From: a bacterium
GTDB lineage: Bacteria > Sumerlaeota > Sumerlaeia > MVZB01
Assembly: GCA_021372575.1 (NCBI GenBank)
Contig: JAJFUE010000185.1
Coordinates: forward strand, 14,018 to 78,017
Reading direction: 5' to 3'
Length of the DNA stretch: 64,000 nt
A program made the translations under genes and the position numbers. Below are positions 1 through 64,000 of this stretch, one piece after another (within the stretch, counting starts at the first letter, position 1; each line of letters begins with the position of its first letter). Under the pieces are notes generated by a model. The model did no database searches, was not told where the DNA came from, and saw only the letters and a list, made by a program, of their open reading frames with translations.

Positions 1-76
1 GACAAGCGACCCCATCCCTTGCGATGTTATATTGTTTGTTCGGGCCGGGGAGGTCCACGGACCACCCAGCCAATGC

Positions 77-154
77 GGGGTCGTAGCTCAGTTGGTTTAG
101 AGTGCCGGACTGTCACTCCGGAGGTCGCGAGTTCAAGTCTCGTCGGCCCCGCCA
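77..154 (+). tRNA. tRNA-Asp (anticodon GUC), CCA encoded
   Basis: Hand-folded cloverleaf. Acceptor stem is GGGGTCG/CGGCCCC. Anticodon stem is CCGGA/TCCGG with loop CTGTCAC (GTC). T arm is GCGAG-TTCAAGT-CTCGT, followed by discriminator G and CCA. Confidence 0.9.
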
Positions 155-513
155 CTCAAAATAAAAGACTTAGCCGCCTTTTCGGGCGGCTTTTCTTTTG
201 CTTCACAATAGTTTTTTGCCATAATCCTGCCAATTTCATGCAGTCCCCTGCTCACCTGTATCCTGGCCATCTGGTCAAGCACTACCGCCAGCATCATGAG
301 AAACAGAGGCGTGTAGCGCCCTGGATCTTCGGCCGGGAATTGGTTGCCGGCTTCGAAGAAGTGATTCAATTCGTCGCGGGAAAACGGACGTTCCAAGTGC
401 CCATCGCCTTTGGAGCGTGATGGCGGGTTGATAGTGCAACCGTTTTCATTGAGAAGGCGCAGGATGGAGTGGATTTCATGCGTAACTTGCTCATGAAATT
501 CAAGGGAGGTTGA
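133..513 (-). pseudogene. Possible tyrosine-recombinase (integrase) remnant abutting the tRNA
   Basis: The open frame reads ...ERPFSRDELNHFFEAGNQ...RYTPLFLMMLA. This resembles the linker and start of the catalytic domain of phage-type integrases (xxLLFLLxLxTGxR). Similarity stops just before the expected TGxR Arg, and the frame runs into the tRNA 3' end. No catalytic R-H-R-Y region is present. Position next to attL fits an island integrase. Confidence 0.3.
172..198 (+). terminator. Rho-independent terminator after tRNA-Asp
   Basis: Stem GCCGCC / GGCGGC with loop TTTTCG, followed by TTTTCTTTT. Confidence 0.6.
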
Positions 514-1024
514 TTAAACTGAATTTGTTTTCAGACTCCCGCAATCGGCTGCATCGGCTGCCTCGCTTTGATCATTTGCAGAACGGCAAGCAAGAGCGCC
601 GCATCTACGCAATAAAAGACAGCCCGATTCTCTTCACCGAAGCAGTGCAGCAAACCGCAATTGCTCAGATTTTGCAAACTATTGGAAACAGCCCGAGGGT
701 CCTCCCCTCCCAACCAGAATTGAGCAACGCCACTCGCCGAATCACAGGCGTCGGGGTTACTGACGAAGTATTCCATAATGCGTATTTCGAGTTGCACGCC
801 TTGACACCTTAATCGACTGCTAATCCATCTATCGGATTCCAGCCAGACCCAGTTGAGGGTATGGACCATTACGCCCAATATAGACCAGATGGCTACGGCT
901 ACCGAAAATACTCGGTGTCAAGTTGCAATAATTTTGCGAGAGAATCAACAACAGCGATGGCGATTTAAAAAAAAATCCTCGCCCCACATCTATTACGAGA
1001 TGGACAGCAGGATCTTGGCAAAAT

Positions 1025-2461
1025 TTACAGGCTCAAATTTGCATTTCGCGCTTGTGCGTCAGGTTTGGGTTTTGAACTGAATTTCAGGAGTTTGTTGTAG
1101 ATTGTTTTTTCGCTGATGCCGAGCATGCGCGCAGAACGTGCCTTGTTGCCACGACACGTCTCGAGCGTCTGATCGATGGCTATCCGCTCGAGTTCTTCGA
1201 GCGTCAGCCCCGCCAGCGGCCGGGCCGACGTGGTTCTAATCTCCTCGGCTGCGTGCCGGAGCGGGATCCTCTCGGCGCCGATTTGCGCCTCGTCACAGAA
1301 CGCCGAGGCCTGCTCGAGCACGTTTTCCAACTCGCGCATGTTCCCAGGCCAGTGGTAATGCTGCAACTTATCGAGTGCCTCTTGAGTAAGGCACTTGGTG
1401 GGCTGGTTATTACGCCGTCCAGCGCGATCGAGATAATGCTCCACCAGCGCCGGGATGTCGCTCGGGTGCTCCCGGAGCGGCGGTATCGCCAAGCTCCGGA
1501 CATTTAATTGCAGGAACAGGTCCTCTCGGAACATCCGCTCTCGCACCATGGCCTGCAAATCCCGGTTCGTCGAGGCGATTAAGCGCACGTCAACATGGAC
1601 ATCGTGATCGCCCCCGACCCGCTGAAACCTGCCATTTTGCAGGAATGTTAACAGCCTTGGCTGCAGATCAAGCGGTATATCGCCGACTTCATCAAGGAAG
1701 AGCGTACCCCCCTCGGCCATTTCAACCCGGCCAAGCCGGCGCTCGGAGTCCGCGGTGAATGAGCCGCGCTCATGACCGAACAGCTCGGACTCAACCAGCT
1801 CGCGAGGCAGCGTCGTGCAGTTGACGGTGATGAACTGGCCGGCGGCGCGAGTACTCGCTTGATGTATCAGCCGCGCGAGCAGGCTTTTCCCGACGCCGCA
1901 CTCGCCGGTCAGCAGCAGGTTACCGTCGAGCGGCGCAAGCCGGAGGGCGTTTTCGAGAACCCGGCGCGAAACGTCCGAGGTGCCAATGTAAACCAAGGGC
2001 GGTTCCGGGCTGACGATCGCCTGACGAAGCCGACGATTCTCAAGGTGTAATCTCCGGTTCTCGCGCCGCAGCCGGCCAAAGCGCGCTGCTTGGCGCACCG
2101 TGCTGACGAGTTCCTCGGGATTAAATGGCTTGGCTACATAATCAAACGCGCCATTTTTGCTCGCGCGGGCTGCGGCACGGATATCGGAATGCGCTGTGAT
2201 CATGATTGTCTGGATGTCGGGATGAATCCGCGTCATCTCAGCCAGACATTGCAGCCCATCGAGCACCGGCATACTCACGTCAAGCAGCGCCACATCGAGG
2301 TCCTCTGTCGCCTGGTCGAGCGCCTCACGACCGTTGCGAGCGGTCAGCGTGCGGAATCCCTGGCGCTCGAGCGTATAGTTGAGCAGTGTTCGGATATGCG
2401 CATCATCGTCAGCCACCAGAACCTGGATGGGAGTTTCTGTCATGTCGCCGGAAGTTTTCAT
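1025..2461 (-). CDS. NtrC-family response regulator (REC - AAA+ - Fis-type HTH)
   Basis: REC domain ([11 protein letters not shown]...LLDVSMP). Walker A is [23 protein letters not shown] sits where GAFTGA is expected. C-terminal HTH reads [15 protein letters not shown]. The ATG at 2461 is preceded by GGAGGA. Confidence 0.9.
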
Positions 2462-2598
2462 ACACCGTTTCCTCCGTTCAAATTGGATGACAACCACATC
2501 AGGGCGGAATGGGTCCCAAGGGTCCTATGGGACGAATGGGACCGATGGGACCTATGAATTTTCATTCCGCGTCCCGCACGCCGTATCGCATGGTGTAC

Positions 2599-4452
2599 TC
2601 AGGACCCAGGGCTGTCTTTTACGGGCAGCTTTACAAGCACTACTGTTCCGTAGCCGAGTTCGCTCCCAATTTCGACACTGCCACCGTGGCGCTCGATGAT
2701 TTCGTGGACGATCGCCAAGCCGAGGCCGGTCCCCGCAACCTCCATCCCCGGTCGGTGCGCGCGATAGAAACGCTCGAAAACATGCGGCAGATCGGTTTGC
2801 GAAATGCCGATGCCGGTATCGGTCACGGTGAGTGTCAAGCCGTCATGGTCGCCTGATGCGCCGACCGTGATCGTACCGCCGGGGGGGGTGAACTTGATGG
2901 CGTTGCTGAGGATGTTGATGAGCACGCGCTTGAGAGCCTCGAGATCGCCGATCGGGCGCGGCAGTGACTCGGCGATTTCCAGCTTCAGGGTCAATGCCGA
3001 CGATTCGATCACCGGCGAGAGCATGGTGCAGGCGGCCTCGATGAGCGTGGGGATTTCAATCAAGCGCCGCTCCATTTTCATACGGCCGCTTTCGAGGCGC
3101 GAGATCTCGAGCATATCCTCGATCAAGGCCTCCAGCCGCTGCGTCTCCTGGTCGATGATGTCGAGGAACTGGTTGCGCAGCGATTCGGTCATGGCGCCGT
3201 CCTGGCGCAGCGCCTTGGTGAAGCCCTTGATCGAGGTGAGCGGCGTTCGCAGTATGTGGCTGACCGAGCCGACGAAATCGGTCTTGAACTGGTCGATCTC
3301 TCGTTCGCGGGTCACGTCGCGCAGGATAAGAACCCGGCCGGCGATGCGGCAGGCCGGATCGACCCATGCGCTCGCCACGATGCGTAGCGTTCGCGGGCAG
3401 GGCTCGTGCAACACGAGCATGATCTCCTCGGCCCGGTCGGGCTGGCAGGCTTCGAGCATTTCCTTGAGGCGCGCAGGCGGGGGCGTGCAGTCGCCGAACA
3501 GCGAGGCAAGCATGCTGCCGGTGCCGGCCTGTCCGGTCACCTCGAGGAGCCCACGCGCGATGTGATTCATCATCGTGACACGATGATCGAGATCGGTGAC
3601 GATGACGCCATCGCCGATGCCGCGCACGATGAGCTCGAGGCGCTTGGCTTCCTGGTTGAGCCGCTCGTTGACGGTCTTAAGCTGCTCATTGGCGAGAGCG
3701 AGTTCGGAGGCCTGGCGCCCGACCTCGATCTCGGCCTCGCGCCGGGCTGTAATGTCTAGCCCGTAGAGGTTTAAATACTTTTCACCGGCCACCGGGGCGC
3801 AGACTATCAGCCATGTGTGGCCAGCAACGGTCAACTCGAACTGGCAGACAAGATTGTCGGCGAGGCAGCCGCAGACGCGTTCGAGCGGCTCCGACGGCAG
3901 CGGCCGGCCGACCTGGACCGACCATGCCTCAAGGAGTGGCGCGCTCGCCGTGTTGGCATACGTCAGCACGCCGGCATCGTTCACACGCATCACCGGATTG
4001 GGATCTACGGCCGGAAAGCGCGCCATGCTGGCCAGCAGCGTGCACATCTGTGTCTCGAGCGTGACGTCTCGGATCGAGCCAAAGTATCCTTCGATCGCGC
4101 CATTCGCATCGCGGATGATCGTCGCCGTGACGAGCGCATCAATGACCACGCCGTTGAAGGTATCGAGAGTGAGCCTGGCCTCACGGACAAAGCCCTCCTG
4201 CTCAAGGCGTCGGAAGAAATCTTCGCGAAGAGCACGGTCGGTGATCATCTCGGCGAGCGAGATTCCATCGCAGCCAAGGCCAATTCCGAGCAGGCGCACG
4301 GCGGCCGAATTAAGCTCAATGAATCTGCCGGCGGAATCAACCATGAACCACGGCTCGGCGACCTGCAGGAAAATACGGCGATAGTGATCGGGATCGGAGT
4401 CACACAAGTTGACACTGCCGCACATTTCTATATTCAGTCTCGCGAGGTCCAT
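2599..4452 (-). CDS. Cytoplasmic multi-PAS sensor histidine kinase
   Basis: H-box FVGSVSHILRTPLTSIKGF and HATPase G-boxes DTGIGI / GTGLGLAIV. Long N-terminal PAS-like repeats and no obvious TM segment. SD GGGAGGGG lies before the ATG at 4452. Confidence 0.9.
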   Translation of the reverse strand: MDLARLNIEMCGSVNLCDSDPDHYRRIFLQVAEPWFMVDSAGRFIELNSAAVRLLGIGLGCDGISLAEMITDRALREDFFRRLEQEGFVREARLTLDTFNGVVIDALVTATIIRDANGAIEGYFGSIRDVTLETQMCTLLASMARFPAVDPNPVMRVNDAGVLTYANTASAPLLEAWSVQVGRPLPSEPLERVCGCLADNLVCQFELTVAGHTWLIVCAPVAGEKYLNLYGLDITARREAEIEVGRQASELALANEQLKTVNERLNQEAKRLELIVRGIGDGVIVTDLDHRVTMMNHIARGLLEVTGQAGTGSMLASLFGDCTPPPARLKEMLEACQPDRAEEIMLVLHEPCPRTLRIVASAWVDPACRIAGRVLILRDVTREREIDQFKTDFVGSVSHILRTPLTSIKGFTKALRQDGAMTESLRNQFLDIIDQETQRLEALIEDMLEISRLESGRMKMERRLIEIPTLIEAACTMLSPVIESSALTLKLEIAESLPRPIGDLEALKRVLINILSNAIKFTPPGGTITVGASGDHDGLTLTVTDTGIGISQTDLPHVFERFYRAHRPGMEVAGTGLGLAIVHEIIERHGGSVEIGSELGYGTVVLVKLPVKDSPGS

Positions 4453-4534
4453 TGCAATTTCCCCTCCCTGTTAAAAGACTACTTCTCACCCCATAATGAT
4501 CGAAAGATACGTTATGTTATCCTCATCCATCAGC

Positions 4535-6106
4535 TTATTTGCAAAATCCTTTCCATTCAGATTGCAATTCCTCTCCTGAGTTAAATATAAATTTCATGAT
4601 GCCCTTTATGGTGACATTGTTCATGGCTTTTTCGTCATTCGACCGATGGACGGTTAATTCGACGATCGCTTGATCTATTTCTTCCTTTATTATTTCTATT
4701 TTTGCGGATATATGCGGCCCTTGCGCGTCCATTTTATTGAACACTTTGTCGATCTTTACAGGCTTGCCCGAATGTCGTTTTACCACAAATGTCTTGGTGG
4801 CATTCCCATTAGGCTTCAATACCCCCACATTAATATTGTTCGGCGCAATATAAATATCGCTCACGATATTCATTGTCACGGGAATGCGTATATCAGGATT
4901 TCCTCGCACCTTTGTTGCTATCTCCAAAGTGCCTCTTATGGGCCCGTAAGGCTCATTGTCTGGTATCGCCGTCTTTATCATCACTCGATATTTTATTGGT
5001 GTATTATCTATTGATACGATGCTCCGCTTGGCCGGCCATGACAAATCTACAGTCTCCTTCATTTTCCCTTCCGGGACATATTTGATTTCCGTAACAGGAG
5101 TATATTCTTTTTTCGCGATCTGTTCATATTTTATTTCGGTTCCCTCGATCATCAGGTCATGTTTTCCATCGCGTTCGGTCACTTCTATGTCCTGCGATAT
5201 CGTTTGCCCAGGATAGACATCACCATAATCCAATATGCTTTTCGATATATGCACTTTCTCATTTATAAAACCTGTATATTGCAACTCAGTTGTAGTCGAT
5301 ATCGGGTCATTGCTTTCAACGTACACCGAAAGATTTTGATATCCCGCACGTCCTAGCGCCGAAAGCAGCACAGTTATTTCAGCCATCTCGCCTGGGTTTA
5401 AGACAGGCTTGGATGCCGTCGCGCTCGTGCACCCACAACTTTTTTTTATGCGATTTATCATTAATGGCGCCCGTCCAGCGTTCCTGAACGGGAAACGAGC
5501 CCTTAACATTTCACAGGATTCAGTAGATCCAAAATCCATCAAGAGAGTATCGAATTCCAGGCGCGGAACTTTTTTAGCCTGCGCCATCTCTTTGCGCCGA
5601 ATAACCAGCGATTCGCCATGCCAGTATGTGCTTATGTCATTTTTACTTATCCACTCAGACGCCATTCCAGGACGATACATCCTCACCTCTTTGTGATTTC
5701 TCGGGTTTCTCTCCCTTGGGTCAACGCAACAATAATGATTATTATTGACATATATTATGACAGGGGTATTCAACTTGACCAGATCCGACCATGTCAACTT
5801 GACTCCCTCCGCCTGCAGTCCATACATTTCGGCAACTTGCTTGAGCCGAAACATTGACGCGCCCTTTTCGGTCAATTCACAAGCGTTTATTAAATCCGTA
5901 AGATCTAATGCTTTGCCAAGCCGTGCTGCGGCTATTCTTAAGGATATTGGCCCGCATGCGCGATTATTGCCAGCATCCGCAGGCTCAAATACATTATTAT
6001 CGGGCGCGTTATTCCATCGTACGGCCCCCAATATTGAGAAAGCTATAAATAGTGCGCACATAAACGCTATCAGATACATGCGATAACGACGAATATAGTT
6101 TTTCAT
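4535..6106 (-). CDS. Signal-anchored C39-like cysteine peptidase fused to DUF1573/Ig-like repeats
   Basis: The N-terminus KNYIRRYRMYLIAFMCALFIAFSILGAV is a positive-inside anchor. The C39-like core has NRACGPISL (catalytic Cys context) and NNNHYCCVD (His). A DUF1573 signature follows (FDFG...FxFxNxG...L.I..V..SCGCT, here MDFGS...FPFRNAGRAPLMINRIKKSCGCT), then two more beta-rich repeats. Confidence 0.75.
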   Translation of the reverse strand: MKNYIRRYRMYLIAFMCALFIAFSILGAVRWNNAPDNNVFEPADAGNNRACGPISLRIAAARLGKALDLTDLINACELTEKGASMFRLKQVAEMYGLQAEGVKLTWSDLVKLNTPVIIYVNNNHYCCVDPRERNPRNHKEVRMYRPGMASEWISKNDISTYWHGESLVIRRKEMAQAKKVPRLEFDTLLMDFGSTESCEMLRARFPFRNAGRAPLMINRIKKSCGCTSATASKPVLNPGEMAEITVLLSALGRAGYQNLSVYVESNDPISTTTELQYTGFINEKVHISKSILDYGDVYPGQTISQDIEVTERDGKHDLMIEGTEIKYEQIAKKEYTPVTEIKYVPEGKMKETVDLSWPAKRSIVSIDNTPIKYRVMIKTAIPDNEPYGPIRGTLEIATKVRGNPDIRIPVTMNIVSDIYIAPNNINVGVLKPNGNATKTFVVKRHSGKPVKIDKVFNKMDAQGPHISAKIEIIKEEIDQAIVELTVHRSNDEKAMNNVTIKGIMKFIFNSGEELQSEWKGFCK

Positions 6107-6198
6107 TATAGCATCGCCTTTTCACGCCTTACAGTATGACCCCAAGAGGTAAATCCCTCAATGCAATACTTAGTCGAAGAGCGGTGAATGAATTATAT

Positions 6199-7194
6199 CT
6201 ATTTGACAATTCCCTGGGATATATCGCTTGGCAATGGAACTACCACAAAGGGCATTCCATCTGCATCTATGCGGCTGAAGTCCATGATGGATGTGTCGGA
6301 AGGATAATTTGTCACACTATTTATGGATGCATCAAACAATGTCTGATCGTGAGTTGTTATATATTTTGTTATCCTTGTGGTCATCTTATAACTCCTTATT
6401 GGGAATTCCAGATCGCCATTGGCATACATGGGCAATTCCGCGTTCCAGTAATTCTGCGATTTGCATGTGAACAAAGGTTTTTCATGGCCGGAAAGAGTGA
6501 AAGATGCGCTTCTTACCAAATAATCGTGTTTGGTATCTATTTCCATCCGCCACATTCCTTTGTCCGACGAAAAGAGACTGCCTGGTCCCACTACGGTTGC
6601 AATCCCACCAGAATCGACCGTCGATGAAGTAATCGTATCGAGCAATTGAGAATAACCCCTGCCAAGAGATAAAAGATATCTGAAAAACAAATTCTCAGGA
6701 TCATGATGATTGACCGGATAGAGTTCAAGACGGGCGGCAAGTGCATCTGTTAATAAACTCGCTTCGCCTGTTTCTTTGAGAACACAATTGTCGTATTCTG
6801 ATCTGATCTTCCATGACGCGCCATCAAATGCGATGGTTCGCATTTTCATATTTGTCACAATGTAATTACCGGCACTGTCATAATCAAGAGGATTAGCCTT
6901 CTTTGAATAGCGAGATGCCCCAAGCAACGTCCTATTCTGAACCAAGGCGTATTTCCCATCATTTCCTGTGATTTGCAAGGTAAAGGTGCTTGGATCCTGA
7001 TCGACGCCTACGTTGGATTTACAACTCACAATCAGGTTCACGTTAAAATTGGATAAAAATTGAGCATCATAGGAATCTAATATGTCCTTAATGCTTTGGG
7101 CCTCGGCCGGATTAAAATGTTGCAACAACATAATCTGAACAAAATATACACACACTGTCATCATGAGTGAGCGTTGGCGGATTGACATCATCAT
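6199..7194 (-). CDS. Secreted hypothetical protein (no recognisable family)
   Basis: Signal peptide with AEA|QS. Low-GC gene, tightly packed between the Cys-rich gene and the C39 gene. Confidence 0.6.
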   Translation of the reverse strand: MMMSIRQRSLMMTVCVYFVQIMLLQHFNPAEAQSIKDILDSYDAQFLSNFNVNLIVSCKSNVGVDQDPSTFTLQITGNDGKYALVQNRTLLGASRYSKKANPLDYDSAGNYIVTNMKMRTIAFDGASWKIRSEYDNCVLKETGEASLLTDALAARLELYPVNHHDPENLFFRYLLSLGRGYSQLLDTITSSTVDSGGIATVVGPGSLFSSDKGMWRMEIDTKHDYLVRSASFTLSGHEKPLFTCKSQNYWNAELPMYANGDLEFPIRSYKMTTRITKYITTHDQTLFDASINSVTNYPSDTSIMDFSRIDADGMPFVVVPLPSDISQGIVK

Positions 7195-7215
7195 ATGACT
7201 CCATTAGTACAATAT

Positions 7216-7761
7216 TTAACAAATTATTAATCCATATCTTGTGGAAGACTCGATCAAAGTGCCGTCACAACCGGATGTATCGCAACGAAACCGAAATGCT
7301 CGCGGCGTACAATCGTGTCCAAAATGATGGACATATAAAACACGGAGTTCGCCCTGATAACTGGCTGCACAGCCAATGGAAGCCCTATAATATTGGATGA
7401 GAGACACTTGTTTTGTATTAATCGTCGCACTGCAACTAGATCCGCCATTTAAAGGACAATCGGCATCAAATATGTAATTGGCGATACACGCATCTGTTGC
7501 ACAAGGCTGAGGATAATCTTCCGTGTGGAAACATTCATCTTTTCTAAAAGCTGCATATTTACACCCCCCGCAGCAATCTCCCCCATGGATCGCTTGCATT
7601 TGTGAATCCGAAAGGGGGGATGATGCACAATTCATCTTGAGCGATAAAATCACGAGTATGCCGATAATGACGATCAATGCCGTTGCGGAGATGGTAAGTA
7701 GTGACTTCACGAAATAGCAATCCTTTGAGTTAATGTGATGAGCCGCTGAGAAGCGCCTCAT
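7216..7761 (-). CDS. Cys-rich exported protein with signal anchor followed by a double-glycine motif
   Basis: N-terminal TM segment SLLTISATALIVIIGILVILSL, then LSDSQMQAIHGG|DCCGGC. About 14 Cys occur in the ~120 residues after the GG. An alternative internal start, MNCASS at 7635, would give a 19-aa GG leader. Confidence 0.6.
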   Translation of the reverse strand: MRRFSAAHHINSKDCYFVKSLLTISATALIVIIGILVILSLKMNCASSPLSDSQMQAIHGGDCCGGCKYAAFRKDECFHTEDYPQPCATDACIANYIFDADCPLNGGSSCSATINTKQVSLIQYYRASIGCAASYQGELRVLYVHHFGHDCTPRAFRFRCDTSGCDGTLIESSTRYGLIIC

Positions 7762-7809
7762 CTATCGTTCACGCTTTCATGAGTGAGGTCTAAGTCCACC
7801 ACTCCCCTT

Positions 7810-8517
7810 TCACCTTTGGCCTCCCATTGATTTGCCCACTTTTGTCTCAGCTGGCGGCTTGGTCATTGCGGAATTTTTGCGGGTTAATAACCCCACTCCT
7901 GTTGCCGATTCTCTGGGCCTGAGATATTCTTTTAAAACTCTGTGACCCATATAACCCAACGGCAGCGCAATCAATATTAGGCACACTGCCGCCAGCATTT
8001 CAATGGGCACCCCGACCCTTGCAGAATTTCTGTAGACCATATCTCGAACTAATATTAACGATTCTCCGGCCCCGATATATTTTATTAGCACTTGTTGACC
8101 CATGTAGCCCAACACCGGCAGCGCAATCACTAATATGCACATGGCTGCGGCCAGCTTATAACCATATCGCCTGAACCCGGCTGCACATGTTTCGCGGTAG
8201 GTCGCCTGCTCAGTCTCGCACTCATTGATGCGAACCATAAGGTTCGCGACCTGTTCCTCGATGCTTGGCTCGCCCGCCATCCCGCGCCGCAGCTGCTCCA
8301 AATTATAGCAAAGCTCGGAAGTCCGTTCCCACTCGGCCCGGCATTCGGGACACTCGCTCAAGTGCTTCTCGATGGCGCCAAACTGAAGCCGGGACAGCGA
8401 GGGATCCCAGTGGTGATAAGCGCCCAGACGCAACCTGACCCACCGGCAACTGGGTACGCGGCCAGCAAGCAATTGCAGGCATTCTTTCAACCCACGGGCT
8501 ATTCTTCTCAGCTTCAT
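7810..8517 (-). CDS. Anti-sigma factor (zf-HC2) with duplicated TM hairpin
   Basis: HLSECPECRAEW zinc-finger anti-sigma motif. Two near-identical TM modules are present (CILVIALPVLGYMGQQVLIKYI and CLILIALPLGYMGHRVLKEYL). It lies downstream of an ECF sigma gene. Confidence 0.75.
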   Translation of the reverse strand: MKLRRIARGLKECLQLLAGRVPSCRWVRLRLGAYHHWDPSLSRLQFGAIEKHLSECPECRAEWERTSELCYNLEQLRRGMAGEPSIEEQVANLMVRINECETEQATYRETCAAGFRRYGYKLAAAMCILVIALPVLGYMGQQVLIKYIGAGESLILVRDMVYRNSARVGVPIEMLAAVCLILIALPLGYMGHRVLKEYLRPRESATGVGLLTRKNSAMTKPPAETKVGKSMGGQR

Positions 8518-8552
8518 CTGCCTTTGCCCTCTCTTCTGCCCTCTGCATAGAC

Positions 8553-8580
8553 ATGTCGAAAAGGGACGATTTTATAACAT
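8553..8580 (-). promoter_or_regulatory. ECF-type promoter candidate ATGTTA-N15-TCGACAT
   Basis: Motif read on the minus strand, 35 nt upstream of the anti-sigma ATG. The same bipartite motif occurs at 12391-12417 (-) and 28490-28516 (+). Confidence 0.45.
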
Positions 8581-8638
8581 CGACGCATAAAAATATTTCA
8601 ATTATTTTGGGGATGATTGATATTATATGAGTTACGCA

Positions 8639-9202
8639 TCAGCTTTTCTTGTCTTTTTCCATGATCGCGCGAAGACGGGCGCGTGCGCGCCACTCATAAA
8701 CCTGAATAGATGCCTCCCCCAGCCCTAGCCGGCGAGCTGCCTCGGCTTCCGAGCAGCCCTCGAAATACAGCAGGTTGATTACATGCCGAAGCCGGTCGGG
8801 CAGTTGCGCGACAGCCTCGCGAAGTTGGTCCAGACCTTCTGCCTGTGTGTCAGAACCCGAGCCGCTCTGAGTTACCGACCATGTCTGGGCTGTTTGCTTG
8901 AGTTCTTTTTCGATCCGCTTAGTTTTCGACACCTGCCGCCCCTTGGCCAAGAGCAGTTTCTTGGCGATCCCGAACAGATAAGGGCGGACCTTGTCTTTTT
9001 CGATCCTCCCCCGCTTGGCCCAATATGTCAAAAAGCTATCTTGGACCAGGTCTTCCACATCGTCCCGTCGGATGTTACGGCCAGCAAAAAAGCGCGCGAG
9101 CGCGGACCAAAGATTTCCATAAGGCTCGTCGGTGGGCCCGAGATCAGTATTGGAAGACCTATTGTCCAGCTTTTTCATGTGTTCATGATGGTTCCCTGTC
9201 AA
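8639..9202 (-). CDS. ECF-family RNA polymerase sigma factor (copy 1)
   Basis: Region 2 reads DVEDLVQDSFLTYW. Region 4 HTH reads LPDRLRHVINLLYFEGCSEAEAARRLGLGEASIQVYEWRARARL. The likely ATG start is at 9178. Confidence 0.85.
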   Translation of the reverse strand: MTGNHHEHMKKLDNRSSNTDLGPTDEPYGNLWSALARFFAGRNIRRDDVEDLVQDSFLTYWAKRGRIEKDKVRPYLFGIAKKLLLAKGRQVSKTKRIEKELKQTAQTWSVTQSGSGSDTQAEGLDQLREAVAQLPDRLRHVINLLYFEGCSEAEAARRLGLGEASIQVYEWRARARLRAIMEKDKKS

Positions 9203-9507
9203 ACCCTGGGGTTATTCTTCCCGAAAATTTACGCCGGATGCAATCTTCAAGTGTTTCGTTCGGACATTTCCCCATAAATTCCCACGCTTAGCGAAGGAAA
9301 ACGGATCGGTCTGGGTCGAATCCTCAGCGTGTGTTTGATGAGGCTCGAATGAAGGTCGCAGGCGGTTGCGCCAGACGATCGAGGTGGCTCGGCAGGGAGG
9401 ACATGCTGGAGACGGCACCCAGAGCAAGCCGCGCGACCGGACTCCGCATGGACGGACGCATGGGAGAGTAGTCAGGTCGTGATTCTCACCACTAATCTCT
9501 ATCACCA

Positions 9508-10467
9508 CTAGAATATATCAGGTAGCAACGATTGGATATCATCGATCTTCGGAAGATCATCATCCCAATACCGCAAGGACTTGCCGTCGTGGATCAGGTA
9601 AAAGCGTGGTGGTGCATTGCCGATGAATTCAAAGAACTTAAGCGGCTGAACACGTGCCATTGGGAATTGGGGCTTGAACTGCTCGCGGAACTGGCGGAGG
9701 GTGTCTTCCTCGCCAAGAATCAGGCCGACAACCGGTAACTCGCCGAACTCCTTGACAAGAGTGTTCATCCTCGAAACCAATTCCTGGCAATGCGAACAGG
9801 AATCACTCATAAAGCCGACAAAATATATACCCTTGCCCAAGTCGAGAGCTCGATTTGAATCGTCTTTGATAGCGAACTGCGCAAAGGGGCGATCCGTTGT
9901 GGTGGGGGGCTTTGCTACAGCCAGCCCGGCGTCAGACTTGACCGGTTTACCGCCCCAAAAGCTCCAGGCGAGACTGGCAATCAGCAAAAGCGGGCAGAAT
10001 GCGGCACATGCCGTCTGCAGTTTCTTGCTCCTGATATCCAATTCAAACGATTGGCTCTGAAATGATTGCGATGCACCACTTATTGCGATCACATTCATTC
10101 CGATCATGATAACATTCTTTATAATCGAGGCAATCGGCGATATTTTGATGAATGAGCCGAAACACCCGCAGTCTTCGAGGCCTTTGAAAAGCCAGCCGTA
10201 AACGATGATCCCGGTGAAGAAGATGAGTATCGCCAGGGAGAGCTTCAAGCATTCCACCCTAAAATGCTTACTTATGATCATGACCAAGCCGAGGAGAAAC
10301 TCGATAGAGATTATGAAAATGGCGATGGCTGTGACAAGTGTTGGGTTACGAATAATGTTAAAGTATGAGATCAGCATGGCGAAGCTTTGGACTTCGATTG
10401 CTTTCGCGATGGAGGAAAGCAAGAAAATGCTTCCAAGCAGGCAGGTAGTGAAGATGAACCGCTTCAT
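9508..10467 (-). CDS. MauE/DoxX-like membrane domain fused to TlpA-like thioredoxin (CxxC)
   Basis: Multi-TM N-terminal half with the CGCFG motif typical of MauE. The C-terminal thioredoxin fold has FMSDSCSHCQEL. Start taken at MKRFIF. Confidence 0.75.
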   Translation of the reverse strand: MKRFIFTTCLLGSIFLLSSIAKAIEVQSFAMLISYFNIIRNPTLVTAIAIFIISIEFLLGLVMIISKHFRVECLKLSLAILIFFTGIIVYGWLFKGLEDCGCFGSFIKISPIASIIKNVIMIGMNVIAISGASQSFQSQSFELDIRSKKLQTACAAFCPLLLIASLAWSFWGGKPVKSDAGLAVAKPPTTTDRPFAQFAIKDDSNRALDLGKGIYFVGFMSDSCSHCQELVSRMNTLVKEFGELPVVGLILGEEDTLRQFREQFKPQFPMARVQPLKFFEFIGNAPPRFYLIHDGKSLRYWDDDLPKIDDIQSLLPDIF

Positions 10468-10945
10468 TTGATTTTCCGACTGTCTGATCACTTTGAATAA
10501 GATTTCTTTGAGATTGCATCGACCGGCATATCGAGACATATGGAGCCGATCGAGACTTTTGCATTACCCATTACCGCACTCTTGGGTGATATTTTGCGAC
10601 GGATGACGTTTCCGTTCAACACAAATTCGTGGTGGTGTCATACCCCATTAGAAATGTCACCCCAACACCGCCTTGCATTTGCGCGATGATTGATTGCTCA
10701 GGGCCGAAGATAGGGTTCCATGGGGACGCGACCCGAGCACCGCACCGGAGGCCGAAGCAGAGCGGGTGCGGCCCTTGCGAGCCGTCCCTCTCTTTTTGCC
10801 ACCACGGTCCGTCCCCGACTATTTCCGGCCGGCCCGTCCTCGATCCTACTTCGGGTTGGAAGAATCGACAGAAGGCGTGAAGAGAAGAAAAGAAAACCCG
10901 GAAAATCCAACACTGCACCACTATCTTAGCGCTAATCCGGACAGT

Positions 10946-12361
10946 CTATTCAATAGTTGTTATTTGTGAATACGCAACCCATCCTTTCTTCATATTGGAA
11001 TGAAGATGGGCATGCATTTCGATCACGAGGCCAAGCCTAAATGCGTACTCATCTGTAATGCACGATTTAGAATCATATTTTATCCTAACAACATCATTAA
11101 GCACTTCACTACATGTTTTTGACAACGTCCTCCATCGCAAATCCGGTATGCAGCGTGATGTGATAATTATATAAATCAGCGCCCGTCTTAACCGAATATG
11201 ATCGCCAAGTATTTGATCCGCATAATCATAATCGGCTTTCTCGACATTGCCTACCGATTTATTTTCATGGCCAGATGTTGTTTGGTCCGGATCTCCTGAT
11301 ATTGGGATAAACGACACAAGCGCTTTTGGGAACCGGCCTTCAATTGACAAATCAGAATAATTGAGCGGCGGCAATTGTTGTTTACCGCCATCTTCAAGTT
11401 GCAACATGCAACCAGCAATCGCTGCGGCGCGTTTCATGGCGTCGATCGTGGGTCGGACGTTGGGGTCTTCGGGCTTGATCGGGTAATCAAAACGGAAAAT
11501 CTCGCCTGAGTAGAAAACAAGCGCGCGCCAGCCGGCCGGCCGAGTAACTTCATCGGTCCAAATCTTCTTGGCCCAGTCGGGGATATAAGCCGGCTTGCCG
11601 TTCCAGTTGATGCCGTATTCGGGTTTGGTGAGAACGTCATAAACCCACATGATGTGCGGGTATTCCTTGCGCGCCCAGGCTTCCCACTCGGCCTCGGTGT
11701 GCGGCAGCATCGCCTCGACCTGCACCTGCGCCAGGGTTTGTTCGAATCTCCGGTCTAGCTCAATCAACGATTCGGCAGGAAAGCTATTGAGGCGATCATA
11801 ACGAATTGTTGAGTGATCGTTCGCCGCGTGATGTCCAGGCTTGAGCACGACGATTTGATTTTCACATTTCGTTGAATCCGATAATCGAATATAGGCCAAT
11901 GCGTCCTTTGATTGTTTGTGGTAATCAACCAGATATTTACCGATCTGCGCAAGAACGGGAAAGCCTAAGGCGAGCAAGCATACCACCGCGAGACCGTAAG
12001 CCCATCGTCGAGCACAGACTCTTTTGGGGCTCTTGAACTCTCTCGACCTGCTGGTTTCGTATTTGGCAATTTTCAATAATGCTGCGGACGCAATGTCATC
12101 CGAATTTAAGTGGCTTGGCTCCTGGTTTCTGCGCAGTTGCTCAACGCAATTGCACAAGGAACAGGTGGCCTCCCACTCGGCCGCGCATTCGGGGCAGTGA
12201 GCAAGATGTTTCTCAATTGCGGCATATTTGCGGCATGAGAGCGAGGGATCCCATGCGTAGTAAGCCCCAAGACGCAATTGGACCCAGGCGCAACCGGGAT
12301 CCTTCCCCAGCATCAGCGTGAAGCACCTTATCATCGCGTCTATGGTTTTTATAAAGCCCAT
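10946..12361 (-). CDS. Anti-sigma factor (zf-HC2) with one TM and a ~320-aa extracytoplasmic domain
   Basis: HLAHCPECAAEW. The N-terminal ~90 aa are clearly paralogous to 7810-8517 (WVxLRLGAYxxWDPSLS...AIEKHL). The TM segment is LAVVCLLALGFPVLAQIGKYLV. Confidence 0.75.
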   Translation of the reverse strand: MGFIKTIDAMIRCFTLMLGKDPGCAWVQLRLGAYYAWDPSLSCRKYAAIEKHLAHCPECAAEWEATCSLCNCVEQLRRNQEPSHLNSDDIASAALLKIAKYETSRSREFKSPKRVCARRWAYGLAVVCLLALGFPVLAQIGKYLVDYHKQSKDALAYIRLSDSTKCENQIVVLKPGHHAANDHSTIRYDRLNSFPAESLIELDRRFEQTLAQVQVEAMLPHTEAEWEAWARKEYPHIMWVYDVLTKPEYGINWNGKPAYIPDWAKKIWTDEVTRPAGWRALVFYSGEIFRFDYPIKPEDPNVRPTIDAMKRAAAIAGCMLQLEDGGKQQLPPLNYSDLSIEGRFPKALVSFIPISGDPDQTTSGHENKSVGNVEKADYDYADQILGDHIRLRRALIYIIITSRCIPDLRWRTLSKTCSEVLNDVVRIKYDSKSCITDEYAFRLGLVIEMHAHLHSNMKKGWVAYSQITTIE

Positions 12362-12390
12362 CTCCAACCTTGCAACCCTTTATAATTTAT

Positions 12391-12417
12391 ATGTCGAGCA
12401 CAGGGCATTTTTAACAT
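12391..12417 (-). promoter_or_regulatory. ECF-type promoter candidate ATGTTA-N14-TCGACAT
   Basis: Minus-strand motif about 29 nt upstream of the anti-sigma ATG (12361), within the 100-nt sigma/anti-sigma gap. Confidence 0.45.
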
Positions 12418-12469
12418 TTCAAGAAGAATATATTTTTGAAGACACCTTATAATACTGATTCTCTTTATC

Positions 12470-13030
12470 TTATGACACATCGGATCCCGGCTCCGGGGTT
12501 TCGATTTCTATCGATTGAAGCATAAGCATTTGTCCCAATCTTTGAATCGCACGATGATCGGCCATATACACCGCCGGCATCGAGATTCCAAGTTCATGGG
12601 CGACATCCGCGTGGGTTTTTCCTGCGAAATGAATCAGTTCGGCAACTTGTCGTAGTCGCGGCGGCAACAACTTGATCATTGCGCGGATTCGTTTCATCAT
12701 CGATTCGTCATGTTCTTGTGTAGTATTTTCCTGAACAGACACGATGATCGGCCATGCATTGATGAGTTGTGCCCGTCGCTTTGCCTCGAGGCCCATTTTC
12801 CGGCGATAAGCGAGGGTGAGTTTATGGGCAATACCGAATAGAAAGGATCGTTCTTTGCCTTCCTGGATTTCATTGCGTTTAATCCATAAGGTTAAGAGGC
12901 AATCCTGTATCAGGTCATCGATATTGTCCGGATGCACGCCGGTGGAGCGAATAAATCGGCTCAACGCTGCACTATGCTCCCTGCATAGGGCCCTTATCGT
13001 TTCCTCCGTGAACCTGGGTGGGTGTTTCAT
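12470..13030 (-). CDS. ECF-family RNA polymerase sigma factor (copy 2)
   Basis: Region 2 reads DDLIQDCLLTLW. Region 4 reads LPPRLRQVAELIHFAGKTHADVAHELGISMPAVYMADHRAIQRL. Confidence 0.85.
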   Translation of the reverse strand: MKHPPRFTEETIRALCREHSAALSRFIRSTGVHPDNIDDLIQDCLLTLWIKRNEIQEGKERSFLFGIAHKLTLAYRRKMGLEAKRRAQLINAWPIIVSVQENTTQEHDESMMKRIRAMIKLLPPRLRQVAELIHFAGKTHADVAHELGISMPAVYMADHRAIQRLGQMLMLQSIEIETPEPGSDVS

Positions 13031-13042
13031 ATTTTATTGAAT

Positions 13043-15418
13043 TTATTTCTTTTCCAACTTGCGAATGTATTCTTTTGCCTGGCGCGTGAATTGGCCACTT
13101 GGATAAAGATTGGCGAGATCATTAAAAGGGCGCACGGCTTCCTCGAGCTTGTTTTCCCTAATGTAAGAATAACCAATCAAATACAAAGCGCGTTCGCGGT
13201 ATTGCCGCGAATCACGATTCTGGACAATCGAGAGTTCATTGCGTGCATCGTCGTAACGCGAGGCCCCAATCAAAGCAAGTCCCAGCAGTGTGCGAACTGG
13301 AATGTCCTGGTATTCTTTCGGAAGCGTCTTTATAAGCGAATTTAAATCCATAACCGCCCGCTCGTATTTCTGATTATCCATTAATATTTTTGCAGCGCGC
13401 AACCGGGCATTATAGTCGTATTCGGTATTCTGGCAGATTCTTGATAATCTCTTCTGAATACCGATTGCATTCTCCGGCTGCTTGAGCTGTTTCTCATACA
13501 GGTCTGTTATCCTATTCGCCACACCGACGATGAAAGTGGTGGTCGCACCCGTTGAATATGAATCTACGATTTTCGTCAGGTGGCGTATTTCATTTTCATA
13601 CGAATGAATACGATTGTATTCATCCGCCATAAATAAATGGTACTTTTCGCCATACGGAACAGGCTCGATGGCTTTTTTAGATTCGACATTCGCATCCATC
13701 CATTTGAGCATTTTGGCCACGTCATAGTTATCGTAATGCTTCGCAAGTCTCTCCTTCAGAAATGTTCCGATTTCCTCCACGTTGCTCGATCCGTTACTGA
13801 ATCTAGTGGCCATATCATTCAGTGCGATCTGGATCAGTTCATCACGATCGCTCGATATATTCATAGTCAGCCCTGCAATTTGCGAGAGCGTTGATATTTG
13901 GGAATATTGATCCTGCAATGAGGCAAGTCGGCTGTATTCACTCGTTTTTTTCGCACCAGACGAGGACTTCTTTTTTAGATCGGCCTCGCGGGTTAGGATT
14001 TCATTCCTCAAGGGTTTAATAAAATCAGGGTCCGGGGAGCGGTCCACAATCCATGTAAATATCTTTTTTGCAGAAGCTGTGCACCCAAGAGCCTTTGGCA
14101 TATTTCCAAGATTATTCCATATTTCTGCTTCATCGAGCAGGTTGCATATTTGTGCGCTGACGCGGCAATAAGAAAGCAGGAATGCACTGTTATGGTCGCC
14201 AGATAATTTCTCGAGTTTATCAAACGGGATTTTCATAGAGTATTGCCGGTTTAACAGAGGATCTGAGATAACGTTGATACTGTTCGCCGCACCGTCAATT
14301 CGCATCCTGACGCCTTCGCTGATAATTGAATACGCCTGCGTTTGCGACGGCGATGACTCCGCAAGCCGAATCGAGATCGGGTCCCTGATGAAGTAATCGC
14401 TGGAGGTATTTCCGGTGAACGTCGTCTTCCGCAAACTGACTTCTATGGGTTTACCGCTACCGGCTATAGAACTTAGGCCGATCGTATTATTACGAATGGA
14501 GCAGTTTTCAACAATGAGTCCAGGACAATTGAGCCGATTCAGCTCAACCCCAACGGAATTGTGATGAATGATGGTGTCCTTGATTTTCCAGTGGATGCCC
14601 TGATTTTCCTCGAGCTTAAGCGCCGAAGATGTTGAGCCGTCAAACGTGCATGCGGAAATGACTGACGGATAGCTGGTTGACCCTTGCAACGCGTTTCGAT
14701 TCCCATTGATATAAACGCCATTAACATTACTTGTGAACGTGCATTTGTTCATGTTGAGTGTTGTGGAACTGTAGCCTTGGGAAATCCTGACCAGAACGCC
14801 GGTTCGGTTTTTGGAAAACGAGATGTTTTTGGCTTCAATGTGGCTTTGCCGACTATTTTGCACGACCATAGCATCAGTCTTGTGCTCCGAGAACGAGCAA
14901 TTTTCCAAGTGTATATCGTTGGATATGCTGTTCATATACATCCCGTTGATTCTTACGCCCTCTCCCCGATTCTTCGCGAATGTGCAACCGACAATATTCA
15001 AGCTAATATCATTCAGCACACTTATGCCAATTCCATAATTCTCGAAGATATTCATATCGCAGAGGGAGAGGCTTGTCGGCTTTTTTGACTTCGAGACGCG
15101 TATAGCATCGTCCATGCATCGGTTTACAATGATGCCAGACAGCGAAACAGTACCGGCCTCATCGCAGACCAGAATGCCAGGACCGGTAGGATTATTGATG
15201 ACTAGTTTTTTATTTGCATCGCCAGCGATCGTGATGTTCTTTTTTAGAACGATTCCTTTTAGATATACATAACCTGCTCCCACATGGATCGTATCGCCCA
15301 TACTTGATTTTTCGATCGCTTCACCGAGATCCTTGATATCCTGCGGAACACGAACGTCTTTCGCCAGTGCCACGGAAGACAATACGAGTATCATGATCGA
15401 TTTAAGAATCAATTTCAT
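13043..15418 (-). CDS. Secreted right-handed beta-helix (PbH1 repeat) protein with C-terminal TPR region
   Basis: Signal peptide ALA|KD. Repeated xNCxFxxNxxxGVxI units are present (e.g. VGCTFAKNRGEGVRING, ENCSFSEHKTDAMVV, NKCTFTSNVNGVYING, ENCSIRNNTIGLSS). The C-terminal third has TPR-like helices. Confidence 0.7.
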   Translation of the reverse strand: MKLILKSIMILVLSSVALAKDVRVPQDIKDLGEAIEKSSMGDTIHVGAGYVYLKGIVLKKNITIAGDANKKLVINNPTGPGILVCDEAGTVSLSGIIVNRCMDDAIRVSKSKKPTSLSLCDMNIFENYGIGISVLNDISLNIVGCTFAKNRGEGVRINGMYMNSISNDIHLENCSFSEHKTDAMVVQNSRQSHIEAKNISFSKNRTGVLVRISQGYSSTTLNMNKCTFTSNVNGVYINGNRNALQGSTSYPSVISACTFDGSTSSALKLEENQGIHWKIKDTIIHHNSVGVELNRLNCPGLIVENCSIRNNTIGLSSIAGSGKPIEVSLRKTTFTGNTSSDYFIRDPISIRLAESSPSQTQAYSIISEGVRMRIDGAANSINVISDPLLNRQYSMKIPFDKLEKLSGDHNSAFLLSYCRVSAQICNLLDEAEIWNNLGNMPKALGCTASAKKIFTWIVDRSPDPDFIKPLRNEILTREADLKKKSSSGAKKTSEYSRLASLQDQYSQISTLSQIAGLTMNISSDRDELIQIALNDMATRFSNGSSNVEEIGTFLKERLAKHYDNYDVAKMLKWMDANVESKKAIEPVPYGEKYHLFMADEYNRIHSYENEIRHLTKIVDSYSTGATTTFIVGVANRITDLYEKQLKQPENAIGIQKRLSRICQNTEYDYNARLRAAKILMDNQKYERAVMDLNSLIKTLPKEYQDIPVRTLLGLALIGASRYDDARNELSIVQNRDSRQYRERALYLIGYSYIRENKLEEAVRPFNDLANLYPSGQFTRQAKEYIRKLEKK

Positions 15419-15456
15419 GTTCGTCTCCCCGGTTTGCTGTCAATCGAAAACGGTTT

Positions 15457-17457
15457 TCATATATAATAAAAATATTTATCAATCAAATAAAGCTTGGCAT
15501 TGCTACTCGGCATCGACTTCATCTTTTTGAGGATGTCGCGCGCCTGCGACTGATCGTTATTATAGAGCGCAATCCATGCAATCCAAGATGCGGCCTTGAC
15601 TCGTTCATCATTGAACAGCTGGGAGCTTTTTTCGCCGTTCTTGAGCGCCTGCTCAAAATATTTGCATGCGCCTTTGAGATCGGGAGGATTCTGATTGAGG
15701 TAAACAAGGCCCAGCCAATTTAACATTTGAGACTTCTTAAGTTCGTTCTGGTCTTTTGATTGGAGGAACTTGTTTGCCGCTTCCTTGATGCCGGCATAAT
15801 CATCCTGGTAATACATTGCCTCCATTGGTCCCTGCACGGCGGGCTTTTCGCCTTTCATCCATTCGATCAAATACTTGCGGGCTTCCCGTTCATACTGGTC
15901 AGCTTTACTTATCTCGCCGCCTGATTTCAATTCCGCCGCATAATTCAGTTTCGCGATACCAACATAGAGTCTGGCATTGGCGGCCACTTCGCCTTCAGGG
16001 GACTGCTCAATCAACTTGCAAAGCGCTTCCGAGGCTTCGGCCCATCTTGCACGCCGGAAATCGGTCATGGACAACAGGAATTGCAATCCGTAACGTCCAG
16101 TCTGATCCGGCATCTCCGTCAGGCTTGTTTGGATCAATTGCCTGGCTTGGTCAATTTCCTTTCCAAGGATCATGCAATTGAAGAGATTATACTGGGCTGT
16201 ATTCTTCATGTCTTCAGAGGTTGTTGGATAATTTGCAATGAAAGCCGTGATGGACGTTTTAGCCGCCGCCCATTTTTCCTGGTGATAGGGAATCATCGCA
16301 ATCTGGTAGGCGATCTTTGCAGCGCTTTCGGTATTCGGATATTGGGCAATGTATTGTTTGGCCGCCTGCTCAAATGCCGGGCTTTCAATGTTCATCAGGC
16401 ACAGGACACGATGATAATCGATCGTGCCCTGGCGCCCTTTCATTAAATCATTGTTGGCCGGCTTCTGCTGCACCCATGAGTCAATCGCGTTGTAGCATTC
16501 TATGGCCTTGTTCCATTTCGCACGGGCAAAGTAAGACTCCCCATGTTCATACAACAGGATACCGCGATCTGCCTGATGTTCCGGCTTGGGGAGGGCAATT
16601 TTCATCGCCTCATCGAGCGAATCGTATTTTTTCAGTTTCAAATCGCACTGAATCTCGCGCAATTCTATCTTGGCGACCAGCGATTTATCCTGGATGCCGG
16701 ACTTTTTGAAGTTCTCAATCAGGTCCATTGCCTGTTTGAATTGATTTTCTACCAGTTCAGGTTTTTCCCCTTTTTGAACCATTTCCACCCCCAACATGTA
16801 AGCCGTGTTCACAACATAATACTTTGACTGCCGGCATATTCCCTCATCAGGATCCGCCGTCGCCAAGCGGCTGAATTTCTCATGGGCCTTGGGGTATTCC
16901 CTTCGGTTCAAAGCTGCCTGGGCATCCATGAACAATAAGCTCGAACGTTGTGTATGCTTCGGCTTTTCAATCAGGACTTTATTCACATACGGTTCGACCT
17001 GGTCATATTTCCTGGTCTGCATCCAACTGGAAACCAGATATCGATCAACTTTATCCCTGTTCATCGTATGCAACTTGTTATATTTTTCGAGGTATTTCAT
17101 GGAGACCGATATGACCTCTTCATATTTGCGCTCTCGATAATAGACGCCGATAAGATTGGAGATCAGATCCGCGGTATATTTGTTATTCGGATAATTATTT
17201 TCAAAATTACTCGCCAAATTGAGGAATGCAGCGGTATCTTTTTTGCCCAAGAATGATATCGCCTTCACAAAAGTCAGGCTTCCAACGATATCACGATTGG
17301 CAGCATTGGATTTAATGTAATCGTCGGCCAGCCTGATTGCTTCATCGTAATTTTTAGATGCATACTTTCCCATAACTTCCTCAACCGGTGCTGCCGCAAC
17401 AACGATTGGAGATATTAATAAAGACAATAACACCACCCCATGAAACAGCAGTTTCAT
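15457..17457 (-). CDS. Secreted TPR-repeat protein
   Basis: Signal peptide, then many Y/A/L-patterned 34-aa helical repeats. The ATG at 17457 is preceded by GAGGTG. Confidence 0.7.
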   Translation of the reverse strand: MKLLFHGVVLLSLLISPIVVAAAPVEEVMGKYASKNYDEAIRLADDYIKSNAANRDIVGSLTFVKAISFLGKKDTAAFLNLASNFENNYPNNKYTADLISNLIGVYYRERKYEEVISVSMKYLEKYNKLHTMNRDKVDRYLVSSWMQTRKYDQVEPYVNKVLIEKPKHTQRSSLLFMDAQAALNRREYPKAHEKFSRLATADPDEGICRQSKYYVVNTAYMLGVEMVQKGEKPELVENQFKQAMDLIENFKKSGIQDKSLVAKIELREIQCDLKLKKYDSLDEAMKIALPKPEHQADRGILLYEHGESYFARAKWNKAIECYNAIDSWVQQKPANNDLMKGRQGTIDYHRVLCLMNIESPAFEQAAKQYIAQYPNTESAAKIAYQIAMIPYHQEKWAAAKTSITAFIANYPTTSEDMKNTAQYNLFNCMILGKEIDQARQLIQTSLTEMPDQTGRYGLQFLLSMTDFRRARWAEASEALCKLIEQSPEGEVAANARLYVGIAKLNYAAELKSGGEISKADQYEREARKYLIEWMKGEKPAVQGPMEAMYYQDDYAGIKEAANKFLQSKDQNELKKSQMLNWLGLVYLNQNPPDLKGACKYFEQALKNGEKSSQLFNDERVKAASWIAWIALYNNDQSQARDILKKMKSMPSSNAKLYLIDKYFYYI

Positions 17458-17793
17458 TTTCACACCTCGCGGTTGCACATATTTACCCGCCGGATAGGTT
17501 ATGACCCCCCGCCAGCAACGCCCAAGACTAAAATATTTACAGCCCCAGCCTCCGCAGTATAGCAGGATATTTCGTAGAAAGAGGTGATATTAATTGATCT
17601 TCTTTCATTCTTGTAAGCTTCTAACGTAGGTATGTTCGACATGTCAATTGAAATATTGATAACTCAAAGCTTAGCATTGTAATATTTACCGTGCGCGCGT
17701 TTAAGCCCCCCCAGTGCAAGTTATTGAGATATAGGGCTTGAAAAAAATGAAATACTAAGTAATCTTGCGCCATTGCTATCGTGGATTTCAAAA

Positions 17794-18171
17794 ATGGCGC
17801 GCTACATCAACCCACCAAGTCCGATAAGGGGAGTTCTTCTGCTGGAGCTCGCGTTGTCGATGTTGATCATTTCTGTGGCCCTGCTTGGCCTCATGGAAGG
17901 CTACCGCGCATCCACGGAAGCCAATGCGCGTTATGATCGTATGGCGGATTTACAGCTCTTGGCCGACCAGAAGATCGCGGAGCTCTCGCAACAAGCGCAA
18001 TTCAAGACGGGCCAGGACGAGGCTGTTTTCCAAACCAAACCCGACGTGAGTTGGCAAACCGTTACGGCTGAGACTGCTGCCCCGAATTTATACATGATCA
18101 ATTTAGAAGTATCGAAGCAGTCCGATAATTTTCGTATATCCCTCTTTATGAGGCCGAAGAAGGCGCAATGA
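17794..18171 (+). CDS. T2SS minor pseudopilin, GspI-like
   Basis: Prepilin-like N-terminus RG|VLLLELALSMLIISVALLGL (Glu at +5). Small size and a C-terminal beta region (DVSWQTV...LYMINLEVS). Confidence 0.6.
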   Translation: MARYINPPSPIRGVLLLELALSMLIISVALLGLMEGYRASTEANARYDRMADLQLLADQKIAELSQQAQFKTGQDEAVFQTKPDVSWQTVTAETAAPNLYMINLEVSKQSDNFRISLFMRPKKAQ

Positions 18172-18830
18172 GCTGTTACCGCCAGAGAAGATTCAAGAAC
18201 AGCTTGACCCTTGTCGAGCTTGTGGTTGCCCTGGCAGTGATGTCCGCAATCGGCGGAATCGCAATTGAGACGCTTGTTCTCGTGATGAAACAGCAGGAAG
18301 TCATGGAAGAATCGAGAGAGACCTTCGACGCCATCCAATGTTTGGATCTGGTTATTCGAAGCTGCATCCAAAACCTCGTGCCCGGGCCCATCGGCGAAGT
18401 TCAGCCATTCAGCCAACGGACAGAGCCGAATGGAGGCATGACTTACCAGTTCCTCAATAGAGTGCCTGAGAATTACAACTTTCGAGATAAATCGGAAAAG
18501 TCCTCGGCAACGATTGCGCTGCTCGTTGGTTTGAGGGTCGTTCCAGACACAAATGAGAGTCTTGTCCTAAACCTCGAATATTCCACTCAATTCGTTGGAT
18601 CTTCAGGTCCCATCGATGAGCCTGAAGTTCAGTCGTTAGTCAAGAGCTTGACCCAGTTCTCGATCAAGTCACAAGGTGCAGAGGGAGACGATGAATCGTC
18701 AACCCTTCCAAAGGCATTCAACGTACATGCCGAATTTAACGTGTCCAATGGAAGCCCGGTTGTTTGGGATAACTCTTATTATGTCAAAGTCAGCCGGCCC
18801 AAGACTGAGACCAAGGAGGAAAAAGAATGA
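18168..18830 (+). CDS. T2SS minor pseudopilin, GspJ-like (non-canonical cleavage site)
   Basis: The N-terminus KNS|LTLVELVVALAVMSAIGG has the hydrophobic helix and Glu+5, but Ser where the -1 Gly is expected. An ATGA overlap couples it to the upstream gene. Confidence 0.55.
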   Translation: MSCYRQRRFKNSLTLVELVVALAVMSAIGGIAIETLVLVMKQQEVMEESRETFDAIQCLDLVIRSCIQNLVPGPIGEVQPFSQRTEPNGGMTYQFLNRVPENYNFRDKSEKSSATIALLVGLRVVPDTNESLVLNLEYSTQFVGSSGPIDEPEVQSLVKSLTQFSIKSQGAEGDDESSTLPKAFNVHAEFNVSNGSPVVWDNSYYVKVSRPKTETKEEKE

Positions 18831-19264
18831 TGTGGCCATCCACAAGCGTTCACTTCAGGAAGGGCGGCTTCACGCTTATTGAAATCATGCTCGTGGTAAT
18901 CATCATCGGCATCCTTGCCTCGATGGTGATCGCGAATTTCGGCGGCATGTCAACTGAGGCACGCAACACGCGGGCCCAGGCCGATTTGGGGCAATTGCGG
19001 ATGCAACTCGGACTTTTCGAGCAACGTTACGGCCATTACCCCACCGAGGAAGAGGGAGGATTGATGGCTTTGCTCGAGCGGCCAAGCTCGATAGATGAGG
19101 CGGACTGGCGCCGTTTCGGCGATAACGAGCCTGTCGATCCGTGGGGGAACACGTATATTTATCTGGTTGGGAACAGGCGAATTAATCCCGATCGTGATTT
19201 CAACATTTATAGCCTGGGGCCGAACGGCCAAGATGACGGGATGGCGGGTGATGATGTGAAATGA
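18827..19264 (+). CDS. gspG: T2SS major pseudopilin GspG
   Basis: KGGFTLIEIMLVVIIIGILA prepilin motif, with GspG-specific DPWGNTYIY and SLGPNGQDDGMAGDD (calcium-site region). Confidence 0.85.
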   Translation: MMWPSTSVHFRKGGFTLIEIMLVVIIIGILASMVIANFGGMSTEARNTRAQADLGQLRMQLGLFEQRYGHYPTEEEGGLMALLERPSSIDEADWRRFGDNEPVDPWGNTYIYLVGNRRINPDRDFNIYSLGPNGQDDGMAGDDVK

Positions 19265-20337
19265 GTGTTAGTTGCCCCACTCTCCAGCCGGCAGTGCGGC
19301 ATGGCCTGGTTCTGCTTACAGTCAGTTGGAGCGTTCTCCTGCTGACGCTTATTGTCCTTTATGAAATACACTCTGTCGAAATGAGGCGATCGATGCAGCG
19401 CGCTGCCAGCACAGATTTGCAACTTCGAGTCGCTCTCCTCTCCTTGGAGAATCAAATATTTGCGGCGATGGAAAACGATTCGGGGACATCCCAAAACGAT
19501 TGGGACGCCCCATCGGAAGCGTGGGGCTTGCATGCGATCCAGGAGGAGTTTGGAAAATCAATGCAGGAGGCCTACCCGGGGATCGAACTGACCGGCGAAA
19601 TTGAGGATGATGACAGCAAGGTCTCATTGAAGTCGGATGAACCTGACGCACTCCAGGCAATTTTTCAACAGATGGGGCGCGGGGAAATGGAATCGGAGCG
19701 GCTCGCGAAGGCGGTTTCAGCGTGCCTTAAAGAGAGCCCGGCTCAAGATCCCCAAGGCGAAAATGCCAAGAATGCGCCAAGTGAAACAGCCTTGCCCGAT
19801 CTTCGTTTTCTACTAAAAATCCCGAGTATTGACCATGCATTTGTTTTCGGCGAGGATTGTAATTTCAATAATAAGCTTGATGAAAACGAAAACGACGGAG
19901 CGACGAGCCGGCCGATAGACAACGGCGACGGCGTGCTGCAAAGAGGGATCGGACGCGTTCTCACGATCCATGGCGATGGCAAAATCAATCCCAACTTCGC
20001 ATCGCGCGAGGTGCTGGAAACGGTTCCCGGGATTTCCGACCGCATTGCCGAGGAAATCGTCTGGAAGCGCAACGGATCTGATGGAATCCCTGGCACCGAC
20101 GATGATTATGTTTTCCAGAAGGTTGAGGACCTGAAAGAACTGCGCTCGATCTCCAAAATTGACGAACTTGAATACAACAAGATGACTCCCAAGATGCGTG
20201 TGACAAGTAATACATTCACGCTGCGCCTTTGTGCAACCCACCTTCGCTCCATGCAGCGCCACCGCATCCAGATGGTCGTGAAACGGGGCAAGGGGAAGAT
20301 AACCGTTTTGAGTTGTCTGGAGGATTTTGGCTCGTGA
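19261..20337 (+). CDS. gspK: T2SS minor pseudopilin GspK
   Basis: Hydrophobic N-terminal helix lacking Glu5. GspK-type helix-hairpin-helix region INPNFASREVLETVPGISDRIAEEI. Confidence 0.7.
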   Translation: MSVSCPTLQPAVRHGLVLLTVSWSVLLLTLIVLYEIHSVEMRRSMQRAASTDLQLRVALLSLENQIFAAMENDSGTSQNDWDAPSEAWGLHAIQEEFGKSMQEAYPGIELTGEIEDDDSKVSLKSDEPDALQAIFQQMGRGEMESERLAKAVSACLKESPAQDPQGENAKNAPSETALPDLRFLLKIPSIDHAFVFGEDCNFNNKLDENENDGATSRPIDNGDGVLQRGIGRVLTIHGDGKINPNFASREVLETVPGISDRIAEEIVWKRNGSDGIPGTDDDYVFQKVEDLKELRSISKIDELEYNKMTPKMRVTSNTFTLRLCATHLRSMQRHRIQMVVKRGKGKITVLSCLEDFGS

Positions 20338-21761
20338 ACGGAAAACCGCTGCAATTCTTTCTATTCCGCGGGGACGATTTGCTCGTCGTGGATGCGTCCT
20401 ATCGCAACCGCGCGTGGGATGTCATCCGTGCCGAGCGAATCGAGAATGTAGGCGCCTTGTCTGGTGAGGAACTGACGGCCAGCATTCGCGGGCAGGCGTC
20501 CGCGCGCAGAAAAGACACCCAGGCGCGTCATTCGATTCTTGTCCTCGAGCGTACCGAGCTTGCACTGCTGAATCTGGCGTTCCCCAGGGGGGGAGCGGAA
20601 GAGACGGCAGCGATGCTTGAGCTCGAACTCGACCGCCAATTGCCGCTCGAAGCACAAAAGCTTTGCTATGGCCATGCGAAACACTCAGGCGATGGAGAGG
20701 ATCTCGTTCAGGTTTATTGGTCGCCGCTCGATAGAATCGAACCCCTCCTTTCGAAGCTCAAATCGGCGGAAATCGAGGTCGATGAAATCTGCCCCGCGAT
20801 GGCGTTCTACCGGTGGATTTCGGCGGATGCGGCGCCGAACGCATCATTTAATACCCAGTTGTTCATTCATGCAGGCCATATCGAATTGATCCATTGGTCG
20901 GCCCCCGGCATCGTCGGATTCAGCCGATTCTCGTCCGATTCCGAGATTGAACGTTCGCTAACGGCTTTGATTGAACACCGAAACGACGCAAGCCCGATTT
21001 CGTTGTATTCGCCGGAAGCGCAAAAGCAATCCATTTCAGGGCTGTTTGCCGCTATGGGACTGCGGTCAGTCCATGCGATCACGAGATTCGAATGGGCAAC
21101 GAATTTGACGGATGACGAACAGATTGAATTCCTGCCGATTCTCGCAGTGCTCAATGCAATCGACGCGGACTCCCTTTCATCCGGATCGCCTCGACTGACC
21201 TCAACGCTAAACATGCTGCCACGCAGCATCGAGGTTCAGCGTCAGCGGCGCCAGCGGCGCAGGAACATGATTCAGACTGGCGTGCTGGCGCTCCTGTTCG
21301 CAGTGTTGGGAGTTGCCAATCTGATGCTTTACATGAATCGGCTAGCGACGCAAATTAATGCGAACACCGAAGAGATAAAACGTTTGACGCCGGAAGCCAA
21401 ACAAGTCGAAGCGATGGAGGAGCGGATTGCATCAATCCGGAGACAGATCAATTACGTGATTACGCCGATCGAGGCGCTCGGCACCGTCAACAAAGTCCTC
21501 TCCGACCAGGCCGGTCGGCTTGAGGGCCTTTTCCTTGATCATTTTGATTACACGGAAGTCGGGCTCATCACGCTGGAGGGGCATTCAACCAACGATATCA
21601 CCCCATGGTCGTTTGCCGAAGCTCTCGACAAAACCGGGAAATTCAAAATAGTCCAAAAACCCAGGATCGAAATGCACCCATACGGCGAAACACGTGCCAT
21701 TCGTTTTCAACTGAGCTGTCAGGCCCTAACACCTTCAACGAAGGGAGTCGCAACCGAATGA
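20334..21761 (+). CDS. GspL-like assembly protein (PilM-like cytoplasmic domain, TM, PilN-like periplasmic domain)
   Basis: GTGA overlap with gspK. A single TM (GVLALLFAVLGVANLMLYM) sits about two thirds of the way in, followed by a coiled coil. Position is between gspK and a GspM-like gene. Confidence 0.55.
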   Translation: MNGKPLQFFLFRGDDLLVVDASYRNRAWDVIRAERIENVGALSGEELTASIRGQASARRKDTQARHSILVLERTELALLNLAFPRGGAEETAAMLELELDRQLPLEAQKLCYGHAKHSGDGEDLVQVYWSPLDRIEPLLSKLKSAEIEVDEICPAMAFYRWISADAAPNASFNTQLFIHAGHIELIHWSAPGIVGFSRFSSDSEIERSLTALIEHRNDASPISLYSPEAQKQSISGLFAAMGLRSVHAITRFEWATNLTDDEQIEFLPILAVLNAIDADSLSSGSPRLTSTLNMLPRSIEVQRQRRQRRRNMIQTGVLALLFAVLGVANLMLYMNRLATQINANTEEIKRLTPEAKQVEAMEERIASIRRQINYVITPIEALGTVNKVLSDQAGRLEGLFLDHFDYTEVGLITLEGHSTNDITPWSFAEALDKTGKFKIVQKPRIEMHPYGETRAIRFQLSCQALTPSTKGVATE

Positions 21762-22303
21762 TTGGCCGGCTAACTCCCCGCGAGCGGAGAATCATGCTCT
21801 TGACGGTGCTGATCGCGGTCATTGCCGCAGTGCAGATCGCAATCATCCGGCCGGCTGTGGCCCAGTTTCGCCATGTACGCGCCAAGGCAAGCATTTCCGC
21901 CCAGGATCTCTCCCGCTTGAAGAACGTGCTGTCGAATCGTGAAAAAGTCGAAGCCGCATATGAGACGGTTCGCAACCGGATCACCTCCAACAAAACGCCT
22001 GAACGGGAAATCATTGATATCCTGCAATCTGTGCAGCAGGCGGCCGAAGACAGCAAAATCGAGATCCTGCTCAACGTCCACTCCAAGGATGAACCGCTGG
22101 AATACTTCAACATCCACACGATTCAGTTCCAGGGTCGTGGCGAGCTGCCCCAGTTCTTGCAGATGCTTGGGCGTTTGCAGGATCCGCAACTCGGGCTCAA
22201 AGTCACGAACATGAAATTCGTCGTTAAGAATTTCAAACTGGAGGCGGAATTGACCCTGACGCGCGTCGTATATTCCGCTGCGCCGGAAGGAGCGGCCGAA
22301 TGA
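21758..22303 (+). CDS. GspM/PilO-like bitopic protein
   Basis: ATGA overlap with the upstream gene. N-terminal TM RIMLLTVLIAVIAAVQIAII followed by a coiled coil and an alpha/beta domain. Gene order supports the call. Confidence 0.5.
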   Translation: MIGRLTPRERRIMLLTVLIAVIAAVQIAIIRPAVAQFRHVRAKASISAQDLSRLKNVLSNREKVEAAYETVRNRITSNKTPEREIIDILQSVQQAAEDSKIEILLNVHSKDEPLEYFNIHTIQFQGRGELPQFLQMLGRLQDPQLGLKVTNMKFVVKNFKLEAELTLTRVVYSAAPEGAAE

Positions 22304-22752
22304 ACTTGATCTTCTTTCAACGTTCGAAGTTGGCGCTGACCGTTCTGGTCATCGGATTGGCTTCGCTGCTGGTCTGGGGTTCGGCGGGGAATCTCTACCA
22401 GGTCAAATCAAGTCCGCTGCGGCGGCCTGTTGCCAATCTGGATGATCCGCAGGGCGATGCCGTTCCAGACGTTCAGAAGTATATCGGGGTGGCGCAGCAG
22501 CGCGAAATGTTCAAGCAGAGTGTCATCTACGAGACCAAGAAAGGTCCCGCCGTGAACATCCTGGAAGGCATTCAGTTCCTGGGCGTCACCAAGCACGGCG
22601 CTTCAATTCGGGCCATCTTATTCAATAGCAAGAACGGAATCTCAACTTCCTATGCGCCGGGCGAAATGATTGGCGATTTAAAAATAAATGAGATCCGCAC
22701 CGATCGGGTCGTTCTGAGCCACGGTGCCGAGACTTTGGAACTGATTCGCTGA
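22300..22752 (+). CDS. GspC/PilP-like protein
   Basis: N-terminal TM, then a small beta domain ending GEMIGDLKINEIRTDRVVLSHGAETLEL (HR/PilP-like). It lies immediately upstream of the secretin gene. Confidence 0.5.
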   Translation: MNLIFFQRSKLALTVLVIGLASLLVWGSAGNLYQVKSSPLRRPVANLDDPQGDAVPDVQKYIGVAQQREMFKQSVIYETKKGPAVNILEGIQFLGVTKHGASIRAILFNSKNGISTSYAPGEMIGDLKINEIRTDRVVLSHGAETLELIR

Positions 22753-22778
22753 CATTCTGCGATTTTTAAGACAGGGGA

Positions 22779-24986
22779 ATGAGCAAGATGCATCCGACCC
22801 AGCTTTCAATTCGGCTTTACCGCAACATTTTTCTGATTGCGATCTTTGCCGGAATAACGATTCCCGCTACCGCGGCATCGGGCGACCCGGAAAACCAGCC
22901 TGCATGGAAAAGTGTCGCCGAAACCAAAGATGACTCGCGAGTCGATTTGAAATTAAACAATCAACCCATTGAAATGGCCGTATCCATTTTATCGGATGCG
23001 TTGAAACGCACCATCCTCGTGGGTGATAACCTGAGGCAACGGCCGGTTTCCGTTTACTTTCAGAACGTCCCGGTCGAGGACGCGATGAAGGCGTTTTGCA
23101 CCGCGCAGCTTCTCGTTCCGATCGAGCGGAACGGCTGCATCGTACTCGTGGCACGTTCCGAGTATTTGAGCAATTATGCACCGACCCGGATTGAGACCAT
23201 CAAGAATGCCGATCCCGCCATGTTGGCCGGAGTGCTTGGCGATCTTATTCAGAAAAGTGAACTCATTCAGGTCACGTATGACGACCGGACGCGCAATCTC
23301 ATCCTGCGAGGCGATCCGGAACAAATCGAGAAGTTCAGCAAAACCGCCTCGACGCTTGACAAGGCGCTCCGCCGCGAGGTCTTTCCGGTCCGTTATGCTT
23401 CCGTGAACAATATCGCCCAGACGCTGCAGGACACGCTCTATCCAAACTCTTCCGGTCAGAGGGCGGGAGGATCGTCCGGCAATGGCGGCGGGGGGCGCGC
23501 GGGGTACGGCAGCGTAATTGTCGATGAACGCTCCAACCAAGTCATTGTTTGTGAAATACCCGAAAATATCGAATGTTGCAGGTCAATTATCCAAAAGCTC
23601 GACATTCCAATTCAGACCAAAGTCTTCTCAACGGGCAACATCGACCCCAAGGTGGTTGCGGACCAAATCAAAAAAGGCGAACTCGGCGGCAGTACGAACG
23701 AGGCCGCGGGCAGCAAGACCACCGGCCAGACCTCGTCCAGTGGCTCGGGATTCAGACGCGTCAATTCGGAGGCGACCGTTCAGGTCGTCGAGGGAACGAA
23801 CCAAATCATGGTGACTGATACTCCCGAGCGCCTCGAGATCCTCGATAAAGTGATGCGCGAACTGAATCGCAATATCGAAACAATCGTCATCCAGCCGAAG
23901 AACGGACTGCCGACGGATTTGTCAGAGGTGATCAAGGGCGCCTATGCCAACCTGACTGTAGCGGTTGATATGCGTTCAAATTCTATTGTGCTTACCGGCC
24001 ATCATGACCGCGTGGAACAGGCTGCGGATTTAATCCACAAACTCGATTCACAAAAAAACATCAAGGTCGAGATCGAGTCAAAAATCATGATCGTCTCAAC
24101 CAGCAAACTCAATGACCTGGGCGTGCGGTATTTCGGCCAGGACTTGAATGGCCTGAACGAATCGCTGATGAATCTGAATATGAACTCGAATTTCCCGGCC
24201 GATTCGGTCAAGCCCCGCGGGGCGCAAATGGGCAGTGCCCCGGGATCCACTCTCGAGAATCCAACAAAGCATACCAGCAATTTCCTCGAGGCACTTCAGC
24301 CCAATGTCCAGATGCAGGCCATTGTCAAGGCGCTTGAAAGCGATGCCGATACGCAGATGCTTGCCAATCCCAGGCTGCAAATGCTCGCCGGCCAGACATC
24401 CACCTTCTTTTCCGGTTCAAAGGAACCTTACAGTGAGACCACGCTGCAAAACGACACATCCGTGCAAAACGTCAAGTTTATCGATGTTGGGGTGAAATTC
24501 GAGGTCACCCCGCTGGTCCGCCCTGATTATGGCATGACCATCGACGCAAATACTGAATTCAGCTACATGAGCGAACTGCGCAATGGCGTTCCGGTTGTTG
24601 ACACGCGCACCGCGCATTCCATTATTGAAGCGGGGCCCGGCGAAACCATCCTGCTTGGCGGACTGATCAGCAAGGAAGATTCACGGGACCATTCCGGCGT
24701 TCCGCTCCTGAGCAGAATTCCGGGCGTCAAATACCTTTTCGGATCGAAGCGGCGATCGCATGTCGATCGTGAGATGGTGATCTCGATTACGCCCCGCATC
24801 CTGAAGTCGGACTATGTCTTCACCGCGAGCGATTACAACAATATTCGTCGTTCGTTCGAAATGCCTGCGGATCCCTCAAATAGCACGACCAAGACCGGTA
24901 CAGCGAGGACCGTTCCGCCGATAAGCGGCAAACCGATCAAGCCGTCCGTCACGTTGCCAGCCCCGGTTCCGGAGAAGAAGCCATGA
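22779..24986 (+). CDS. gspD: T2SS secretin GspD
   Basis: Signal peptide and repeated N-domains. The secretin core has LANPRLQMLAGQTSTFFSGSKEPY and GVPLLSRIPGVKYLFGSKR...ISITPRIL. Confidence 0.85.
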   Translation: MSKMHPTQLSIRLYRNIFLIAIFAGITIPATAASGDPENQPAWKSVAETKDDSRVDLKLNNQPIEMAVSILSDALKRTILVGDNLRQRPVSVYFQNVPVEDAMKAFCTAQLLVPIERNGCIVLVARSEYLSNYAPTRIETIKNADPAMLAGVLGDLIQKSELIQVTYDDRTRNLILRGDPEQIEKFSKTASTLDKALRREVFPVRYASVNNIAQTLQDTLYPNSSGQRAGGSSGNGGGGRAGYGSVIVDERSNQVIVCEIPENIECCRSIIQKLDIPIQTKVFSTGNIDPKVVADQIKKGELGGSTNEAAGSKTTGQTSSSGSGFRRVNSEATVQVVEGTNQIMVTDTPERLEILDKVMRELNRNIETIVIQPKNGLPTDLSEVIKGAYANLTVAVDMRSNSIVLTGHHDRVEQAADLIHKLDSQKNIKVEIESKIMIVSTSKLNDLGVRYFGQDLNGLNESLMNLNMNSNFPADSVKPRGAQMGSAPGSTLENPTKHTSNFLEALQPNVQMQAIVKALESDADTQMLANPRLQMLAGQTSTFFSGSKEPYSETTLQNDTSVQNVKFIDVGVKFEVTPLVRPDYGMTIDANTEFSYMSELRNGVPVVDTRTAHSIIEAGPGETILLGGLISKEDSRDHSGVPLLSRIPGVKYLFGSKRRSHVDREMVISITPRILKSDYVFTASDYNNIRRSFEMPADPSNSTTKTGTARTVPPISGKPIKPSVTLPAPVPEKKP

Positions 24987-26704
24987 TCTCCGAATCAACA
25001 CGAATATCTGACGGAATGATACGGCAAACTGGAGATTTGCTGGTTCAGAAGGATTGCATTTCGATTGATGAATTAAACCGAGGGCTCCACGAGCAAAAGC
25101 AATCCGGCGGCCACCTTGGAGAAATCCTGTATAGGTTAAGCCGCAATGAGAAACCGGAAATCATGGCGGTTGTCGCCGACAAGCTTGGCTGCCGTTGGGT
25201 GCGCCCAGATCAGATCGAGATCGAACCCGAACTGATCGCCAGATTTCCGGCCCGGCTTGCCAACCACTACCATGCCATCCCTGTGGGTATGGATGGCCCT
25301 CGGCTTGTGATCGCCCATTCGGAGCCGCAAAAGCTCGAAATCAAGGATGAGATCGAACTGCTTATTAACTGCCCTGTATGCATGGCCCTTGCGACCCGCC
25401 AGCATATCGACGAAGCCATTCGGCGTCATTATGGGGTCGGCGCCGAGACCCTCGAGGAAATGCAATCCGAAAATGACCCGGTGCTAGAACTCGAGGGAAG
25501 CGATCTCCATTCTCTCGACGAAGGCGCCGATGAGGCCTCGATCATTCGGTTCGTGAACCAGATCATCCTGGAGGCGCATCGGCTTACGGCGACCGACATC
25601 CATTTTGAGCCGGGCGATGAGTCGTTCAGAATCCGCTACCGCATCGATGGCATGCTCGAGCCGATTCACCTGCCCATCCATGTTCGCCAGTATCAAAATG
25701 CGATCATTTCGCGCATCAAGGTGATGGCGCGCCTGAATATCTCCGAACAGCGCCTCCCCCAGGACGGCCGCATTCAAGTCCGCTTGCACGATGAAAGTCT
25801 GGATCTTCGCGTCTCGGTACTGCCCACACCGAAAGGCGAGGCGCTCAACCTGCGTCTTCTTCGCCGCGCGAGCCTTCACCTGGGCCTTCATCAACTGGGA
25901 TTCGAAGACCACCATTTGAAAACCATTTCCGCCGCGGCGAACCGCCCGAACGGAATCATCATCGTTACAGGTCCGACCGGTTCAGGAAAGACCACAACGC
26001 TTTACGCGCTTCTCGACCAAATCAATTCACTCAATAAAAAAATCATTACCATCGAGGACCCGATTGAGTACCAATTGGCCGGCGTTCTTCAGATGCAGGT
26101 GCACGAGGAGATAGGATTCACGTTTGCGCGCGCTCTTCGCTCGATTCTTCGCCATGACCCAGACGTAGTGCTTGTCGGTGAAATCCGGGATGCCGAAACC
26201 GCCGAAATCGCCATTCGAATGGCGATGACCGGTCATTTGGTGTTTTCAACGCTGCACACGAACGATGCGGCTTCGACAATCGTTCGACTTCTCGACATGA
26301 ACCTGGAGCCCTATCTGCTGGCATCCACGATTCACTGCGTGATTGCCCAGCGCCTTGTGCGATTGAATTGCCCGCACTGCCGGGTGCCCTACCCCGTCGA
26401 TGCCGCGATCATCGAGGCCTTCTCAACTCTTGGCCTAGAGATGCCGAAGCACTTCTATCGCGGCCAAGGCTGCGAAACTTGCCGCCGCTCGGGTTTTATC
26501 GGTCGAACATCGATCCAGGAAGTCTATCCCCTCGATGAGGATTTCGGCGCATTGATTCTCGAACAAGCGCCCGCATCCAAATTCCGGGCGCTCGCGCGGA
26601 GAAAAAATATTCGCATGATGGCTGAGGAAGGCTGGCAGCTTGTTCTGGCCGGCCGCACGACGACAGAGGAAATCCTCCGCGTCACCCAGGCAGTCGAGAC
26701 GTAA
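24983..26704 (+). CDS. gspE: T2SS ATPase GspE
   Basis: MshEN-like N-domain. Walker A GPTGSGKTTTLYA, Walker B/Asp box, the His box, and tetra-Cys CPHC...CETC. Confidence 0.9.
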   Translation: MISESTRISDGMIRQTGDLLVQKDCISIDELNRGLHEQKQSGGHLGEILYRLSRNEKPEIMAVVADKLGCRWVRPDQIEIEPELIARFPARLANHYHAIPVGMDGPRLVIAHSEPQKLEIKDEIELLINCPVCMALATRQHIDEAIRRHYGVGAETLEEMQSENDPVLELEGSDLHSLDEGADEASIIRFVNQIILEAHRLTATDIHFEPGDESFRIRYRIDGMLEPIHLPIHVRQYQNAIISRIKVMARLNISEQRLPQDGRIQVRLHDESLDLRVSVLPTPKGEALNLRLLRRASLHLGLHQLGFEDHHLKTISAAANRPNGIIIVTGPTGSGKTTTLYALLDQINSLNKKIITIEDPIEYQLAGVLQMQVHEEIGFTFARALRSILRHDPDVVLVGEIRDAETAEIAIRMAMTGHLVFSTLHTNDAASTIVRLLDMNLEPYLLASTIHCVIAQRLVRLNCPHCRVPYPVDAAIIEAFSTLGLEMPKHFYRGQGCETCRRSGFIGRTSIQEVYPLDEDFGALILEQAPASKFRALARRKNIRMMAEEGWQLVLAGRTTTEEILRVTQAVET

Positions 26705-26721
26705 AAAGGTGCTCAAGACGA

Positions 26722-27942
26722 ATGCCTATCTATAAGGCCATTGTCAAAAATACCGCCGGCTACAATGTCCAAATCGAGCGACCTGCTTCCTCAAGGAAAG
26801 CCCTGATGGAAGCGCTCCGTGCCGAAGGCCTGTTTCCGCTCAGCATTGACGAACCAGGCGCAGGCACGGCCGATAGCCTTGCTCGCAGCTCCGGCCGTTC
26901 CAAAAAACCTCGCCGCCGCCAGGTTCTCATGTTCATGAAAAATCTGGCCCGCCTGCTCAAGGCGGGAATGGATCTCGAGCGGGCATTGGCAACGCTTGCC
27001 AGGGAAGACAATGGAACCGCCGCGCTTCCGGTCGAGCGGATCGCCGAGCGTGTGCGCCACGGCGACTCGCTCTCGGTCGCAATGGAATCGCTCGATGTCT
27101 TTACCCCTTTCCAGATTAACATCATTCGCGCCGGCGAATTCGGCGGTAATCTGGACGCCGCACTCCAGCGAATCGCCTCGGCGATTGAACGCGAACTGGA
27201 GCTTCGAAGCAAAGTCATCCAGGCCACCGCATACCCGCTTTTCCTGATCTGCTTTGGATTGCTCTCACTGCTGATCATGATGATTTTCATCATGCCGCGT
27301 TTCTTCAAAGTTTATGACGAAATGCATGTTCGCCTACCGATGCTCACGCACATCGTCCTGACTGCGAGTTCGATCCTTCATGCCAACGCGTTTTGGCTGG
27401 TGCCGATGGTCGGCTTCGCCGGATTTTTCGGGATTCGCCAGTTGCTGCACTTGTCCGAAAACGAATCGCTTGACCGCTTGCGCTTCAAATTGCCCCTGTT
27501 CGGCCCACTCATGTTCCAGATGCAGATTCTGAATTTTCTGCGCACGCTGGGTTTACTGGTCCAGAGTGGAATCCCGGTCGCCCAGTCGCTTGCGCTTTTG
27601 ACCAAAATTGCCGGCAGCGCGGTTTTCTCGAAAATAGCGAATGAAATCGAGCAGGGAATTCGTAATGGAAGTCGTCTATCCCAGGAACTTCGCCGCAGCA
27701 ACCTGTTTGGTGAATCGATTGTCAACCTCGTCGCGGTCGGTGAAGAGTCCGGCCATCTCGAATCCATGCTGATCGAAATTTCATGTGATCTCGAAAGGCG
27801 GATCGATGAGTTGATCAAAAACGTTCTCACATTCCTCGAGCCCATTCTCATTCTCGCCGTGGGCGCAATTATCGGCCTCATCGTGATGTCCATGCTCCTG
27901 CCGATTTTCAGCCTGAGCGCCAATCTTCGGGCGGGCGGGTGA
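26722..27942 (+). CDS. gspF: T2SS inner-membrane platform protein GspF
   Basis: Two repeated GspF-type cytoplasmic domains with three TM segments. Size (~400 aa) and position after gspE fit. Confidence 0.85.
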   Translation: MPIYKAIVKNTAGYNVQIERPASSRKALMEALRAEGLFPLSIDEPGAGTADSLARSSGRSKKPRRRQVLMFMKNLARLLKAGMDLERALATLAREDNGTAALPVERIAERVRHGDSLSVAMESLDVFTPFQINIIRAGEFGGNLDAALQRIASAIERELELRSKVIQATAYPLFLICFGLLSLLIMMIFIMPRFFKVYDEMHVRLPMLTHIVLTASSILHANAFWLVPMVGFAGFFGIRQLLHLSENESLDRLRFKLPLFGPLMFQMQILNFLRTLGLLVQSGIPVAQSLALLTKIAGSAVFSKIANEIEQGIRNGSRLSQELRRSNLFGESIVNLVAVGEESGHLESMLIEISCDLERRIDELIKNVLTFLEPILILAVGAIIGLIVMSMLLPIFSLSANLRAGG

Positions 27943-28391
27943 TAGCGATGCGGCGCCGTGTCGGATTCACACTCATCGAGATCATGCTGGTCATGCTCAT
28001 TCTTTCGCTGTTGACGGGAGTCGCCATGACCAGGATGAAAGCGGCTTTTGATGACGCCGCATTGAGCACCGACGCGCAACGGATTGAAAAGCTGATTCAG
28101 GTCGCTCGTAAACGCGCACGACTGGAAAACAAGATCTACCGGATCAGCATCGATCAGAATAATTCCAGCTACACCATGGAACATGCCGCCGCCGCCGAGG
28201 GCACGTTCAAGCATCCTTCTGATATTGATTACGAATATACGCTTTCGGTCGGGGTCACATTTGCTGAGGTGCGCGCAATCAGGGCCAACCAAACACAGCA
28301 TGAATCGATCTATGCCTACCCGGATGGGCAATATGATCCGCTGGCCATCACCCTTATCAACTCCGCCGGCGACACTCGAATCATCGACTGA
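27939..28391 (+). CDS. T2SS minor pseudopilin, GspH-like
   Basis: RRVGFTLIEIMLVMLILSLLTG is a canonical prepilin motif. About 145 aa. GTGA overlap with gspF; an alternative ATG is at 27948. Confidence 0.65.
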   Translation: MIAMRRRVGFTLIEIMLVMLILSLLTGVAMTRMKAAFDDAALSTDAQRIEKLIQVARKRARLENKIYRISIDQNNSSYTMEHAAAAEGTFKHPSDIDYEYTLSVGVTFAEVRAIRANQTQHESIYAYPDGQYDPLAITLINSAGDTRIID

Positions 28392-28489
28392 ACCAGTTAT
28401 TTTGCACATCCAGATCATGAATATGCGCGGTAAAAACCAGCGCATATCGGCCTAGCTGTTCAATAAATCTGAAAATATTTTCACTTCCG

Positions 28490-28516
28490 ATGTTAGATTC
28501 CGCATCCAATCGACAT
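28490..28516 (+). promoter_or_regulatory. ECF-type promoter candidate ATGTTA-N14-TCGACAT (third copy)
   Basis: Same bipartite motif as the two copies upstream of the anti-sigma genes, here on the plus strand 229 nt upstream of the ATG at 28746. Confidence 0.4.
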
Positions 28517-28745
28517 TCATATTCAGAAGGGAAAGCGCATCTTGGAACTGTGCTTTCCACCCCTCCTTGAGACAGTTCAATGTGGTGTCCGTATTCGACG
28601 ACCGCATTCGAATCTTGTCGCGATGGAGGATTCGTGAAAGGAGGTGAACATCAAACAAGCATATCTATCACGGGTCGAGGTTTGGCAATGTTGACAGGGA
28701 ACATTAAACCTGTGTCAGTTTTGTAAGAAAGAAAGGTTGGAGTAT

Positions 28746-29591
28746 ATGAAAGCCAATTTCGTCAGGTCATGCATGATAGCGCTCGCCTTGCTCTCGCTGC
28801 ATAATTTTGCATGCGCCGGCTGGGACACCACCGTGTATGGACCATCATTCTCTGTGAATGTTGCAGGTTATGACGGAGGAGGTGTCCCAGGTGACTCTTG
28901 GTGGCAAAATTCATGGGGGGAATCCACACAAACCAACACACTCTATTATTGCGTGGTGATTATGGAAGGTGCGGTAGAAGTCTCGGACCCGAATGAGCCG
29001 CTGGAAGCCACGACGGAAGGGTATGCATCCTTTGATCGATCCATTCATGAAACTTGGTCCGGTTTGGAACCGCCTACATGTCGGACCGTTTCTGATGATT
29101 TCGAATGCACCGGCACAGAATACATTTGTGTCAATGTGGTTGGCGGCAGTTCCGATGGCAAAGCAGATGGATGGGGACAATCCGCATGCTATTTGTCCCC
29201 TGAAGACCGGTATCTTGGAACCATATTTGACATGTTCAACTTGGAAGTAACGAAGGAGATGACAACGACTGAACTCAAAGCTGGATACTATCACGATTCC
29301 AGCGCTAATCCGGATGTTGTATGGGAAACCAATAATCCCTATGTATATACTGACACCACTGTAACATCGCGTTATGGTGCTTATAACAGTTATAAGGAAC
29401 AGTATAATCCGGATTCCTCAGATGTGGAAGGTTACGCCAACTACCACTGTGCTGGATCCTATTCGACGTACACCAATTCATCTTCCTACAAAAATGACCA
29501 TGGGTATTCATGGGCAAGTGGAAGTGTCCTGGCAACTGCCGGTGGATCCGGTGACTTCTTATCGCTGTCTTCGGTCAGTGTCGCCAAATGA
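28746..29591 (+). CDS. Secreted hypothetical protein, Cys-containing with Y/S/N-rich C-terminus
   Basis: Signal peptide ALALLSLHNFACA|G. GGAG lies before the ATG. Low-GC gene with no recognisable family. Confidence 0.6.
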   Translation: MKANFVRSCMIALALLSLHNFACAGWDTTVYGPSFSVNVAGYDGGGVPGDSWWQNSWGESTQTNTLYYCVVIMEGAVEVSDPNEPLEATTEGYASFDRSIHETWSGLEPPTCRTVSDDFECTGTEYICVNVVGGSSDGKADGWGQSACYLSPEDRYLGTIFDMFNLEVTKEMTTTELKAGYYHDSSANPDVVWETNNPYVYTDTTVTSRYGAYNSYKEQYNPDSSDVEGYANYHCAGSYSTYTNSSSYKNDHGYSWASGSVLATAGGSGDFLSLSSVSVAK

Positions 29592-29609
29592 TCGTTAATT
29601 GGATGTCGA

Positions 29610-29640
29610 GGTACTGCCACCGCTATGCGGTGGCAGTACC
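29610..29640 (+). terminator. Perfect 14-bp hairpin after the secreted-protein gene (no U-tract)
   Basis: GGTACTGCCACCGC-TAT-GCGGTGGCAGTACC. Confidence 0.45.
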
Positions 29641-29756
29641 TGCATATAAGTGCCCATAAATTATATATGTTCAACACATCATTTCTCAGATAAGGTGAGC
29701 ATAATACCGTGCTTTTGACGGTGCTGAAAAGTCGATTATTAAGTTGGAGCTGTCCA

Positions 29757-31523
29757 ATGCTTTTACATAGAACTTCTATGTTGTTGGCTCTGTCAACCAT
29801 CATTCATGCATTCTCTTTGTCATCTTTTTCTTATGCGGTCGAAGTAAATGCGGGCTATAATGGCGGGCCCAAAGGCGTTCACAGTGCGCTCAATGAAAAA
29901 ACGAGCGACATTCGCTCCAAGTTGCAGCAAGTTTTCGAACAGGAAGATTGCACCTTTTTGCTCGCAAAGAAGGAATCCATGGATTCCTTCATGCTGCCCG
30001 TGTTCCTTCCTTTCGAAATGCAACTGAATTCGCCTGATTATTGCCGGGTGCTGCGATTCGAATATGCAGATAGGCCAGTCACTTATCAAGATAATGGCGC
30101 CTTTGCCATTTTCATCAATAATTTGTTCCAGATAAAGAGCATGCGTGACGATCAAGTTCTTGAATACGATTTACGCCAGTCTCGCCATCCATATATTTCG
30201 ACGGAGTACCCGGTTACGTTGCAATCGACCGCGCGATTAACGAAGGACAGCTGCATACTGGATACGACCTGGTACGAACCATATCTGGCAAACCGCGGTC
30301 TTGATTTTACAGCTCATCCTGAGTGTTTGCGGTACGGGTGGGATCGATCCTCACTGATTATGTGGCCACGCTCAACGAATGACGCTCCGATCGTTGAAAA
30401 AATATCCTCGAAGGAGCTCCTATTTGATAATCCAGCTTATATCTATTCACTACTGGACTCGTTGCGGATGCAGAAGGTCGTTTTTCGCGATAATATCAAG
30501 GCTGAAAGCACATCGAGTACGACATCTCGCATCGTAACCGCGGATGGGCGGATCGTGAGAGAGTTTCAAATCACCCATACGGGCTCCGGGAATTATAACA
30601 TCACTATCGTGCAAAAGCCCGTTTTGTTAAATCACAAGTCCTCAAAGATTGCTCACATCAAAAAAGAAACTGGGGGAAAGACGCTAGGGACCGAAAAATT
30701 CCAACCTTCCGCTGATGTGACCTACCTGGGCAGCGGGCGAACGGTAAACATATCATTTGTTGAATGCGTCCAACTTGGGAATAAGCTATTCCCCCATGAA
30801 ATATCTGTCAAGGCGAATGGTCTCACGCTTTATGAGGCCGAAATATTGAATGCTCGACTTGCAAGCAGTACAAAGACGACGTTCGATACGGATGCCCTTA
30901 CCTCAGCGAGCGAAGTTGCAAGAACCAAGAACTTATATAAAATGATCAATGCCCGACAAAAAGGCGACGTTCAGTTGTACTCGGAAAGGGAACTGACCGA
31001 ACCGACCGACGGCCTAACGGCTCGACGTCGCATTAAATTCAACATCATCGCCGCTTCGCATTCCAATAATTTCGAAGTGTTGGATTACACATTACGTGAA
31101 TACAACAACAGGTTAAAAGCAGATCGGTGTAACCCAGTTAACTACGTTTACAGTCTTGAAGCAATCACCGAGCTTGGCTATCGCTATTGCAATCGCGAAG
31201 CTGGAGATCGCTTGGCGTTTGGTTATCTTTCCGACGCATATCGTCAATGCACAGACCAGGAATTGAAAGAGCATGTTATCAGGTTGTTGGATCAGTACCG
31301 CTTGGGTTATGCCCTCATCGCGCTCGACGTCCTGGGCGGGCGAAAACCAACCAATCCAACTGTTGCGGGATGGACGATTACCACAAGAAAGTTTATCATT
31401 AACGTGTTAAACGGAGATGACAAGAACTTCGCAAAACCGGAATATCCCGGATTGAAAGAGATGGAAATCTTAAACGAGACCATATTCGATACTTATAATA
31501 TTCGGAAAGGATCAAAGTCATAA
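29757..31523 (+). CDS. Secreted hypothetical protein (~590 aa)
   Basis: Signal peptide MLLHRTSMLLALSTIIHAFSLSSFSYA|VE. GGAG lies 8 nt before the ATG. Low GC, no recognisable family. Confidence 0.6.
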   Translation: MLLHRTSMLLALSTIIHAFSLSSFSYAVEVNAGYNGGPKGVHSALNEKTSDIRSKLQQVFEQEDCTFLLAKKESMDSFMLPVFLPFEMQLNSPDYCRVLRFEYADRPVTYQDNGAFAIFINNLFQIKSMRDDQVLEYDLRQSRHPYISTEYPVTLQSTARLTKDSCILDTTWYEPYLANRGLDFTAHPECLRYGWDRSSLIMWPRSTNDAPIVEKISSKELLFDNPAYIYSLLDSLRMQKVVFRDNIKAESTSSTTSRIVTADGRIVREFQITHTGSGNYNITIVQKPVLLNHKSSKIAHIKKETGGKTLGTEKFQPSADVTYLGSGRTVNISFVECVQLGNKLFPHEISVKANGLTLYEAEILNARLASSTKTTFDTDALTSASEVARTKNLYKMINARQKGDVQLYSERELTEPTDGLTARRRIKFNIIAASHSNNFEVLDYTLREYNNRLKADRCNPVNYVYSLEAITELGYRYCNREAGDRLAFGYLSDAYRQCTDQELKEHVIRLLDQYRLGYALIALDVLGGRKPTNPTVAGWTITTRKFIINVLNGDDKNFAKPEYPGLKEMEILNETIFDTYNIRKGSKS

Positions 31524-32644
31524 TGAAGACCAATAGTATATATTGCGCCATCCTGGCTATTAGTATATTTATTTTATCAAATAATACAAGGGCTGCCAAC
31601 CATACAATTGTCAGCGACATGTCCAGTGTGATCGGGCAGTCAAAGCTCTCCGATACAAAGAAGGAAATGCTGGTTTCTACACTCAAGGATGTGCTCCTGT
31701 CGGCTCCGGAACTAGATGCAGACAAAAAAAAGACGGCAAAGAGCAATCTCAATATGTACATGTCCGAGAAAATAATGCGGCAGATTGAATGTACCGATGA
31801 ACAATTTAATGTTGTTGCGAAGACATTCAGATACGATCTCGAGAATTATGTTTCCTTGCCAGCAATCAATGATGCGCAGAGAACAGGATCGCTGAAACAA
31901 ATCGATCAACTGAAGAGTATCACGAAGCAATTCATTGAAGAATCATATCCTAATAAGACTTCGGCCGCAAAGAATGAAATATATTCTTTTATTGATAACC
32001 GCCTTACGCAAGATTCCGGAAGGATCGGCAACTATTTGTATCCTTATTTCCTGTATCCCAAAGGGGATGAAGCACCACGCAACGAGCTTGTCGCTGCATT
32101 GAGGAAGTCCATAACCAGCAAGGACAATATCGCCCTGCCTACCATTGTTGAATCATCAAGAATGTACGGTGCAATTCAGAGCGTATTAATCAAAATGTTC
32201 ACCATCGAGAAGGCTCGTAAGGATAATAAATTCAAAGCGGTCCCAAAAGAGTTGTCGAACGAACAAAGAACCTTGTACCAGGAATTACTTAAAACATCAA
32301 AGGCAAAACAAGAGCAGCTTAAGAAACAATTTAAATATCATGAAGTGGTAATGGGAATATCTGCTGGCGCTTCATTCAACAACATTGTCAACGGCATGAA
32401 TGTGGATAAGGTCATGCCCGTAGATGCTGAAACAACCAACAATTTGATAAACAAAGCCGATCCGACCATAAACAAGAAATTGGCGAATGCCGCACCTACA
32501 CCAAAAATCATGGCTGCCGAATCCAAGGATTCCGACATAAAATCCAAGTCTTCGAGAAACCTGCTTATTGCACCAGGCATTTTCATCATAGCGGTGGCTG
32601 TTACCGTCATTTTTATCAGGCGGAGGAATTCCCGCATTAATTAA
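31523..32644 (+). CDS. Lys-rich exported protein with N-terminal signal peptide and C-terminal TM anchor
   Basis: Signal peptide ...NNTRA|AN. The C-terminus is LLIAPGIFIIAVAVTVIFIRRRNSRIN. ATGA overlap with the upstream gene. Confidence 0.55.
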   Translation: MKTNSIYCAILAISIFILSNNTRAANHTIVSDMSSVIGQSKLSDTKKEMLVSTLKDVLLSAPELDADKKKTAKSNLNMYMSEKIMRQIECTDEQFNVVAKTFRYDLENYVSLPAINDAQRTGSLKQIDQLKSITKQFIEESYPNKTSAAKNEIYSFIDNRLTQDSGRIGNYLYPYFLYPKGDEAPRNELVAALRKSITSKDNIALPTIVESSRMYGAIQSVLIKMFTIEKARKDNKFKAVPKELSNEQRTLYQELLKTSKAKQEQLKKQFKYHEVVMGISAGASFNNIVNGMNVDKVMPVDAETTNNLINKADPTINKKLANAAPTPKIMAAESKDSDIKSKSSRNLLIAPGIFIIAVAVTVIFIRRRNSRIN

Positions 32645-32799
32645 AGAGGACGATCGTTCATCCAAATCAGTCCAGAATTATTATATAGCTATTTCATGAA
32701 CGGCGTACAAGCCAGATAGCAGAAGCGGGCAATAGTAGGATCGAATAGATGAGTATGAGCCAATTTCATATTATTCTTGTCCGCGGATGTTCCCCATAG

Positions 32800-33063
32800 T
32801 TGTTTTATTTTTTACCAAGATGGCGCCGCCACGATATTTTCGAATCCTCGTGTCAGACGTACGTGAACACCATCAACTGTGTCGGGGTGATAAGGTTCAT
32901 GGATGTCTATCGTTCTGAAGGGATCGCGTCGATCGCATTCCCCTTGCTCGGCGCGGGGCTTGGGGAATTGAATCCGGGGCGGTCACAGGAAATCATGATC
33001 TCTTATCTGGGGAACTGTTCCATACTTGTTGAAATCTTCAGGGGGATTTCCCCGAATGCCTGA
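32800..33063 (+). pseudogene. Macro-domain gene remnant (5'-truncated, ~195-bp internal deletion)
   Basis: SSCQTYVNTINCVGV ... SEGIASIAFPLLGAGLGELNPGRSQEIMISYLGNCSILVEIFRG aligns with the intact copy at 40216-40716. It lacks the central ~65 residues. Confidence 0.7.
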
Positions 33064-33173
33064 GCGGCCATTGACCTGCGCGCCGGATTTATATTGAATA
33101 GCCGGAGAGGCGGACGGCCCGCTTGATGCGAACCCGCAATCCGGCACTCCGAGCAAACGATAAATGGAGGGCG

Positions 33174-35912
33174 ATGGAGTTGGCCGAAGACAAAGAATCT
33201 CAGGTCATCAAGGTATTCGTCTCGAACCGGGATTCGATAAAACATTTGAGCGAATTACGTCTGACACCTTCGGGCCATTTGTGTTGGGAGGCCGCGGATA
33301 ACTCGGCCGAGCCAGGGGCGGCCGTGTCGCTGCACGAAGCCTTCGACGCGGACTGGCGCGAAGGTCTTTTTGTTCTCGCGGCGGAGAAAATCGATGGCGG
33401 GGCCGCCCCCAGCCTGCGTTTCTGGAAAGGGATTGCCGAGCAGTTCCTGACGCGGTTGTGTCAGTTGTCCGATGGGATGAAGATCGATCAGGTTTCGCGA
33501 CCGACCGACGCCGAATGCGCCGAGTGGGTGCTCACGGCGCCGCCGATGCACGGGGGTGAATATTTAACGGCCGAAACGTTGCTCGCGATTTGGAACGGGC
33601 TCGTCGAGTGGAGCGAGGTGGCCATTGGGAGTGCCGGCGGGCTGAACGCTTTTCTCGAGGCGCGTGCGCCGCGCTGGCATCAGGTCGGGCGGGTTTGTTT
33701 TCACCTGGCCGAAAACAAGGCCGATGCGGAGCGGCCGTTCGCGTTCATGGCGACGTACGTCACGGGGTTGGGCGCGGCGGGGCAGGCGCGCCACTTGCCG
33801 CTGCGCCAGGCGCTCGAGCAATACTCGGGGGCGAAGAATCGCACCGCGTTGATCAAGCTTTTATCGCCCGTGCAGGCCGCCGCCGAAAGGATCGATTGGG
33901 TCAAGGCGATGGTCGAGGGCGGCGAGATCTACCGGCCGATGGCGTGGACGGCCGAGCGCGCGTATCGATTTTTACTCTCGGTGGCGGCGCTCGAGGAAAG
34001 CGGGCTGACCGTGCGGCTGCCTGACTGGTGGCGGCGGCGCCCGCGTCCGCGCGTGGCCGTGACGATCGGCGAAAACACGCCCGCGCTCCTGGGCATCGAC
34101 TCGGTGCTGGACTTCAACATGAAAGTGGCGCTGGGCGATGAGCAGTTGACCGAAGAAGAAATACGGGAACTGCTGCGCGGCGGCGACGGGCTGGTGCTGC
34201 TCAAGGGGCAGTGGGTCGAGGTCGATCGCGAAAAACTGCGCGAGGCAATCGATCACTGGCAGGCGCTGCGCGGGCAGGTGCGCGAAGGCAGCGTCACGTT
34301 TATCGAAGGGATGCGGATGCTGGCCGGGGCGTCCGAGGATTTGAGTCACGAACATGAAACGGAAACCGTTCGGCCGTGGGCGCACGTCGAGGCCGGCGAG
34401 GGGCTCAAACACATTCTGGCCGGCTTGCGCGATCCGACGCGGCTGGCGGATTCCAGCGACAATGAAAAACTCTCCGGAACGCTGCGCCCGTATCAGCGCC
34501 GCGGTGTGGCATGGCTCAGTTTTCTATCCGAGCTCGGCCTGGGCGCGTGCCTGGCCGACGACATGGGCCTGGGCAAAACGATCCAGGTGCTGGCCTTGTT
34601 GCTTCGCGACGGGAAGAAGTCCGGGCCGTCGCTGCTGGTTGTGCCGGCCTCGCTATTGGGCAACTGGCACGCCGAGGCGGTGCGGTTCGCCCCGACGCTG
34701 CGTCTGGCCTTCCTGCATCCGGCTGAAGCCGATCGCGACGAATTGAAACGGATCGAGAAGAATCCGGCGAAGGAACTGGCCAGCATCGATCTGGCGGTAA
34801 CGACGTATTCGATGCTGGCGCGGCAGGAATGGTTGCACGGGGTGAAGTGGCGGCTGGTCATTGTCGACGAGGCCCAGGCAATCAAGAATCCGGGCACGAA
34901 CCAATCCCGCACGGTGAAGAAACTGCCGGCGCACGCAAGGATCGCGTTGACGGGAACACCCGTCGAGAACCGCCTCGGCGATCTGTGGTCGATCTTTGAT
35001 TTCCTCAATCCGGGCCTGCTCGGTTCGGCCAAGGTTTTCAAGTCGTTCGTGGGCGAACTCGGCGCGCGCGAACACGATCAATACGCGCCGCTGCGCCGGC
35101 TCGTCGCCCCTTACATCCTGCGCCGCATGAAAACCGACCGCTCGATCATTGCCGACCTGCCGGACAAGGCGGAGACAACGCGCTTCTGCAACCTGACGCG
35201 ACGGCAGGCGCAGCTCTACGAGCAGGTGGTCGGCGCGATGAAGAAATCGCTCGAACAATCCGACGGCATCAAGCGCCGCGCGCTGGTACTGCAGACGCTC
35301 ATGCGGCTCAAACAAATCTGCAATCACCCGAGCCAGGCGACGGGCGACGGCGGCTACGCGGCCGAGGAGAGCGGCAAATTCCAGCGCCTCGCCGAAATTT
35401 GCGAGGAGCTGGCCGAACGCCAGGAGCGCGTGCTCATCTTCACCCAGTTCCGCGAGATCATCGACCCGATGGCCTTGTATCTTGCGCACGTTTTCGGCCG
35501 GCCGGGCCTGACGCTGCACGGTGAAACGAGCGTTGCCAAACGCAAAGGGCTCGTCGAGCAATTTCAGCGCGATGATGGGCCGCCGTTTTTCGTGCTGTCG
35601 CTCAAGGCCGGCGGCACGGGGCTCAATTTGACCGCCGCCAGCCACGTGATCCATTTCGATCGCTGGTGGAATCCGGCCGTTGAGGATCAGGCCACCGACC
35701 GCGCATTCCGCATCGGCCAGAAACGCAACGTGCTCGTGCACAAGTTCGTCACGAGCGGCTCGGTCGAGGAGCGCATCGACCAAATGATCGGCGACAAGCG
35801 CAGGATGGCCGCGGAAATTTTATCGGGCGGCGGCGAAGTCGACCTGACCAGCCTGAGCAACGATGAACTGATTGACCTGGTGCGGCTTGATGTCACCCGC
35901 GCGGTGGTGTAA
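33174..35912 (+). CDS. SNF2-family helicase (SWIM-associated type) with a chimeric 5' end
   Basis: LADDMGLGKTIQ (motif I), VIVDEAQAIKN (motif II), LTGTPVENRL, helicase-C motifs LSLKAGGTGLNLTAASHVIHFDRWWNPAVEDQATDRAFRIGQ. The first ~20 codons copy the start of the DUF2293 gene, so the start is uncertain. Confidence 0.85.
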   Translation: MELAEDKESQVIKVFVSNRDSIKHLSELRLTPSGHLCWEAADNSAEPGAAVSLHEAFDADWREGLFVLAAEKIDGGAAPSLRFWKGIAEQFLTRLCQLSDGMKIDQVSRPTDAECAEWVLTAPPMHGGEYLTAETLLAIWNGLVEWSEVAIGSAGGLNAFLEARAPRWHQVGRVCFHLAENKADAERPFAFMATYVTGLGAAGQARHLPLRQALEQYSGAKNRTALIKLLSPVQAAAERIDWVKAMVEGGEIYRPMAWTAERAYRFLLSVAALEESGLTVRLPDWWRRRPRPRVAVTIGENTPALLGIDSVLDFNMKVALGDEQLTEEEIRELLRGGDGLVLLKGQWVEVDREKLREAIDHWQALRGQVREGSVTFIEGMRMLAGASEDLSHEHETETVRPWAHVEAGEGLKHILAGLRDPTRLADSSDNEKLSGTLRPYQRRGVAWLSFLSELGLGACLADDMGLGKTIQVLALLLRDGKKSGPSLLVVPASLLGNWHAEAVRFAPTLRLAFLHPAEADRDELKRIEKNPAKELASIDLAVTTYSMLARQEWLHGVKWRLVIVDEAQAIKNPGTNQSRTVKKLPAHARIALTGTPVENRLGDLWSIFDFLNPGLLGSAKVFKSFVGELGAREHDQYAPLRRLVAPYILRRMKTDRSIIADLPDKAETTRFCNLTRRQAQLYEQVVGAMKKSLEQSDGIKRRALVLQTLMRLKQICNHPSQATGDGGYAAEESGKFQRLAEICEELAERQERVLIFTQFREIIDPMALYLAHVFGRPGLTLHGETSVAKRKGLVEQFQRDDGPPFFVLSLKAGGTGLNLTAASHVIHFDRWWNPAVEDQATDRAFRIGQKRNVLVHKFVTSGSVEERIDQMIGDKRRMAAEILSGGGEVDLTSLSNDELIDLVRLDVTRAVV

Positions 35913-35949
35913 ATGAATTGGGGCTCGATGTTTCAGAAAGGAATGAGCG

Positions 35950-37293
35950 ATGGCTTACTGGGATTATTTCCCCAAATACGTGTCGGTCGCAGCGCGGAAG
36001 GCGAAAGCCAGGAAGGAACTCGAGAAGCTGCGCAAGAAGGGGATCGACATCCAGCCGGTCGCGCTGAACGCCCGCACCATTGCCCGCAGCTTCTGGGGCA
36101 AGGGCTGGTGTGATCATCTGGAATCATTCTCGGATTTTGAAAACCGTCTGCCGCGCGGGCGCTCGTATGTGCGCAACGGCTCGGTCTGCCATCTGGACAT
36201 CAAGCCCGGCCGCATCGAGGCGATGGTCAGCGGCTCCTCGCTTTACAAAATCACAATCAAGATCGAGCCGCTCAAGGCCGCGGCGTGGAAGGCGGTCAAA
36301 GACAAGTGCCGTGGCCGGATCGGCTCGATGCTGGAGCTTCTGCAGGGCCGCCTTTCGGATCACGTGATGGCCGTCGTCAGCGACCGCAAGAATGGCCTCT
36401 TCCCGCAGCCGGGCGAAATCCATCTGGATTGTTCGTGTCCGGATTGGGCGACGATGTGCAAGCACGTGGCCGCCGCGCTCTATGGCGTGGGCAGCCGGCT
36501 GGACAGCCGCCCCGAGCTGCTGTTTATCCTGCGCGGCGTCGATGCCGAGGAACTGATCGCCGCCGAGGTCGCACTGCCTCAGGCCGCCGCGTCCGATGAC
36601 GCCTTGGCCGAGGCCGGCCTCTCCGAAATTTTTGGCATCGAGTTGGACGCGCCCAAACCCAGGGCCAACGGCAAGACCCCCGCGAAAGTAAAAGCGGATC
36701 CGGTTCCGGCAAAACTCGCGCATCGCAACGAAAAATCACCAAAGGCCGGGGACCCAAAACCGATCGCGAAACCGCGCGCGAAAAAATCCAAACGCGTCGC
36801 GCCGACGCGATTCCACCCCGCGTTCGATCTCGCCGCGCCGACCGGCGAGGCTATCGCCCGGCTGCGCGATGAGCTGGGTCTTTCGAATACCGAGTTCGCG
36901 CGAAAGCTGGACGTGACGGCGGCCAGCGTGCATCGTTGGACGCACCATTCGGGCACATTGAAAATTCACGCCCGCCACCTGGTCGCGCTCACCCGGTTGC
37001 AGGAAGTATTCGCAAGCAAAAATAAAAGAACCAAAAAGCCGAGGGAAATCGATCCGTCCTCCTACGTTTGTAGTTGCGGTGCGCGGAGCGATCATTTTGA
37101 GAACACGATCCGCGAAATGAAGGAGAAGAGCAGGCGGCGACGTCAAGCCCTGATCGCCGACGATGACGAACACATGATTATTTTTGAAGGCGGGGAGATG
37201 GTCGCCATGTATTGCCCGAAGGCGGGTCGCGAAATTGCTTGTGCCGGGGCTGCACCCCGCACCGCCAAACCGCGGCCGGCTCGCCGCAAGTAA
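35950..37293 (+). CDS. SWIM zinc-finger protein with C-terminal HTH extension
   Basis: The SWIM motif is CSCPDWATMCKHVAAALYG. The C-terminal part has an XRE-like helix LGLSNTEFARKLDVTAASVHRW and a CxxC-containing tail. Confidence 0.8.
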   Translation: MAYWDYFPKYVSVAARKAKARKELEKLRKKGIDIQPVALNARTIARSFWGKGWCDHLESFSDFENRLPRGRSYVRNGSVCHLDIKPGRIEAMVSGSSLYKITIKIEPLKAAAWKAVKDKCRGRIGSMLELLQGRLSDHVMAVVSDRKNGLFPQPGEIHLDCSCPDWATMCKHVAAALYGVGSRLDSRPELLFILRGVDAEELIAAEVALPQAAASDDALAEAGLSEIFGIELDAPKPRANGKTPAKVKADPVPAKLAHRNEKSPKAGDPKPIAKPRAKKSKRVAPTRFHPAFDLAAPTGEAIARLRDELGLSNTEFARKLDVTAASVHRWTHHSGTLKIHARHLVALTRLQEVFASKNKRTKKPREIDPSSYVCSCGARSDHFENTIREMKEKSRRRRQALIADDDEHMIIFEGGEMVAMYCPKAGREIACAGAAPRTAKPRPARRK

Positions 37294-37314
37294 AGAGACA
37301 AGACGCCGTGCTCC

Positions 37315-38052
37315 TCAACCGTTCAAACCTTTTTTTCGCAATCGGGTTTGTTGATAAGAGGCCGGGGTCTCGCTGACGGCCCAACGGATCGCTTTGGCCG
37401 TGCGGGTGCCGATGCTCGGGATTGTTTCCAATGCTTGTTGACTGGCTGCCATGATCGCTTCAATGCTGCCGAATTTATCGAGCAAGGTACTGGCCCGTTG
37501 CGCGCCAATGCCGGGCAGGCTTTGCAGGATGGCCAGTTGCGTCTTGCGCTTGCCTTTGGGGCGGCGGCCCGGGCGGGGCAGCGCACCGTGGGCAAAAGCG
37601 CGACCCTGCCGCGCGGCGTAGATCATGAGTCGCGCGCTTTCCTCGCCGTCGCGAGCGCGCAAAATCGGCAGGCCGAAAAACAGGCTGAGGGTGATGAGCG
37701 CGCCCTGGATCGCCTCGCGCCGCATGTTGCTGCGCTCCAGGTCCGAGCCGGTTCCTTCCAGAATCAATGCGCCTCGTAACGGTTCGCCCAAGTTGGCCAG
37801 CGCCCACGCTTGGCGAAACAACCGGCCATCCACGATTGACCCGGCAAAATCCAGTAATGTTTTGCGTTCAAACACAAAATGATCGTCGATCACATAATCA
37901 CCCACCTCGAGGCGGGCGGTGGACAACTGCACTTCGGGCATGGCGCTCAAGGCCGCGATGACGGCGTCGGCGGGTTCGCGGTCATCCGCAACCACCCGGA
38001 TTTTGGTCGGAGGCTCATGGTGTTCACCGGTCGAGCTCATCAGGGTCCTCAA
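37315..38052 (-). CDS. ERCC4 (XPF/Hef-type) nuclease with C-terminal (HhH)2
   Basis: VGDYVIDDHFVFERKTLLDFAGSIVDGRLFRQ matches the GDY...ERK...GRL signature. The HhH pair is LQSLPGIGAQRASTLL...LETIPSIGTRTAKAI. Confidence 0.8.
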   Translation of the reverse strand: MRTLMSSTGEHHEPPTKIRVVADDREPADAVIAALSAMPEVQLSTARLEVGDYVIDDHFVFERKTLLDFAGSIVDGRLFRQAWALANLGEPLRGALILEGTGSDLERSNMRREAIQGALITLSLFFGLPILRARDGEESARLMIYAARQGRAFAHGALPRPGRRPKGKRKTQLAILQSLPGIGAQRASTLLDKFGSIEAIMAASQQALETIPSIGTRTAKAIRWAVSETPASYQQTRLRKKGLNG

Positions 38053-38058
38053 ATTTGG

Positions 38059-38484
38059 TTATTGTGTATCCAATAGTTTCTCCGCCAGCGCGGCCACCGG
38101 CGCGAAAGCCCGGTCCAGGTTGAATTCCTCGAAATCTGAGAGGCGCAAAACCGGAATTTGCCGGTTAAGACTGGCGATCGCGTTCTTGATGCTTACGACA
38201 CGCGAACTGCGTTCCTTGCGTGATGCACTCGCCACCATGGGAATCACAAAATCGAGGTCCTCGCTCATCCTGTAAAAATCAGTGTAGATTTTTGCAAGGC
38301 AAGTTCCGCCCTTAAATACGAGCGAATCGCCGGTTGAGGCAAGATACTCCAGTAGAACGGAGCAGTAATAATCCTTCTCGATGAGCCGTGCTGAAAAAGC
38401 GGTCTCGGCGGCTGTGAATGTCAGCGCCTCCTGAAACATCGTGGAATCTTCATGCAAATGAATATTGTATCTATTCGTTGTCAT
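38059..38484 (-). pseudogene. AbiEii/AbiGii-family nucleotidyltransferase toxin, C-terminally truncated
   Basis: FKGGTCLAKIY...RMSEDLDF nucleotidyltransferase motif. Only 141 aa, and from memory family members are roughly twice as long. It ends 7 nt from the ERCC4 start. Confidence 0.6.
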
Positions 38485-39271
38485 TCAGGATAACTCCCCA
38501 GCGTTTATTGAGCTGCCCCCGTTTCGGCAGAGTGGGGATCCAGGCGATCCAACCAGTCGTGGGTTTCAACGCACGTTCAAGTTTCTTTAACAGGGAGTTT
38601 TCGACTTGTTCACGCTCGAGGAGCACGCCGATACGCCGGATCGTGCCGATATCGCCAAAACGCAGGGCGGCCTTGACGAGTTGAGGAGCCGTGACGCGCT
38701 TGGCGGCCAAATCATTCCGAATCCACTCATATGCGCGTGGCAGGCTGTTGAACCTTGACCAGTCATACACGGCATCGACCAGCGTCCGCACCCGCGAGGC
38801 ATACACGAGCGTTTGCCCGTCGGCCGTCCGAACTTTCTCGCAATCGCCCAGCCGTTCATCGGCCACTTTGATCAGGGCGAGCGAAACAGCCCCGATGGTG
38901 CGGTTGCCCGAAATGCGATTGTTGTATGCGTAAACACGATTTGGCACCTGGTCTTCGAAGCCATAACGGTTGAACGCATTGGGACCGCATATCTGGTAGC
39001 GCCCTTGCAATCCCGTCATCAGGGTACCGATGGCAAGGGCCTCGGAGGGGGACCATTTGCCTCCGAGCGGGAGCCGTTGCGGGACAAGGTAAAGTCCGCG
39101 CCAGACCCGGGCGATCAAACCGGCGCGACTGAGCCGGCTCAGTAGATTTTGTTCTTGGATTGTTGACAGCCTCAACGGATCAACCAATTCACCCAGGCGA
39201 ACCGTTTGCAGACCGCGCAACTGAGTATAGGCAAAAAACCGGGTCTCGATTTGTCCCAAGCGCCGTTTCAT
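38471..39271 (-). CDS. AbiEi-family antitoxin / transcriptional regulator
   Basis: N-terminal wHTH (LSRLSRAGLIARVWRGLYLV) and a C-terminal AbiEi-type domain. A 14-nt overlap with the toxin gene is typical of TA pairs. Confidence 0.7.
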   Translation of the reverse strand: MKRRLGQIETRFFAYTQLRGLQTVRLGELVDPLRLSTIQEQNLLSRLSRAGLIARVWRGLYLVPQRLPLGGKWSPSEALAIGTLMTGLQGRYQICGPNAFNRYGFEDQVPNRVYAYNNRISGNRTIGAVSLALIKVADERLGDCEKVRTADGQTLVYASRVRTLVDAVYDWSRFNSLPRAYEWIRNDLAAKRVTAPQLVKAALRFGDIGTIRRIGVLLEREQVENSLLKKLERALKPTTGWIAWIPTLPKRGQLNKRWGVILNDNE

Positions 39272-39338
39272 AAATGCATCATATATTCCAATATTTCTCT
39301 GTCAAGTCATATTTAGAAAATAGAATGCACAGCCTGGG

Positions 39339-39504
39339 TTGCCATAGTCTTTGCAATAGTTTAGGCGTTTCGGGGACGGAATCAATCGCATCAGGGCGTC
39401 AAAACATGCCTGATTCTATTCAACTTGGCTTCGGTGGAATCTCAAATCCGCCCTATCACTCCGGAGGTCGCGAGTTCAAGTCTCGTCGGCCCCGCCACTC
39501 AAAA
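39339..39504 (+). repeat. Island right-end arm plus 49-bp tRNA-Asp 3' copy (attR-like, copy 1)
   Basis: 39456-39504 is identical to 113-161. The preceding ~117 bp is roughly four-fifths identical by eye to 55034-55150. Confidence 0.8.
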
Positions 39505-39508
39505 GTCT

Positions 39509-39546
39509 GCCGCAAGTCTCTGAAATTATGGGACTTGCGGCTTTTC
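39509..39546 (+). terminator. Rho-independent terminator after the displaced tRNA 3' end
   Basis: GCCGCAAGTC ... GACTTGCGGC followed by TTTTCTT. Confidence 0.6.
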
Positions 39547-39695
39547 TTATATACCTGACTTGGTCTTCAACAAATCTGCAAAACCAAATTGCCCAAGCCG
39601 AATTTTTGCGTGCTTCAGTGTTACTTCCCGTGGAAAATGCATAACATTGAAACACTGCATGGGTTGGAAACATCGCTTCTGGAGAAGGACCATCC

Positions 39696-40205
39696 ATGAT
39701 AAACCCGAATGAAGACGAGACGAAGGATAGACCTTTGCCGGAGGGATCGGTGTCCAAACCCGAGTGCCAGTTTTTCGGTAGCGGATGCCGGCCGTATTGC
39801 CCGCCGGTTTTGATCAGCGCTTGCTTGCTGGGAATTCCGTGCAGATGGCACGAGAGGCGGCCGGAAAAACGCGTTCGATTGATGGAGAGCTTGAAAAAGC
39901 GATATGTGCTTGTTCCGATCTGTCCGGAACAACTGGGCGGCATGCCGACGCCTCGAACGAGCGAGACGCTTTCAGGCGGAAGCGGCGCGGAGGTTTTGGA
40001 CGACGGATTGCGGATCATCGCGCCGGAAACGGGAGTGGATGTGACCGCCCATTACATCAACGGATCGGCCTATTGTCTTGAAATCGCAAACGAGGTGGGC
40101 GCACGCAAAGCCTATCTAAAGGGTGGCAGCCCTGCTTGTGATAAAGAAGGCGTCACCGGCGAGACGCTTCGGAGAGCCGGCATCGAAGTGATTCGCGTCG
40201 CGTGA
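39696..40205 (+). CDS. DUF523 (YbbK / thiouracil-desulfurase-like) protein
   Basis: LISACLLGIPCRW...CPEQLGGMPTPR...AYLKGGSPAC matches the DUF523 Cys pattern. Confidence 0.7.
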   Translation: MINPNEDETKDRPLPEGSVSKPECQFFGSGCRPYCPPVLISACLLGIPCRWHERRPEKRVRLMESLKKRYVLVPICPEQLGGMPTPRTSETLSGGSGAEVLDDGLRIIAPETGVDVTAHYINGSAYCLEIANEVGARKAYLKGGSPACDKEGVTGETLRRAGIEVIRVA

Positions 40206-40215
40206 TGCTTATTTC

Positions 40216-40716
40216 ATGAGGAATGACATCGTGGCGATCAAAATTTTGGACGGCGATATTCTTTCATCCACTTGCCAGACGCTCGTGAATACCGTCAACT
40301 GCGTCGGGGTGATGGGGGCGGGGCTTGCATTGGGATTCAAGCGGCGCTACCCGGATATGTACCGGGAATATCGTTCGATGTGCCAAAGCGGCGGGATGAA
40401 GATCGGGACGCTTTGGATTTACCGAATGAAGGATCGATGGGTGCTGAATTTCCCCACCAAGCAGCACTGGAGAGGAAAGAGCAAGGAAGAATATCTTCAT
40501 GCCGGCTTAAAATCCTTCATGGATATTTATCTTTCCGAAGGGATCGAGTCGATCGCGTTCCCCTTGCTCGGGGCGGGGCTTGGCGGATTGAATCCGGGGC
40601 GCTCACAGGAAATCATGATGTCCTATCTGGAAAATTGCGCGATACCTGTTGAAATTTTCCGGGGATTCCCCACGATACGTGAACGAGAGATTGACGATGG
40701 AAAGACCAATCCATGA
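40216..40716 (+). CDS. Macro-domain (ADP-ribose binding/hydrolase) protein
   Basis: LVNTVNCVGVMGAGLALGFKRRYP...IAFPLLGAGLGGL are typical macro-domain glycine loops. Confidence 0.75.
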   Translation: MRNDIVAIKILDGDILSSTCQTLVNTVNCVGVMGAGLALGFKRRYPDMYREYRSMCQSGGMKIGTLWIYRMKDRWVLNFPTKQHWRGKSKEEYLHAGLKSFMDIYLSEGIESIAFPLLGAGLGGLNPGRSQEIMMSYLENCAIPVEIFRGFPTIREREIDDGKTNP

Positions 40717-40730
40717 AATGAGCAACGGAG

Positions 40731-41411
40731 ATGCCTCAAGAAGAAAAACCTCAAGAACTAAAAGTGTTCATCTCGAACCGGGATTCGACCTGCGACGAAT
40801 GCGGGGAACATCTCGGCCATGGGGCTTGGATCACGCTGGCCGGGGAGAAAGGCGCCCTGTGCCTGTCCTGCGCCGACCTGGATCATTTGGTGTTTCTTCA
40901 GCCCGGCAACGCGGCGCTGACCCGCCGTGCCCGTAAAGCTTCTGTGTTATCGGCTGTTGTCTTGAAATGGAGCCGCGCCCGCAAACATTACGAGCGGCAG
41001 GGCATTCTGGTTGAGGCCGAGGCCTTGGAAAGCGCGGAAGAGGCGTGCCTTTCGGATAGTGAGGCGAGGGCGCGCAAGCGTGAGCGCGACGCGGAGCGCC
41101 GAAACGAACTGGACAAACAATTCGTCGAACGCTTCGCGGCGCGCGTGCGCGAACTGTTCCCGGATTGCCCGGCTGATCGAGAAGCGATCATTGCCGAGCA
41201 TGCGTGCCAAAAGTATTCGGGCCGGGTGGGACGATCGGCCGCCGCCAAGGAACTGGACGAGGAGGCCGTCCGGTTGGCCGTTGCGGCACACGTCCGGCAC
41301 GTCGAGACCTCGTATGACACTTTGTTGGCAAAGGGATGGGATCGCCGGGATGCTCGCGACCAGGTGAGGTCCGAGGTGGATCGAGTATTGATCAAGTGGC
41401 AGGGGGAATGA
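40731..41411 (+). CDS. DUF2293-like protein
   Basis: N-terminal CDEC...CLSC zinc-ribbon-like motif. The C-terminal part (CQKYSGRVGRSAAAKELD...AVAAHVRHVETSYDTLLAKGWDRRDAR) matches my memory of the DUF2293 pattern. Confidence 0.55.
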   Translation: MPQEEKPQELKVFISNRDSTCDECGEHLGHGAWITLAGEKGALCLSCADLDHLVFLQPGNAALTRRARKASVLSAVVLKWSRARKHYERQGILVEAEALESAEEACLSDSEARARKRERDAERRNELDKQFVERFAARVRELFPDCPADREAIIAEHACQKYSGRVGRSAAAKELDEEAVRLAVAAHVRHVETSYDTLLAKGWDRRDARDQVRSEVDRVLIKWQGE

Positions 41412-41453
41412 ATTTATCCTGATTTCCGAGATCAACGGGACTTGATTGCTCGA

Positions 41454-41930
41454 TCAGCCCCTTGATAGCACTTTGGCCTCCGGCTGAGCTCTCCATAGGC
41501 GGTATCGCACTTCGACGTCTTCGGGCGCGTACACCACGATTGGCAAACGGCTGTTGTAGCGGATCAAATAAGGTTCGCCGCCGAGCGTGACAAACCGGTT
41601 CTCCTTGGGCGCGTTCGGATCGGTCGCCATGCGCGTGCCCGCCATTGGGCCCAGCCGGCTGACGTTATAGCGGGGAAATCCCCAGCCCGCGATGGTTTCC
41701 GTTTCGATCTTGCCGCCGAAAAAATATTTGTTTCCCTTATCGACCTCGACGGTCTTGCCGACGATCAGCTCGACGCGGAAAGCGGATTCGTCATCCTGCC
41801 GCGGAAGTTGCAGGACGTATCGCGTCATCCCTTTCCCGGCGGGTGGGAACGCCTTCATGTTATCCGCGGCCCCAATGGATAACACGACAGCCATCAATGA
41901 GAAAGCAGCGAGCATCGACACTCTTTTCAT
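41454..41930 (-). CDS. eco: Ecotin (periplasmic serine-protease inhibitor)
   Basis: Collinear with E. coli ecotin from memory: AFPPAGKGMTRYVLQLPRQDDESAFRVELIVGKT, GWGF, RYNSRLPIVVYAPEDVEVRYRLWRA. Has a signal peptide. Confidence 0.85.
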   Translation of the reverse strand: MKRVSMLAAFSLMAVVLSIGAADNMKAFPPAGKGMTRYVLQLPRQDDESAFRVELIVGKTVEVDKGNKYFFGGKIETETIAGWGFPRYNVSRLGPMAGTRMATDPNAPKENRFVTLGGEPYLIRYNSRLPIVVYAPEDVEVRYRLWRAQPEAKVLSRG

Positions 41931-41969
41931 ATTGTCTCCTGTTCATCATTGATTCCCGGAAAGTACGGC

Positions 41970-43163
41970 TTATAAAACCACCCCGGCGAGCGCGTCCAAT
42001 ATCTTGGCGACCGGCATCACCAGGAACAGCAGCGGCAGCGCGGGCAGCGCCGTCGCGACCGCCAGTTGGAGGACCGCCCGGCGGCCGAACGGCACGATCC
42101 TCATCTCGCTGATGAACCGGTAACTGTTGCCCAGATCGGCCAGCGACTGGATGTCGCCGCTGCCCAGCAGCGGCTCGCCCTCGGGCGCCTCCCCTTCAAT
42201 CCACTTGCGGTGAAATTCCCGGTTGTAACGGTCCACCAGGATGCCGTATTCCTTCAGCCCCCGGCGTCTGCTCAGCGCCATCTTTGACGAGAAAATCAGC
42301 AAGGGGCCGAGAAACAGAACCTGAGTGACCGCGAGCAGGATGACCAGCGGGATTTTGAACGTGTCGATCTTGGCGCCTTCAAAGACAATCCGAAAAGCAG
42401 CCTCGGCGCTGTAGATGGAACTGAGGGCGAAGGCAAAGATACCGAGTGAGACGTGGGCCGTTGACAGGAAGCCCAGTCCGCCAGCCCCGTCGGCGTGCGT
42501 GGGAACCAGATCGAGTTTCATTCGGTTGACATCGCGCAGGAAAAGCGTCCAGTTAAGAATCCGCCACAACCAGCGATACCACAGGAATTGAATAATGGGC
42601 ACGGCGACGAGATGATTCCATACGCCGGCCCAGGAAAGCCGGGAAACGCCACTTCCCGAAAGGCTGATCGCGTTCCAACTCGCCTTGTATCCGCCGTGCA
42701 TGGTTTCGGCCGTGAAGAACCAGGCGCCGATCACCGCCAGGCCAATCAGGATAACCGTCGCCAGGACGGACTCGCGCCGGCGCGCCACACGGGCGATGGC
42801 CTGTTCAAAAGCCGGATAATCGTCTTGATGGACGAATCCGGCGCGCAGGAAGTGCAGCCCCGCCACCGTCAGCCTGGGGCCGACGACCGCCTCCGCCACG
42901 AGAACAAGCGGGATGGCCACGAAGAAACGCGCGTAGGAGGCGAAGTCCAGCAGGAATGACTCTCGCGGGGTTGGCCCAAGCGCTTGCCCCTGCAAAATGG
43001 AGAGCACCAGCATCGGGACCCAGGTGAGCAACAGGAAGAGAACGCAGCGGCGCCCAATCGACAGACCGACAAGCCGCGCCACGCCGATGCGCTGCATAAG
43101 CCGGAACATCGGCCCTTCACGCCCGAAATACAGCAAATCTTCGTTGGGCACGATTGGATTCAT
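41970..43163 (-). CDS. Multi-pass membrane protein, unknown function
   Basis: Several hydrophobic helices. Coding is supported by length and codon bias. No family recognised. Confidence 0.6.
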   Translation of the reverse strand: MNPIVPNEDLLYFGREGPMFRLMQRIGVARLVGLSIGRRCVLFLLLTWVPMLVLSILQGQALGPTPRESFLLDFASYARFFVAIPLVLVAEAVVGPRLTVAGLHFLRAGFVHQDDYPAFEQAIARVARRRESVLATVILIGLAVIGAWFFTAETMHGGYKASWNAISLSGSGVSRLSWAGVWNHLVAVPIIQFLWYRWLWRILNWTLFLRDVNRMKLDLVPTHADGAGGLGFLSTAHVSLGIFAFALSSIYSAEAAFRIVFEGAKIDTFKIPLVILLAVTQVLFLGPLLIFSSKMALSRRRGLKEYGILVDRYNREFHRKWIEGEAPEGEPLLGSGDIQSLADLGNSYRFISEMRIVPFGRRAVLQLAVATALPALPLLFLVMPVAKILDALAGVVL

Positions 43164-43178
43164 AGGCCGCCTCTTTTT

Positions 43179-44393
43179 TTAAGTAGTCGATTCATCCCCC
43201 GCCGGCAGCTCGATTCGGAACGTCGTTCCCTTCTCAGCCGTCGATTCGAACGCGACCAGGCCGCCGAGGTAGCGCTCGCCGAACAGCTTCATGCTGTAGG
43301 TGCCGATGCCGCGGCCCTTGGCGGCCTTGGTGCTGAACGAGCGCTTGAACAGTTGCAGTTGCACCTGCTCGGGGATCATGCCGGGGTTGGAGACCAGGAA
43401 CACCGGCCGGCCGTCGCGGCGCTCGAACGCCACGCGAACCGTTTCGCCCTCCGGGATCGCCTCGAGGGCGTTCTTGGTCATGTTGGTCAGGATGCGTTGC
43501 AGGAGCCCCGGGTCGGTCTGGATTTCTTCGAGTTCATCAATCTCGGCGATCTCGACATGCCGGTCCTTGGCCGCGGTGTGCCCCTCAAAGACCGCCCCGA
43601 TCCCCTCGAGTATTTCCCGCACGTGAACCGGTTTCTTCTCGGTGGAGAGGGTGCCGTTTTCGGCTTCAAGCAGGCGGCGCTGCTCCTCGATTTCCTGCTT
43701 GAGCCGGCGCGACAACACGAGGATTCGCTGCGCCGTCTCCTTGGGGTCGAGCCCTTCGATCGTCTGCATGAGGCTGCTCCAGCCCATCAGGCCGCCGACC
43801 GTGTTGAGGATGTCGTGGAAGAAAGTGCGCTCGAGCGCCTGGCGGCGCTTGTCGCCGCTGATATCGTGGAAGGTGAGGACGGTGAACTCGTGCGAGCCGG
43901 CCCGGATGGGCGTGGCGCGCACCCGGAATTCCAGCGATTCCTCCGCGTCGCCGTGGCGAACCGTGGCGAGGCATTCATTCGTGATCGGCTCCCCCTCGGT
44001 CTGGGACGCCATGATGGAAATCACGGCGCCGCACGTGGCGCAGGTCTTGGACGTGCCGCAGCCGCCGGGCCCCGTGTGCGCATGGATACATCCCAGGATC
44101 TCGCCCGGGCGATCCCCCGCCAGACAATTTGGATCCTCAATCTTCAGGTCCTTGAGCAACTGCTGGTTCATGGCAAGGACCTGACGCTCGTGATTGAGAA
44201 TCATCAGGTATCCGTCGATCGATTCCAGGATGGCCAGAAAGAGCGGGTTTTCCCGGACGAACTGGCTCATCTCCTTCACCTCAGCCGCGCCGGCGCGTTC
44301 GGCTGGGGCGAACCAGGTGGAGACGGATTCGTTTTCGATGCTCTTGGTATCTTGATCGCTGGCCATCATCGGCGCTCCCGGTATGGAATACAA
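43179..44393 (-). CDS. Soluble sensor histidine kinase with Cys-rich N-terminal sensor
   Basis: CIHAHTGPGGCGTSKTCATCG cluster. H-box FFHDILNTVGG. HATPase motifs LTNMTKNALEA and GRGIGTYSMKLF. Confidence 0.8.
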   Translation of the reverse strand: MYSIPGAPMMASDQDTKSIENESVSTWFAPAERAGAAEVKEMSQFVRENPLFLAILESIDGYLMILNHERQVLAMNQQLLKDLKIEDPNCLAGDRPGEILGCIHAHTGPGGCGTSKTCATCGAVISIMASQTEGEPITNECLATVRHGDAEESLEFRVRATPIRAGSHEFTVLTFHDISGDKRRQALERTFFHDILNTVGGLMGWSSLMQTIEGLDPKETAQRILVLSRRLKQEIEEQRRLLEAENGTLSTEKKPVHVREILEGIGAVFEGHTAAKDRHVEIAEIDELEEIQTDPGLLQRILTNMTKNALEAIPEGETVRVAFERRDGRPVFLVSNPGMIPEQVQLQLFKRSFSTKAAKGRGIGTYSMKLFGERYLGGLVAFESTAEKGTTFRIELPAGDESTT

Positions 44394-44410
44394 TTGAACA
44401 GGAAACAGCT

Positions 44411-45541
44411 TCAGGGGCGAACGGCCACCACGTAACCGACACGGCCGTTGACGAAAGTGCGCCGGTAAAACACATCGCCAGCATAATAATAGGTGACGCC
44501 ATTGACCGTTTGAACGGCATAGCCGGCCGGCAGATCATAGACCACGGCCCCAACCGGCGGGACGACCACGGTATATGAGACGACGCCGGCAGCCGTGACC
44601 GGACTGTAATAGACTCCGCCGGAATAGTAATAAGTCGCGCCCGCGACAACGACCGGGTTGTATCCGACAGGCAGCGTTCTGACCGCTGTGCCGACGACGG
44701 GGCGAACAACCGGATGGCCGCTGACGTTGACATTCCGATCGACGTCCACGGTTCCGTTATCCACATGAACCTGTCGTGAGCCTTCGATCTCGCCATAAGG
44801 CCCCGTCACCTGGCGATTGACGCTGGCCTGTCCATCGCCCCAACTCGCGTTGCCGGAACCGGAGACCGTCTGACCACCCGGCCCTGTAGCCTGACGATTC
44901 CAGTTGGCGTGGCCATCATCGATGCTTCCGGACCCGGAAGTCCTGGCAGTCTGGCCTCCGGGGCCTATCACCTGGCGGTTGTAGCTTGCCTGACCGTCAC
45001 CCCACTGGGCGCTTGAGGAGCCCGATATGGTCTGTCCACCCGGCCCGGTGGCGCTGCGATTGATGTTTGCATGACCGTCATCGATGCTTGCGCTGCCGGA
45101 GCGGGTTGCCGTCTGGCCGCCGGGTCCGGTCACCTCGCGATTCCAATTCGCATGACCATTTTCGACGTTTGCGTTGCCGGAGCTGCTGGCAGTTTGACCG
45201 CCCACCCCAGTGACCTGGCGATTATAGTTTGCTTGCCCGCCGCCATAGCTGGCGTTGCCGGAACTGCGCGCGGTTTGGCCGCCCGCTCCCGTCGCCTGAC
45301 GGCTGTAGCTCGATGATTGACGCACGGAACCGTAAGCCTGGGATTGGCTGCGGTAACTCGCCGAGCTGCGGTTGGAGCTATAACTCTGGGAACGGCCGGC
45401 CGAGCCTGAATAACTCGAACGGCCGGCTGAGCGAGAAGCGGATCGGCCGCCGCGTTGGGCTAGCGCTTCACCGGATTGAGCCAGGATCAGGCAGCCGGCC
45501 GCGATGACGACGCCCAGGCGAATCAGTTTTTGCATCTTCAT
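44411..45541 (-). CDS. Secreted protein with six 27-aa tandem repeats and a Y/V/G-rich C-terminus
   Basis: Signal peptide, then the repeat TGxGGQTxxxSGxAxxxxGxAxxNRxx six times (about nt 44807-45292), then YYYSGGVYY / YYYAGDVFY motifs. Confidence 0.75.
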   Translation of the reverse strand: MKMQKLIRLGVVIAAGCLILAQSGEALAQRGGRSASRSAGRSSYSGSAGRSQSYSSNRSSASYRSQSQAYGSVRQSSSYSRQATGAGGQTARSSGNASYGGGQANYNRQVTGVGGQTASSSGNANVENGHANWNREVTGPGGQTATRSGSASIDDGHANINRSATGPGGQTISGSSSAQWGDGQASYNRQVIGPGGQTARTSGSGSIDDGHANWNRQATGPGGQTVSGSGNASWGDGQASVNRQVTGPYGEIEGSRQVHVDNGTVDVDRNVNVSGHPVVRPVVGTAVRTLPVGYNPVVVAGATYYYSGGVYYSPVTAAGVVSYTVVVPPVGAVVYDLPAGYAVQTVNGVTYYYAGDVFYRRTFVNGRVGYVVAVRP

Positions 45542-45572
45542 TTGGAATTCCTTTCATATCCTCGATTAAGTC

Positions 45573-46403
45573 TCAGTGAGTTTCTTCGCTGCTGGCAGGC
45601 TGGATCTCTACCCGTTCCGCCCCGGTCGGCGCCTTGAATTTGAATTCGGCCGCATCCACGGCTGACAGGGGCTCCACGCTCAGGACCCGAAGGACATATT
45701 GGGGCCTTCCGGCGAGGGTCTTGTAATCGATCGCAATTTTTCGCAAGACGGGCGCGTCACCCGCATCAACCCAGATCTGCCAATCAAAGTCGCCCCCGGT
45801 GAATGCCAGGTGATGGCAGGCAGTCCCATCGATCTCGCTCATGCCGACGTATTCGGACGAGGTCATTTGTTCGAGGAAGCTCTTGCCGGGATCCTCATAG
45901 AAAAAATCGGCCGCCGGTACCGCCGTATGGTAGCGGACCATCAGCGTGTCAAGCGCCTGATCGATCGTTCCCGGATCCGGGATCTGGGCGTAGATATTTT
46001 CATCGCGGTCCCAAATGGTGACGGTCTTGCCGTCCTTGTAGATGGTGCGGTCGGCCACGTCGCCTGTGCTCTCAATCTTCAGAAGCCCCGGTCGGCTGAC
46101 GACGCCCTGGCGCACATGCGTCATCTGGATCCTGCGGCCATCGGGCCGGACATCATCAAACTCGTCAGCAAACTTGAACCGGAAAGCATGCAGCGCTTTG
46201 CCACGGCTCGCCAGCTCACGAATGATCTGTTCGGCCTTCGGATCACGACCTTGTATTGCCGTGGTCGCGGCATCCGAACTTCCCATGCTTTGGTTACCGG
46301 CCGCTGTGAGCGCGGGTTTGGCCGGCTGCACGGTCGAACACCCCGCCATGGTCATGAAGAGAACCGTCAGCACGGTCCAAAAGTTGAGTCGTCTTGCCAT
46401 CAT
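45573..46403 (-). CDS. Lipoprotein, DUF2092/LolA-like
   Basis: Lipobox MAGC. The C-terminal pattern DFDWQIWVDAGDAPVLRKIAIDY...FKFKAPTGAERVE resembles DUF2092. Confidence 0.55.
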   Translation of the reverse strand: MMARRLNFWTVLTVLFMTMAGCSTVQPAKPALTAAGNQSMGSSDAATTAIQGRDPKAEQIIRELASRGKALHAFRFKFADEFDDVRPDGRRIQMTHVRQGVVSRPGLLKIESTGDVADRTIYKDGKTVTIWDRDENIYAQIPDPGTIDQALDTLMVRYHTAVPAADFFYEDPGKSFLEQMTSSEYVGMSEIDGTACHHLAFTGGDFDWQIWVDAGDAPVLRKIAIDYKTLAGRPQYVLRVLSVEPLSAVDAAEFKFKAPTGAERVEIQPASSEETH

Positions 46404-46474
46404 CTCTCCTCCGGTTACATAAGATTTCTTTTTCCAGTTTTTGATCTGTTCATCTCAGCGAGCGCTTGCGATCG

Positions 46475-48088
46475 TTACTTCTTATCCTTCACCTGAATCG
46501 TTGAAAGATCATGCTTGCCCGTGAAGCTCCACCAGTCAGCCTGATTCTTCATCTGTTCGCGGATCTGCTCCGGCACCAGTTCCTGGCCGACGCGGTTTTG
46601 CCAGCCGCCCCCGAGCGCCTTGTAGATCGCGACGTAATCTGTCGTGGCCTGCCCGCGCCAGGCCCACATCTGATCCTGCTGCGAAGCCAGGAATGTCAAC
46701 GCGGCCAGGGGAACGGAAACGATGACTTTGCCTTCCTTGTAGGCGGCCATCGTTGTTTGGGCGGCGTCGAGCGCCTCATCGACGTTGTCTTCGAGAACGG
46801 TCGTTTCGTCCTGCGCCTTCAGGAATGAATACAAGGAATTCTCTACTTCGAGATTGGCGTTCAGGACCGTTTCCCGGTAATTGAGCAACGCCTCCTGGAA
46901 TTGGGCGTCCTCGTTGCGGACTAATTCCACGGTCACCGGGTAAAGGATCAGGTTCGAGACATTCAACAGCCCGCCGTAGGTGCTGCTGACGCTGTCGGAC
47001 CGGAAGAATTTGTCGGAATCGGATGAGCTGAGTCCAATCGAGCCGAAGATGTTGAACGAGGGCAGAATGGCAGCCTTGGCGATGCCAACGCGGGCGCATT
47101 GGGCCGCCGCCATGTGTTCGGCCACCCGCACGTCGGGGCGCCGGCGCAGCAGGTCGGCCGGGATGCCCACGACGTTTTGCACCGGGGCGACTGGAATGGC
47201 GCCGGTGGTGCCGATGTCTTGATGCAGGGTTTGCGGCGCTTTGCCCAGCAAGACGCACAGGTTGTTTTCAGCCTGGCGGCGCTCCGCTTCGAGCGGCGGG
47301 ATCCAGCTTTGCACGGTGCCTGCCAGCAGTTCAGCGAGCTGGACGTCGGTGATCAGCGCCTTTTTGTTTTTGTATCGTTCCTCGGTGAGCGCCACGAATC
47401 TGTCCAGGGTGTCATTCAGGCTGTTTAATGCGGCAAGCCGTTGATCGAGCGTCCGGATCCGGATATAGGTTCGCGCCACTTCCGCCGCCAGCGAGACCAT
47501 GATGGCGTCATAACTGGCAAACGCCGCCTTGAGCTGTTCGCCGGTCGAGCGGAACAATTGACGATATTTCCCCCACAGGTCCATTTCCCAAACCGCGTCG
47601 AAACCGGCGCTATAGACATCCATTTCCGGCGTGACACTGACCGCGGGCAGATTGCTCATCAATTGCTCGCGAACGGCCGGCGGAAGTTTTCTCTGCGGCT
47701 CCGTGAGACTCACGCTCACTTCCGGCTTGACGCTCGTGCTGTAATCGTTGTGCGAAATCGAACCCTGGCCCGTGATGATCGGCGCGAAACTCCAACCCGC
47801 GACGGCATGGCCGACGCGCGCCTGCACGATGCGAAGCGAGGCCGCCTGCAAGGTCAGGTTCTGGTCGAAGGCCTGCCGGATGAGCGAGTCGAGAACGGGG
47901 TCGTTGAGGCTCTTCCACCATTCCACCCGATCGACCGGCTGGCCGGTGAATTGCGGCTGACCCGTGTCTCGCCACTGCTGGGCGATCGGGACCTCCGGGG
48001 TCTTGTACTTCGGGCCCACCACGCAACCGGAAGCCAGCAGGACCATGGCGATCGGGGCGCATAATCCCAGCACTGATTTCTTCAACAT
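46475..48088 (-). CDS. Outer-membrane efflux factor (NodT/TolC family lipoprotein)
   Basis: LLASGCVVGPKYKTPEVP is the NodT-type lipobox and start. There are two OEP repeats. No MFP or RND partner is present in the window. Confidence 0.8.
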   Translation of the reverse strand: MLKKSVLGLCAPIAMVLLASGCVVGPKYKTPEVPIAQQWRDTGQPQFTGQPVDRVEWWKSLNDPVLDSLIRQAFDQNLTLQAASLRIVQARVGHAVAGWSFAPIITGQGSISHNDYSTSVKPEVSVSLTEPQRKLPPAVREQLMSNLPAVSVTPEMDVYSAGFDAVWEMDLWGKYRQLFRSTGEQLKAAFASYDAIMVSLAAEVARTYIRIRTLDQRLAALNSLNDTLDRFVALTEERYKNKKALITDVQLAELLAGTVQSWIPPLEAERRQAENNLCVLLGKAPQTLHQDIGTTGAIPVAPVQNVVGIPADLLRRRPDVRVAEHMAAAQCARVGIAKAAILPSFNIFGSIGLSSSDSDKFFRSDSVSSTYGGLLNVSNLILYPVTVELVRNEDAQFQEALLNYRETVLNANLEVENSLYSFLKAQDETTVLEDNVDEALDAAQTTMAAYKEGKVIVSVPLAALTFLASQQDQMWAWRGQATTDYVAIYKALGGGWQNRVGQELVPEQIREQMKNQADWWSFTGKHDLSTIQVKDKK

Positions 48089-48137
48089 GTCTGTCTGACT
48101 CCTGCCTTTATTTGAATTTCAAAATGGGTGAATGATT

Positions 48138-49433
48138 TCAGCGGTCCTTCAACACAATCGCAAGCGGCCCGTCCGCCGCCTGCATGATGTGCGACAGAGG
48201 CAGGCCGTGCTCCAGCAACTGCGTCATCCCGCGCAGATACTTGCGAATATGGAGAAAGAATTTCTTGTATCCCGGGCACAGATAATGCAGCCCCGGTTCG
48301 CCATTGTAAGTCGTCATAAAGCGATGCTTGGGGCATCCACCGCGGCACGCCGCAAGGACGTCGCAGCTTTTGCACGCATGCGGCAGGGCCGTCTCTTTGG
48401 CGATCCCAAAACCCGACTGGATGGATCTCTCAACCATGTCCGGCAGATTATCCGCGGCGATATTCCCCAACCGATGCTGCGGATAGACGCAGTGATCGCA
48501 GGCATAAACATCGCCGTTATGCTCAATCACGACGGAACGACCGCATTGCTTCGCGTGGATGCACACCGGGGATGGATTGCCGATCCATGCGTTGAGCGCC
48601 CATTCGAAATTCATGACGAAGACTTGGCCCACGTCACAGCGGACCCATTCCTCGTAGATCGCAATCAGGAACTCGCCGTATTCGCGAGGGTTAACTGTCC
48701 AGGGCGTCACCTCGGTCGAAATGGTTTTTGAATTCAGTTCAGCGGGACCCGCCAGGCTCAGGCCGCACTGCGCGGCCGTGTCATCGGGCATGCGCTCCAC
48801 GATCGGCGTGAACTGGATGAATTCCACGCCTTCGTCTTTAAAGAAATGATAAATGTCGAGCGGGTGCTTCGCCGCATCGTGGGCGACACACGCCATCACG
48901 TTGTACTCCACCCGGTGCTTCTGGAGAAGTTTCAGCCCTCTCATCACCTCGTCGAACGTGCCGTTGCCGCTCCGGTCGCGGCGATAGCGATCATGAATCT
49001 CCCGCGGCCCGTCGAGACTGAGGCCCACCATGAAATTGTTTTTCTTTAAGAACGAACACCACTCGTCATTGAGCAAGGTCCCGTTGGTCTGAAGCGAATT
49101 GGTGATGGTTTTCTTTCGCACGTAAGGTTTTTGCAGATCGACGACTTTTTTGAAGAAGTCGAGCCCGAGCAGCGTCGGCTCGCCGCCCTGCCAGACGAAT
49201 TCGACGACGGGCGTCGGCTGCGAGTCGATATAATTCGAAATGAACGCGCGAAGCACCTCGTCGGACATCCGCATCTTCTCGCCGGGCCCGAAGAGCGCGT
49301 GTTTCTCAAGATAGAAGCAATAATCACAATTCAGATTGCACGCAGGCCCGATCGGCTTGGCGACTACGTGCAAGCCGTGTGCGGCCTGGCTATTCAAGGT
49401 GGTATTTTCGGGACTGCTCATAACACCTCTCAT
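48138..49433 (-). CDS. Anaerobic sulfatase-maturating enzyme (radical SAM/SPASM)
   Basis: CNLNCDYCFY (CxxxCxxC) plus C-terminal SPASM Cys clusters (CGRSVVIEHNGDVYACDHC, CKSCDVLAACRGGCPK). It is adjacent to a sulfatase gene. Confidence 0.85.
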   Translation of the reverse strand: MRGVMSSPENTTLNSQAAHGLHVVAKPIGPACNLNCDYCFYLEKHALFGPGEKMRMSDEVLRAFISNYIDSQPTPVVEFVWQGGEPTLLGLDFFKKVVDLQKPYVRKKTITNSLQTNGTLLNDEWCSFLKKNNFMVGLSLDGPREIHDRYRRDRSGNGTFDEVMRGLKLLQKHRVEYNVMACVAHDAAKHPLDIYHFFKDEGVEFIQFTPIVERMPDDTAAQCGLSLAGPAELNSKTISTEVTPWTVNPREYGEFLIAIYEEWVRCDVGQVFVMNFEWALNAWIGNPSPVCIHAKQCGRSVVIEHNGDVYACDHCVYPQHRLGNIAADNLPDMVERSIQSGFGIAKETALPHACKSCDVLAACRGGCPKHRFMTTYNGEPGLHYLCPGYKKFFLHIRKYLRGMTQLLEHGLPLSHIMQAADGPLAIVLKDR

Positions 49434-49486
49434 TGGTTAGCACTGCTGCGCGGGGCGTGTTGGGCACGCCCCGCGCGATTGTGACA

Positions 49487-51916
49487 TTAATCCGACAAGG
49501 CCTTCTTCTGAGCGGCTTCGGCGCCGGCCTTGGCCGCCGCTGTTTTCTCGCCCGCCGGCATTGCCTTGAGTTCAACGGTGACCTTGTCGATCTTGCCGGT
49601 GAATTGATACGGCGCGGGAATCCCGTAGTCTTCCACGACCGGAGTTTCCCCGTCCTCACCGACATCGGCCCCTTCATCACCCGAGAACATCAAGGGTTGC
49701 GTGCGTTCGATCCGGCCTTCGGCGACTTTCTCGCCATTGACAAGGATCGTGCCGACGCCGCCCTTGGCCAGGCCGCCGCCGTCGTAGGCGAATTCGTAGC
49801 GGATCGTTGCTTTTCCGGCCGGCAGGGCCTTGTCCGCGGCAATCGTGAAGCGCTGCAATCCGAGGAAGTTGTAGGTATAGACCGGCTTCCCGTCCTTCAG
49901 ATACAGGCTCCAACCGCCGAAGCGCCCGGCCTGGCAGAGGATCACCCCGTTGGCGCCGCCTTCGGGAATGGTGACCTCCGCGGTAATGGTATGGGAGCTG
50001 TTCTTGGTGTTGATGAAAACGTTCTCGGACATTCCGATCATGCCATCATAGACGGTCAGCGAGGTGCGCCCGGCCATCAGGTCGGGCCGCCCCACGAGGG
50101 CCGGATTAAGCCTCTCAATGCCGCGGTCATCAATGGGAAACACGTAGTTCTTGACCGCTTCCTCCATGAACAAGTCCTGCATTTCCTTGAGCTTGCCCGG
50201 GTTCTTGGCCGCCAGATCGTTGGCCAGGCTGAAGTCAGCCCGCGTGTCGTAGAGTTCCCAGACATCCTTCTCCAGCGTCGCGCGCGGCTGGGCTTCCCAC
50301 GGGGCCTTATGCACGGTTCCCGCAAGCCAGCCATCGTGATAGATGGCGCGGTTGCCAAAAATTTCGAAATACTGGGTCAGGTGGCGGTCCTTGGCCTTCG
50401 CGTCATCGAAGCTGTACGCCATGCTGACGCCCTCGATGGGGGTCTGGGGAACACCGTTGACCACCTTGGGCTCCGGCAGGCCCGCGGCTTCCAGGATCGT
50501 CGGGGCGATGTCGATCAGGTGATGCCACTGCGAACGCACTTCATTCTTGGCCTTGATGGCCTTTGGCCAATAGACGACCATCCCGTTGCGTGTGCCGCCG
50601 TAATTCGAGGCGATCTGCTTGGTCCAGGTGAACGGCGTATCGCCCGCGACAGCCCAGCCCGCGGCATAGTGGCTGTAAGTACTCGGCCCGCCAAGTTCGT
50701 CGTAGTGTTTCAATACGCTCTCGACCGTTTCATTCACGCCGTTGAAGTAGGTCATCTCGTTGAACATGCCGGCAATGCCGCCTTCGGCGCTGGCGCCGTT
50801 GTCGCCAACGATGTAAAAAATCAGCGTGTTGTCGAGCTGTCCCATGTCGCCGATGGCATCGACAAGACGGCCGATCTCGGTATCGGCATACTCGCCGAAA
50901 CCGGCATAGACCTCCATCTGGCGCGTGAAAAGCTTCTTCTCGTCATCCGACAGCTTGTCCCAGTCCTTGATCGCAGAGGGCTTGGGGGCGAGCTTCGTGC
51001 CGGCGGGCACGACGCCCAGCTCGATCTGGCGGGCAAGGGTCTCTTCGCGCAATTTGTCCCAGCCCATGTCGAACTTGCCCTTGTATTTATCGATCCATTC
51101 CTTCGGCACCTGGTGCGGCGCGTGGGTCGCGCCCGGCGCGAAGTAGATGAAGAACGGCTTGTCGGGCGTCAGGGACTTTTCCGACTGCATCCACTTGATC
51201 GCCTGGTTCGTCATGTCGGTCATGAAGTGATAGTTGGGATCCTTCGGCACCTCGATCTTGGTCATGCCCTCATAGATCGCCGGCGCCCACTGGTTCGTTT
51301 CGCCGCCCATAAAGCCGTAGAATTTGTCGAAGCCGCAGCGGGTCGGCCAGCGGTCGGTCGGCCCGGAGGGGCTGACTTCCCACGCGGCCGTCTCGTGGCT
51401 TTTCCCAAACGCGGCCGTCGAGTAGCCGTTGTAACGCAGCGTGCTCGCCAGCGGCGCCACGCTGTCTGGGCGCTGCCCGGTATTGCCCGGGAAGGCCGTC
51501 GCGGTCTCCATGATGGAACCGGTGTTGCACACATGGTGATTGCGCCCGGTGAGCAGGCACATCCGCGACGGCGAACTGAGCGCCGCCGTGTGGAACTGGT
51601 TATATCGCAGGCCGTTCTGTGCCAGGCGATCCAGGGTGGGCATGTTGATGGGACCGCCGTAAACGCCGGACTGGCCGAACCCCATGTCATCGATGAGGAT
51701 GATGAGCACGTTCGGGGCGCCGGCCGGCGCCTGGGGATTGAAACGCGGCGGCGCCGTGGCATCCCTGACGTCGAGCACGGTGCTGTGCGGGAACTGGGGT
51801 TCCGGGATCGGGAGTTTTGTTCGATCCAGCCCAGCCTCCCCGGCGGCTGTTGCAGCGCAGGCGGCACCTAGCGCAAACCCGAATCCGAATGTTGACCTCG
51901 CGGTTCTCAGTTTCAT
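49487..51916 (-). CDS. Ser-type sulfatase (arylsulfatase family) with long C-terminal extension
   Basis: LIILIDDMGFGQ and TAALSSPSRMCLLTGRNHH (S-x-P-x-R instead of C-x-P-x-R). Signal peptide present. Confidence 0.85.
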   Translation of the reverse strand: MKLRTARSTFGFGFALGAACAATAAGEAGLDRTKLPIPEPQFPHSTVLDVRDATAPPRFNPQAPAGAPNVLIILIDDMGFGQSGVYGGPINMPTLDRLAQNGLRYNQFHTAALSSPSRMCLLTGRNHHVCNTGSIMETATAFPGNTGQRPDSVAPLASTLRYNGYSTAAFGKSHETAAWEVSPSGPTDRWPTRCGFDKFYGFMGGETNQWAPAIYEGMTKIEVPKDPNYHFMTDMTNQAIKWMQSEKSLTPDKPFFIYFAPGATHAPHQVPKEWIDKYKGKFDMGWDKLREETLARQIELGVVPAGTKLAPKPSAIKDWDKLSDDEKKLFTRQMEVYAGFGEYADTEIGRLVDAIGDMGQLDNTLIFYIVGDNGASAEGGIAGMFNEMTYFNGVNETVESVLKHYDELGGPSTYSHYAAGWAVAGDTPFTWTKQIASNYGGTRNGMVVYWPKAIKAKNEVRSQWHHLIDIAPTILEAAGLPEPKVVNGVPQTPIEGVSMAYSFDDAKAKDRHLTQYFEIFGNRAIYHDGWLAGTVHKAPWEAQPRATLEKDVWELYDTRADFSLANDLAAKNPGKLKEMQDLFMEEAVKNYVFPIDDRGIERLNPALVGRPDLMAGRTSLTVYDGMIGMSENVFINTKNSSHTITAEVTIPEGGANGVILCQAGRFGGWSLYLKDGKPVYTYNFLGLQRFTIAADKALPAGKATIRYEFAYDGGGLAKGGVGTILVNGEKVAEGRIERTQPLMFSGDEGADVGEDGETPVVEDYGIPAPYQFTGKIDKVTVELKAMPAGEKTAAAKAGAEAAQKKALSD

Positions 51917-52127
51917 TTACTGCTCTCCTTCAGAGATTTCATAAGTGACTATTGCTTGCCGGCGAACACCGTCGCCGCGGTTTTGACGGCTCAGTGCGCC
52001 CTGTGATCCTTCACGCGATTCTTCTCGATCAGGACCGCATAGCAGTTGTCGCTGACTTGTTCCATCTTCATGGGCTTGATCTCCTTTTGGGCGCGGCCGC
52101 AGTCTCGTCATCCAATTTGGCTTTGAG

Positions 52128-52487
52128 TTAATGCCCTCCCGCCGGGGTTCTCGACGGGTCGAGAAGCTCCATGCCCCAAATCCTGGAAGTCTCGTAAAAA
52201 CAGATCTCGGGCTGCACGGTGGACAATTCCATCGCAGCAAGAATCTTATGATAGTGCGTCGATTGGATATGGCGCTCGATACTGGCCAGGGACTCCCAGT
52301 GCTCCAGGTAAAGCACCGTCTGGTCTTCTCCCGATCCCTCATAGATTGCACACGCCAGACACCCCGGCTGGATCGCCGTCGGGCCGACCACCCCGCGCAG
52401 GATACCCAGCAGTTCCCGCCGGTTGGCGGGCGAGGGAAGAATTTTCAGCATGAAAAGCATCATATTTCGGTCCGATCCGGCCCTCAA
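52128..52487 (-). CDS. ABM/Dabb-like small protein (putative monooxygenase fold)
   Basis: About 110 aa with the pattern LYLEHWESLASIERHIQSTHYHKILAAME, typical of ABM domains. The start is uncertain. Confidence 0.5.
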   Translation of the reverse strand: MRAGSDRNMMLFMLKILPSPANRRELLGILRGVVGPTAIQPGCLACAIYEGSGEDQTVLYLEHWESLASIERHIQSTHYHKILAAMELSTVQPEICFYETSRIWGMELLDPSRTPAGGH

Positions 52488-52526
52488 CGCATCAAGAAAT
52501 CACGCACTCATGGCCGGATAGTCTTA

Positions 52527-52542
52527 GAAATAAGCGTGCCGG
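52527..52542 (-). promoter_or_regulatory. Weak sigma54-type -24/-12 candidate (CGGCACGCTTATTTCT)
   Basis: Read on the minus strand: GG-N10-TC with GGCACG and TTTC where TTGC is expected. It lies between the sigma54 activator gene and the ABM gene. Confidence 0.25.
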
Positions 52543-52657
52543 ATCTGGCCAGAAGCTTCAGAAGGCTTATAGAGACTTGAAAGACAAGGATTTAGAATGA
52601 CTCAAAGCGCAGTTGGAGGGCGTGTAAATCTTAGGTGGAAAGTCTGAAATATCGCAC

Positions 52658-54658
52658 CTAGGACGATATATCGTCCTTTTGGGGGCGATGGGGAATGCCC
52701 AATTTATCCATTCTGGAGCCGAGCGTGGAGGGATTGATGTGAAGGAGCGCGGCCGCGCCTTGGGGCCCCTTGACGCGCCAGCCGGATTTCTGCAACGCGT
52801 TCAGGATATGGCGGCGCTCAGCCTCTTCCAAGGTGAGCATGACCGGGCTTTCCGCCTCTTGAGTTTTAGGCAATTGCACTTCCAACCGGCTGCCGTGGCT
52901 AAGAATCATCGCCCGCTCAATAATGTTACGCAATTCACGAACGTTTCCCGGCCAGGAGTAACCCTTGAGCAATTCCATTGTTTTCTGCGAAACCGACTCG
53001 ATCTTCTTCCCCATATTTTTGCTGAACTCGTCAATGAACGCCCAGGTCAGCAGGGGGATGTCCTCGGCCCGTTCGCGAAGCGGCGGCACCTCGATGGGGA
53101 ACACGCTCAGGCGATAATAGAGGTCCTTGCGATATTCGCCCTGGCGCACGGCCTCGGCCAGATTCTTGTTGGTGGCCGCGATGATCCGCACGTTGACCTT
53201 GATCGTTTTGGACGGCCCGCCCAGCCGCTCGAATTCACCTTGCTGGAGGACGCGCAGGAGCTTGCTTTGCAACTCGAGCGACAGTTCCCCGATCTCGTCT
53301 AAAAAAATCGTTCCCCCATCGGCCAACTCGAATCGTCCGATCTGCCGGGTCATGGCTCCCGTATAGGCGCCTTTCTCGCGGCCGAACAATTCGCTTTCGA
53401 TCAGCGATGCGGGCAGGGTGGCGCAATTGACCGTCACCATCAGCCGGTCTTTGCGCTGGCTCTGGGCGTGAATGGCGCGGGCCACCAGTTCCTTGCCGGT
53501 TCCGGTCTCGCCCGTGATCAGCACATGGGAATCCGTCGGGGCGACCTGTTCGATCTGCTTGAGCACCTGCTGAATCGACTGGCTCCGGCCGATAATTTCG
53601 CCGTGTCCCTGTGAGATCACGATCTCCGCCCTCAGGTACTCTGCCTCGACCTGCAGGCGATCCTTCAAGTCTTTAATTTCTTGAAAATTTTGCTTATGTA
53701 TCTCGTCCGAGCGTTTTCGCGCCAGGGCGTTGACGAACACCTCGCCGAGCATGCGCAGACGCGGGATGTATTCCTGGGGCCATATGCGAGGGTGCTGGCA
53801 CGAGACGCCGATAATGTGGTCGAGCGTTCCGCCCATCAGCAGTGGAATCGATAAAAAAGCATCCACGCCGAGTTGCCGGTGGGTCTCCAGATCCACGCTG
53901 GCTTCCGGCGGGAGCTCCGCGGATGAATTCATGCAAAAGACTTCTCTTTTCAGGACGACTTGTTTATACAGCCATGGCAGGTGCGGCACGAGGTCTGTGC
54001 CGGGGGGCAGGGGCAATGCATTGGATTCCTCCCGGCCGAAATGCGTCAGTCGGACCTGGGCGTGATCGGGCGAGACCTCCATGAATCCGACCAATTCCAC
54101 GTCCAAAAACTCGCGGACCTCGTTGAGACCCGAGACAATCTCCTGATCAACCTGCTCAGAGGGAAGATTCGTGAATCGGGAAGAAAGATCCGCCAGGAGC
54201 TGTTCAAACCGAAGCCGCTGGGCCAGGGCCTCCTCGGCGCGCCTGTGCTCGGTGACCTCCTTGCCGAATACGGAAATGCCGATCGTCTCTCCGTTTCGCA
54301 GCAAAGGGCTGAATGTCAGCTGCAGGATATGCAGGCCCGAGCTGACCAGATACTCCTCGACAAAGGATCCTTCCCGCAAGGCGCGCTGATAAAGCGCATG
54401 CCATTTTGCCGCGAACGCCGGCGGCAGCATGTCTTCCGGTGGCATGCCGATCCGGATCTCGATGTGATGTTCCTGTAAAAAGTAGTCCCTGAGCGCATGG
54501 TTGAAGGTGAGCAGACCGTAATGCATGGGGTCCACCGACCAAATCATATCGTTCGTGCTGTTTATAAGGGCGGACAACAATGCCTGTGACTCGGCGAGGG
54601 CGTCATCCGACCGCTTATGTTCGGAAACATCCTCCATCGGAACACCTCCAAAAGCCAT
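52658..54658 (-). CDS. Sigma54-dependent transcriptional activator with PAS and GAF sensor domains
   Basis: GETGTGKELVARAIH, ESELFGREKGAYTGA, and C-terminal HTH AAALLHINPSTLGSRMDKLGI. Start set at 54658 or 54637, because the longer ORF overlaps a plausible plus-strand gene. Confidence 0.85.
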   Translation of the reverse strand: MAFGGVPMEDVSEHKRSDDALAESQALLSALINSTNDMIWSVDPMHYGLLTFNHALRDYFLQEHHIEIRIGMPPEDMLPPAFAAKWHALYQRALREGSFVEEYLVSSGLHILQLTFSPLLRNGETIGISVFGKEVTEHRRAEEALAQRLRFEQLLADLSSRFTNLPSEQVDQEIVSGLNEVREFLDVELVGFMEVSPDHAQVRLTHFGREESNALPLPPGTDLVPHLPWLYKQVVLKREVFCMNSSAELPPEASVDLETHRQLGVDAFLSIPLLMGGTLDHIIGVSCQHPRIWPQEYIPRLRMLGEVFVNALARKRSDEIHKQNFQEIKDLKDRLQVEAEYLRAEIVISQGHGEIIGRSQSIQQVLKQIEQVAPTDSHVLITGETGTGKELVARAIHAQSQRKDRLMVTVNCATLPASLIESELFGREKGAYTGAMTRQIGRFELADGGTIFLDEIGELSLELQSKLLRVLQQGEFERLGGPSKTIKVNVRIIAATNKNLAEAVRQGEYRKDLYYRLSVFPIEVPPLRERAEDIPLLTWAFIDEFSKNMGKKIESVSQKTMELLKGYSWPGNVRELRNIIERAMILSHGSRLEVQLPKTQEAESPVMLTLEEAERRHILNALQKSGWRVKGPQGAAALLHINPSTLGSRMDKLGIPHRPQKDDISS

Positions 54659-54805
54659 AAGGATTCCTTCTTGCCAACAGATTCTCCCAAGACGCCCTGC
54701 AAGGCAACCGCAGATTGAAAGCCGAGTACGATTATCCGAAACAATCATCCGCAAAATTCCGACGTAGTGTGCGTCGTATTCATGAACTGACGGCAGAAGT
54801 GACGC

Positions 54806-55042
54806 ATGGCCGATTCCGTGCTCAAAGTTCATCGCATTCTGCGCGAGCATCCGATCGCCACGGCGGGTTGGCTGGCAGAAAAAACCACTCTCACGCCGGC
54901 GCCCATTAACAAGGCATTGTCCCACCTTCAGAAGATTGGAATCGTCCGCGAGCTGACCCAACGGAAACGCAACCGCATGTTCAGTTATTCAACGTACATC
55001 GAGATTCTGAACAAAGAGACGGAAGGCCCGAAATTGCGATAG
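54806..55042 (+). CDS. Small winged-helix protein (resembles the C-terminal wHTH of Fic-family proteins)
   Basis: TAGWLAEKTTLTPAPINKALSHLQKIGIVRELTQRKRNRMFSY. Its stop codon coincides with the start of the island arm repeat. Confidence 0.4.
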   Translation: MADSVLKVHRILREHPIATAGWLAEKTTLTPAPINKALSHLQKIGIVRELTQRKRNRMFSYSTYIEILNKETEGPKLR

Positions 55043-55195
55043 TCCTTGCAATAGTTTGGACGTTTCGGGGACGGGATCATCCATGTCATGGTGTCATGAC
55101 GCGGCTGATTTTATGCAACTTGGCATCGGTGGAATCTCAAATCCGCCCTGTCACTGCGGAGGTCGCGAGTTCATGTCTCGCCGGCCCAGCCACTC
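55034..55195 (+). repeat. Island right-end arm plus degenerate tRNA-Asp 3' fragment (attR-like, copy 2)
   Basis: 55151-55195 matches 113-157 with 4 mismatches in 45. The upstream ~117 bp is homologous to 39339-39455. Confidence 0.75.
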
Positions 55196-55214
55196 TTGTA
55201 AAAACGATTTAAAC

Positions 55215-55236
55215 CCCTGATCCGTCAGGGATTTTT
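55215..55236 (+). terminator. Rho-independent terminator after the degenerate tRNA fragment
   Basis: CCCTGA-TCCG-TCAGGG followed by ATTTTT. Confidence 0.5.
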
Positions 55237-55334
55237 CTCATTTGTTCACGGATCGTGGTGCGCGAATCGTCTCGTAACCAACGATCATGATTGCCGAAAT
55301 TTTCACTGACTTGCCAACCGAAAAAGCCATTCGG

Positions 55335-57149
55335 TCAGCGCTTGGCGGGTTGCTTGACGGGCGACTCAATGAACCGGATCACGCCCATGCTGTATGCCAG
55401 CTCGATCGGTTGCTTCCCGAGCGCGTCCTTCGTGGCGACCATCCGGTAAGGGATCTTGAACTCGTCGAACCGGATGCGGTTCGACTGATAGAGGCCGAAC
55501 CAGGCTTCGACCGGTTTCTTTTTGTCGGCCAGTTCCCACATCTGCCGGCGGATCGTGCGGCTGGCCTCGACGCGGAATTTCCAGTTCACGTCCATCATCA
55601 GATAGACGTTATAGAGGAGGATTCCTGCCAGCACCCATCCCGTCCATTGCACCGGCCGCGAGGGGCAGGCTTGGGAGAGGACCAGCGCGGCGATCGGAAT
55701 CAGCCACAGGTGCGGGACGTAGCGCCCCCACCAGGCGTCGGGGTGAACAAGGGCCACGAACAGCAGGGCCACCATGAAAATGCCGCCCGCCAGCGCCATC
55801 CTCCGACTTTTCCACGCCGCGAGAGCCAGGATCACGAGCGACAGGATGAGCGCGCCGCTGTAGAGCGGACCGAATCCGCCGATGCGCAGGTCGGTTCCCT
55901 TGATGTCGCGCAATTCGTCCTCATAGATGAGGAACGGCCATTTGATCCGGGCGTTGCCGACCGAGTAAATATTACTGGTCCGGCTCAGGACCGACATCCC
56001 GAACCGCTGTAAACGATTGATATTTTTAAAGTTAGCCGGCCGGTTGCCTTCGTGGAACATCGGCGTGTTCACGTAGGCGTGTTTGCCGAAGAACGGGTGG
56101 AAGATGTGACCTTTATCCCGAATGTTGGTGATGTAAGGATTGTAGCCAATGGCCGCGATCGCGAAGATGGCGATTCCCACCGAGACCGCGCATAGCCGAT
56201 ACGCAACCGCGCGCCGGCCGGCGACAAACAACGCCACGACCAACAACCCGCCGATCAGGCACGCGAACACGACTGCCGGGATCTTGATGTGGAACAGGAT
56301 CAGGACGGCCATGGCGTAAAGAAGGTAGATCGGGCCGGACTCCGTCGCGAACAGCATCAGGCCCATGGCGATCATGATGGTCAGCATCGAGGCGATCTGG
56401 GTATCGACGTAGGTCGTAAACACCTCGACGATGCAGATCGGGTTGAGCGCCGCAAGGAGGCCGATCACGCCAATCCGGACCGGTCCCCAGGTTGGGAATA
56501 ATCGGATCAAAGTGGCGATCACCGCCAGCAACGAAGCGGCTAACAGCACGAAATTGAAAGTTTTATCCGTTTCGATGCGGCCGGTGACGAGATAGACGGC
56601 CGCGCCGGTCAGGGCCGCCGCCTTGGGCGAATAGTTGATGTACCAGGTCGTCTGGACGGTGTCGGGCAAGCCGCCGCGGAAGGGGTTCCACCCCCGCGCG
56701 AGCTGGATCGTCGTCTCCATCTGGTAGTTCTGGCCGTCGTAGGAGACATCGTAGATGCGGATGGCCGCATAGGCGCTGACCAGATAGAGGATGGTCAGCC
56801 CGGCGCCCATGCCGGCAAAAACCCGGATGAAACGCTTCGGGAAGAGGCGGCGCGCGAGCCAGAAGCCGTAAGCGGCGCTCAGGGCGGCGGCGACCCAGAA
56901 GTGAGCCCAATGCAGCGGGATGCCGGCCGCAAATCCCGCGCAGCCAAGGACGAGGATCGCGGCGTAATGGAACACGACGACCGACGCGGCGAGGAAGCAG
57001 GCCGATTCGATCCGGGCGCGCAATGGTTGCGCGCAGGCACTTCCGCCGTTGGTCCGGTCACACTGAGTAGATGTTAAAACCATTGATGCTTCACTGGTTG
57101 CCCACGATGAATTCTCGTTAATCTGCCTGAACTCGTCGCACCATGTCAA
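55335..57149 (-). CDS. Large polytopic membrane protein, possibly a GT-C-type glycosyltransferase
   Basis: More than 10 hydrophobic helices over ~580 aa. It neighbours a GT2 polyprenol-phosphate glycosyltransferase. No diagnostic motif was read, so the function is inferred from context. The start may be at 57083. Confidence 0.5.
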   Translation of the reverse strand: MTWCDEFRQINENSSWATSEASMVLTSTQCDRTNGGSACAQPLRARIESACFLAASVVVFHYAAILVLGCAGFAAGIPLHWAHFWVAAALSAAYGFWLARRLFPKRFIRVFAGMGAGLTILYLVSAYAAIRIYDVSYDGQNYQMETTIQLARGWNPFRGGLPDTVQTTWYINYSPKAAALTGAAVYLVTGRIETDKTFNFVLLAASLLAVIATLIRLFPTWGPVRIGVIGLLAALNPICIVEVFTTYVDTQIASMLTIMIAMGLMLFATESGPIYLLYAMAVLILFHIKIPAVVFACLIGGLLVVALFVAGRRAVAYRLCAVSVGIAIFAIAAIGYNPYITNIRDKGHIFHPFFGKHAYVNTPMFHEGNRPANFKNINRLQRFGMSVLSRTSNIYSVGNARIKWPFLIYEDELRDIKGTDLRIGGFGPLYSGALILSLVILALAAWKSRRMALAGGIFMVALLFVALVHPDAWWGRYVPHLWLIPIAALVLSQACPSRPVQWTGWVLAGILLYNVYLMMDVNWKFRVEASRTIRRQMWELADKKKPVEAWFGLYQSNRIRFDEFKIPYRMVATKDALGKQPIELAYSMGVIRFIESPVKQPAKR

Positions 57150-57343
57150 TTATGTAATGCCGCAGGTTGCCCGGGAAGGGTTTTGGAAGGATGATTGATT
57201 GCGCTGATTGAACTTGGCAGGCGGCCGGGGTGCGGTCAATTGGCTTGCCACCACCCGGGCCGCGTGATATTTTGAGGCCGAACTCGCTGATTAGCCGCGG
57301 GGCGTTTTTCACGGACGCGATGGGATTCGCAACAAGGGGCGAC

Positions 57344-58513
57344 ATGTTTTTTTCCGCATCCACCAAGTTGAAATTGTTGCGGGCGGCGCTCTTCAAGGAC
57401 ACGCCGATTTACGTGCAGTTCTTCGTGACGGCGCGCTGCAACCTGACCTGCACGTCCTGCAACGTCATCTACGCCAACTCCGACGTGCGCGAGTGCACGC
57501 TGGACGAGGTCAAGCGCATTGCCGACAACCTGGCCGAGGTCGGGGTGGCGATCGTGCTGCTGACCGGCGGCGAGCCGTTCGCGCGCAAGGACCTGCCGGA
57601 GATCATCCGCGAGTTCGAGACGCGCGGCATTCACGTGCGGATGCAGACCAACGGCATGGCGACCGAGGAGCAGATCCAGCGCGCGATCGAGTTCGGCGGC
57701 CATGACATCTCGATTTCGCTCGATTCGCTGTGGCCCGAGACGCAGAACAAGCGCAATGGCGGCTTCGCCGGCTCGTGGGAAAAGGCCGTTCAGGCGATGG
57801 CGAACTTCACGAAGCACCTGCCCAAGGACGGCAGCTTCGCCTCGCTGGGGTGCGTCCTGCAGCGCGACAACCTGACGCATGTGGAGGACGTAATCCGGTT
57901 CGGGACCGAGATCGGCTGGTTCACGTCGTTCGTGCCGATCCATGTGACGGATAATTTGCACCCGATGAGCTTCCGGTCGTTCGACCAGAGTTTGAGGTTC
58001 AAGCCGGAGGAATACCCGAAGGTGGACGCCGTCGTCGAGCGGATCCGCCAGATGCGCAAAGAGGGCTACCTGCTTTACGACAGCGACCAGTTCCTGGACG
58101 ACGTCAAGCGCTTCGTGCGCGACGAGCCGACGACGTGGCGCAGCAAGCACGGCGGCGTGTGCGACAGCCCGTTTTTGTATTTCGCGATCCTGCCCAACGG
58201 CGAGTTCGCGCCGTGCGTCGATCACCGGCTCGGCACGTTCGCGACCGTCGCGGGGCCCGAGTTCAAGAAGCTGTATCATGATCCGGTGTTCAGGGAGTCG
58301 GTGCGGCGCAAGACGTCGGCCTGCCCGGGGTGCATGTTCGGCAGCTACCCGGAGATGACGATCACGATGCGGTTCCTGGCGGCCAAGCTGCAGAGGACGA
58401 AGGTGTTCTTCACGTCGCCGCCGAAGAAGCCGTGGCCGATGACGTACGAGCAGATGGCCGGGATCGCCGAGCGGATCCGAAACGAACGGCGCGACCGCGC
58501 GGGGGTGGCCTGA
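57344..58513 (+). CDS. Radical SAM protein with C-terminal SPASM/twitch-like Cys cluster
   Basis: FVTARCNLTCTSCNV (CxxxCxxC), LLTGGEPF, and C-terminal CDSP...APCVDH...CPGCMFGSYPE. Confidence 0.8.
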   Translation: MFFSASTKLKLLRAALFKDTPIYVQFFVTARCNLTCTSCNVIYANSDVRECTLDEVKRIADNLAEVGVAIVLLTGGEPFARKDLPEIIREFETRGIHVRMQTNGMATEEQIQRAIEFGGHDISISLDSLWPETQNKRNGGFAGSWEKAVQAMANFTKHLPKDGSFASLGCVLQRDNLTHVEDVIRFGTEIGWFTSFVPIHVTDNLHPMSFRSFDQSLRFKPEEYPKVDAVVERIRQMRKEGYLLYDSDQFLDDVKRFVRDEPTTWRSKHGGVCDSPFLYFAILPNGEFAPCVDHRLGTFATVAGPEFKKLYHDPVFRESVRRKTSACPGCMFGSYPEMTITMRFLAAKLQRTKVFFTSPPKKPWPMTYEQMAGIAERIRNERRDRAGVA

Positions 58514-58516
58514 GCC

Positions 58517-59713
58517 ATGCCGAAGAAAATCGCATTCGAAAGCGCACGCACGCTGTTCCTGATGGCCGCGAGGCAGATCGTGGAGTCCGAACAGATTTTA
58601 AAGTCGGATTCCTGCGCGCAGTGGGAAAAATTCATCCAGTCGCTCGAGTTCGATTACGCCGGCGACGGCGTCGTGAACGTGAAGTGGAGCGTGCCCGCGG
58701 CGGGCGAATCGAGGTTCACGATCGACCGCGCCATGCTGCACCGGCGCGGCGACGACGTGAACGCCAACCAGATCCAGGCGCCGGTCGATGAGATCAAGCA
58801 GGCCAACAGCCGGCATTACCTGGAAGCGGTTTTGAAGATCGCGGGCGAGGCGGGGATCCGGCCGAGCGCGGCCAACCATGCCGTCGCGTCGATGAGCGGC
58901 GGCACGGATATTTCGACCGACCTCGAGGAGGCGTTCCACGACGAGTGGGCCAACACCGAGGACCCGAAGAGCATCGACGTGCGACTGATGAACGAGGCGA
59001 ACACGGCCCCCGAGATGCGCCACATCCGGCAACGGCTCGGCGATCTAAAAGGAAAGACATTGTTGGACGTCGGCTGCGGCCTGGGCGAGGCCGGCGTGTA
59101 TTTCGCGATGGAAGGGGCCGACGTCACCGTCACCGACCTGTCGCAGAAGATGCTCGACGCGGCGGCGGAGCTTGGGAAATGCAACGGCGTGACGGTCAAG
59201 ACGCACAAGGCGTCGGCGGAGTCGCTCAACCTGCCGCCCGACCGCAAGTTCGATATTATTTACGCGGGGAATTTGCTGCACCACGTGCAGATCGACAAGA
59301 CGCTCGAGACCCTGATCCCGCACCTGGCCGAGGGCGGCGTGTTTGTAAGCTGGGACCCGGTGCAGTATAATCCGATCATCAATGTGTATCGCATGATGGC
59401 GACAAAGGTGCGCACGCCGGGGGAACATCCGCTGCGCCTGCGCGACATCGGCACGTTCCGCAGGTATTTCGCCGACGTCGAGACGCGGTGGTTCTGGCTG
59501 ACGACGCTCATCATTTTCATCCTGATGGCGGTCCTCCAGCGGCGGAACCCGAACAAGGAACGCTACTGGAAAAAAATCGTGGAGGAGGGGAAACGCTGGG
59601 CATGGCTATACAATCCACTGGAACGCCTGGACAGCATCCTTCTGAGATGGCTGCCGTTTCTGCGACCCCTGTGCTGGAACGTGGCGATTCTTGCCCGCCG
59701 GCCGAAGCGTTGA
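58517..59713 (+). CDS. Class I SAM-dependent methyltransferase with a C-terminal membrane segment
   Basis: LLDVGCGLGEAGVYFAMEGADVTVTDLS is motif I. The C-terminal part has WFWLTTLIIFILMAVL. Confidence 0.75.
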   Translation: MPKKIAFESARTLFLMAARQIVESEQILKSDSCAQWEKFIQSLEFDYAGDGVVNVKWSVPAAGESRFTIDRAMLHRRGDDVNANQIQAPVDEIKQANSRHYLEAVLKIAGEAGIRPSAANHAVASMSGGTDISTDLEEAFHDEWANTEDPKSIDVRLMNEANTAPEMRHIRQRLGDLKGKTLLDVGCGLGEAGVYFAMEGADVTVTDLSQKMLDAAAELGKCNGVTVKTHKASAESLNLPPDRKFDIIYAGNLLHHVQIDKTLETLIPHLAEGGVFVSWDPVQYNPIINVYRMMATKVRTPGEHPLRLRDIGTFRRYFADVETRWFWLTTLIIFILMAVLQRRNPNKERYWKKIVEEGKRWAWLYNPLERLDSILLRWLPFLRPLCWNVAILARRPKR

Positions 59714-60666
59714 AGCAGCCTGACCTCTCGATCGTCGTGCCGTGCCACAACGAGGAGGAGAACGTCCCCGAGTTCGTGAGCCGGACGCGGGCCGTCGTGG
59801 AGAAACTCGGCCTCACGCATGAAATTATTCTAGTGAATGACGGCAGCCGCGACCGGACGCTCGAGGTCGCGCTGGGGCAGATGGAGACGTGCCCGCAGCT
59901 GCGCGTGATCGACTTCAGCCGCAACTTCGGGCACCAGGCGGCGGTGACGGCCGGGATCGACCTCGCGCGCGGCAAGGCCGTGATCCTGATCGACGCCGAC
60001 CTGCAGGACCCGCCCGAAGTCATCGAGCAGATGGTCCAGGAGTGGCGCGCGGGGAACGACCTGGTCTATTGCCAGCGCCGCAAGCGCGAGGGCGAAACCG
60101 CGTTCAAGCTCATCACGGCGAAGGCCTTTTATCGTTTCCTGAACTTCATGTCGAACACGCGGATCCCCGAGGACACGGGGGACTTCCGCCTGATGGACAG
60201 AAAAGTCGTCGAGAGCTTGAAAGGGATGCGCGAGCATCACCGGTTCATCCGCGGCATGGCGTGCTGGGTCGGTTACCGGCAGAAGGCGCTGCTTTACGAC
60301 CGCAAGGCGCGCCACGCGGGGACGACGAATTATCCGTTCCGCAAGATGCTGGCGTTCTCGATCGACGCGATCACGTCGTTCTCGGTCAAGCCGCTGCGCA
60401 TTTTGAGTTACATGGGGATCGGCATCGTCACGATATCGCTGCTGATGACGCTCATCGTCGTCGCGGTCAAGCTGCTGTTCCCGCACTACTTCATCCCCGG
60501 CTTCCCGGTGATCGTGATCCTGATCATGTTCCTCGGCGGCCTGCAGATCTTCGCGACCGGCATCATCGGCGAATACATCGGGCGCATTTACGAGGAAGCC
60601 AAGGGCCGGCCGCTATACCTGATCAACCAGGTCTATGCGAAACCCGACAAGCCCGAGGACAAATAA
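59647..60666 (+). CDS. GT2 polyprenol-phosphate glycosyltransferase (ArnC/DPM1-like) with two C-terminal TM helices
   Basis: LSIVVPCHNEEENV, VNDGSRDRT, IDADLQDPPE (DxD). The start is ambiguous: ATG at 59647, or TTG at 59710 overlapping the upstream stop. Confidence 0.8.
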   Translation: MAAVSATPVLERGDSCPPAEALKQPDLSIVVPCHNEEENVPEFVSRTRAVVEKLGLTHEIILVNDGSRDRTLEVALGQMETCPQLRVIDFSRNFGHQAAVTAGIDLARGKAVILIDADLQDPPEVIEQMVQEWRAGNDLVYCQRRKREGETAFKLITAKAFYRFLNFMSNTRIPEDTGDFRLMDRKVVESLKGMREHHRFIRGMACWVGYRQKALLYDRKARHAGTTNYPFRKMLAFSIDAITSFSVKPLRILSYMGIGIVTISLLMTLIVVAVKLLFPHYFIPGFPVIVILIMFLGGLQIFATGIIGEYIGRIYEEAKGRPLYLINQVYAKPDKPEDK

Positions 60667-60668
60667 CC

Positions 60669-62387
60669 ATGAACGTCTTCATCACGGGCGCCACCGGATT
60701 TGTCGGCCGCTACCTCGTCGAGACGATGCTGGCCGACGAGCGCTTCGCGGGGGCGGACATTTACTGCCTCGTGCGCGACGAACGCAAGCTCTCCGACTCG
60801 ATCAGGGACAAGATCAAGATCCTGGCCGGGGGCAGCTCCGACATGGAGCGCCACGCCGAAACGATTGCCGGTTGCGAATACATCTTCCACGTCGCGGCGC
60901 TGGCGACGTTCGGGAACAATTTGCCGTATGAACGCGACAACGTGGAGTTCACGCGCAAGCTGATCGAGATCGCGCGGCGCTCGACGGTGCTCAAGCGCTT
61001 TGTGTTCACGAGCACGATCGGCGCAGTCGATCGCCAGCCGCAGGATGATTGTTCAAAACCGCTCGACGAATCGACGCCGCCCAACCCGATGTCCGATTAC
61101 GGGCGATCGAAGCTCGAGTGCGAACGGATGCTCGGCCAGTCGGGCCTGCCGTTCGCGATCGTGCGGCCGACGTGGGTCTATGGCCCGCACATGCGCAAGC
61201 AGAGCCACGTGCGGGTGTTCATCGACGCGGTGGCGGAAGGCAAGCCGTTCACCAAAATCGATTTTCCCGGCCGCATCTCGATGATCCACGCGAGCGACCT
61301 CGCGCAGGCGCTGCTGCTGACGGCCGTGCATCCCGACGCGCAGAACAAGACCTACTTCGCGTCCGACGGCCGGCCGATCTCGCTGGGCGGCCTGTTCAAG
61401 TCGATCGCGCGCGCCATCGGCGGCTCGGCGGCCTCGATCAGGATCGGGCTCGGCATCCCGGCGGTGATGCGCAAGCTGCGCCCGTATATGCCGTTTGCCG
61501 CGCAGAACCTGTTCAGCGACGTCCTGTGCGCCTCGGCCGACCGGCTGTTCGAGCTTGGGTTCAAGCCGCGCGTGGCGCAGTATCAGGGCATCGTGGAGAC
61601 GGCGCGCTGGCATTTCCGCGAGGCGCTGAACGGCCGCACGCTGGCGATCGTGACCGGCGGCGCCGGCGGGATCGGCCGCGAAATCTGCCGGCAGCTCACC
61701 GGCCGCGGCTACGATATCGCCATCGTGGATTACAACGCCGAGGCCGCGCAGAGAGCCGCGGAGGAACTGGGCGGCGAGTATCTCGTGGCCGACCTCGGCG
61801 CCGACGAAGGATTGCAATCGGTGTGCGACCTGATCGAGCGCAACGCCGACCGGCTGGGGGTGATGATCAACAACGCGGGGATCGGCCGGCGCGGGCCGCT
61901 CGACGAGCTCTCGGCCGACGACCTCGCGCGGCTGCTCAAGATCAACTCGATGGCGCCGATGATCCTGTCGCGCGCGGCGCTGGCGGCGTTCCGCCCGGCC
62001 GGACGCGGCACGATCGTGAACATCGGCTCCTCGGCGGCGTATCAGCCGCTGCCGTACATGGCGGCCTACGCGGCGTCGAAGGCGTTCGTCGTGAACTTCA
62101 CGGAATCGCTGATCGGCGAGCTGCTGGGGACGAAGATCGAAGTGATCATGGCCTCGCCGTCGGGGACGAACACGCAGTTCCAAGTCTCGTCGGGCGTCAA
62201 GAACGAGGATGCGGCCAAGCTGCTCAAGCCCGAGCAGGTGGCGTCGGCTATCGTCAGGCGGATCGGCAAAGGCAGCCGCACGTTCATTATCGGCCGCAGC
62301 GGCCTGGCGATGATGCTTGTGGGGCGGATGCTCCCCAAGGCGATCCAAGTCCGGTTGTGGCAACGATTGATGACGAAAATGCGCTAG
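60669..62387 (+). CDS. Fusion of an extended SDR (NAD-dependent epimerase/dehydratase-like) and a classical SDR
   Basis: N-terminal ITGATGFVGRYL with YGRSK. The second domain has IVTGGAGGIGREI, NNAG and YAASK. Confidence 0.8.
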   Translation: MNVFITGATGFVGRYLVETMLADERFAGADIYCLVRDERKLSDSIRDKIKILAGGSSDMERHAETIAGCEYIFHVAALATFGNNLPYERDNVEFTRKLIEIARRSTVLKRFVFTSTIGAVDRQPQDDCSKPLDESTPPNPMSDYGRSKLECERMLGQSGLPFAIVRPTWVYGPHMRKQSHVRVFIDAVAEGKPFTKIDFPGRISMIHASDLAQALLLTAVHPDAQNKTYFASDGRPISLGGLFKSIARAIGGSAASIRIGLGIPAVMRKLRPYMPFAAQNLFSDVLCASADRLFELGFKPRVAQYQGIVETARWHFREALNGRTLAIVTGGAGGIGREICRQLTGRGYDIAIVDYNAEAAQRAAEELGGEYLVADLGADEGLQSVCDLIERNADRLGVMINNAGIGRRGPLDELSADDLARLLKINSMAPMILSRAALAAFRPAGRGTIVNIGSSAAYQPLPYMAAYAASKAFVVNFTESLIGELLGTKIEVIMASPSGTNTQFQVSSGVKNEDAAKLLKPEQVASAIVRRIGKGSRTFIIGRSGLAMMLVGRMLPKAIQVRLWQRLMTKMR

Positions 62388-62553
62388 TCTCGCCAAAAGA
62401 AAGCATGAATGGCAAGGTGTCAATCAGTCGAGTTTGATATATCCTTCAAGGCAGGATGGTTTTTTGGGCGCAAAACCAACATCTAAAAGTTTTAATTTGA
62501 CTTGCGCCGTCAACGCGCGATAATCCTGTGTTCTTTATTTTTCGAAAGGACCC

Positions 62554-62787
62554 ATGTTTCAGATGTTCAAGTTAACACCATTCGTCGCAATCATGGCCGC
62601 CATGTTTTTCATCTCCGGCAATGACGCCCATGCATACCTCGATCCCGGCACCGGAAGCATATTCCTCCAGGTGATCCTCTCGGTGTTTTTCGGCGCAATC
62701 CTGATGCTCAAAGTGTTCTGGCAGAATATCAAGGCGTTCGTGCAGTCGATTTTCGTCCGCCGCTCGCCGGACCACGAAGATCAGTGA
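62554..62787 (+). CDS. Small membrane protein
   Basis: Two hydrophobic helices flank YLDPGTGS. It is followed by a strong terminator hairpin. Confidence 0.4.
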   Translation: MFQMFKLTPFVAIMAAMFFISGNDAHAYLDPGTGSIFLQVILSVFFGAILMLKVFWQNIKAFVQSIFVRRSPDHEDQ

Positions 62788-62792
62788 ATTTC

Positions 62793-62819
62793 CATGCCGC
62801 TTTCGGCGAAAGCGGCATG
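62793..62819 (+). terminator. Hairpin terminator
   Basis: CATGCCGCTTTCG-G-CGAAAGCGGCATG is a perfect inverted repeat. Confidence 0.55.
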
Positions 62820-62880
62820 AATGCAGCAGCCCGAGCGTGAGCGAGGGACTCGCCATTCGCACGGTGCATGCAATTCAAAT

Positions 62881-62901
62881 GTCGCTTCGAGCCGAAGCGA
62901 C
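62881..62901 (-). terminator. Hairpin after the convergent sulfatase-like gene
   Basis: GTCGCTTCG-AGC-CGAAGCGAC, 24 nt beyond the stop at 62925. Confidence 0.45.
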
Positions 62902-62924
62902 CTGCTGACGAATTAAAATCAAGT

Positions 62925-64000
62925 CTATTTCACAAGGCGCAGCTCGGGCCGGCGCACGCGCGCAGCGGCGGCGATTCCCCAGTCGTAGCCGCGCTCGATG
63001 TAGCCGGCGGCCTCGACCTGCACCTTCATGGCCGTCTCGGGCGTTGAGGCGCGGAAGCGGTAACGCACCTTGTTCCAGCCCATGAAATCGTCGCCGCTGA
63101 TGTCGTGGCTCCAAATCCGCTTATTGCCCAGATAGACCGTCTGGATGAACCGGCCGGGGAACTTATTGTCGTTGTACGGGTCGCGGATTTCGACGCTCAG
63201 CTCGTATTCGCGGCCGGGCTTGAGTTTGGCGATCGGGATTTCGATGCCGATATAGTCGCGCCAGTGCGGATCGCGGTCGCGGAACATGATGCGAATATCG
63301 TCCTGATTTTCGGCCGCAAAGTACCACAGCGGCGTGGTGGCGGCGGACTCGGTGTAGAATTTCGGATTGCCGAAGAATTTGTTGTTCCGGCCGAGGAACT
63401 CGGTGAAATCTTTCGTTTCGCCCTCGGCGGTCGGGTAGAAAATGGCGCCCGTCTTGCGCCATGAACCGTTGAACCAGCTGAAGCCGCGGGCTTCGTATTC
63501 CTCGAATGGCGGCACATGGCGAAGCTTGTTGGCATCGACGAACAGGCTGTAGTGGCGGCGCACGCGCTGCGAGTCGGCGGCGACCGTCAGCATCGAGTCG
63601 TCCGGCCCGACCTTGGCCAGACCGACCGCCGAAAGCACGGTCGCCGGCAAATCGCCCAGGCTGACGGGGGCGTCGGAAATCTTCAGGTCGCCGGTGGCGC
63701 CGAACGGCTTGATCAGCACCAGCGGCAGGCTCTTGGGCGGGACCGTTTCGGCCGGGGCGCGATTCGGGTCGCCGCCCACGCCGGCCGTCGATGCGTCGGC
63801 CGGGAAGACGCTTCCGTGATCGCCGATGACGACAATCATCGATTTGTCGTAGATGCCGCACTGGCGCAGGGTCTCGAGGAATCGACCCATGATCTTGACG
63901 CACGCCTCGCCCTGGCGGCGCATGTTGGCGGGCGTCGCGTCCATCGCCTCGTAATGCAGGTCCTCGTTCAGGCGGAACGGCTCGTGGTTGCCGACGAGGT
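62925..64000 (-). CDS. Sulfatase-fold (alkaline-phosphatase superfamily, LTA-synthase/PEtN-transferase-like) protein, N-terminus outside the window
   Basis: MIVVIGDHGS motif. The frame stays open upstream of the listed Met to the window edge (...LVGNHEPFRLNEDLHYEA). A beta-rich C-terminal domain follows. Confidence 0.65.
   Translation of the reverse strand, partial: LVGNHEPFRLNEDLHYEAMDATPANMRRQGEACVKIMGRFLETLRQCGIYDKSMIVVIGDHGSVFPADASTAGVGGDPNRAPAETVPPKSLPLVLIKPFGATGDLKISDAPVSLGDLPATVLSAVGLAKVGPDDSMLTVAADSQRVRRHYSLFVDANKLRHVPPFEEYEARGFSWFNGSWRKTGAIFYPTAEGETKDFTEFLGRNNKFFGNPKFYTESAATTPLWYFAAENQDDIRIMFRDRDPHWRDYIGIEIPIAKLKPGREYELSVEIRDPYNDNKFPGRFIQTVYLGNKRIWSHDISGDDFMGWNKVRYRFRASTPETAMKVQVEAAGYIERGYDWGIAAAARVRRPELRLVK

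Follow-up and report, generated by a model that had tools for sequence, protein, structure and literature searches.

The 64-kb window analysed here (64,000 nt) carries an intact tRNA-Asp(GTC) gene and two displaced copies of its 3' part. The three copies delimit two blocks, island A (162-39455) and island B (39505-55147), and we consider it probable that the locus is a tandem array that arose as related elements integrated, repeatedly and site-specifically, into the 3' part of this tRNA gene. A first-pass annotation had proposed tandem islands at one tRNA. Three co-oriented tRNA fragments, two homologous arms and relatives that lack island A all support that arrangement, though the associated integrase, the status of island A as a single insertion and the order of insertion did not stand.

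The tRNA-Asp gene and its displaced 3' parts

77-154, + strand: intact tRNA-Asp(GTC) gene (ARAGORN; Rfam RF00005, 68.5 bits)
113-161, + strand: repeat copy 1 (attL core), which spans the tRNA from its anticodon loop to the 3' end and 7 nt past CCA; exact 49-mer also at 39456-39504
39456-39504, + strand: repeat copy 2, displaced tRNA 3' fragment at the A/B junction, 49/49 identical to 113-161
55148-55195, + strand: repeat copy 3, displaced tRNA 3' fragment with 4 mismatches (44/48 identical)

All three copies have the same orientation and are in register with the 3' end of the tRNA. The anticodon loop occupies 110-116 and the anticodon 112-114, and identity to copy 2 begins at 113 (the second anticodon base) and to copy 3 at 110 (the first base of the loop), in line with the earlier placement of the start in the anticodon loop. 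The exact repeat in the first-pass annotation was confirmed, with none of 100 shuffles giving a match to the 49-mer, and the third copy that it described, with 4 mismatches in 45 at 55151-55195, agrees with the 4 in 48 counted here. Copy 3 matched the tRNA with a blastn E value of 2.7e-13 within the window, and its mismatches include a T-loop change of A58 to T. No fourth copy of the tRNA-Asp 3' part was found within the 64-kb window using blastn down to a word size of 7. The anticodon loop is one of two common sublocations for tRNA-targeting tyrosine integrases, with 2083 of the 3919 Islander islands located there (PMC4383910), and the pattern of repeat copies is the ordinary footprint of repeated site-specific insertion that involves no new mechanism.

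Arms adjacent to the displaced copies

39339-39455, + strand: arm A, element side of an attR-like junction, 82-85% identical to 55034-55147
55034-55147, + strand: arm B, homologous to arm A by alignment

Non-coding arms of approximately 115 bp lie to the left of copies 2 and 3 and are about 82-85% alike. The homology begins abruptly at a doubled 10-mer, TTGCNATAGT, with no similarity farther left, and the arms follow the pattern TTGCNATAGT-N2-TTGCAATAGT ... GGTGGAATCTCAAATCCGCC. Arm A opens with TTGCCATAGT-N2-TTGCAATAGT and closes with GGTGGA-N8-TCCGCC CT. The longest identical run in the arm alignment is 22 nt, with 24 nt identical up to the core. Within the window, exact 10-mers are found only in the two arms, and imperfect copies are present at 205-225, after the terminator T1 described below, including TTGCCATAAT at 216-225; an imperfect copy also follows T1 in two related metagenomic sequences, L063 and L064. 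Judged by their sequence, the 10-mers resemble arm-type integrase sites on both sides of an attP. Part of the 5' half of the anticodon stem is also retained in both arms (CCGCC-CTRTCAC-TSCGG vs CCGGA-CTGTCAC-TCCGG in the gene), and this dyad is what would be expected for a loop-centred core site, Islander class A (PMC4383910). Conservation along the arm is uneven, but a permutation test (p = 0.15) gave no evidence of constraint.

Neither a 24-mer from the arm nor a 35-mer from the tRNA 3' part had any match in IMG/VR. One JGI metagenome match to an arm 20-mer was in a coding region with dissimilar flanks and was set aside as chance, and no integrase-bearing relative of the arm family was found in IMG/VR or the JGI metagenomes.

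Terminators

172-199, + strand: terminator T1, hairpin 172-191 plus T-tract (fold -19.1 kcal/mol, z = -5.2)
39509-39548, + strand: terminator T2, hairpin 39509-39541 plus T-tract (fold -23.5 kcal/mol, z = -5.7)
55215-55239, + strand: T0, weak hairpin with a 6-bp stem (55215-55230) plus T-tract (-9.4 kcal/mol, z = -1.0)

The earlier observation that each copy is followed by its own hairpin and T-tract holds strongly for T1 and T2 and less so for T0, which fits the terminator consensus scan yet folds no better than shuffled sequences. T2 is unrelated in sequence to T1, and no homology was found between T2 and either T1 or the relatives L063 and L064. The T1-containing segment 1-194 shares about 90% identity with L063 (9139-9331), and positions 131-216 share about 91% with L064 (1-87). 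The 16 nt from copy 3 to the T0 hairpin resemble the T1 leader, and 55148-55211 is 86% identical to L063 9247-9309.

Island B

39696-40205, + strand: DUF523/2-thiouracil-desulfurase-like gene, left module (Pfam)
40216-40716, + strand: DarG-like macro gene, left module (NCBIfam DarG, 2.7e-49; PADLOC DarG, 1.6e-52)
40731-41411, + strand: DUF2293 gene, left module (Pfam)
41454-54637, - strand: cargo genes for ecotin, a membrane protein, a histidine kinase, DUF6515, DUF2092, an outer-membrane efflux protein, a radical-SAM/SPASM maturase, a sulfatase and a sigma-54 activator (Pfam; frames by GC3)
52658-54637, - strand: the sigma-54 activator (P0137, 659 aa)

The left module (39696-41411) shares 84-90% DNA identity with L063 and L064, and the reading frames of island B are open. 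The macro gene matches the N-terminal macrodomain of DarG alone, and the gene upstream of it is the DUF523 gene rather than darT. In L064-L067, DarT lies upstream of macro homologues that are 64-86% identical; in the window, no DarT is found beside the macrodomain antitoxin, and hence there is no DarTG pair. The sigma-54 activator has a counterpart with 56% identity in a Ca. Sumerlaeia sequence (L068), with partial synteny that extends to DUF2092. No tRNA or tRNA fragment is present at the L068 locus, and this relative is too distant to be decisive.

Island A is composite

217-32830: block A1, 32.6 kb, missing from L063 and L064 (bounds from the L064 and L063 alignments)
22779-24986: secretin of the A1 T2SS-like operon (Pfam)
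24983-26704: GspE-like gene of the same operon (by reading of the translation)
26722-27942: GspF-like gene of the same operon (by reading of the translation)
32833-33063, + strand: DarG-like macro pseudogene, 78% amino acid identity to the island B macro gene, in two pieces
33064-33237, + strand: leader and first ~19 codons of the following gene (repeat families, alignment, N-terminal BLASTP)
33123-35912, + strand: SNF2 helicase, ZorD/DpdE-like, islet A2 (Pfam, NCBIfam, PADLOC)
35950-37293, + strand: SWIM/HTH protein, islet A2 (Pfam/NCBIfam/PADLOC)
37315-38052, - strand: ERCC4-HhH nuclease, islet A2 (Pfam/NCBIfam/PADLOC)
38059-38484, - strand: AbiEii, islet A2, truncated to model positions 2-95 of 283
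38471-39271, - strand: AbiEi, islet A2 (Pfam/NCBIfam/PADLOC)

Island A had been viewed as one insertion of ~39 kb. Instead, it combines a ~6.6-kb part that is a sibling of island B with block A1, 32.6 kb of DNA inserted or substituted at the left end of that part. The ~6.6-kb part, islet A2 (32831-39455), is a decayed defence islet, both ends of which are common to island B. Its macro pseudogene has lost the first ~12 codons and has an internal deletion of ~192 nt. The segment that follows (33064-33237) is homologous to island B 40717-40788, the homology stopping at ...SNRDS. Over this left-end block (macro gene, leader and 19 codons) A2 and B are about 84% alike, and the cargo between their shared ends is completely different. 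Hence, A2 and B are siblings with different cargo.

Block A1 includes regulators (a sigma-54 response regulator, a PAS histidine kinase and two ECF sigma/anti-sigma pairs, all by Pfam), the T2SS-like operon, which also encodes pseudopilins (a T2SS-G pseudopilin by Pfam), and genes for a C39 peptidase-DUF1573 protein and TPR and beta-helix proteins, together with orphan genes. It is a G+C mosaic (45-58%), low over about half its length, and the composition profile suggested earlier places tracts of 45-47% G+C in island A at 4.5-17.7 kb and 28.5-32.8 kb vs 59-62% elsewhere. A1 occupies the place where the relatives have DarT and the start of the macro gene. The junction at 32830 was assembled independently in a Logan contig (L062), and a search for a target-site duplication or repeat at the ends of A1 gave nothing convincing. 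A possible remnant of DUF523 at 346-381 was rejected, its score of 27 being equalled by 4 of 200 shuffles.

Comparison with relatives

L063 (from contig JAWDGN010000110.1, a metagenome accession listing Illumina and PacBio reads) and L064 share the upstream flank, the tRNA and T1 with the window at 90-91% identity, and have DUF523 and macro genes within 0.2-1.6 kb of T1. A1 and A2 are absent from both. Rather than coinciding with the repeats, the breakpoints fall after T1 and, on the other side, within the macro gene or a short way before DUF523. Thus, the comparison for empty sites proposed earlier yielded two relatives without island A content, but the off-repeat breakpoints provide no clean empty site. 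No second tRNA fragment was found in L063 within 11 kb downstream.

On the right flank, the best matches in GTDB genomes to the radical-SAM gene at 57230-58513, at 66% identity over most of the protein, were from Lacunisphaera and other Opitutaceae MAGs. No tRNA was found near its homologues in 32 loci, homologues of the 604-aa protein adjoining copy 3 reached at most 34% identity, and none of the relatives examined extends across this flank.

Absence of a recombinase gene

No integrase, excisionase, other recombinase, transposase, relaxase or phage gene was found in the 64-kb window, in which short pseudogene fragments are possible. Pfam was run on all selected ORFs except three T2SS genes (24983-28391), the translations of which were read, and ORFs lacking an assignment were additionally run against NCBIfam and PHROGs. 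A 397-aa ORF was considered as a cryptic recombinase; it is hydrophobic and multi-pass membrane-like and, as for the other unassigned ORFs considered, has no Pfam, NCBIfam or PHROGs match. As neither island nor the flanks include an integrase gene, the islands are not intact integrase elements, contrary to the first-pass annotation. Genes typical of an ICE were also lacking, with no VirB4, T4CP or relaxase domains in the window and secretion genes that are of the T2SS/pilus type. As for a prophage, there were no Pfam phage domains, one PHROGs match of unknown function, and the IMG/VR scans were empty.

Proposed history of the locus

Under repeated integration, each event would split the tRNA gene in or after the anticodon loop, with the element supplying a new 3' part and the previous 3' part being pushed downstream behind the arm of the element. 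Unit A (162-39455) would first have been a small defence islet made up of T1, DarT (presumed), a DarG-like macro gene, the SNF2/SWIM pair, the ERCC4 nuclease and AbiE, and would later have gained the 32.6-kb block at the expense of DarT and the beginning of the macro gene. Unit B (39505-55147) would have brought DUF523, macro and DUF2293 genes and the envelope, sulfatase and sigma-54 cargo. In this scheme, T1 and the DUF523/macro region would be element-borne and not host backbone, and the relatives would have lost their distal parts by deletion. T1, and not T2, is common to the relatives, which can be reconciled with integration only if an element carried T1 and the first insertion took place before these genomes diverged. 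With no gene left here for the integrase that made the array, the units would be fixed relics, or movable only with an integrase supplied in trans (CIME-like).

It had been proposed that island A is the younger and island B the older insertion. This does not follow, and the order of insertion cannot be inferred, because an incoming element may use either the intact tRNA or a distal fragment with the same final map, and because the mismatches in copy 3 could be due to decay or inherited from the element's own attP copy. Gene decay points in the opposite direction, since in A the macro gene is a pseudogene, AbiEii is truncated and DarT is missing, whereas the frames of B are open, and a T1 that is about 90% common to two other genomes indicates that the left end of A is old. 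Hence, caution is needed in similar cases, as the order of insertion cannot be read from where an island sits in a tandem array or from how many mismatches a displaced fragment has.

Alternative explanations

Duplication of a single repeat-bounded island by unequal crossing-over at the tRNA repeats, followed by divergence of the copies by about 15% and swapping of cargo, appears unlikely. It would account for the similar level of identity, about 82-85%, at the two ends common to the units (macro block at one, arm and core at the other) and for a middle copy identical to that in the gene, as is possible for a recombinant junction, and its second step needs no integrase, matching the absence of one. 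However, the cargo between the shared ends is wholly different, T1, T2 and the linkers are unrelated though a duplication would have copied them, a 49-nt repeat is a poor RecA substrate, and a first integration is still needed. We are equally doubtful that the units are still mobile as non-autonomous CIME- or satellite-like elements served by a tyrosine integrase from another part of the genome or from a helper that enters the cell and exploits the same tRNA-Asp site. The concept has precedent in streptococcal and other elements (PMC5704250), and the intact core repeats that flank A (49/49), the well-kept arm with its doubled 10-mer at both distal junctions, the imperfect copy after T1 and the open frames of island B are consistent with it. 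Against this, neither a helper nor an integrase was seen, the arm was in no other sequence searched, one of the 4 mismatches in copy 3 is inside the presumed core dyad, decay is plain to see in unit A, and the relatives differ by irregular deletions and not by precise excision.

The source assembly is of the metagenome type, and contigs of different strains or replicons could have been joined via the 49-nt tRNA segment, but this is very improbable. Two Logan contigs from the same organism (run SRR15035648), L001 (132-3241) and L062 (21397-39485), are identical to the window and each ends exactly 30 nt inside a repeat copy, which is how a k=31 graph should behave on meeting a true repeat; short-read graphs alone cannot, therefore, pair the two sides. 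The pairing of the upstream tRNA sequence with T1 is, however, confirmed in L063, where the contig is uninterrupted through the tRNA, which is unique there, and the exact repeat can then only pair arm A with T2. The 4 mismatches set copy 3 apart, and the internal homologies between A2 and B are independent of the joins. Finally, the hairpin and T-tract after each copy and the conserved arms might suggest a transcribed unit, with the repeats being a small RNA gene or a dispersed family that has nothing to do with integration. This is effectively refuted by the count of just three copies across 64 kb, each in register with the 3' end of the tRNA, by an Rfam search at gathering thresholds that found only the tRNA, by folds of arm plus fragment no better than those of shuffled sequences (z = -1.6 and -1.1), and by the lack of the arm in the other collections searched.

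Relationship to known systems

The tandem array inferred here resembles those catalogued by Islander/TIGER (Hudson, Lau and Williams 2015, PMC4383910) in that an intact tRNA is followed by co-oriented displaced 3' fragments, identity starts in the anticodon loop (class A), and each end has its own downstream sequence. Of 3919 Islander islands, 125 were in tandems of at least two and 4 in tandems of at least three (PMC4383910). The array has an intact tRNA at one end and a co-oriented fragment of the same tRNA at the other, but the locus falls outside the Islander definitions of an island and a tandem array because an integrase gene, needed in every member (PMC4383910), is present in none. In addition, one member is a mosaic with a 32.6-kb secondary insertion. 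Island finders that require an integrase, e.g. Islander, would miss such an array.

Tandem accretion of decayed, integrase-less elements that keep attL and attR is a described process (PMC5704250). At the level of sequence, the units have two features of a CIME, namely retained attL and attR and the absence of integration and transfer genes. They share with the CIMEs related to ICESt1, from Streptococcus thermophilus and others, the retention of att-like repeats after loss of integration and transfer genes and a position at a target gene's 3' end, in tandem with related elements (PMC5704250). In contrast to those CIMEs (PMC5704250), no functional ICE or IME partner is seen in the array, and the window yielded no T4SS or relaxase remnants that would point to descent from a conjugative element. 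The lineage, unlike that of the ICESt1-type CIMEs, is probably Sumerlaeota, and any mobility of the units is hypothetical.

Islet A2 also has features of tRNA-adjacent defence islands and TA hot spots, namely the DarG-like pseudogene, the ZorD/DpdE-like SNF2 protein, the ERCC4 nuclease and AbiEi/AbiEii, and relatives have DarT-macro at the same spot. Unlike complete defence systems, it is without DarT, its AbiEii is truncated, and its SNF2 protein is without other Zorya or Dpd partners.

The locus provides a worked example of a tRNA gene gaining and eroding foreign DNA in a poorly known lineage, with two sibling islands, a 32.6-kb secondary acquisition that includes a complete T2SS-like operon and regulators, TA/defence remnants and an orphaned DarG-like antitoxin. 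We also raise, tentatively and as a long shot, the question of whether A, B and the left ends of L063 and L064 are an integrase-less island family kept as attachment-site cassettes that are shuffled by a tRNA-Asp-specific integrase acting in trans. If so, this tRNA-Asp locus would be a hot spot at which an uncultured lineage, probably of the Sumerlaeota, exchanges cassettes of defence and envelope genes. A cassette would then consist of the conserved arm with its doubled 10-mer, the core dyad and its own terminator.

Repeat copies and their flanks

The window contains one tRNA gene, tRNA-Asp(GTC) at 77-154 (ARAGORN, Rfam), with its anticodon loop at 110-116. The 49 nt from the second anticodon base to the CCA end plus 7 nt (113-161, copy 1) recur exactly at 39456-39504 (copy 2; 0 of 100 shuffles matched), and copy 3, at 55148-55195, is mismatched at 4 of 48 nt (blastn E = 2.7e-13 in a search inside the window), confirming the three tRNA-Asp 3' copies of the first-pass annotation, which had recognised the outline correctly. 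All three are on the + strand and keep the register of the tRNA gene 3' end, and no additional tRNA-fragment copy was found in the window at word size 7. The copies bound two units, A (162-39455, including A1, 217-32830, and A2, 32831-39455) and B (39505-55147).

Copies 2 and 3 are each immediately preceded by a non-coding stretch of approximately 115 bp, here called arms A and B. The two arms are homologous (39339-39455 and 55034-55147, 82-85 %), and neither shows homology to the tRNA 5' half or to the upstream flank of the tRNA gene. The homology has an abrupt left end, marked by a doubled 10-mer, TTGCNATAGT-N2-TTGCAATAGT. Outside the arms, the window has no exact copy of this 10-mer. The DNA beyond that end shows no relationship between the units, and the genes that have the arms upstream are likewise unrelated (AbiEi in A, a sigma-54 activator in B). 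The final 24 nt ahead of the repeat copy, or core, are identical between the arms and include a dyad, GGTGGA-N8-TCCGCC, followed by CCGCC|CTRTCAC|TSCGG, which reproduces in part the dyad of the anticodon stem-loop, CCGGA|CTGTCAC|TCCGG. One of the copy 3 mismatches, a C-to-G change in the anticodon-stem half, allows this half to pair again with CCGCC in arm B.

At corresponding positions (39394-39411 and 55089-55104), both arms also have an inverted repeat with a T-rich stretch behind it, and the two sequences differ (GGGCGTCAAAACATGCCT vs GTCATGGTGTCATGAC). These could be protein-binding dyads or terminators conserved in structure only.

A separate terminator had been proposed for each copy. 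The hairpin plus T-tract is strong after copies 1 and 2 (T1 and T2; -19.1 kcal/mol, z = -5.2, and -23.5 kcal/mol, z = -5.7, respectively). The one after copy 3 is weak, with a stem of 6 bp and a folding energy of -9.4 kcal/mol (z = -1.0); it fits the terminator consensus, but shuffled sequences do equally well.

Gene content

Genes were assigned using Pfam, NCBIfam, PADLOC and PHROGs, and reading frames were checked by GC3.

Genes in units A and B and to the right of copy 3
217-32830 (A1): sigma-54 response regulator, PAS histidine kinase; C39 peptidase-DUF1573 protein; MauE-like, beta-helix and TPR proteins; three orphan genes
7810-9202 and 10946-13030 (in A1): two paralogous ECF sigma and anti-sigma (zf-HC2-like) pairs
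17773-28391 (in A1): T2SS-like or pseudopilus operon; pseudopilins with N-methylation motifs, GspE-like, GspF-like, secretin (22779-24986)
24983-26704 and 26722-27942: GspE-like ATPase and GspF-like platform protein of this operon (translations read only)
32831-39455 (A2): ZorD/DpdE-like SNF2 helicase, SWIM/HTH protein, ERCC4-HhH nuclease, truncated AbiEii, AbiEi
39505-55147 (B): DUF523, DarG-like macro gene, DUF2293, ecotin, membrane protein, histidine kinase, DUF6515, DUF2092, outer-membrane efflux protein, radical-SAM/SPASM maturase, sulfatase, sigma-54 activator
Right of copy 3: large membrane protein, radical-SAM enzyme, methyltransferase, GT2 glycosyltransferase, epimerase/SDR fusion, sulfatase

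The T2SS-like operon is complete as predicted, using Pfam for the pseudopilins and secretin, with one pseudopilin and the GspE-like and GspF-like proteins identified from the translation alone. The G+C content of this operon is 54 %. It is lower still at 4.5-17.7 kb (47 %) and 28.5-32.8 kb (45 %), and the two-component genes, A2, B and the right flank are at 58-62 %. The genes of lower G+C on the flanks of the operon encode the C39 peptidase-DUF1573, TPR and beta-helix proteins. The ECF sigma/anti-sigma pairs share 34-39 % protein identity and a 128-nt DNA repeat (8327-8454 and 12171-12298). In A2, AbiEii (38059-38484) is only 141 aa long and covers positions 2-95 of the 283 in the model, and this toxin is probably inactivated; the adjoining AbiEi antitoxin gene is full length. 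The DUF6515 gene (44411-45541, - strand) includes six tandem 81-nt units at 44801-45301, with 63-71 % identity to the reference copy.

A second block is shared by the units (32833-33237 and 40255-40788, approximately 84 %). In B, it spans the DarG-like macro gene (40216-40716), the short gap behind it and the opening 19 codons of DUF2293. In A, the macro gene is a pseudogene lacking its first ~12 codons and, internally, ~192 nt, and the shared leader and 19 codons run on into a different gene, the SNF2 helicase. Since both this block and the arm are shared, A2 shares both ends with B and differs from it throughout between them.

The leader and first ~19 codons (...KVF[IV]SNRDS; 33140-33237 and 40700-40788) are thus common to otherwise unrelated SNF2 helicase and DUF2293 genes, and the homology ends at the same codon in both, a pattern resembling the edge of a cassette or a breakpoint of recurrent recombination.

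Related loci

Two related sequences were reached through the macro protein's closest homologues. L063 is contig JAWDGN010000110.1, a metagenome sequence obtained from a chloroform-dechlorinating enrichment culture (PMC11324032). It has the locus of the window, matching window 1-194 (upstream flank, tRNA-Asp and T1) at 9139-9331 (90 %) and, 134 nt further on, window 39704-40667 (DUF523 and macro) at 9465-10437 (84 %). An IS transposase, two unknown genes and ruvB lie beyond, and no second tRNA fragment or arm was found within 11 kb. L064, a 2.1-kb Logan contig (SRR18006931), opens in the 3' end of the tRNA and T1, where it is 91 % identical to window 131-216. It shares approximately 100 nt with the L063 linker and includes a remnant resembling window 33111-33202 (score 63, shuffles reaching at most 26). 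DarT follows, then a macro gene with 90 % identity to that of island B, and DUF523 at 86 %.

In the proposed search for empty sites, the 39 kb of island A are absent from both relatives, where DUF523 and macro lie 0.2-1.6 kb from the intact tRNA, but the breakpoints are not at the repeats, the two relatives differ from one another, and the right flank of the window is in neither.

The DarG-like macro gene of the window directly follows DUF523 (2-thiouracil-desulfurase-like; 39696-40716) and lacks a DarT partner. The order in L064 is DarT-macro-DUF523 (688-2094), with the leader remnant upstream of DarT (279-369); the L063 counterpart is at 9465-10459. More distant genomes have DarT-macro, the farther macro homologues (64-71 % identity) being paired with DarT in unrelated contexts. 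The window gene may be an orphaned antitoxin, or DUF523 and macro may be a pair with a function of their own.

Origin of the array

Because there are three repeats, identity starts in the anticodon loop, and the arms are homologous and carry the dyad, the locus is read from its sequence as a tandem array of two sibling units, which would have arisen by successive integrations of related elements at one tRNA gene. Islander relies on the same principle; 2083 of its 3919 islands use anticodon-centred sites, and it records tandem arrays (PMC4383910). It had been supposed that these were tyrosine-integrase elements. However, none of the proteins identified across the window is an integrase, excisionase, serine recombinase, transposase, relaxase, T4SS component or phage protein. 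Hence, the units would be either fixed relics or movable only with an integrase in trans, the latter being the definition of a cis-mobilizable element (CIME). Units A and B lack the integrase of the strict Islander class and have the sequence-level features of a CIME; the closest known systems are tandem tRNA-gene islands (Islander/TIGER) and decayed CIME-type elements from accretion, tandem examples of which are documented (PMC5704250). The locus is of an ordinary kind with an instructive internal history.

T1, which follows the intact gene, is common to the window and the relatives, and T2, which follows copy 2, is unrelated to it. After an integration, the original host downstream sequence ends up behind the distal fragment. 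The arrangement fits only if T1 was element-borne and the first integration preceded the divergence of the three genomes, in which case L063 and L064 would be eroded occupied sites and not empty sites. In all three sequences an imperfect arm 10-mer comes directly after T1, as would fit a position of T1 on the opposite arm of a putative attP. A1 sits where L064 has the linker, DarT and the first macro codons and would have been inserted or substituted there later, within unit A; no mobility gene or recognisable terminal repeats of A1 were found.

The proposal that A is the younger island and B the older was not upheld, as the final map is identical whether B entered at the distal site of an A already present or A entered the gene after B. 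The four copy 3 mismatches could come from decay or from an element's own attP copy, unit A is more decayed than unit B, and the left end of unit A is common to two other genomes.

Two Logan contigs of run SRR15035648, L001 (window 132-3241) and L062 (21397-39485), match the window without a difference. Each ends exactly 30 nt into a repeat copy, where a k=31 graph is expected to stop at a true repeat, and L062 independently confirms the internal junction at 32.8 kb. It is unlikely that contigs were mis-joined at the 49-nt repeat: the tRNA-T1 pairing is confirmed by L063, leaving a single pairing for the other exact copy. One ancestral island could have been duplicated by unequal crossing-over, but this leaves the unrelated T1 and T2 linkers unexplained. 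The copy number, register, Rfam result and folding exclude a dispersed repeat or small RNA, and with it the dispersed family unrelated to the tRNA that the first-pass annotation had considered.

The organism is tentatively placed as a probable member of Sumerlaeota, since named close homologues came only from this group (56 % for window protein P0138, 71 % for P0024). In L068, a Ca. Sumerlaeia MAG, the sigma-54 activator (56 %) and DUF2092 genes are close together (10001-14762) in the order of window 45573-54637, and an unassigned 404-aa gene follows DUF2092. Unlike L068, the window has the sulfatase, its radical-SAM/SPASM maturase and the outer-membrane efflux gene intercalated between activator and DUF2092. 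An isolated 29-nt match (93 %) between 62877-62905, intergenic in the window, and the spacer downstream of ruvB in L063 (17198-17226) is the sole similarity between their right-hand regions.

What the first reader, a model, noticed from the sequence alone, without database searches (positions are those of the whole stretch)
4535..13030. Candidate undescribed maturation module: ECF sigma/anti-sigma pairs, a GG-motif Cys-rich protein, a periplasm-facing C39 peptidase and a MauE-thioredoxin
**Seen in sequence.** One low-GC minus-strand block encodes the following, in order:
- ECF sigma 2 and anti-sigma 2;
- a MauE-like membrane domain fused to a CxxC thioredoxin;
- ECF sigma 1 and anti-sigma 1;
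- a Cys-rich protein with LSDSQMQAIHGG;
- a secreted orphan;
- a C39-like peptidase fused to DUF1573/Ig repeats.

**Established knowledge.** C39 domains cleave double-glycine leaders. They normally sit as cytoplasmic N-terminal domains of ABC exporters (PCATs). MauE/TlpA-type proteins handle periplasmic disulfide chemistry.

**Inference.** No ABC transporter is in this window, and both the peptidase and its putative substrate carry their own signal anchors. I therefore infer a Sec-inserted precursor that is released by extracytoplasmic GG cleavage and oxidatively folded by the MauE-Trx fusion. ECF control and possible export through the adjacent T2SS would complete the picture. I do not know of a described system with this combination.
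Basis: partly seen in the sequence, partly recalled or inferred. Interest (0 to 1): 0.85.

Follow-up and report, generated by a model that had tools for sequence, protein, structure and literature searches.

The report
Periplasmic double-glycine maturation cassette
This gene block encodes a small cysteine-rich secreted protein with a classical "double-glycine" cleavage tag placed behind an ordinary export signal, next to a matching protease that is itself exported; the same pairing recurs in dozens of uncultured bacteria, so a cutting step thought to occur inside the cell at an ABC exporter probably also occurs outside the cytoplasmic membrane.

Summary

The core inference is supported by comparative genomics:
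- The Cys-rich protein really starts at GTG 7710. It has a conserved hydrophobic export signal followed by LSDSQMQAIHGG.
- C39-DUF1573 proteins are a large family. The profile gives 672 hits at E<1e-30; most of the 150 best are fusions of this architecture, and about 97% of those examined have an N-terminal signal or anchor.
- 24 of 32 loci carry, within 3.5 kb, a gene for signal peptide + L(-12)/E(-8)/M(-7)/I(-4)/GG + a 9-19-Cys domain. Elsewhere there is 1 hit in 158 kb.
- No ABC exporter is present.

It is TPR protein, GG-cargo, LolA-like partner (the "orphan") and C39-DUF1573.
- The ECF pairs and MauE-Trx occur only in the window's lineage; the T2SS was not among the frequent neighbours elsewhere.
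- MauE-Trx is a known type of DsbB/DsbA-like fusion.
- The DUF1573 CxC motif is better conserved than the protease nucleophile.
- The window's peptidase keeps Cys and His but lacks the triad Asp.

No cleavage was shown. Verdict: a new variant of a known kind.

The parts
4535..6106 (-). C39-DUF1573 peptidase (523 aa): N-terminal anchor, C39 domain, DUF1573 Ig domain with CxC, and further Ig-like domains
   Evidence: Pfam hits for C39, DUF1573 and HYDIN-like Ig. The family profile matches PCAT1 4ry2 at 2.3e-19. Orthologues are 65-68% identical with the same gene order.
6020..6076 (-). Hydrophobic anchor or signal of the peptidase (residues 11-29), preceded by K2, R6, R7 and R9
   Evidence: Hydropathy 2.45 over 19 residues. 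117 of 121 relatives have a hydrophobic stretch before the catalytic Cys.
5939..5959 (-). ACGPISL motif containing the catalytic Cys51
   Evidence: Aligns to the catalytic Cys of LahT150 and PCAT1. Cys is present in 109 of 115 aligned relatives.
5726..5746 (-). NNNHYCC motif containing the catalytic His124
   Evidence: Aligns to the HFVV motif of C39 structures. His is present in 118 of 126 relatives.
5666..5680 (-). MYRPG: the site of the third triad residue, here Arg145 instead of Asp
   Evidence: D, N or E in 114 of 126 relatives; R, Y or C in the window's subclade.
5426..5440 (-). SCGCT: the CxC motif of the DUF1573 domain, a candidate thiol-disulfide redox site
   Evidence: The two Cys are present in 121 and 117 of 126 relatives and are kept in pseudo-peptidases. 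DUF1573 is listed as a selenoprotein family with a UGC motif (PMC9312934).
6199..7194 (-).
   Evidence: It aligns with the gene that follows the cargo gene in the other loci. 9 of 28 family members hit PF17131. The family profile hits PDB 9tp6 at 8.6e-5 and 3bk5 at 6e-4. The window protein alone has no hit.
7216..7710 (-). Cargo precursor (164 aa from GTG 7710): export signal or anchor, GG propeptide, then a 120-aa domain with 13 Cys
   Evidence: Alignment A1, conserved gene order, strict motif scan.
7639..7710 (-). Signal peptide or signal anchor of the cargo (MKSLLTISATALIVIIGILVILSL)
   Evidence: Hydropathy 2.92. Conserved in the homologues, whereas the internal Met43 is not. All 28 cargo proteins with a scorable GG site have 1-5 K/R followed by a 10-26-residue uncharged run.
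7579..7614 (-). Double-glycine propeptide LSDSQMQAIHGG (L-12, M-7, I-4, G-2, G-1)
   Evidence: Logo from 23 cargo proteins: L-12 in 22/23, E/D-8 in 17/23, M/L-7 in 20/23. Weak hit to the TIGR04149 leader model.
7810..8517 (-). Anti-sigma factor 1 (235 aa): HLSECPEC zinc-finger motif and two hydrophobic segments
   Evidence: zf-HC2 at 19.8 bits (below cut-off) and NCBIfam antisigma at 3.4e-6. Motif at 8341-8364. Conserved in L001 and L003.
8639..9202 (-). ECF sigma factor 1
   Evidence: Sigma70_r2, r4_2 and ECF hits; TIGR02937 at 60.9 bits, cut-off 42.9.
9508..10539 (-). MauE-thioredoxin fusion (probable start 10467): five hydrophobic segments, CGCFG loop (10156-10170), CSHC (9787-9798)
   Evidence: MauE at 64.4 bits; hydropathy; motif coordinates. 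The preprint describes MauE as DsbB-like, with a CGC active site, and notes that 8.2% of MauE entries are fused to a Trx-superfamily domain.
10946..12367 (-). Anti-sigma factor 2 (473 aa): HLAHCPEC motif, one transmembrane segment and a C-terminal domain of about 320 aa of unknown family
   Evidence: Weak zf-HC2 and antisigma hits. The N-terminus is paralogous to anti-sigma 1. Motif at 12185-12208.
12470..13030 (-). ECF sigma factor 2
   Evidence: Sigma70_r2 and r4_2; TIGR02937 at 54.6 bits.
13043..15418 (-). Secreted beta-helix + TPR protein (791 aa) at the head of the low-GC block
   Evidence: Beta_helix at 6.3e-12 and TPR hits; signal-like N-terminus. TPR genes lie upstream of the cargo gene in many other loci.
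15457..17478 (-). Secreted TPR protein (673 aa)
   Evidence: TPR, YfiO-like and BamD-like hits. 19 of the 147 neighbour proteins surveyed at about 23 other loci carry TPR repeats.

Best explanation
The block is a lineage-specific elaboration of a widespread, apparently undescribed four-gene cassette: secreted TPR protein, cargo, LolA-like partner, C39-DUF1573 peptidase.

Proposed mechanism:
1. The cargo is made with a Sec-type signal peptide, which in this subclade may be an uncleaved signal anchor. A 12-16-residue double-glycine propeptide (LSDSQMQAIHGG) follows, then a 120-aa domain with 10 invariant cysteines.
2. The peptidase is anchored by its own N-terminal hydrophobic segment, with the C39 domain on the periplasmic side. 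It recognises the propeptide as PCAT C39 domains do and cuts after GG. This releases the mature protein, in this subclade possibly from the membrane.
3. The cysteines are oxidised in the periplasm by the MauE-thioredoxin fusion, a DsbB/DsbA-like pair in one chain. The conserved CxC of the DUF1573 domain fused to the peptidase probably also takes part in thiol-disulfide exchange.
4. The LolA-like protein encoded next to each cargo gene binds its cargo, as a carrier or as a protective (immunity-like) partner. The TPR proteins act as periplasmic scaffolds.
5. The two ECF sigma/anti-sigma pairs control expression in this lineage.

Shown here: domain identities, conserved residues, export signals, leader consensus and gene co-occurrence. 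Inferred: cleavage, topology, disulfide chemistry, the partner's role and the regulation.
For: - Domain calls. Cys51 and His124 align to solved C39 structures.
- The hydrophobic N-terminus and the GG motif are invariant in cargo homologues, and the internal Met is not conserved.
- Gene order is conserved in L001 and L003 and, at about 21% peptidase identity, in L004.
- The exhaustive HMMER search gives 672 profile hits at E<1e-30, and most of the 150 best are C39-DUF1573 fusions. 117 of 121 have a hydrophobic stretch before the catalytic Cys.
- Cargo genes lie next to the peptidase gene in 24 of 32 loci by a strict pattern: 26 hits per 203 kb, against 1 per 158 kb elsewhere.
- Leader positions not used for selection match the classical consensus: L-12 in 22/23, E/D-8 in 17/23, M/L-7 in 20/23.
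- All 28 cargo proteins with a scorable GG site have signal-peptide features, and 26 of 28 have an AxA-like site just before the leader.
- No ABC exporter is in the window or among the 25 most frequent families of 147 neighbour proteins.
- The companion is LolA-like and duplicates together with the cargo in L047 and L036.
- The CxC is conserved in 121 and 117 of 126 relatives, even in pseudo-peptidases. DUF1573 has a selenocysteine (UGC) form.
- MauE is a DsbB replacement with a CGC active site, and Trx fusions are common. The window protein has DCGCFG between hydrophobic segments 3 and 4, and CSHC after segment 5.
Against: - No cleavage, topology or redox experiment exists.
- The window's peptidase and its two orthologues lack the triad Asp (R, Y or C at that site), so activity may be reduced.
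- Topology rests on hydropathy and the positive-inside rule only; no dedicated predictor was available.
- MauE-Trx and the ECF pairs were seen only in the window's close relatives and are not among the most frequent neighbour families elsewhere. Their link to the cargo is by adjacency alone.
- The window's companion protein gives no LolA hit by itself.
- The thioredoxin-fold hit in the window protein is below the Pfam threshold.
- Structure models of the cargo and the companion were unusable.
- The biological role of the mature protein is unknown.
Confidence: 0.55

Rival explanations
1. The C39-like domain binds the GG propeptide but does not cut it. It would act as a docking or chaperone module, like the inactive C39-like domain of HlyB. 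It would present the signal-peptidase-processed cargo to the DUF1573 CxC domain and the LolA-like partner, and the propeptide would remain on the protein or be removed by another protease.
For: - The window subclade lacks the triad Asp.
- About 5% of family members have lost the catalytic Cys (S or G) yet keep the CxC.
- The CxC is better conserved than the nucleophile.
- The HlyB C39-like domain is among the PDB matches.
Against: - Cys and His are retained in the window protein and in about 95% of relatives, and D/N/E in about 90%. That conservation argues for catalysis in the family.
- The strictly conserved GG at a fixed distance from L-12, M-7 and I-4 is the signature of a scissile site.
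- FapD, a periplasmic C39, needs its catalytic Cys for function (PMC5557850).
Confidence: 0.15
2. The hydrophobic N-termini are not export signals. The cargo would be a long-leader double-glycine precursor processed in the cytoplasm and exported by a PCAT-type ABC transporter encoded elsewhere in the genome, and the C39-DUF1573 protein would have another substrate.
For: - GG leaders are classically cytoplasmic substrates of PCATs (established knowledge; PDB matches).
- Only 64 kb of the genome is visible here.
Against: - All 28 cargo N-termini with a scorable GG site have the n-region charge, an uncharged core and mostly AxA-like sites typical of Sec signals.
- The peptidase, companion and TPR proteins also carry signals.
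- No ABC domain is among the 25 most frequent families of 147 neighbour proteins from about 23 loci, nor in the window.
- The cargo gene is tightly linked to the C39-DUF1573 gene.
- A disulfide-rich domain and a MauE oxidase imply an extracytoplasmic location.
Confidence: 0.07
3. In this window the cassette serves mainly as an envelope signalling device. The peptidase or the processed Cys-rich protein would act on the extracytoplasmic domain of an anti-sigma factor to switch on the ECF regulons, with the LolA-like protein in an RseB-like role.
For: - Two ECF sigma/anti-sigma pairs are interleaved with the cassette and conserved in L001 and L003.
- Anti-sigma 2 has an extracytoplasmic domain of about 320 aa of unknown family.
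- RseB has a LolA-like fold (my own knowledge, not tested here).
Against: - No ECF genes are among the 25 most frequent neighbour families at about 23 other loci, so signalling cannot be the cassette's general function.
- The conserved sequence upstream of sigma 1 is not repeated elsewhere in the window.
- Neither anti-sigma factor has a GG-leader motif by the strict scan.
Confidence: 0.08

Closest known systems
PCAT/AMS exporters with an N-terminal C39 domain and their double-glycine-leader substrates (PCAT1, ComA/ComC, LahT)
   Same: The peptidase fold and the Cys/His catalytic residues are the same; the family profile matches 4ry2, 3k8u and 6mpz at about 1e-18 to 1e-19. The substrate recognition motif is the same: L-12, E-8, M/L-7, I/V-4, GG.
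   Different: - There are no ABC transmembrane or ATPase domains, either fused or nearby.
- Peptidase and substrate both carry Sec-type signals, so cleavage would be periplasmic.
- The leader lies behind a signal peptide rather than at the N-terminus.
- The cargo is a 90-120-aa disulfide-rich protein.
- The peptidase is fused to DUF1573 and other Ig-like domains.
FapD, the periplasmic C39 peptidase of the Pseudomonas Fap amyloid system
   Same: It is a Sec-exported, ABC-independent C39 peptidase that is active in the periplasm (PMC5557850).
   Different: - The FapD target is unknown and lacks a canonical GG leader.
- The window protein scores only 14.6 bits against the FapD model, whose cut-off is 330.
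- There is no Fap operon context.
- FapD has no DUF1573 domain (profile length 224).
MauE/MauD in maturation of the six-disulfide small subunit of methylamine dehydrogenase; MauE as a DsbB-like oxidase
   Same: A MauE membrane domain with a CGC-F loop is paired with a CxxC thioredoxin-fold domain, encoded beside a small periplasmic protein with many cysteines.
   Different: - The two functions are fused in one chain here, which the preprint reports for 8.2% of MauE entries.
- There are no other mau genes.
- The cargo has no Trp, so it cannot form a TTQ cofactor.
- The link to the cargo is by adjacency only.
HlyB C39-like domain (a non-catalytic substrate-docking domain)
   Same: It is a C39 fold used for substrate binding. 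It matches the family profile (3zua, 2.1e-8) and is relevant to the pseudo-peptidase members and the Asp-less window subclade.
   Different: The HlyB domain lacks the catalytic Cys and is cytoplasmic. The window protein keeps Cys and His.
LolA_like (PF17131) periplasmic proteins
   Same: The companion family gives PF17131 hits in 9 of 28 members and matches the solved structures 9tp6 and 3bk5.
   Different: - It is very divergent, and the window member is not detected on its own.
- It is encoded one-to-one with each cargo gene and duplicates with it.
- No Lol machinery or lipobox is evident.

Membership tests
Peptidase C39 (Pfam PF03412) | Profile match above the curated cut-off | tested here: met
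   68.4 bits against a cut-off of 22, residues 47-172. The family profile matches PCAT1 at 2.3e-19.
Peptidase C39 (Pfam PF03412) | Catalytic Cys and His in the conserved motifs | tested here: met
   Cys51 (ACGPISL) and His124 (NNNHY) align to LahT150 and PCAT1. Both are invariant in alignment A3.
Peptidase C39 (Pfam PF03412) | Third triad residue (Asp or Asn) about 16-20 residues after the His | tested here: not met
   Arg145 in the window and Y or C in the orthologues. D, N or E in 114 of 126 relatives.
Peptidase C39 (Pfam PF03412) | Cleaves after the Gly-Gly of a double-glycine leader | not testable with these tools
   A cognate GG-leader gene is present, but cleavage needs an experiment.
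PCAT (peptidase-containing ABC transporter) | C39 domain fused to ABC transmembrane and nucleotide-binding domains | tested here: not met
   The NHLM_micro_ABC1 match covers only model positions 12-130 of 710. There is no ABC signature in the window and no ABC family in the Pfam census.
FapD-type fibril maturation peptidase (NF058616) | Equivalog model score and Fap operon context | tested here: not met
   14.6 bits against a cut-off of 330. No Fap genes are present.
Double-glycine leader peptides | Consensus of hydrophobic -12, acidic -8, hydrophobic -7 and -4, then GG | tested here: met
   LSDSQMQAIHGG in the window. Logo from 23 cargo proteins.
Double-glycine leader peptides | Leader at the extreme N-terminus of a precursor with no Sec signal | tested here: not met
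   26-39 residues with signal-peptide features precede the leader.
TIGR04149 (rSAM-modified GG RiPP precursor) | Model score above the cut-off, with a radical-SAM partner | tested here: not met
   19.1-19.3 bits against a cut-off of 25, leader region only. The cassette has no radical-SAM gene.
MauE (PF07291), DsbB-like oxidase | Profile match, and a CxC followed by Phe in the loop between TM3 and TM4 | tested here: met
   64.4 bits against a cut-off of 27. DCGCFG at residues 123-128, between hydrophobic segments 100-118 and 136-154. The motif is as described in the preprint.
Thioredoxin-fold partner fused to MauE | Trx-superfamily profile match with CxxC | tested here: inconclusive
   AhpC-TSA at 18.7 bits, below the cut-off of 26, with CSHC present. 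The L001 orthologue has precomputed AhpC-TSA, Redoxin and Thioredoxin_8 hits. It also carries an extra C-terminal Trx-like domain with a WCPPC motif that could account for some of them.
ECF sigma / ZAS anti-sigma pair | Sigma regions 2 and 4, with an adjacent anti-sigma bearing HxxxCxxC | tested here: met
   TIGR02937 above its cut-off for both sigmas. HLSECPEC and HLAHCPEC motifs. The zf-HC2 scores themselves are below the cut-off.
LolA_like (PF17131) | Profile match | tested here: inconclusive
   The window protein has no hit. 9 of 28 family members do, best 6.9e-8. The family profile hits 9tp6 at 8.6e-5.
DUF1573 (PF07610) | Profile match with the conserved CxC | tested here: met
   75.5 bits against a cut-off of 26.1. 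SCGCT at residues 223-227.
T2SS substrate | Secretion dependent on the adjacent T2SS | not testable with these tools
   T2SS genes are confirmed at 18168-27942. T2SS families are not among the 25 most frequent neighbour families at other loci.

The most novel reading that the evidence does not exclude
A widespread, undescribed Sec-dependent pathway, found in Armatimonadota, Omnitrophota and unplaced lineages, makes fast-evolving disulfide-rich proteins of about 100 aa.
- The classical double-glycine leader has been moved behind a signal peptide. It serves as a periplasmic handle for a bifunctional enzyme, in which the DUF1573 CxC domain folds or oxidises the cargo and the C39 domain then cuts it free.
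- Each cargo has its own rapidly diverging LolA-like partner, acting as an immunity protein or a dedicated carrier. The cassette would therefore be a new class of toxin or effector production system, independent of ABC exporters.
- It would also suggest what kind of substrate orphan periplasmic C39 peptidases such as FapD might recognise.
Probability: 0.3. Interest if true: 0.85.

Novelty: new variant of a known kind. Interest (0 to 1): 0.7.

Why it matters
- **Textbook view.** Double-glycine leaders and C39 peptidases are described as a cytoplasmic, ABC-exporter-coupled pair used for bacteriocins, RiPPs and quorum-sensing peptides.
- **What changes.** Here the same recognition code sits behind a Sec signal peptide and is paired with an exported C39 enzyme. 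The pairing recurs in dozens of metagenomic loci and in MAGs assigned to at least two phyla (Armatimonadota, Omnitrophota), with no exporter nearby. If cleavage is confirmed, GG-leader processing also operates in the periplasm.
- **Genome mining.** Searches that require a PCAT, or that discard precursors with signal peptides, would miss this whole class.
- **Orphan peptidases.** Periplasmic C39 peptidases such as FapD, whose targets are unknown, would gain a testable model of substrate recognition.
- **DUF1573.** This large uncharacterised domain family would gain a concrete hypothesis: that it is a CxC thiol-disulfide module.
- **MauE.** The newly proposed oxidase would be tied to a dedicated client protein.
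- **The cargo proteins.** They are a new family of small, fast-evolving, cysteine-framework proteins of unknown activity.

Tried and rejected
1. **Alternative start at Met43 of the long ORF.** This would give a classical 19-residue cytoplasmic leader, MNCASSPLSDSQMQAIHGG. Rejected: Met43 is V or I in the homologues, while the upstream hydrophobic segment is conserved and P0003 starts at the GTG.
2. **Word-indexed homologue searches.** They suggested the peptidase and cargo are extremely rare, with 3-4 members. This was a sensitivity artefact; the exhaustive HMMER search found hundreds.
3. **Locus searches.** The genome-contig scan with the cargo alignment found nothing. The 43-sequence alignment was too diverse to search with.
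4. **AlphaFold2 models.** The companion (single sequence, pLDDT 35.1) and the cargo (3 sequences, pLDDT 35.6) gave unusable models, so no fold searches were run.
5. **ECF promoter.** About 100 nt upstream of sigma 1 is conserved in the window, L001 and L003. Its core is not repeated anywhere in the window, so no regulon could be defined.
6. **Promoter and terminator scans.** Sigma-70 promoter-like and terminator-like sites were no more frequent than in shuffled sequence.
7. **N-terminal extension.** Eleven family members have an extension of more than 100 aa. It has no Pfam domain, so there is no evidence for a fused anti-sigma domain.
8. **Taxonomic placement.** It failed: the window's conserved proteins are unnamed singleton clusters.
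9. **Literature.** No paper holds both 'C39' and 'DUF1573'. Searches for periplasmic or stand-alone C39 gave only FapD. Searches combining C39 with LolA, cysteine-rich or VKOR found nothing relevant.
10. **T2SS as part of the module.** Not supported beyond adjacency.

Full report
**1. What is in the sequence**

The minus strand between 4535 and 17478 carries ten consecutive genes. Read in the direction of transcription they are:

| Coordinates | Gene |
|---|---|
| 15457-17478 | secreted TPR protein |
| 13043-15418 | secreted beta-helix/TPR protein |
| 12470-13030 | ECF sigma 2 |
| 10946-12367 | anti-sigma 2 |
| 9508-10539 | MauE-thioredoxin fusion |
| 8639-9202 | ECF sigma 1 |
| 7810-8517 | anti-sigma 1 |
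| 7216-7761 | Cys-rich protein |
| 6199-7194 | 331-aa 'orphan' |
| 4535-6106 | C39-DUF1573 protein |

- Peptidase_C39, DUF1573, MauE and the sigma regions score above their curated cut-offs.
- The thioredoxin-fold and zf-HC2 hits are sub-threshold. The CSHC motif and both HxxxCxxC motifs are nevertheless present.
- GC content is 0.43-0.49 over most of the block, against about 0.60 in the flanks. The sigma 1/anti-sigma 1 segment is intermediate at 0.53.
- A divergent T2SS operon (GspG, an M-like protein, secretin, GspE, GspF) occupies 18168-27942.
- No ABC signature motif exists in any frame of the window, and there is only one C39 motif. A Pfam census of the remaining 30 large ORFs shows no ABC transporter.

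**2. Gene-model corrections**

- Only two homologues of the Cys-rich protein were found by the word-indexed search (62-63% identity).
- One homologue starts at the position of the window's GTG 7710. The hydrophobic segment MKSL(F/L)TI...ILSLK and the LSxSEMQxIYGG motif are conserved, whereas the internal Met43 is not.
- This rejects the reading in which the protein begins at Met43 as an ordinary cytoplasmic GG-leader peptide. The protein is 164 aa: an export signal or anchor, a GG propeptide, and a 120-aa domain with 10 invariant Cys.
- MauE-Trx probably starts at Met25.

**3. The peptidase**

- Cys51 and His124 align with the catalytic residues of LahT150. Through a 43-sequence family profile they also align with PCAT1, ComA and LahT, at E of about 1e-19.
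- The third triad residue is Asp in the family consensus 'DPP', which aligns with ADPGKG of PCAT1. In the window protein it is Arg145, and it is Tyr or Cys in the two orthologues.
- Across 126 representatives the catalytic Cys is present in 109 of 115 aligned sequences and His in 118. The third-triad site is D, N or E in 114, and Arg only in the window's representative.
- The N-terminus (K2, R6, R7, R9, then 19-20 hydrophobic residues) predicts an N-in/C-out anchor.

**4. The family is large and secreted**

- The word-indexed searches made the architecture look nearly unique.
- An exhaustive HMMER search of 1.84 billion representatives found 672 proteins at E<1e-30. More than 100 of the top 150 are C39+DUF1573 proteins of 420-620 aa.
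- 117 of 121 have a hydrophobic stretch before the catalytic Cys. This is usually a plain signal peptide followed directly by 'LCGPxxL'.
- About 5% have lost the nucleophile (S or G) but keep the DUF1573 CxC.
- The CxC is conserved in 121 and 117 of 126 sequences, which is better than the protease Cys.
- DUF1573 is listed among prokaryotic selenoprotein families with a UGC motif (PMC9312934). A Sec/Cys pair is a standard indicator of a redox-active site (established knowledge). I therefore infer that the SCGCT motif (residues 223-227) is a thiol-disulfide site.

**5. Co-occurrence test**

- *Window lineage.* L001 and L003 keep the order MauE-Trx, sigma, anti-sigma, cargo, companion, peptidase.
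- *A distant relative.* L004 is high-GC and its peptidase is about 21% identical. Its order is TPR, then a 138-aa protein with a signal peptide and 'LSPAEAEVVVGG|ACYPQC...', then a secreted 289-aa protein, then C39-DUF1573.
- *More loci.* Scans of genome and metagenome collections gave 50 more loci, including Armatimonadota and Omnitrophota MAGs.
- *Strict pattern.* The pattern required a hydrophobic stretch, then [LVIM]x4[MLIVQA]xx[IVLFM]xGG, then a 60-160-aa tail with at least 8 Cys. It hit 26 times in the 203 kb within 3.5 kb of the peptidase genes (24 of 32 loci). It hit once in the remaining 158 kb.
- *The single outlying hit.* It lies just upstream of two further predicted secreted ORFs in L008, one of which (2956-3912) is a LolA_like paralogue.
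- *Loci without a strict hit.* Two have variant motifs (L040, L043). One is apparently frameshifted (L006). One has no cargo ORF although the companion gene is present (L041). One has little upstream sequence and a peptidase that has lost its Cys (L009). Three are weak partial matches that are not clearly C39-DUF1573 genes (L011, L012, L056).
- *Leader logo.* In 23 non-identical cargo proteins, the positions not used for selection match the classical double-glycine consensus: L-12 in 22/23, E/D-8 in 17/23, M/L-7 in 20/23. Six of 29 weakly hit the TIGR04149 leader model.
- *Export signal.* The 26-39 residues before the leader have 1-5 Lys/Arg and then a 10-26-residue uncharged run. 26 of 28 have an AxA-like site just before L-12.
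- *Processing order.* Most cargo proteins are therefore predicted to be cut first by signal peptidase, which leaves a 12-16-residue GG propeptide. In the window's subclade the core is 18-22 residues long and the signal-peptidase site is weak or absent (none in L003).

**6. The conserved module**

- A Pfam census of 147 neighbour proteins from about 23 non-redundant loci shows 19 TPR-repeat proteins and LolA_like hits. No ABC transporter, ECF sigma, MauE, thioredoxin or T2SS family is among the 25 most frequent families listed.
- The gene after each cargo gene forms one family, which includes the window's 'orphan'. 9 of 28 members hit PF17131 LolA_like (best 6.9e-8). The family profile matches the solved 'outer membrane lipoprotein-sorting proteins' 9tp6 (8.6e-5) and 3bk5 (6e-4).
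- Cargo and LolA-like genes duplicate as pairs. L047 has two adjacent pairs upstream of the single peptidase gene, plus a third companion and cargo gene downstream. L036 has two pairs.
- Across the same 17 loci, median pairwise identity is 38.8% for the peptidase and 18.7% for the companion. It is 24.6% for the mature cargo, falling to 12.9% once shared Cys columns are removed.
- The processing enzyme is therefore conserved, while the cargo and its partner diverge fast around a fixed cysteine framework. No Pfam or NCBIfam family covers the cargo.

**7. Parts specific to the window**

- MauE-Trx has five hydrophobic segments. DCGCFG lies between segments 3 and 4, and CSHC follows segment 5.
- A 2026 preprint shows that MauE proteins replace DsbB in E. 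coli. It places the active site at a periplasm-facing CGC between TM3 and TM4, followed by a conserved Phe, and reports that 8.2% of MauE entries are fused to a thioredoxin-superfamily domain (10.64898/2026.03.05.709764).
- The fusion is therefore a known type of DsbB/DsbA-like oxidase. What is new here is only its position beside a disulfide-rich client.
- The orthologue in L001 carries a second TlpA-like domain, and the fragment at the start of L003 is consistent with the same domain. The window copy lacks it.
- The two anti-sigma factors are paralogues with HxxxCxxC motifs. A conserved stretch upstream of sigma 1 could not be extended to a regulon.

**8. Mechanism and its status**

*Shown by computation:* domain identities, conservation of the catalytic and CxC residues, signal-peptide features, the leader consensus, tight and specific gene linkage, and the absence of an ABC exporter.

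*Inferred:*
- Sec export of the cargo and the peptidase.
- Cleavage after GG by the periplasmic C39 domain.
- Oxidation by MauE-Trx, and possibly by the DUF1573 CxC.
- Binding of the cargo by the LolA-like partner, as a carrier or an immunity-like protector.
- ECF control of expression.

The main caveat for this particular window is the missing triad Asp. The main rival is therefore a docking role without cleavage, like the HlyB C39-like domain. Other rivals are cytoplasmic processing by an unlinked PCAT and an ECF signalling device. Both are disfavoured by the signal-peptide features and by the absence of ECF genes at other loci.

**9. Comparison with what is known**

- The closest systems are PCAT/GG-leader pairs. 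They share the fold and the recognition code but differ in compartment, have an exporter, and process small peptides.
- FapD is a Sec-exported periplasmic C39 whose target is unknown and which has no canonical leader (PMC5557850).
- No paper in the held library mentions C39 together with DUF1573. No search found a description of this cassette.
- I rate it a new variant of a known kind: known parts and a known recognition code, relocated to the periplasm, made Sec-dependent, and combined with LolA-like, TPR and CxC-Ig partners.

**10. Limits**

- There is no experimental evidence.
- No dedicated signal-peptide or topology predictor was available.
- The structure predictions failed.
- The organism could not be identified.
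- The loci sampled are those reachable with two peptide patterns, so the frequencies are not a census.

Noticed in passing
window 18168-27942 (+): A complete-looking T2SS operon (pseudopilins including GspG, an M-like protein, secretin, GspE ATPase, GspF) is transcribed divergently from the TPR end of the cassette. T2SS families are not among the 25 most frequent neighbour families at other C39-DUF1573 loci.
   Followed up: partly
window 1025-4452 (-); L003 5264-6115: A PAS histidine kinase (2599-4452) and a sigma-54-dependent response regulator (1025-2497) lie directly downstream of the peptidase gene. The start of a similar PAS protein follows the peptidase gene in L003 too. This two-component system may therefore be a conserved neighbour in this lineage.
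   Followed up: no
window 28000-33000: A second low-GC block (0.42-0.49) has large ORFs without Pfam hits (for example 29709-31523, 604 aa, and 27378-28445). It may be another acquired island.
   Followed up: no
window 9203-9507; L001 522-1955; L003 82-327: The L001 orthologue of MauE-Trx has an extra C-terminal TlpA-like domain (WATWCPPC, 477 aa), and the fragment at the start of L003 is consistent with the same domain. The window copy ends before it, and the following intergenic region is shorter. This suggests a deletion in the window lineage.
   Followed up: partly
P0043, P0076, P0081, P0091, P0092, P0099; L009 1193-2647: About 5% of C39-DUF1573 family members have Ser or Gly in place of the catalytic Cys, and some have also lost His. 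Most still keep the DUF1573 CxC (P0099 has lost its second Cys). These look like pseudo-peptidases that retain a non-proteolytic function.
   Followed up: partly
P0036, P0044, P0050, P0051, P0068, P0074, P0086: A subgroup of the family has a conserved N-terminal extension of about 140 aa ('...LKRILEKTPMLERLTE...') before the C39 domain. It has no Pfam match and may be a cytoplasmic domain followed by a transmembrane segment.
   Followed up: partly
L008 9382-9971; L009 2652-4190: In two other lineages the gene after the peptidase encodes a signal peptide, a CxxC thioredoxin-like region (CGYC or CSEC) and a membrane domain. This would be a different disulfide-handling protein in the same neighbourhood. 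Only weak Thioredoxin_2 and TraF hits support it.
   Followed up: partly
L047 3945-9904; L036 927-6852; L008 1429-3912 and 10243-11280: Several loci carry two or three cargo and LolA-like gene pairs, or extra LolA-like paralogues, around a single peptidase gene. This suggests arrays of cognate pairs served by one processing enzyme.
   Followed up: partly
window 28000-64000 (not mapped to coordinates): The Pfam census of the rest of the window lists two radical-SAM proteins, an ecotin, a DUF2092 periplasmic protein, a TolC-like OEP protein, a sulfatase and an SNF2 helicase. None was examined for a link to the cassette.
   Followed up: no
window 8341-8364 and 12185-12208: Both anti-sigma factors have the HxxxCxxC zinc-binding motif and weakly hit the RsrA (thiol-sensing anti-sigma) model. 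Whether they sense redox state is unknown.
   Followed up: no

Follow-up and report, generated by a model that had tools for sequence, protein, structure and literature searches.

A double-glycine-type leader behind a Sec-type hydrophobic segment and a co-encoded C39 peptidase suggest leader processing on the periplasmic face in Sumerlaeota

We analysed a 64,000-nucleotide stretch of a Sumerlaeota contig (hereafter, the window) and found a gene for a small Cys-rich precursor that carries the double-glycine (GG)-type leader motif LSDSQMQAIHGG, with a C39 peptidase encoded nearby. Known GG leaders of this class occupy the extreme N-terminus (about 15-30 aa) and have no Sec signal, whereas in the window precursor a 22-residue hydrophobic segment precedes the motif. 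Judged from the sequences, the system is best described as a putative GG-leader/C39 processing step that has moved to the periplasm and become tied to Sec. We consider it rather probable that the precursor is inserted through Sec, folds oxidatively, and is released at the GG by a periplasmic C39 peptidase, perhaps followed by type II secretion.

Results

The leader motif and its conservation

In full, the motif reads L-S-D-S-Q-M-Q-A-I-H-G-G. It follows the bacteriocin-type consensus L-S-x-x-E-L-x-x-I-x-G-G, which ends at the predicted cleavage site, after G44 when counted from the GTG start (G61 of the long open reading frame). The initial annotation had recognised this resemblance, and the resemblance is confirmed by two lines of evidence. 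First, the regular expression L[ST]..[EDQ][LMI]..[ILV].G[GAS] has a single match in the six frames of the window, at LSDSQMQAIHGG, while shuffling of the residues, used as the chance estimate, gives a mean of 0.065 matches. Second, the motif positions are conserved in a family of 38 members. The curated GG-leader model TIGR04149 aligns with residues 40-69 and scores 19.1 bits (E=9e-4), under its 25-bit cut-off, and it matches the leader in 10 of 34 family members with every score below that cut-off. TIGR01847 does not match the window precursor.

The family was collected with a profile made from three sequences and searched exhaustively against 1.84 billion representatives, which gave 35 matches at E <=1e-3 (21 at <=1e-10), nearly all of 154-185 aa. 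A word-indexed protein search with the family alignment found only 8 proteins, and of 5.8 billion proteins just two are close homologues, P0002 (63% identity) and P0003 (62%). All members come from metagenomic contigs and MAGs. A degenerate DNA pattern, DEC.H-x6-C-x4-C-h-x-N, was also tried in GTDB genomes and rejected; the three weak profile scorers among its 14 matches are antisense open reading frames in Desulfobacterales and therefore chance matches.

About 35 representatives of ~165 aa share one layout, in which a K/R-containing N-terminus and a hydrophobic segment are followed by a tether of ~21 residues, the leader and a 12-Cys domain. The leader counts were taken from the 38 members, which include some drawn from the homologous loci and one that is truncated at its N-terminus. 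They are highest close to the cleavage site, with G at -2 and G/A/S at -1 in 35/38 members each, L/I/V at -4 in 31/38, M/L/I at -7 in 35/38 and E/D/Q at -8 in 24/38. Further upstream, D/E at -10 is present in 22/37, S/T at -11 in 23/37 and L at -12 in 25/37. The resulting family consensus is L-[ST]-[DE]-x-E-M-x-x-[LI]-x-G-[GAS]; GA or GS takes the place of GG in distant members, for example ...LAQLRGA↓VDCNC (arrow, predicted cut). Known GG leaders dock on C39 domains as helices, as described for ComA, LahT and PCAT1, and the AlphaFold2 (AF2) model of the window precursor shows the leader with a short helix (residues 35-40). The leader-region peptide carrying the predicted -2/-1 Gly positions is SSPLSDSQMQAIHGGDCCGG. 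On this alignment, the leader motif in the window is a real and conserved feature.

Table 1. Features of the window and homologous loci (strand relative to the window as read)
Feature or locus	Position	Strand	Remarks
C39 peptidase + DUF1573 (Ig-like), 523 aa	4535..6106	-	Pfam PF03412 7e-19; PF07610 3.6e-21
Middle protein, 331 aa	6199..7194	-	Signal peptide ending ...PAEA↓QS; motifs GRGYSQ and W.L.ID...Y[LM]VR.A
Cys-rich precursor gene	7216..7710	-	Supported GTG start; 164 aa + stop; begins MKSLLTIS...
Mature Cys-rich domain (predicted)	7216..7578	-	120 aa, 13 Cys, 12 at family-conserved columns
Double-glycine-type leader motif LSDSQMQAIHGG	7579..7614	-	Translation; residues 50-61 of ORF 7216..7761
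Hydrophobic segment SLLTISATALIVIIGILVILSL	7639..7704	-	22 apolar residues after Met-Lys; Kyte-Doolittle 19-mer max 2.9
AAGGA Shine-Dalgarno-like motif	7721..7725	-	10 nt upstream of GTG at 7710
zf-HC2 anti-sigma factor, duplicated transmembrane segment	7810..8517	-	Pfam zf-HC2 8.7e-4; NCBIfam anti-sigma 3.4e-6
ECF sigma factor, head of apparent operon	8639..9202	-	Pfam Sigma70_r4_2, Sigma70_ECF, Sigma70_r2
MauE membrane protein fused to thioredoxin-like domain (CSHC)	9508..10539	-	Pfam MauE (PF07291) 1.7e-17
Type II secretion (T2SS) cluster: pseudopilins, T2SSK-like, secretin, T2SSE, probably T2SSF	18168..27942	+	Pfam matches; T2SSF = ORF 26722-27942, by position only
L001, L003			Close relatives, gene order as in the window; L001 contig ends within the middle gene
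L004, L005			Precursor 31-35% identical to that of the window; C39 upstream of precursor
L006			Two modules in tandem
L008			Several modules + MauE, redoxin, FecR-type anti-sigma
L104/L105			A single module that includes MauE-thioredoxin; flanked by T2SSE and T2SSF within a T2SS cluster
L106 (Phycisphaerales), L111-L113			Middle gene next to C39 gene
L107 (Planctomycetota MAG)			MauE-Trx, precursor, middle, C39

The hydrophobic segment ahead of the leader

Alignment of the homologues shows that the two elements are conserved together, since in 37/37 full-length members a hydrophobic N-terminus comes first and the motif second. K or R precedes the apolar core in 36/37 of them. The window precursor has the layout of a Sec signal or anchor, a basic n-region (here MK) followed by an uninterrupted apolar h-region, and by this layout SLLTISATALIVIIGILVILSL is either a signal anchor or the long h-region of a Sec signal. 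In the AF2 model, the SLLTISATALIVIIGILVILSL region is helical at residues 4-23. Across the family the apolar core has a median length of 18 residues (range 10-30), and the tether that joins the end of the core to the P1 residue has a median length of 21 residues, with 20 in the window.

The length of the core bears on whether the segment stays in place. The precursor may instead have a Sec signal peptide that is cut by signal peptidase I, so that the GG leader is a soluble pro-region trimmed later by the anchored C39 peptidase, for example to delay activity. In five members the apolar core is just 10-12 residues long, and several members have Ala-x-Ala-like sites, as in P0018 (...GVFA↓EP), P0015 (...SNA↓GA) and P0004 (...ALA↓LP). 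For such members this reading is plausible from their sequences, and signal peptidase I may then remove the segment, in which case the cut at the GG would not be a release from the membrane. Apolar cores of at least 18 residues, in contrast, exceed typical cleavable h-regions, and cores of this length are present in the window protein and in 24/37 members. In addition, neither L001 nor L003 conserves KMNCASS, the sequence that follows the core in the window. As an account of the family we regard cleavage by signal peptidase as unlikely. The proposal in the initial annotation of a signal-anchored precursor cleaved outside the cytoplasm is supported by the joint conservation of segment and GG and by the C39 neighbour, and is weakened by those homologues that look like ordinary cleavable signal peptides.

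A membrane-anchored C39 peptidase without transporter domains

The C39 domain of the window peptidase spans residues 47-172 and scores 68.4 bits with PF03412, against a cut-off of 22. The protein otherwise holds only DUF1573 and Ig-like domains; NHLM_micro_ABC1 matches just model positions 12-130 of 710, and the ABC transmembrane and ATPase domains to which C39 is fused in the peptidase-containing ABC transporters (PCATs) do not occur in it. As a query by itself in GTDB genomes, the window C39 protein found no relatives. A profile built from six C39-DUF1573 proteins matches LahT150 (6mpz), PCAT1 (4ry2) and ComA (3k8u), and C51 and H124 of the window enzyme align with C21/H99 of PCAT1 and with the catalytic residues of LahT150. 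For the oxyanion Gln, no conserved Gln was found before the catalytic Cys in the aligned homologues. The canonical third residue (D115 of PCAT1, in 'YDPG') is R145 in the window (MYRPG) and Cys in L003; the other homologues keep Asp. With Arg at the canonical Asp position, the enzyme of the window may have reduced activity or none.

This substitution would suit a motif that serves as an uncut docking element, with the C39 domain acting as a chaperone or tether like the C39-like domains of RTX exporters, and inactive C39-like domains are known (PMC5557850). We consider such a role improbable, because the Cys is kept in all five homologues that cover the N-terminal half and the His is invariant in 6/6. 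Inactive C39-like domains typically lose the Cys. Moreover, an invariant Asp, D129 in 'DPRE', lies five residues past the His and, as far as the alignment tells, might stand in for the canonical Asp, which homologues other than the window and L003 retain.

In all six peptidases with a complete N-terminus, a single N-terminal hydrophobic segment is preceded by 2-4 K/R; in the window it covers residues 10-29, behind K2, R6, R7 and R9. From this arrangement the C39 peptidase appears to face the periplasm. The anchor and the catalytic Cys are 18-31 residues apart in the peptidases and 22 in the window, and this spacing and the 20-residue tether of the precursor fit two membrane-held partners that would meet near the membrane surface. 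An N-out anchor would place the C39 domain in the cytoplasm, where it would remove the whole N-terminus before export and the Cys-rich domain would leave by another route. The C39 domains of well-studied ABC exporters are indeed cytoplasmic (PMC5557850, PMC10318531). For the window system this topology is highly improbable, given the basic residues before the single anchor and the DUF1573/Ig-like domains that make up the remainder of the peptidase. Such a cut would also strip the precursor of its sole export signal, with a 12-Cys domain left behind in reducing surroundings, and the other proteins of the cassette all bear signal peptides or anchors.

The DUF1573 domain holds an invariant CGC motif (C224/C226). 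In DUF1573 selenoproteins the motif is UGC (PMC9312934), and this correspondence hints, by analogy, at a redox role.

The gene cassette and its recurrence

On the minus strand the genes are ordered MauE-thioredoxin, ECF sigma, zf-HC2 anti-sigma, precursor, middle protein and C39+DUF1573. Precursor, middle protein and C39-DUF1573 occur together as a trio at every locus whose contig is long enough to include them, and the C39+DUF1573 gene lies no more than one gene from the precursor in the window, L003, L004, L005, L006, L008, L104/L105 and L107. The ECF sigma gene has the same position in L001 and L003, in which the anti-sigma gene is conserved as well. An ABC transporter is absent from every cassette examined. 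The cassette block has 43-49% GC compared with 55% GC for the window. Scans of 4-11 kb for sigma-70 promoters, terminators and Rfam families gave nothing above background, and a search for a cassette-free orthologous locus by way of the flanking histidine kinase returned only distant kinases of <=36% identity.

The MauE domain scores 64.4 bits against a cut-off of 27, and the CSHC motif lies inside a weak AhpC-TSA/Thioredoxin match. A MauE/thioredoxin gene is located upstream of the cassette in 5 loci, the window, L001, L008, L104/L105 and L107; by its domains and position it is a candidate dedicated disulfide-handling partner. The middle protein, which by its signal peptide is secreted, has no match in Pfam or NCBIfam, and homologues of it take up its place in the cassettes of L001, L003, L006, L008, L104, L106, L107 and L111-113. 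Its AF2 model, made with 14 database homologues, is poor (pLDDT 53.6), and Foldseek gave only weak matches to LprG, LppX and MucB (E 0.005 or worse, TM <=0.31), which is only a hint of a LolA-like fold.

The T2SS cluster of the window is 8 kb from the cassette, and its T2SSE is 84% identical to the T2SSE of a Candidatus Sumerlaeia MAG. No T2SS genes are found next to the cassette in L106 and L107. Adjacency to T2SS genes is seen in only two independent cassette contexts, and the cluster may be linked to the cassette.

The translation start

A mechanical open reading frame of 181 aa (7216..7761, minus strand) reaches the ATG at 7761, which the initial annotation had used as Met1. The homologues support instead the GTG at 7710, a start that had been left out. 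P0003 starts at the column of window codon 18, where the DNA of L003 has GTG, and L001 has ATG at that column. AAGGA or AAAGGA is located about 10 nt upstream of it in the window, L001 and L003. Further upstream, the L003 counterpart of the window sequence ATGAGGCGC, which lacks 1 nt, is out of frame and runs into a stop. In L001, 9 of the 17 upstream codons are changed from the window, with 0 synonymous and 9 non-synonymous changes. The GTG is thus supported by the agreement of three loci, the conserved AAGGA and the upstream frame-shift in L003, ATG 7761 is rejected, and the N-terminal 17 residues of the long open reading frame are probably not translated.

With these residues removed, the transmembrane helix reported ahead of the motif keeps its 22-residue apolar stretch, but its 'positive-inside' charge shrinks to one Lys. 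Since the corrected precursor has one Lys before the segment and another after it, the positive-inside evidence is thin for this protein taken alone.

The second start proposed earlier, Met43 (ATG 7635..7633), would give a classical cytoplasmic GG leader cut by an ABC exporter encoded elsewhere, and although its distance of 19 residues to the GG matches classical leaders and the consensus fits, we reject it as scarcely credible, because its column holds a GTG codon (Val) in L001 and an ATA codon (Ile) in L003, each of the 37 full-length members retains, as protein, the hydrophobic segment ahead of it, no Shine-Dalgarno sequence is found ahead of 7635, and the cassette has no ABC/PCAT exporter.

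The Cys-rich domain

The portion after the GG was described as about 120 residues with ~14 Cys; the length is right, and the count of Cys is 13. In the family alignment, 9 Cys columns are invariant and 3 nearly so. The AF2 model of the precursor has a mean pLDDT of 86, with a beta-rich domain in which most 10-residue blocks exceed 90. Foldseek searches with this domain found no match in PDB or BFVD (lowest E 1.2 and 0.8, respectively; TM no higher than about 0.2), and as modelled the domain is a new fold family. The initial annotation was also right that, for a GG substrate, this cargo is of unusual size and Cys content, which is explained by the 12-Cys folded domain together with the adjacent MauE-thioredoxin gene. 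The mature protein may serve as a toxin, as a signal or as a structural component.

Discussion

Sequence comparison establishes the leader motif and its conservation, the start codon, the architecture of the family, the cassette, and the peptidase's catalytic Cys and His. We propose that these parts work together as follows. Expression would be governed by the ECF sigma and anti-sigma factors encoded first in the operon. Met-Lys and the 22-residue hydrophobic segment would direct the precursor to the Sec translocon and hold it in the inner membrane, with the remainder in the periplasm. There the 120-residue domain would fold, and its 12 conserved Cys could form six disulfides, probably with the help of the MauE-thioredoxin protein. 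The tether of ~20 residues would end in the double-glycine-type recognition helix. The C39-DUF1573 peptidase would sit in the same membrane by its one N-terminal anchor, with the catalytic Cys ~22 residues away, bind the leader helix, and cut after the GG to free the folded domain from the membrane. The freed protein may exit through the nearby type II secretion system. What we infer in this scheme is the topology of precursor and peptidase, the cut itself, the disulfide bonds and where the product goes. Taken with all of its parts, as an undescribed pathway of Sumerlaeota and Planctomycetota in which the GG/C39 step is moved to the periplasmic face, a new fold with six disulfides is made with MauE-thioredoxin and the product is handed over to the T2SS, the proposal is put forward tentatively, at somewhat below even chances.

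In the literature on DUF1573 with C39, on periplasmic C39, on Planctomycetes with C39 and on Sec with double-glycine and T2SS, we found no description of such a system, and in full texts no paper that ties DUF1573 to C39 or describes a Sec-dependent GG leader. Well-studied GG-leader/C39 processing is cytoplasmic and coupled to ABC export, whereas the window cassette pairs a C39 peptidase predicted to face the periplasm with a substrate candidate that has a canonical leader. If our proposal is right, periplasmic C39 gains a candidate natural substrate with a recognisable GG leader. The canonical leader and the matching tether length open the enzyme-substrate question to a peptide assay. Mining for GG leaders that is restricted to N-terminal motifs would miss Sec-dependent substrates like the window precursor. 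The candidate new components are a Cys-rich fold family and a three-gene module with MauE-thioredoxin, in poorly studied phyla, and the cassette may also help to explain the role that the widespread DUF1573 (CGC/UGC motif) has beside a protease.

The PCATs (ComA, PCAT1, LahT and CvaB) share with the window system the leader consensus at -12 L, -11 S, -8 E/Q, -7 L/M, -4 I, -2 G and -1 G, and a papain-like C39 domain with aligned Cys and His that is encoded beside the substrate. The window leader differs in that it is located behind a Sec-type hydrophobic segment and not at the N-terminus, and its cleavage would be periplasmic and after export, in contrast to the cytoplasmic cleavage during export by PCATs. 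In addition, the window C39 comes with one N-terminal anchor and DUF1573 in place of a fused ABC transporter, in a cassette without an ABC exporter.

FapD of the Pseudomonas Fap amyloid system is the one periplasmic C39 protein to have been studied, with active-site genetics and no identified substrate or recognition sequence, and the Fap proteins have no canonical GG leader (PMC5557850). Like FapD, the window peptidase would act outside the cytoplasm, without an ABC transporter and within a dedicated secretion/maturation operon. Unlike FapD, it has a candidate substrate with a canonical leader, and its partners are MauE, the Cys-rich protein and the middle protein rather than amyloid subunits and FapF. 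It scores 14.6 bits with the FapD model NF058616, against a cut-off of 330, and is therefore not a FapD family member.

MauE and MauD mature the small subunit of methylamine dehydrogenase (MauA). This subunit is a periplasmic protein of ~120-130 residues with about 12 Cys, encoded beside MauE and a thioredoxin-like domain, as the Cys-rich protein of the window is predicted to be. MauA, however, has no GG leader, the window locus lacks other mau or cofactor genes, and the Cys-rich domain has no sequence or fold likeness to any PDB entry.

Sortase, exosortase/archaeosortase, rhombosortase and PorU (type IX) are dedicated sorting proteases that remove membrane anchors. The proposed system would follow the same logic, in which a protein with a family-specific tag near a membrane span is detached by a co-encoded membrane protease. 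In those systems the tags are C-terminal and the enzymes unrelated, whereas in the window the tag is N-terminal and the candidate enzyme is a C39 peptidase.

Base composition and origin of the cassette region

The cassette lies in a part of the window that differs in base composition from its surroundings. The GC content is 43-49% across positions 4500-17500, compared with 59-64% at 1000-4400 and 55% for the window as a whole. Besides the cassette (Cys-rich precursor, middle gene and C39-DUF1573 peptidase genes), this block carries a second pair of ECF sigma and anti-sigma genes, along with the genes of two beta-helix/TPR proteins. Given its low GC and its gene content, positions 4500-17500 may represent an acquired island.

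Features of the window and of related loci
Locus	Feature	Position	Strand	Basis
Window	Second ECF sigma/anti-sigma pair	10946-12367 and 12470-13030	-	
Window	Two large proteins	13043-15418 and 15457-17478	-	
Window	Type II secretion cluster (pseudopilins, T2SSK-like protein, secretin, T2SSE, last ORF)	18168-27942	+	
Window	Putative T2SSF, last ORF of the cluster	26722-27942	+	position in cluster only
Window	SNF2-type helicase, 929 aa	33123-35912	+	
Window	Anaerobic sulfatase-maturating radical SAM enzyme and large sulfatase-like protein	48138-49433 and 49487-51916	-	
L006	90-aa zf-HC2 copies/related entries	159-431 and 4468-4740		
L008	90-aa zf-HC2 copies/related entries	2476-2748 and 8490-9458		
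L104	Odd C39 architecture	3926-5467	-	
L107	Odd C39 architecture	3795-5048	+	

Anti-sigma genes and module duplication

An N-terminal motif, ...C.WV.LRLGAY..WDPSLS...AIEKHL..CPEC.AEWE, is common to the anti-sigma protein of the second pair (473 aa) and the one encoded at 7810-8517 (-). In the latter, the transmembrane segment is duplicated internally, with the copies ...YKLAAAMCILVIALPVLGYMGQQVLIKYIG... and ...EMLAAVCLILIALPLGYMGHRVLKEYL..., and the same duplication is seen in the orthologues of L001 and L003, the loci of close relatives. At L006 and L008, which hold two tandem and several modules, respectively, a 90-aa ORF that copies the N-terminal zf-HC2 part of an anti-sigma factor lies ahead of every module, and the C-terminal tail found at these copies, ...AWEGEAPDFETILQKLTKIQ..., also occurs fused to a MauE protein. 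The copies and the fused tail seem to be relics of events in which modules were duplicated or recombined.

At the locus from a Phycisphaerales chromosome, L106, the site expected for the precursor gene is about 7200-7900, just upstream of the middle gene, and this sequence includes a masked run of N. Two other odd C39 architectures occur near the cassettes of L104 and L107, the latter from a Planctomycetota MAG. One combines an N-terminal domain, which has no Pfam match, with C39 and a Cys-rich C-terminal tail, and the other joins C39 to a transmembrane segment and a rhodanese domain.

Wider gene context

Elsewhere in the window, the radical SAM enzyme matches TIGR03942 at 3.6e-152. Its gene adjoins that of the sulfatase-like protein, which suggests an anaerobic lifestyle with degradation of sulfated glycans. 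The SNF2-type helicase finds its best matches in the SCO1167/SCO6262 family, the pilus-regulating Snf2 model and the ZorD model, every score being below the cut-off.

The genes of the two large proteins separate the second sigma pair from the type II secretion cluster; one protein has a right-handed beta-helix and TPR repeats, the other TPR repeats only. The T2SSE of the cluster is 84% identical to that of a Ca. Sumerlaeia MAG, and in L104/L105, where one module is present, the cassette is enclosed by a T2SS cluster of the same kind.
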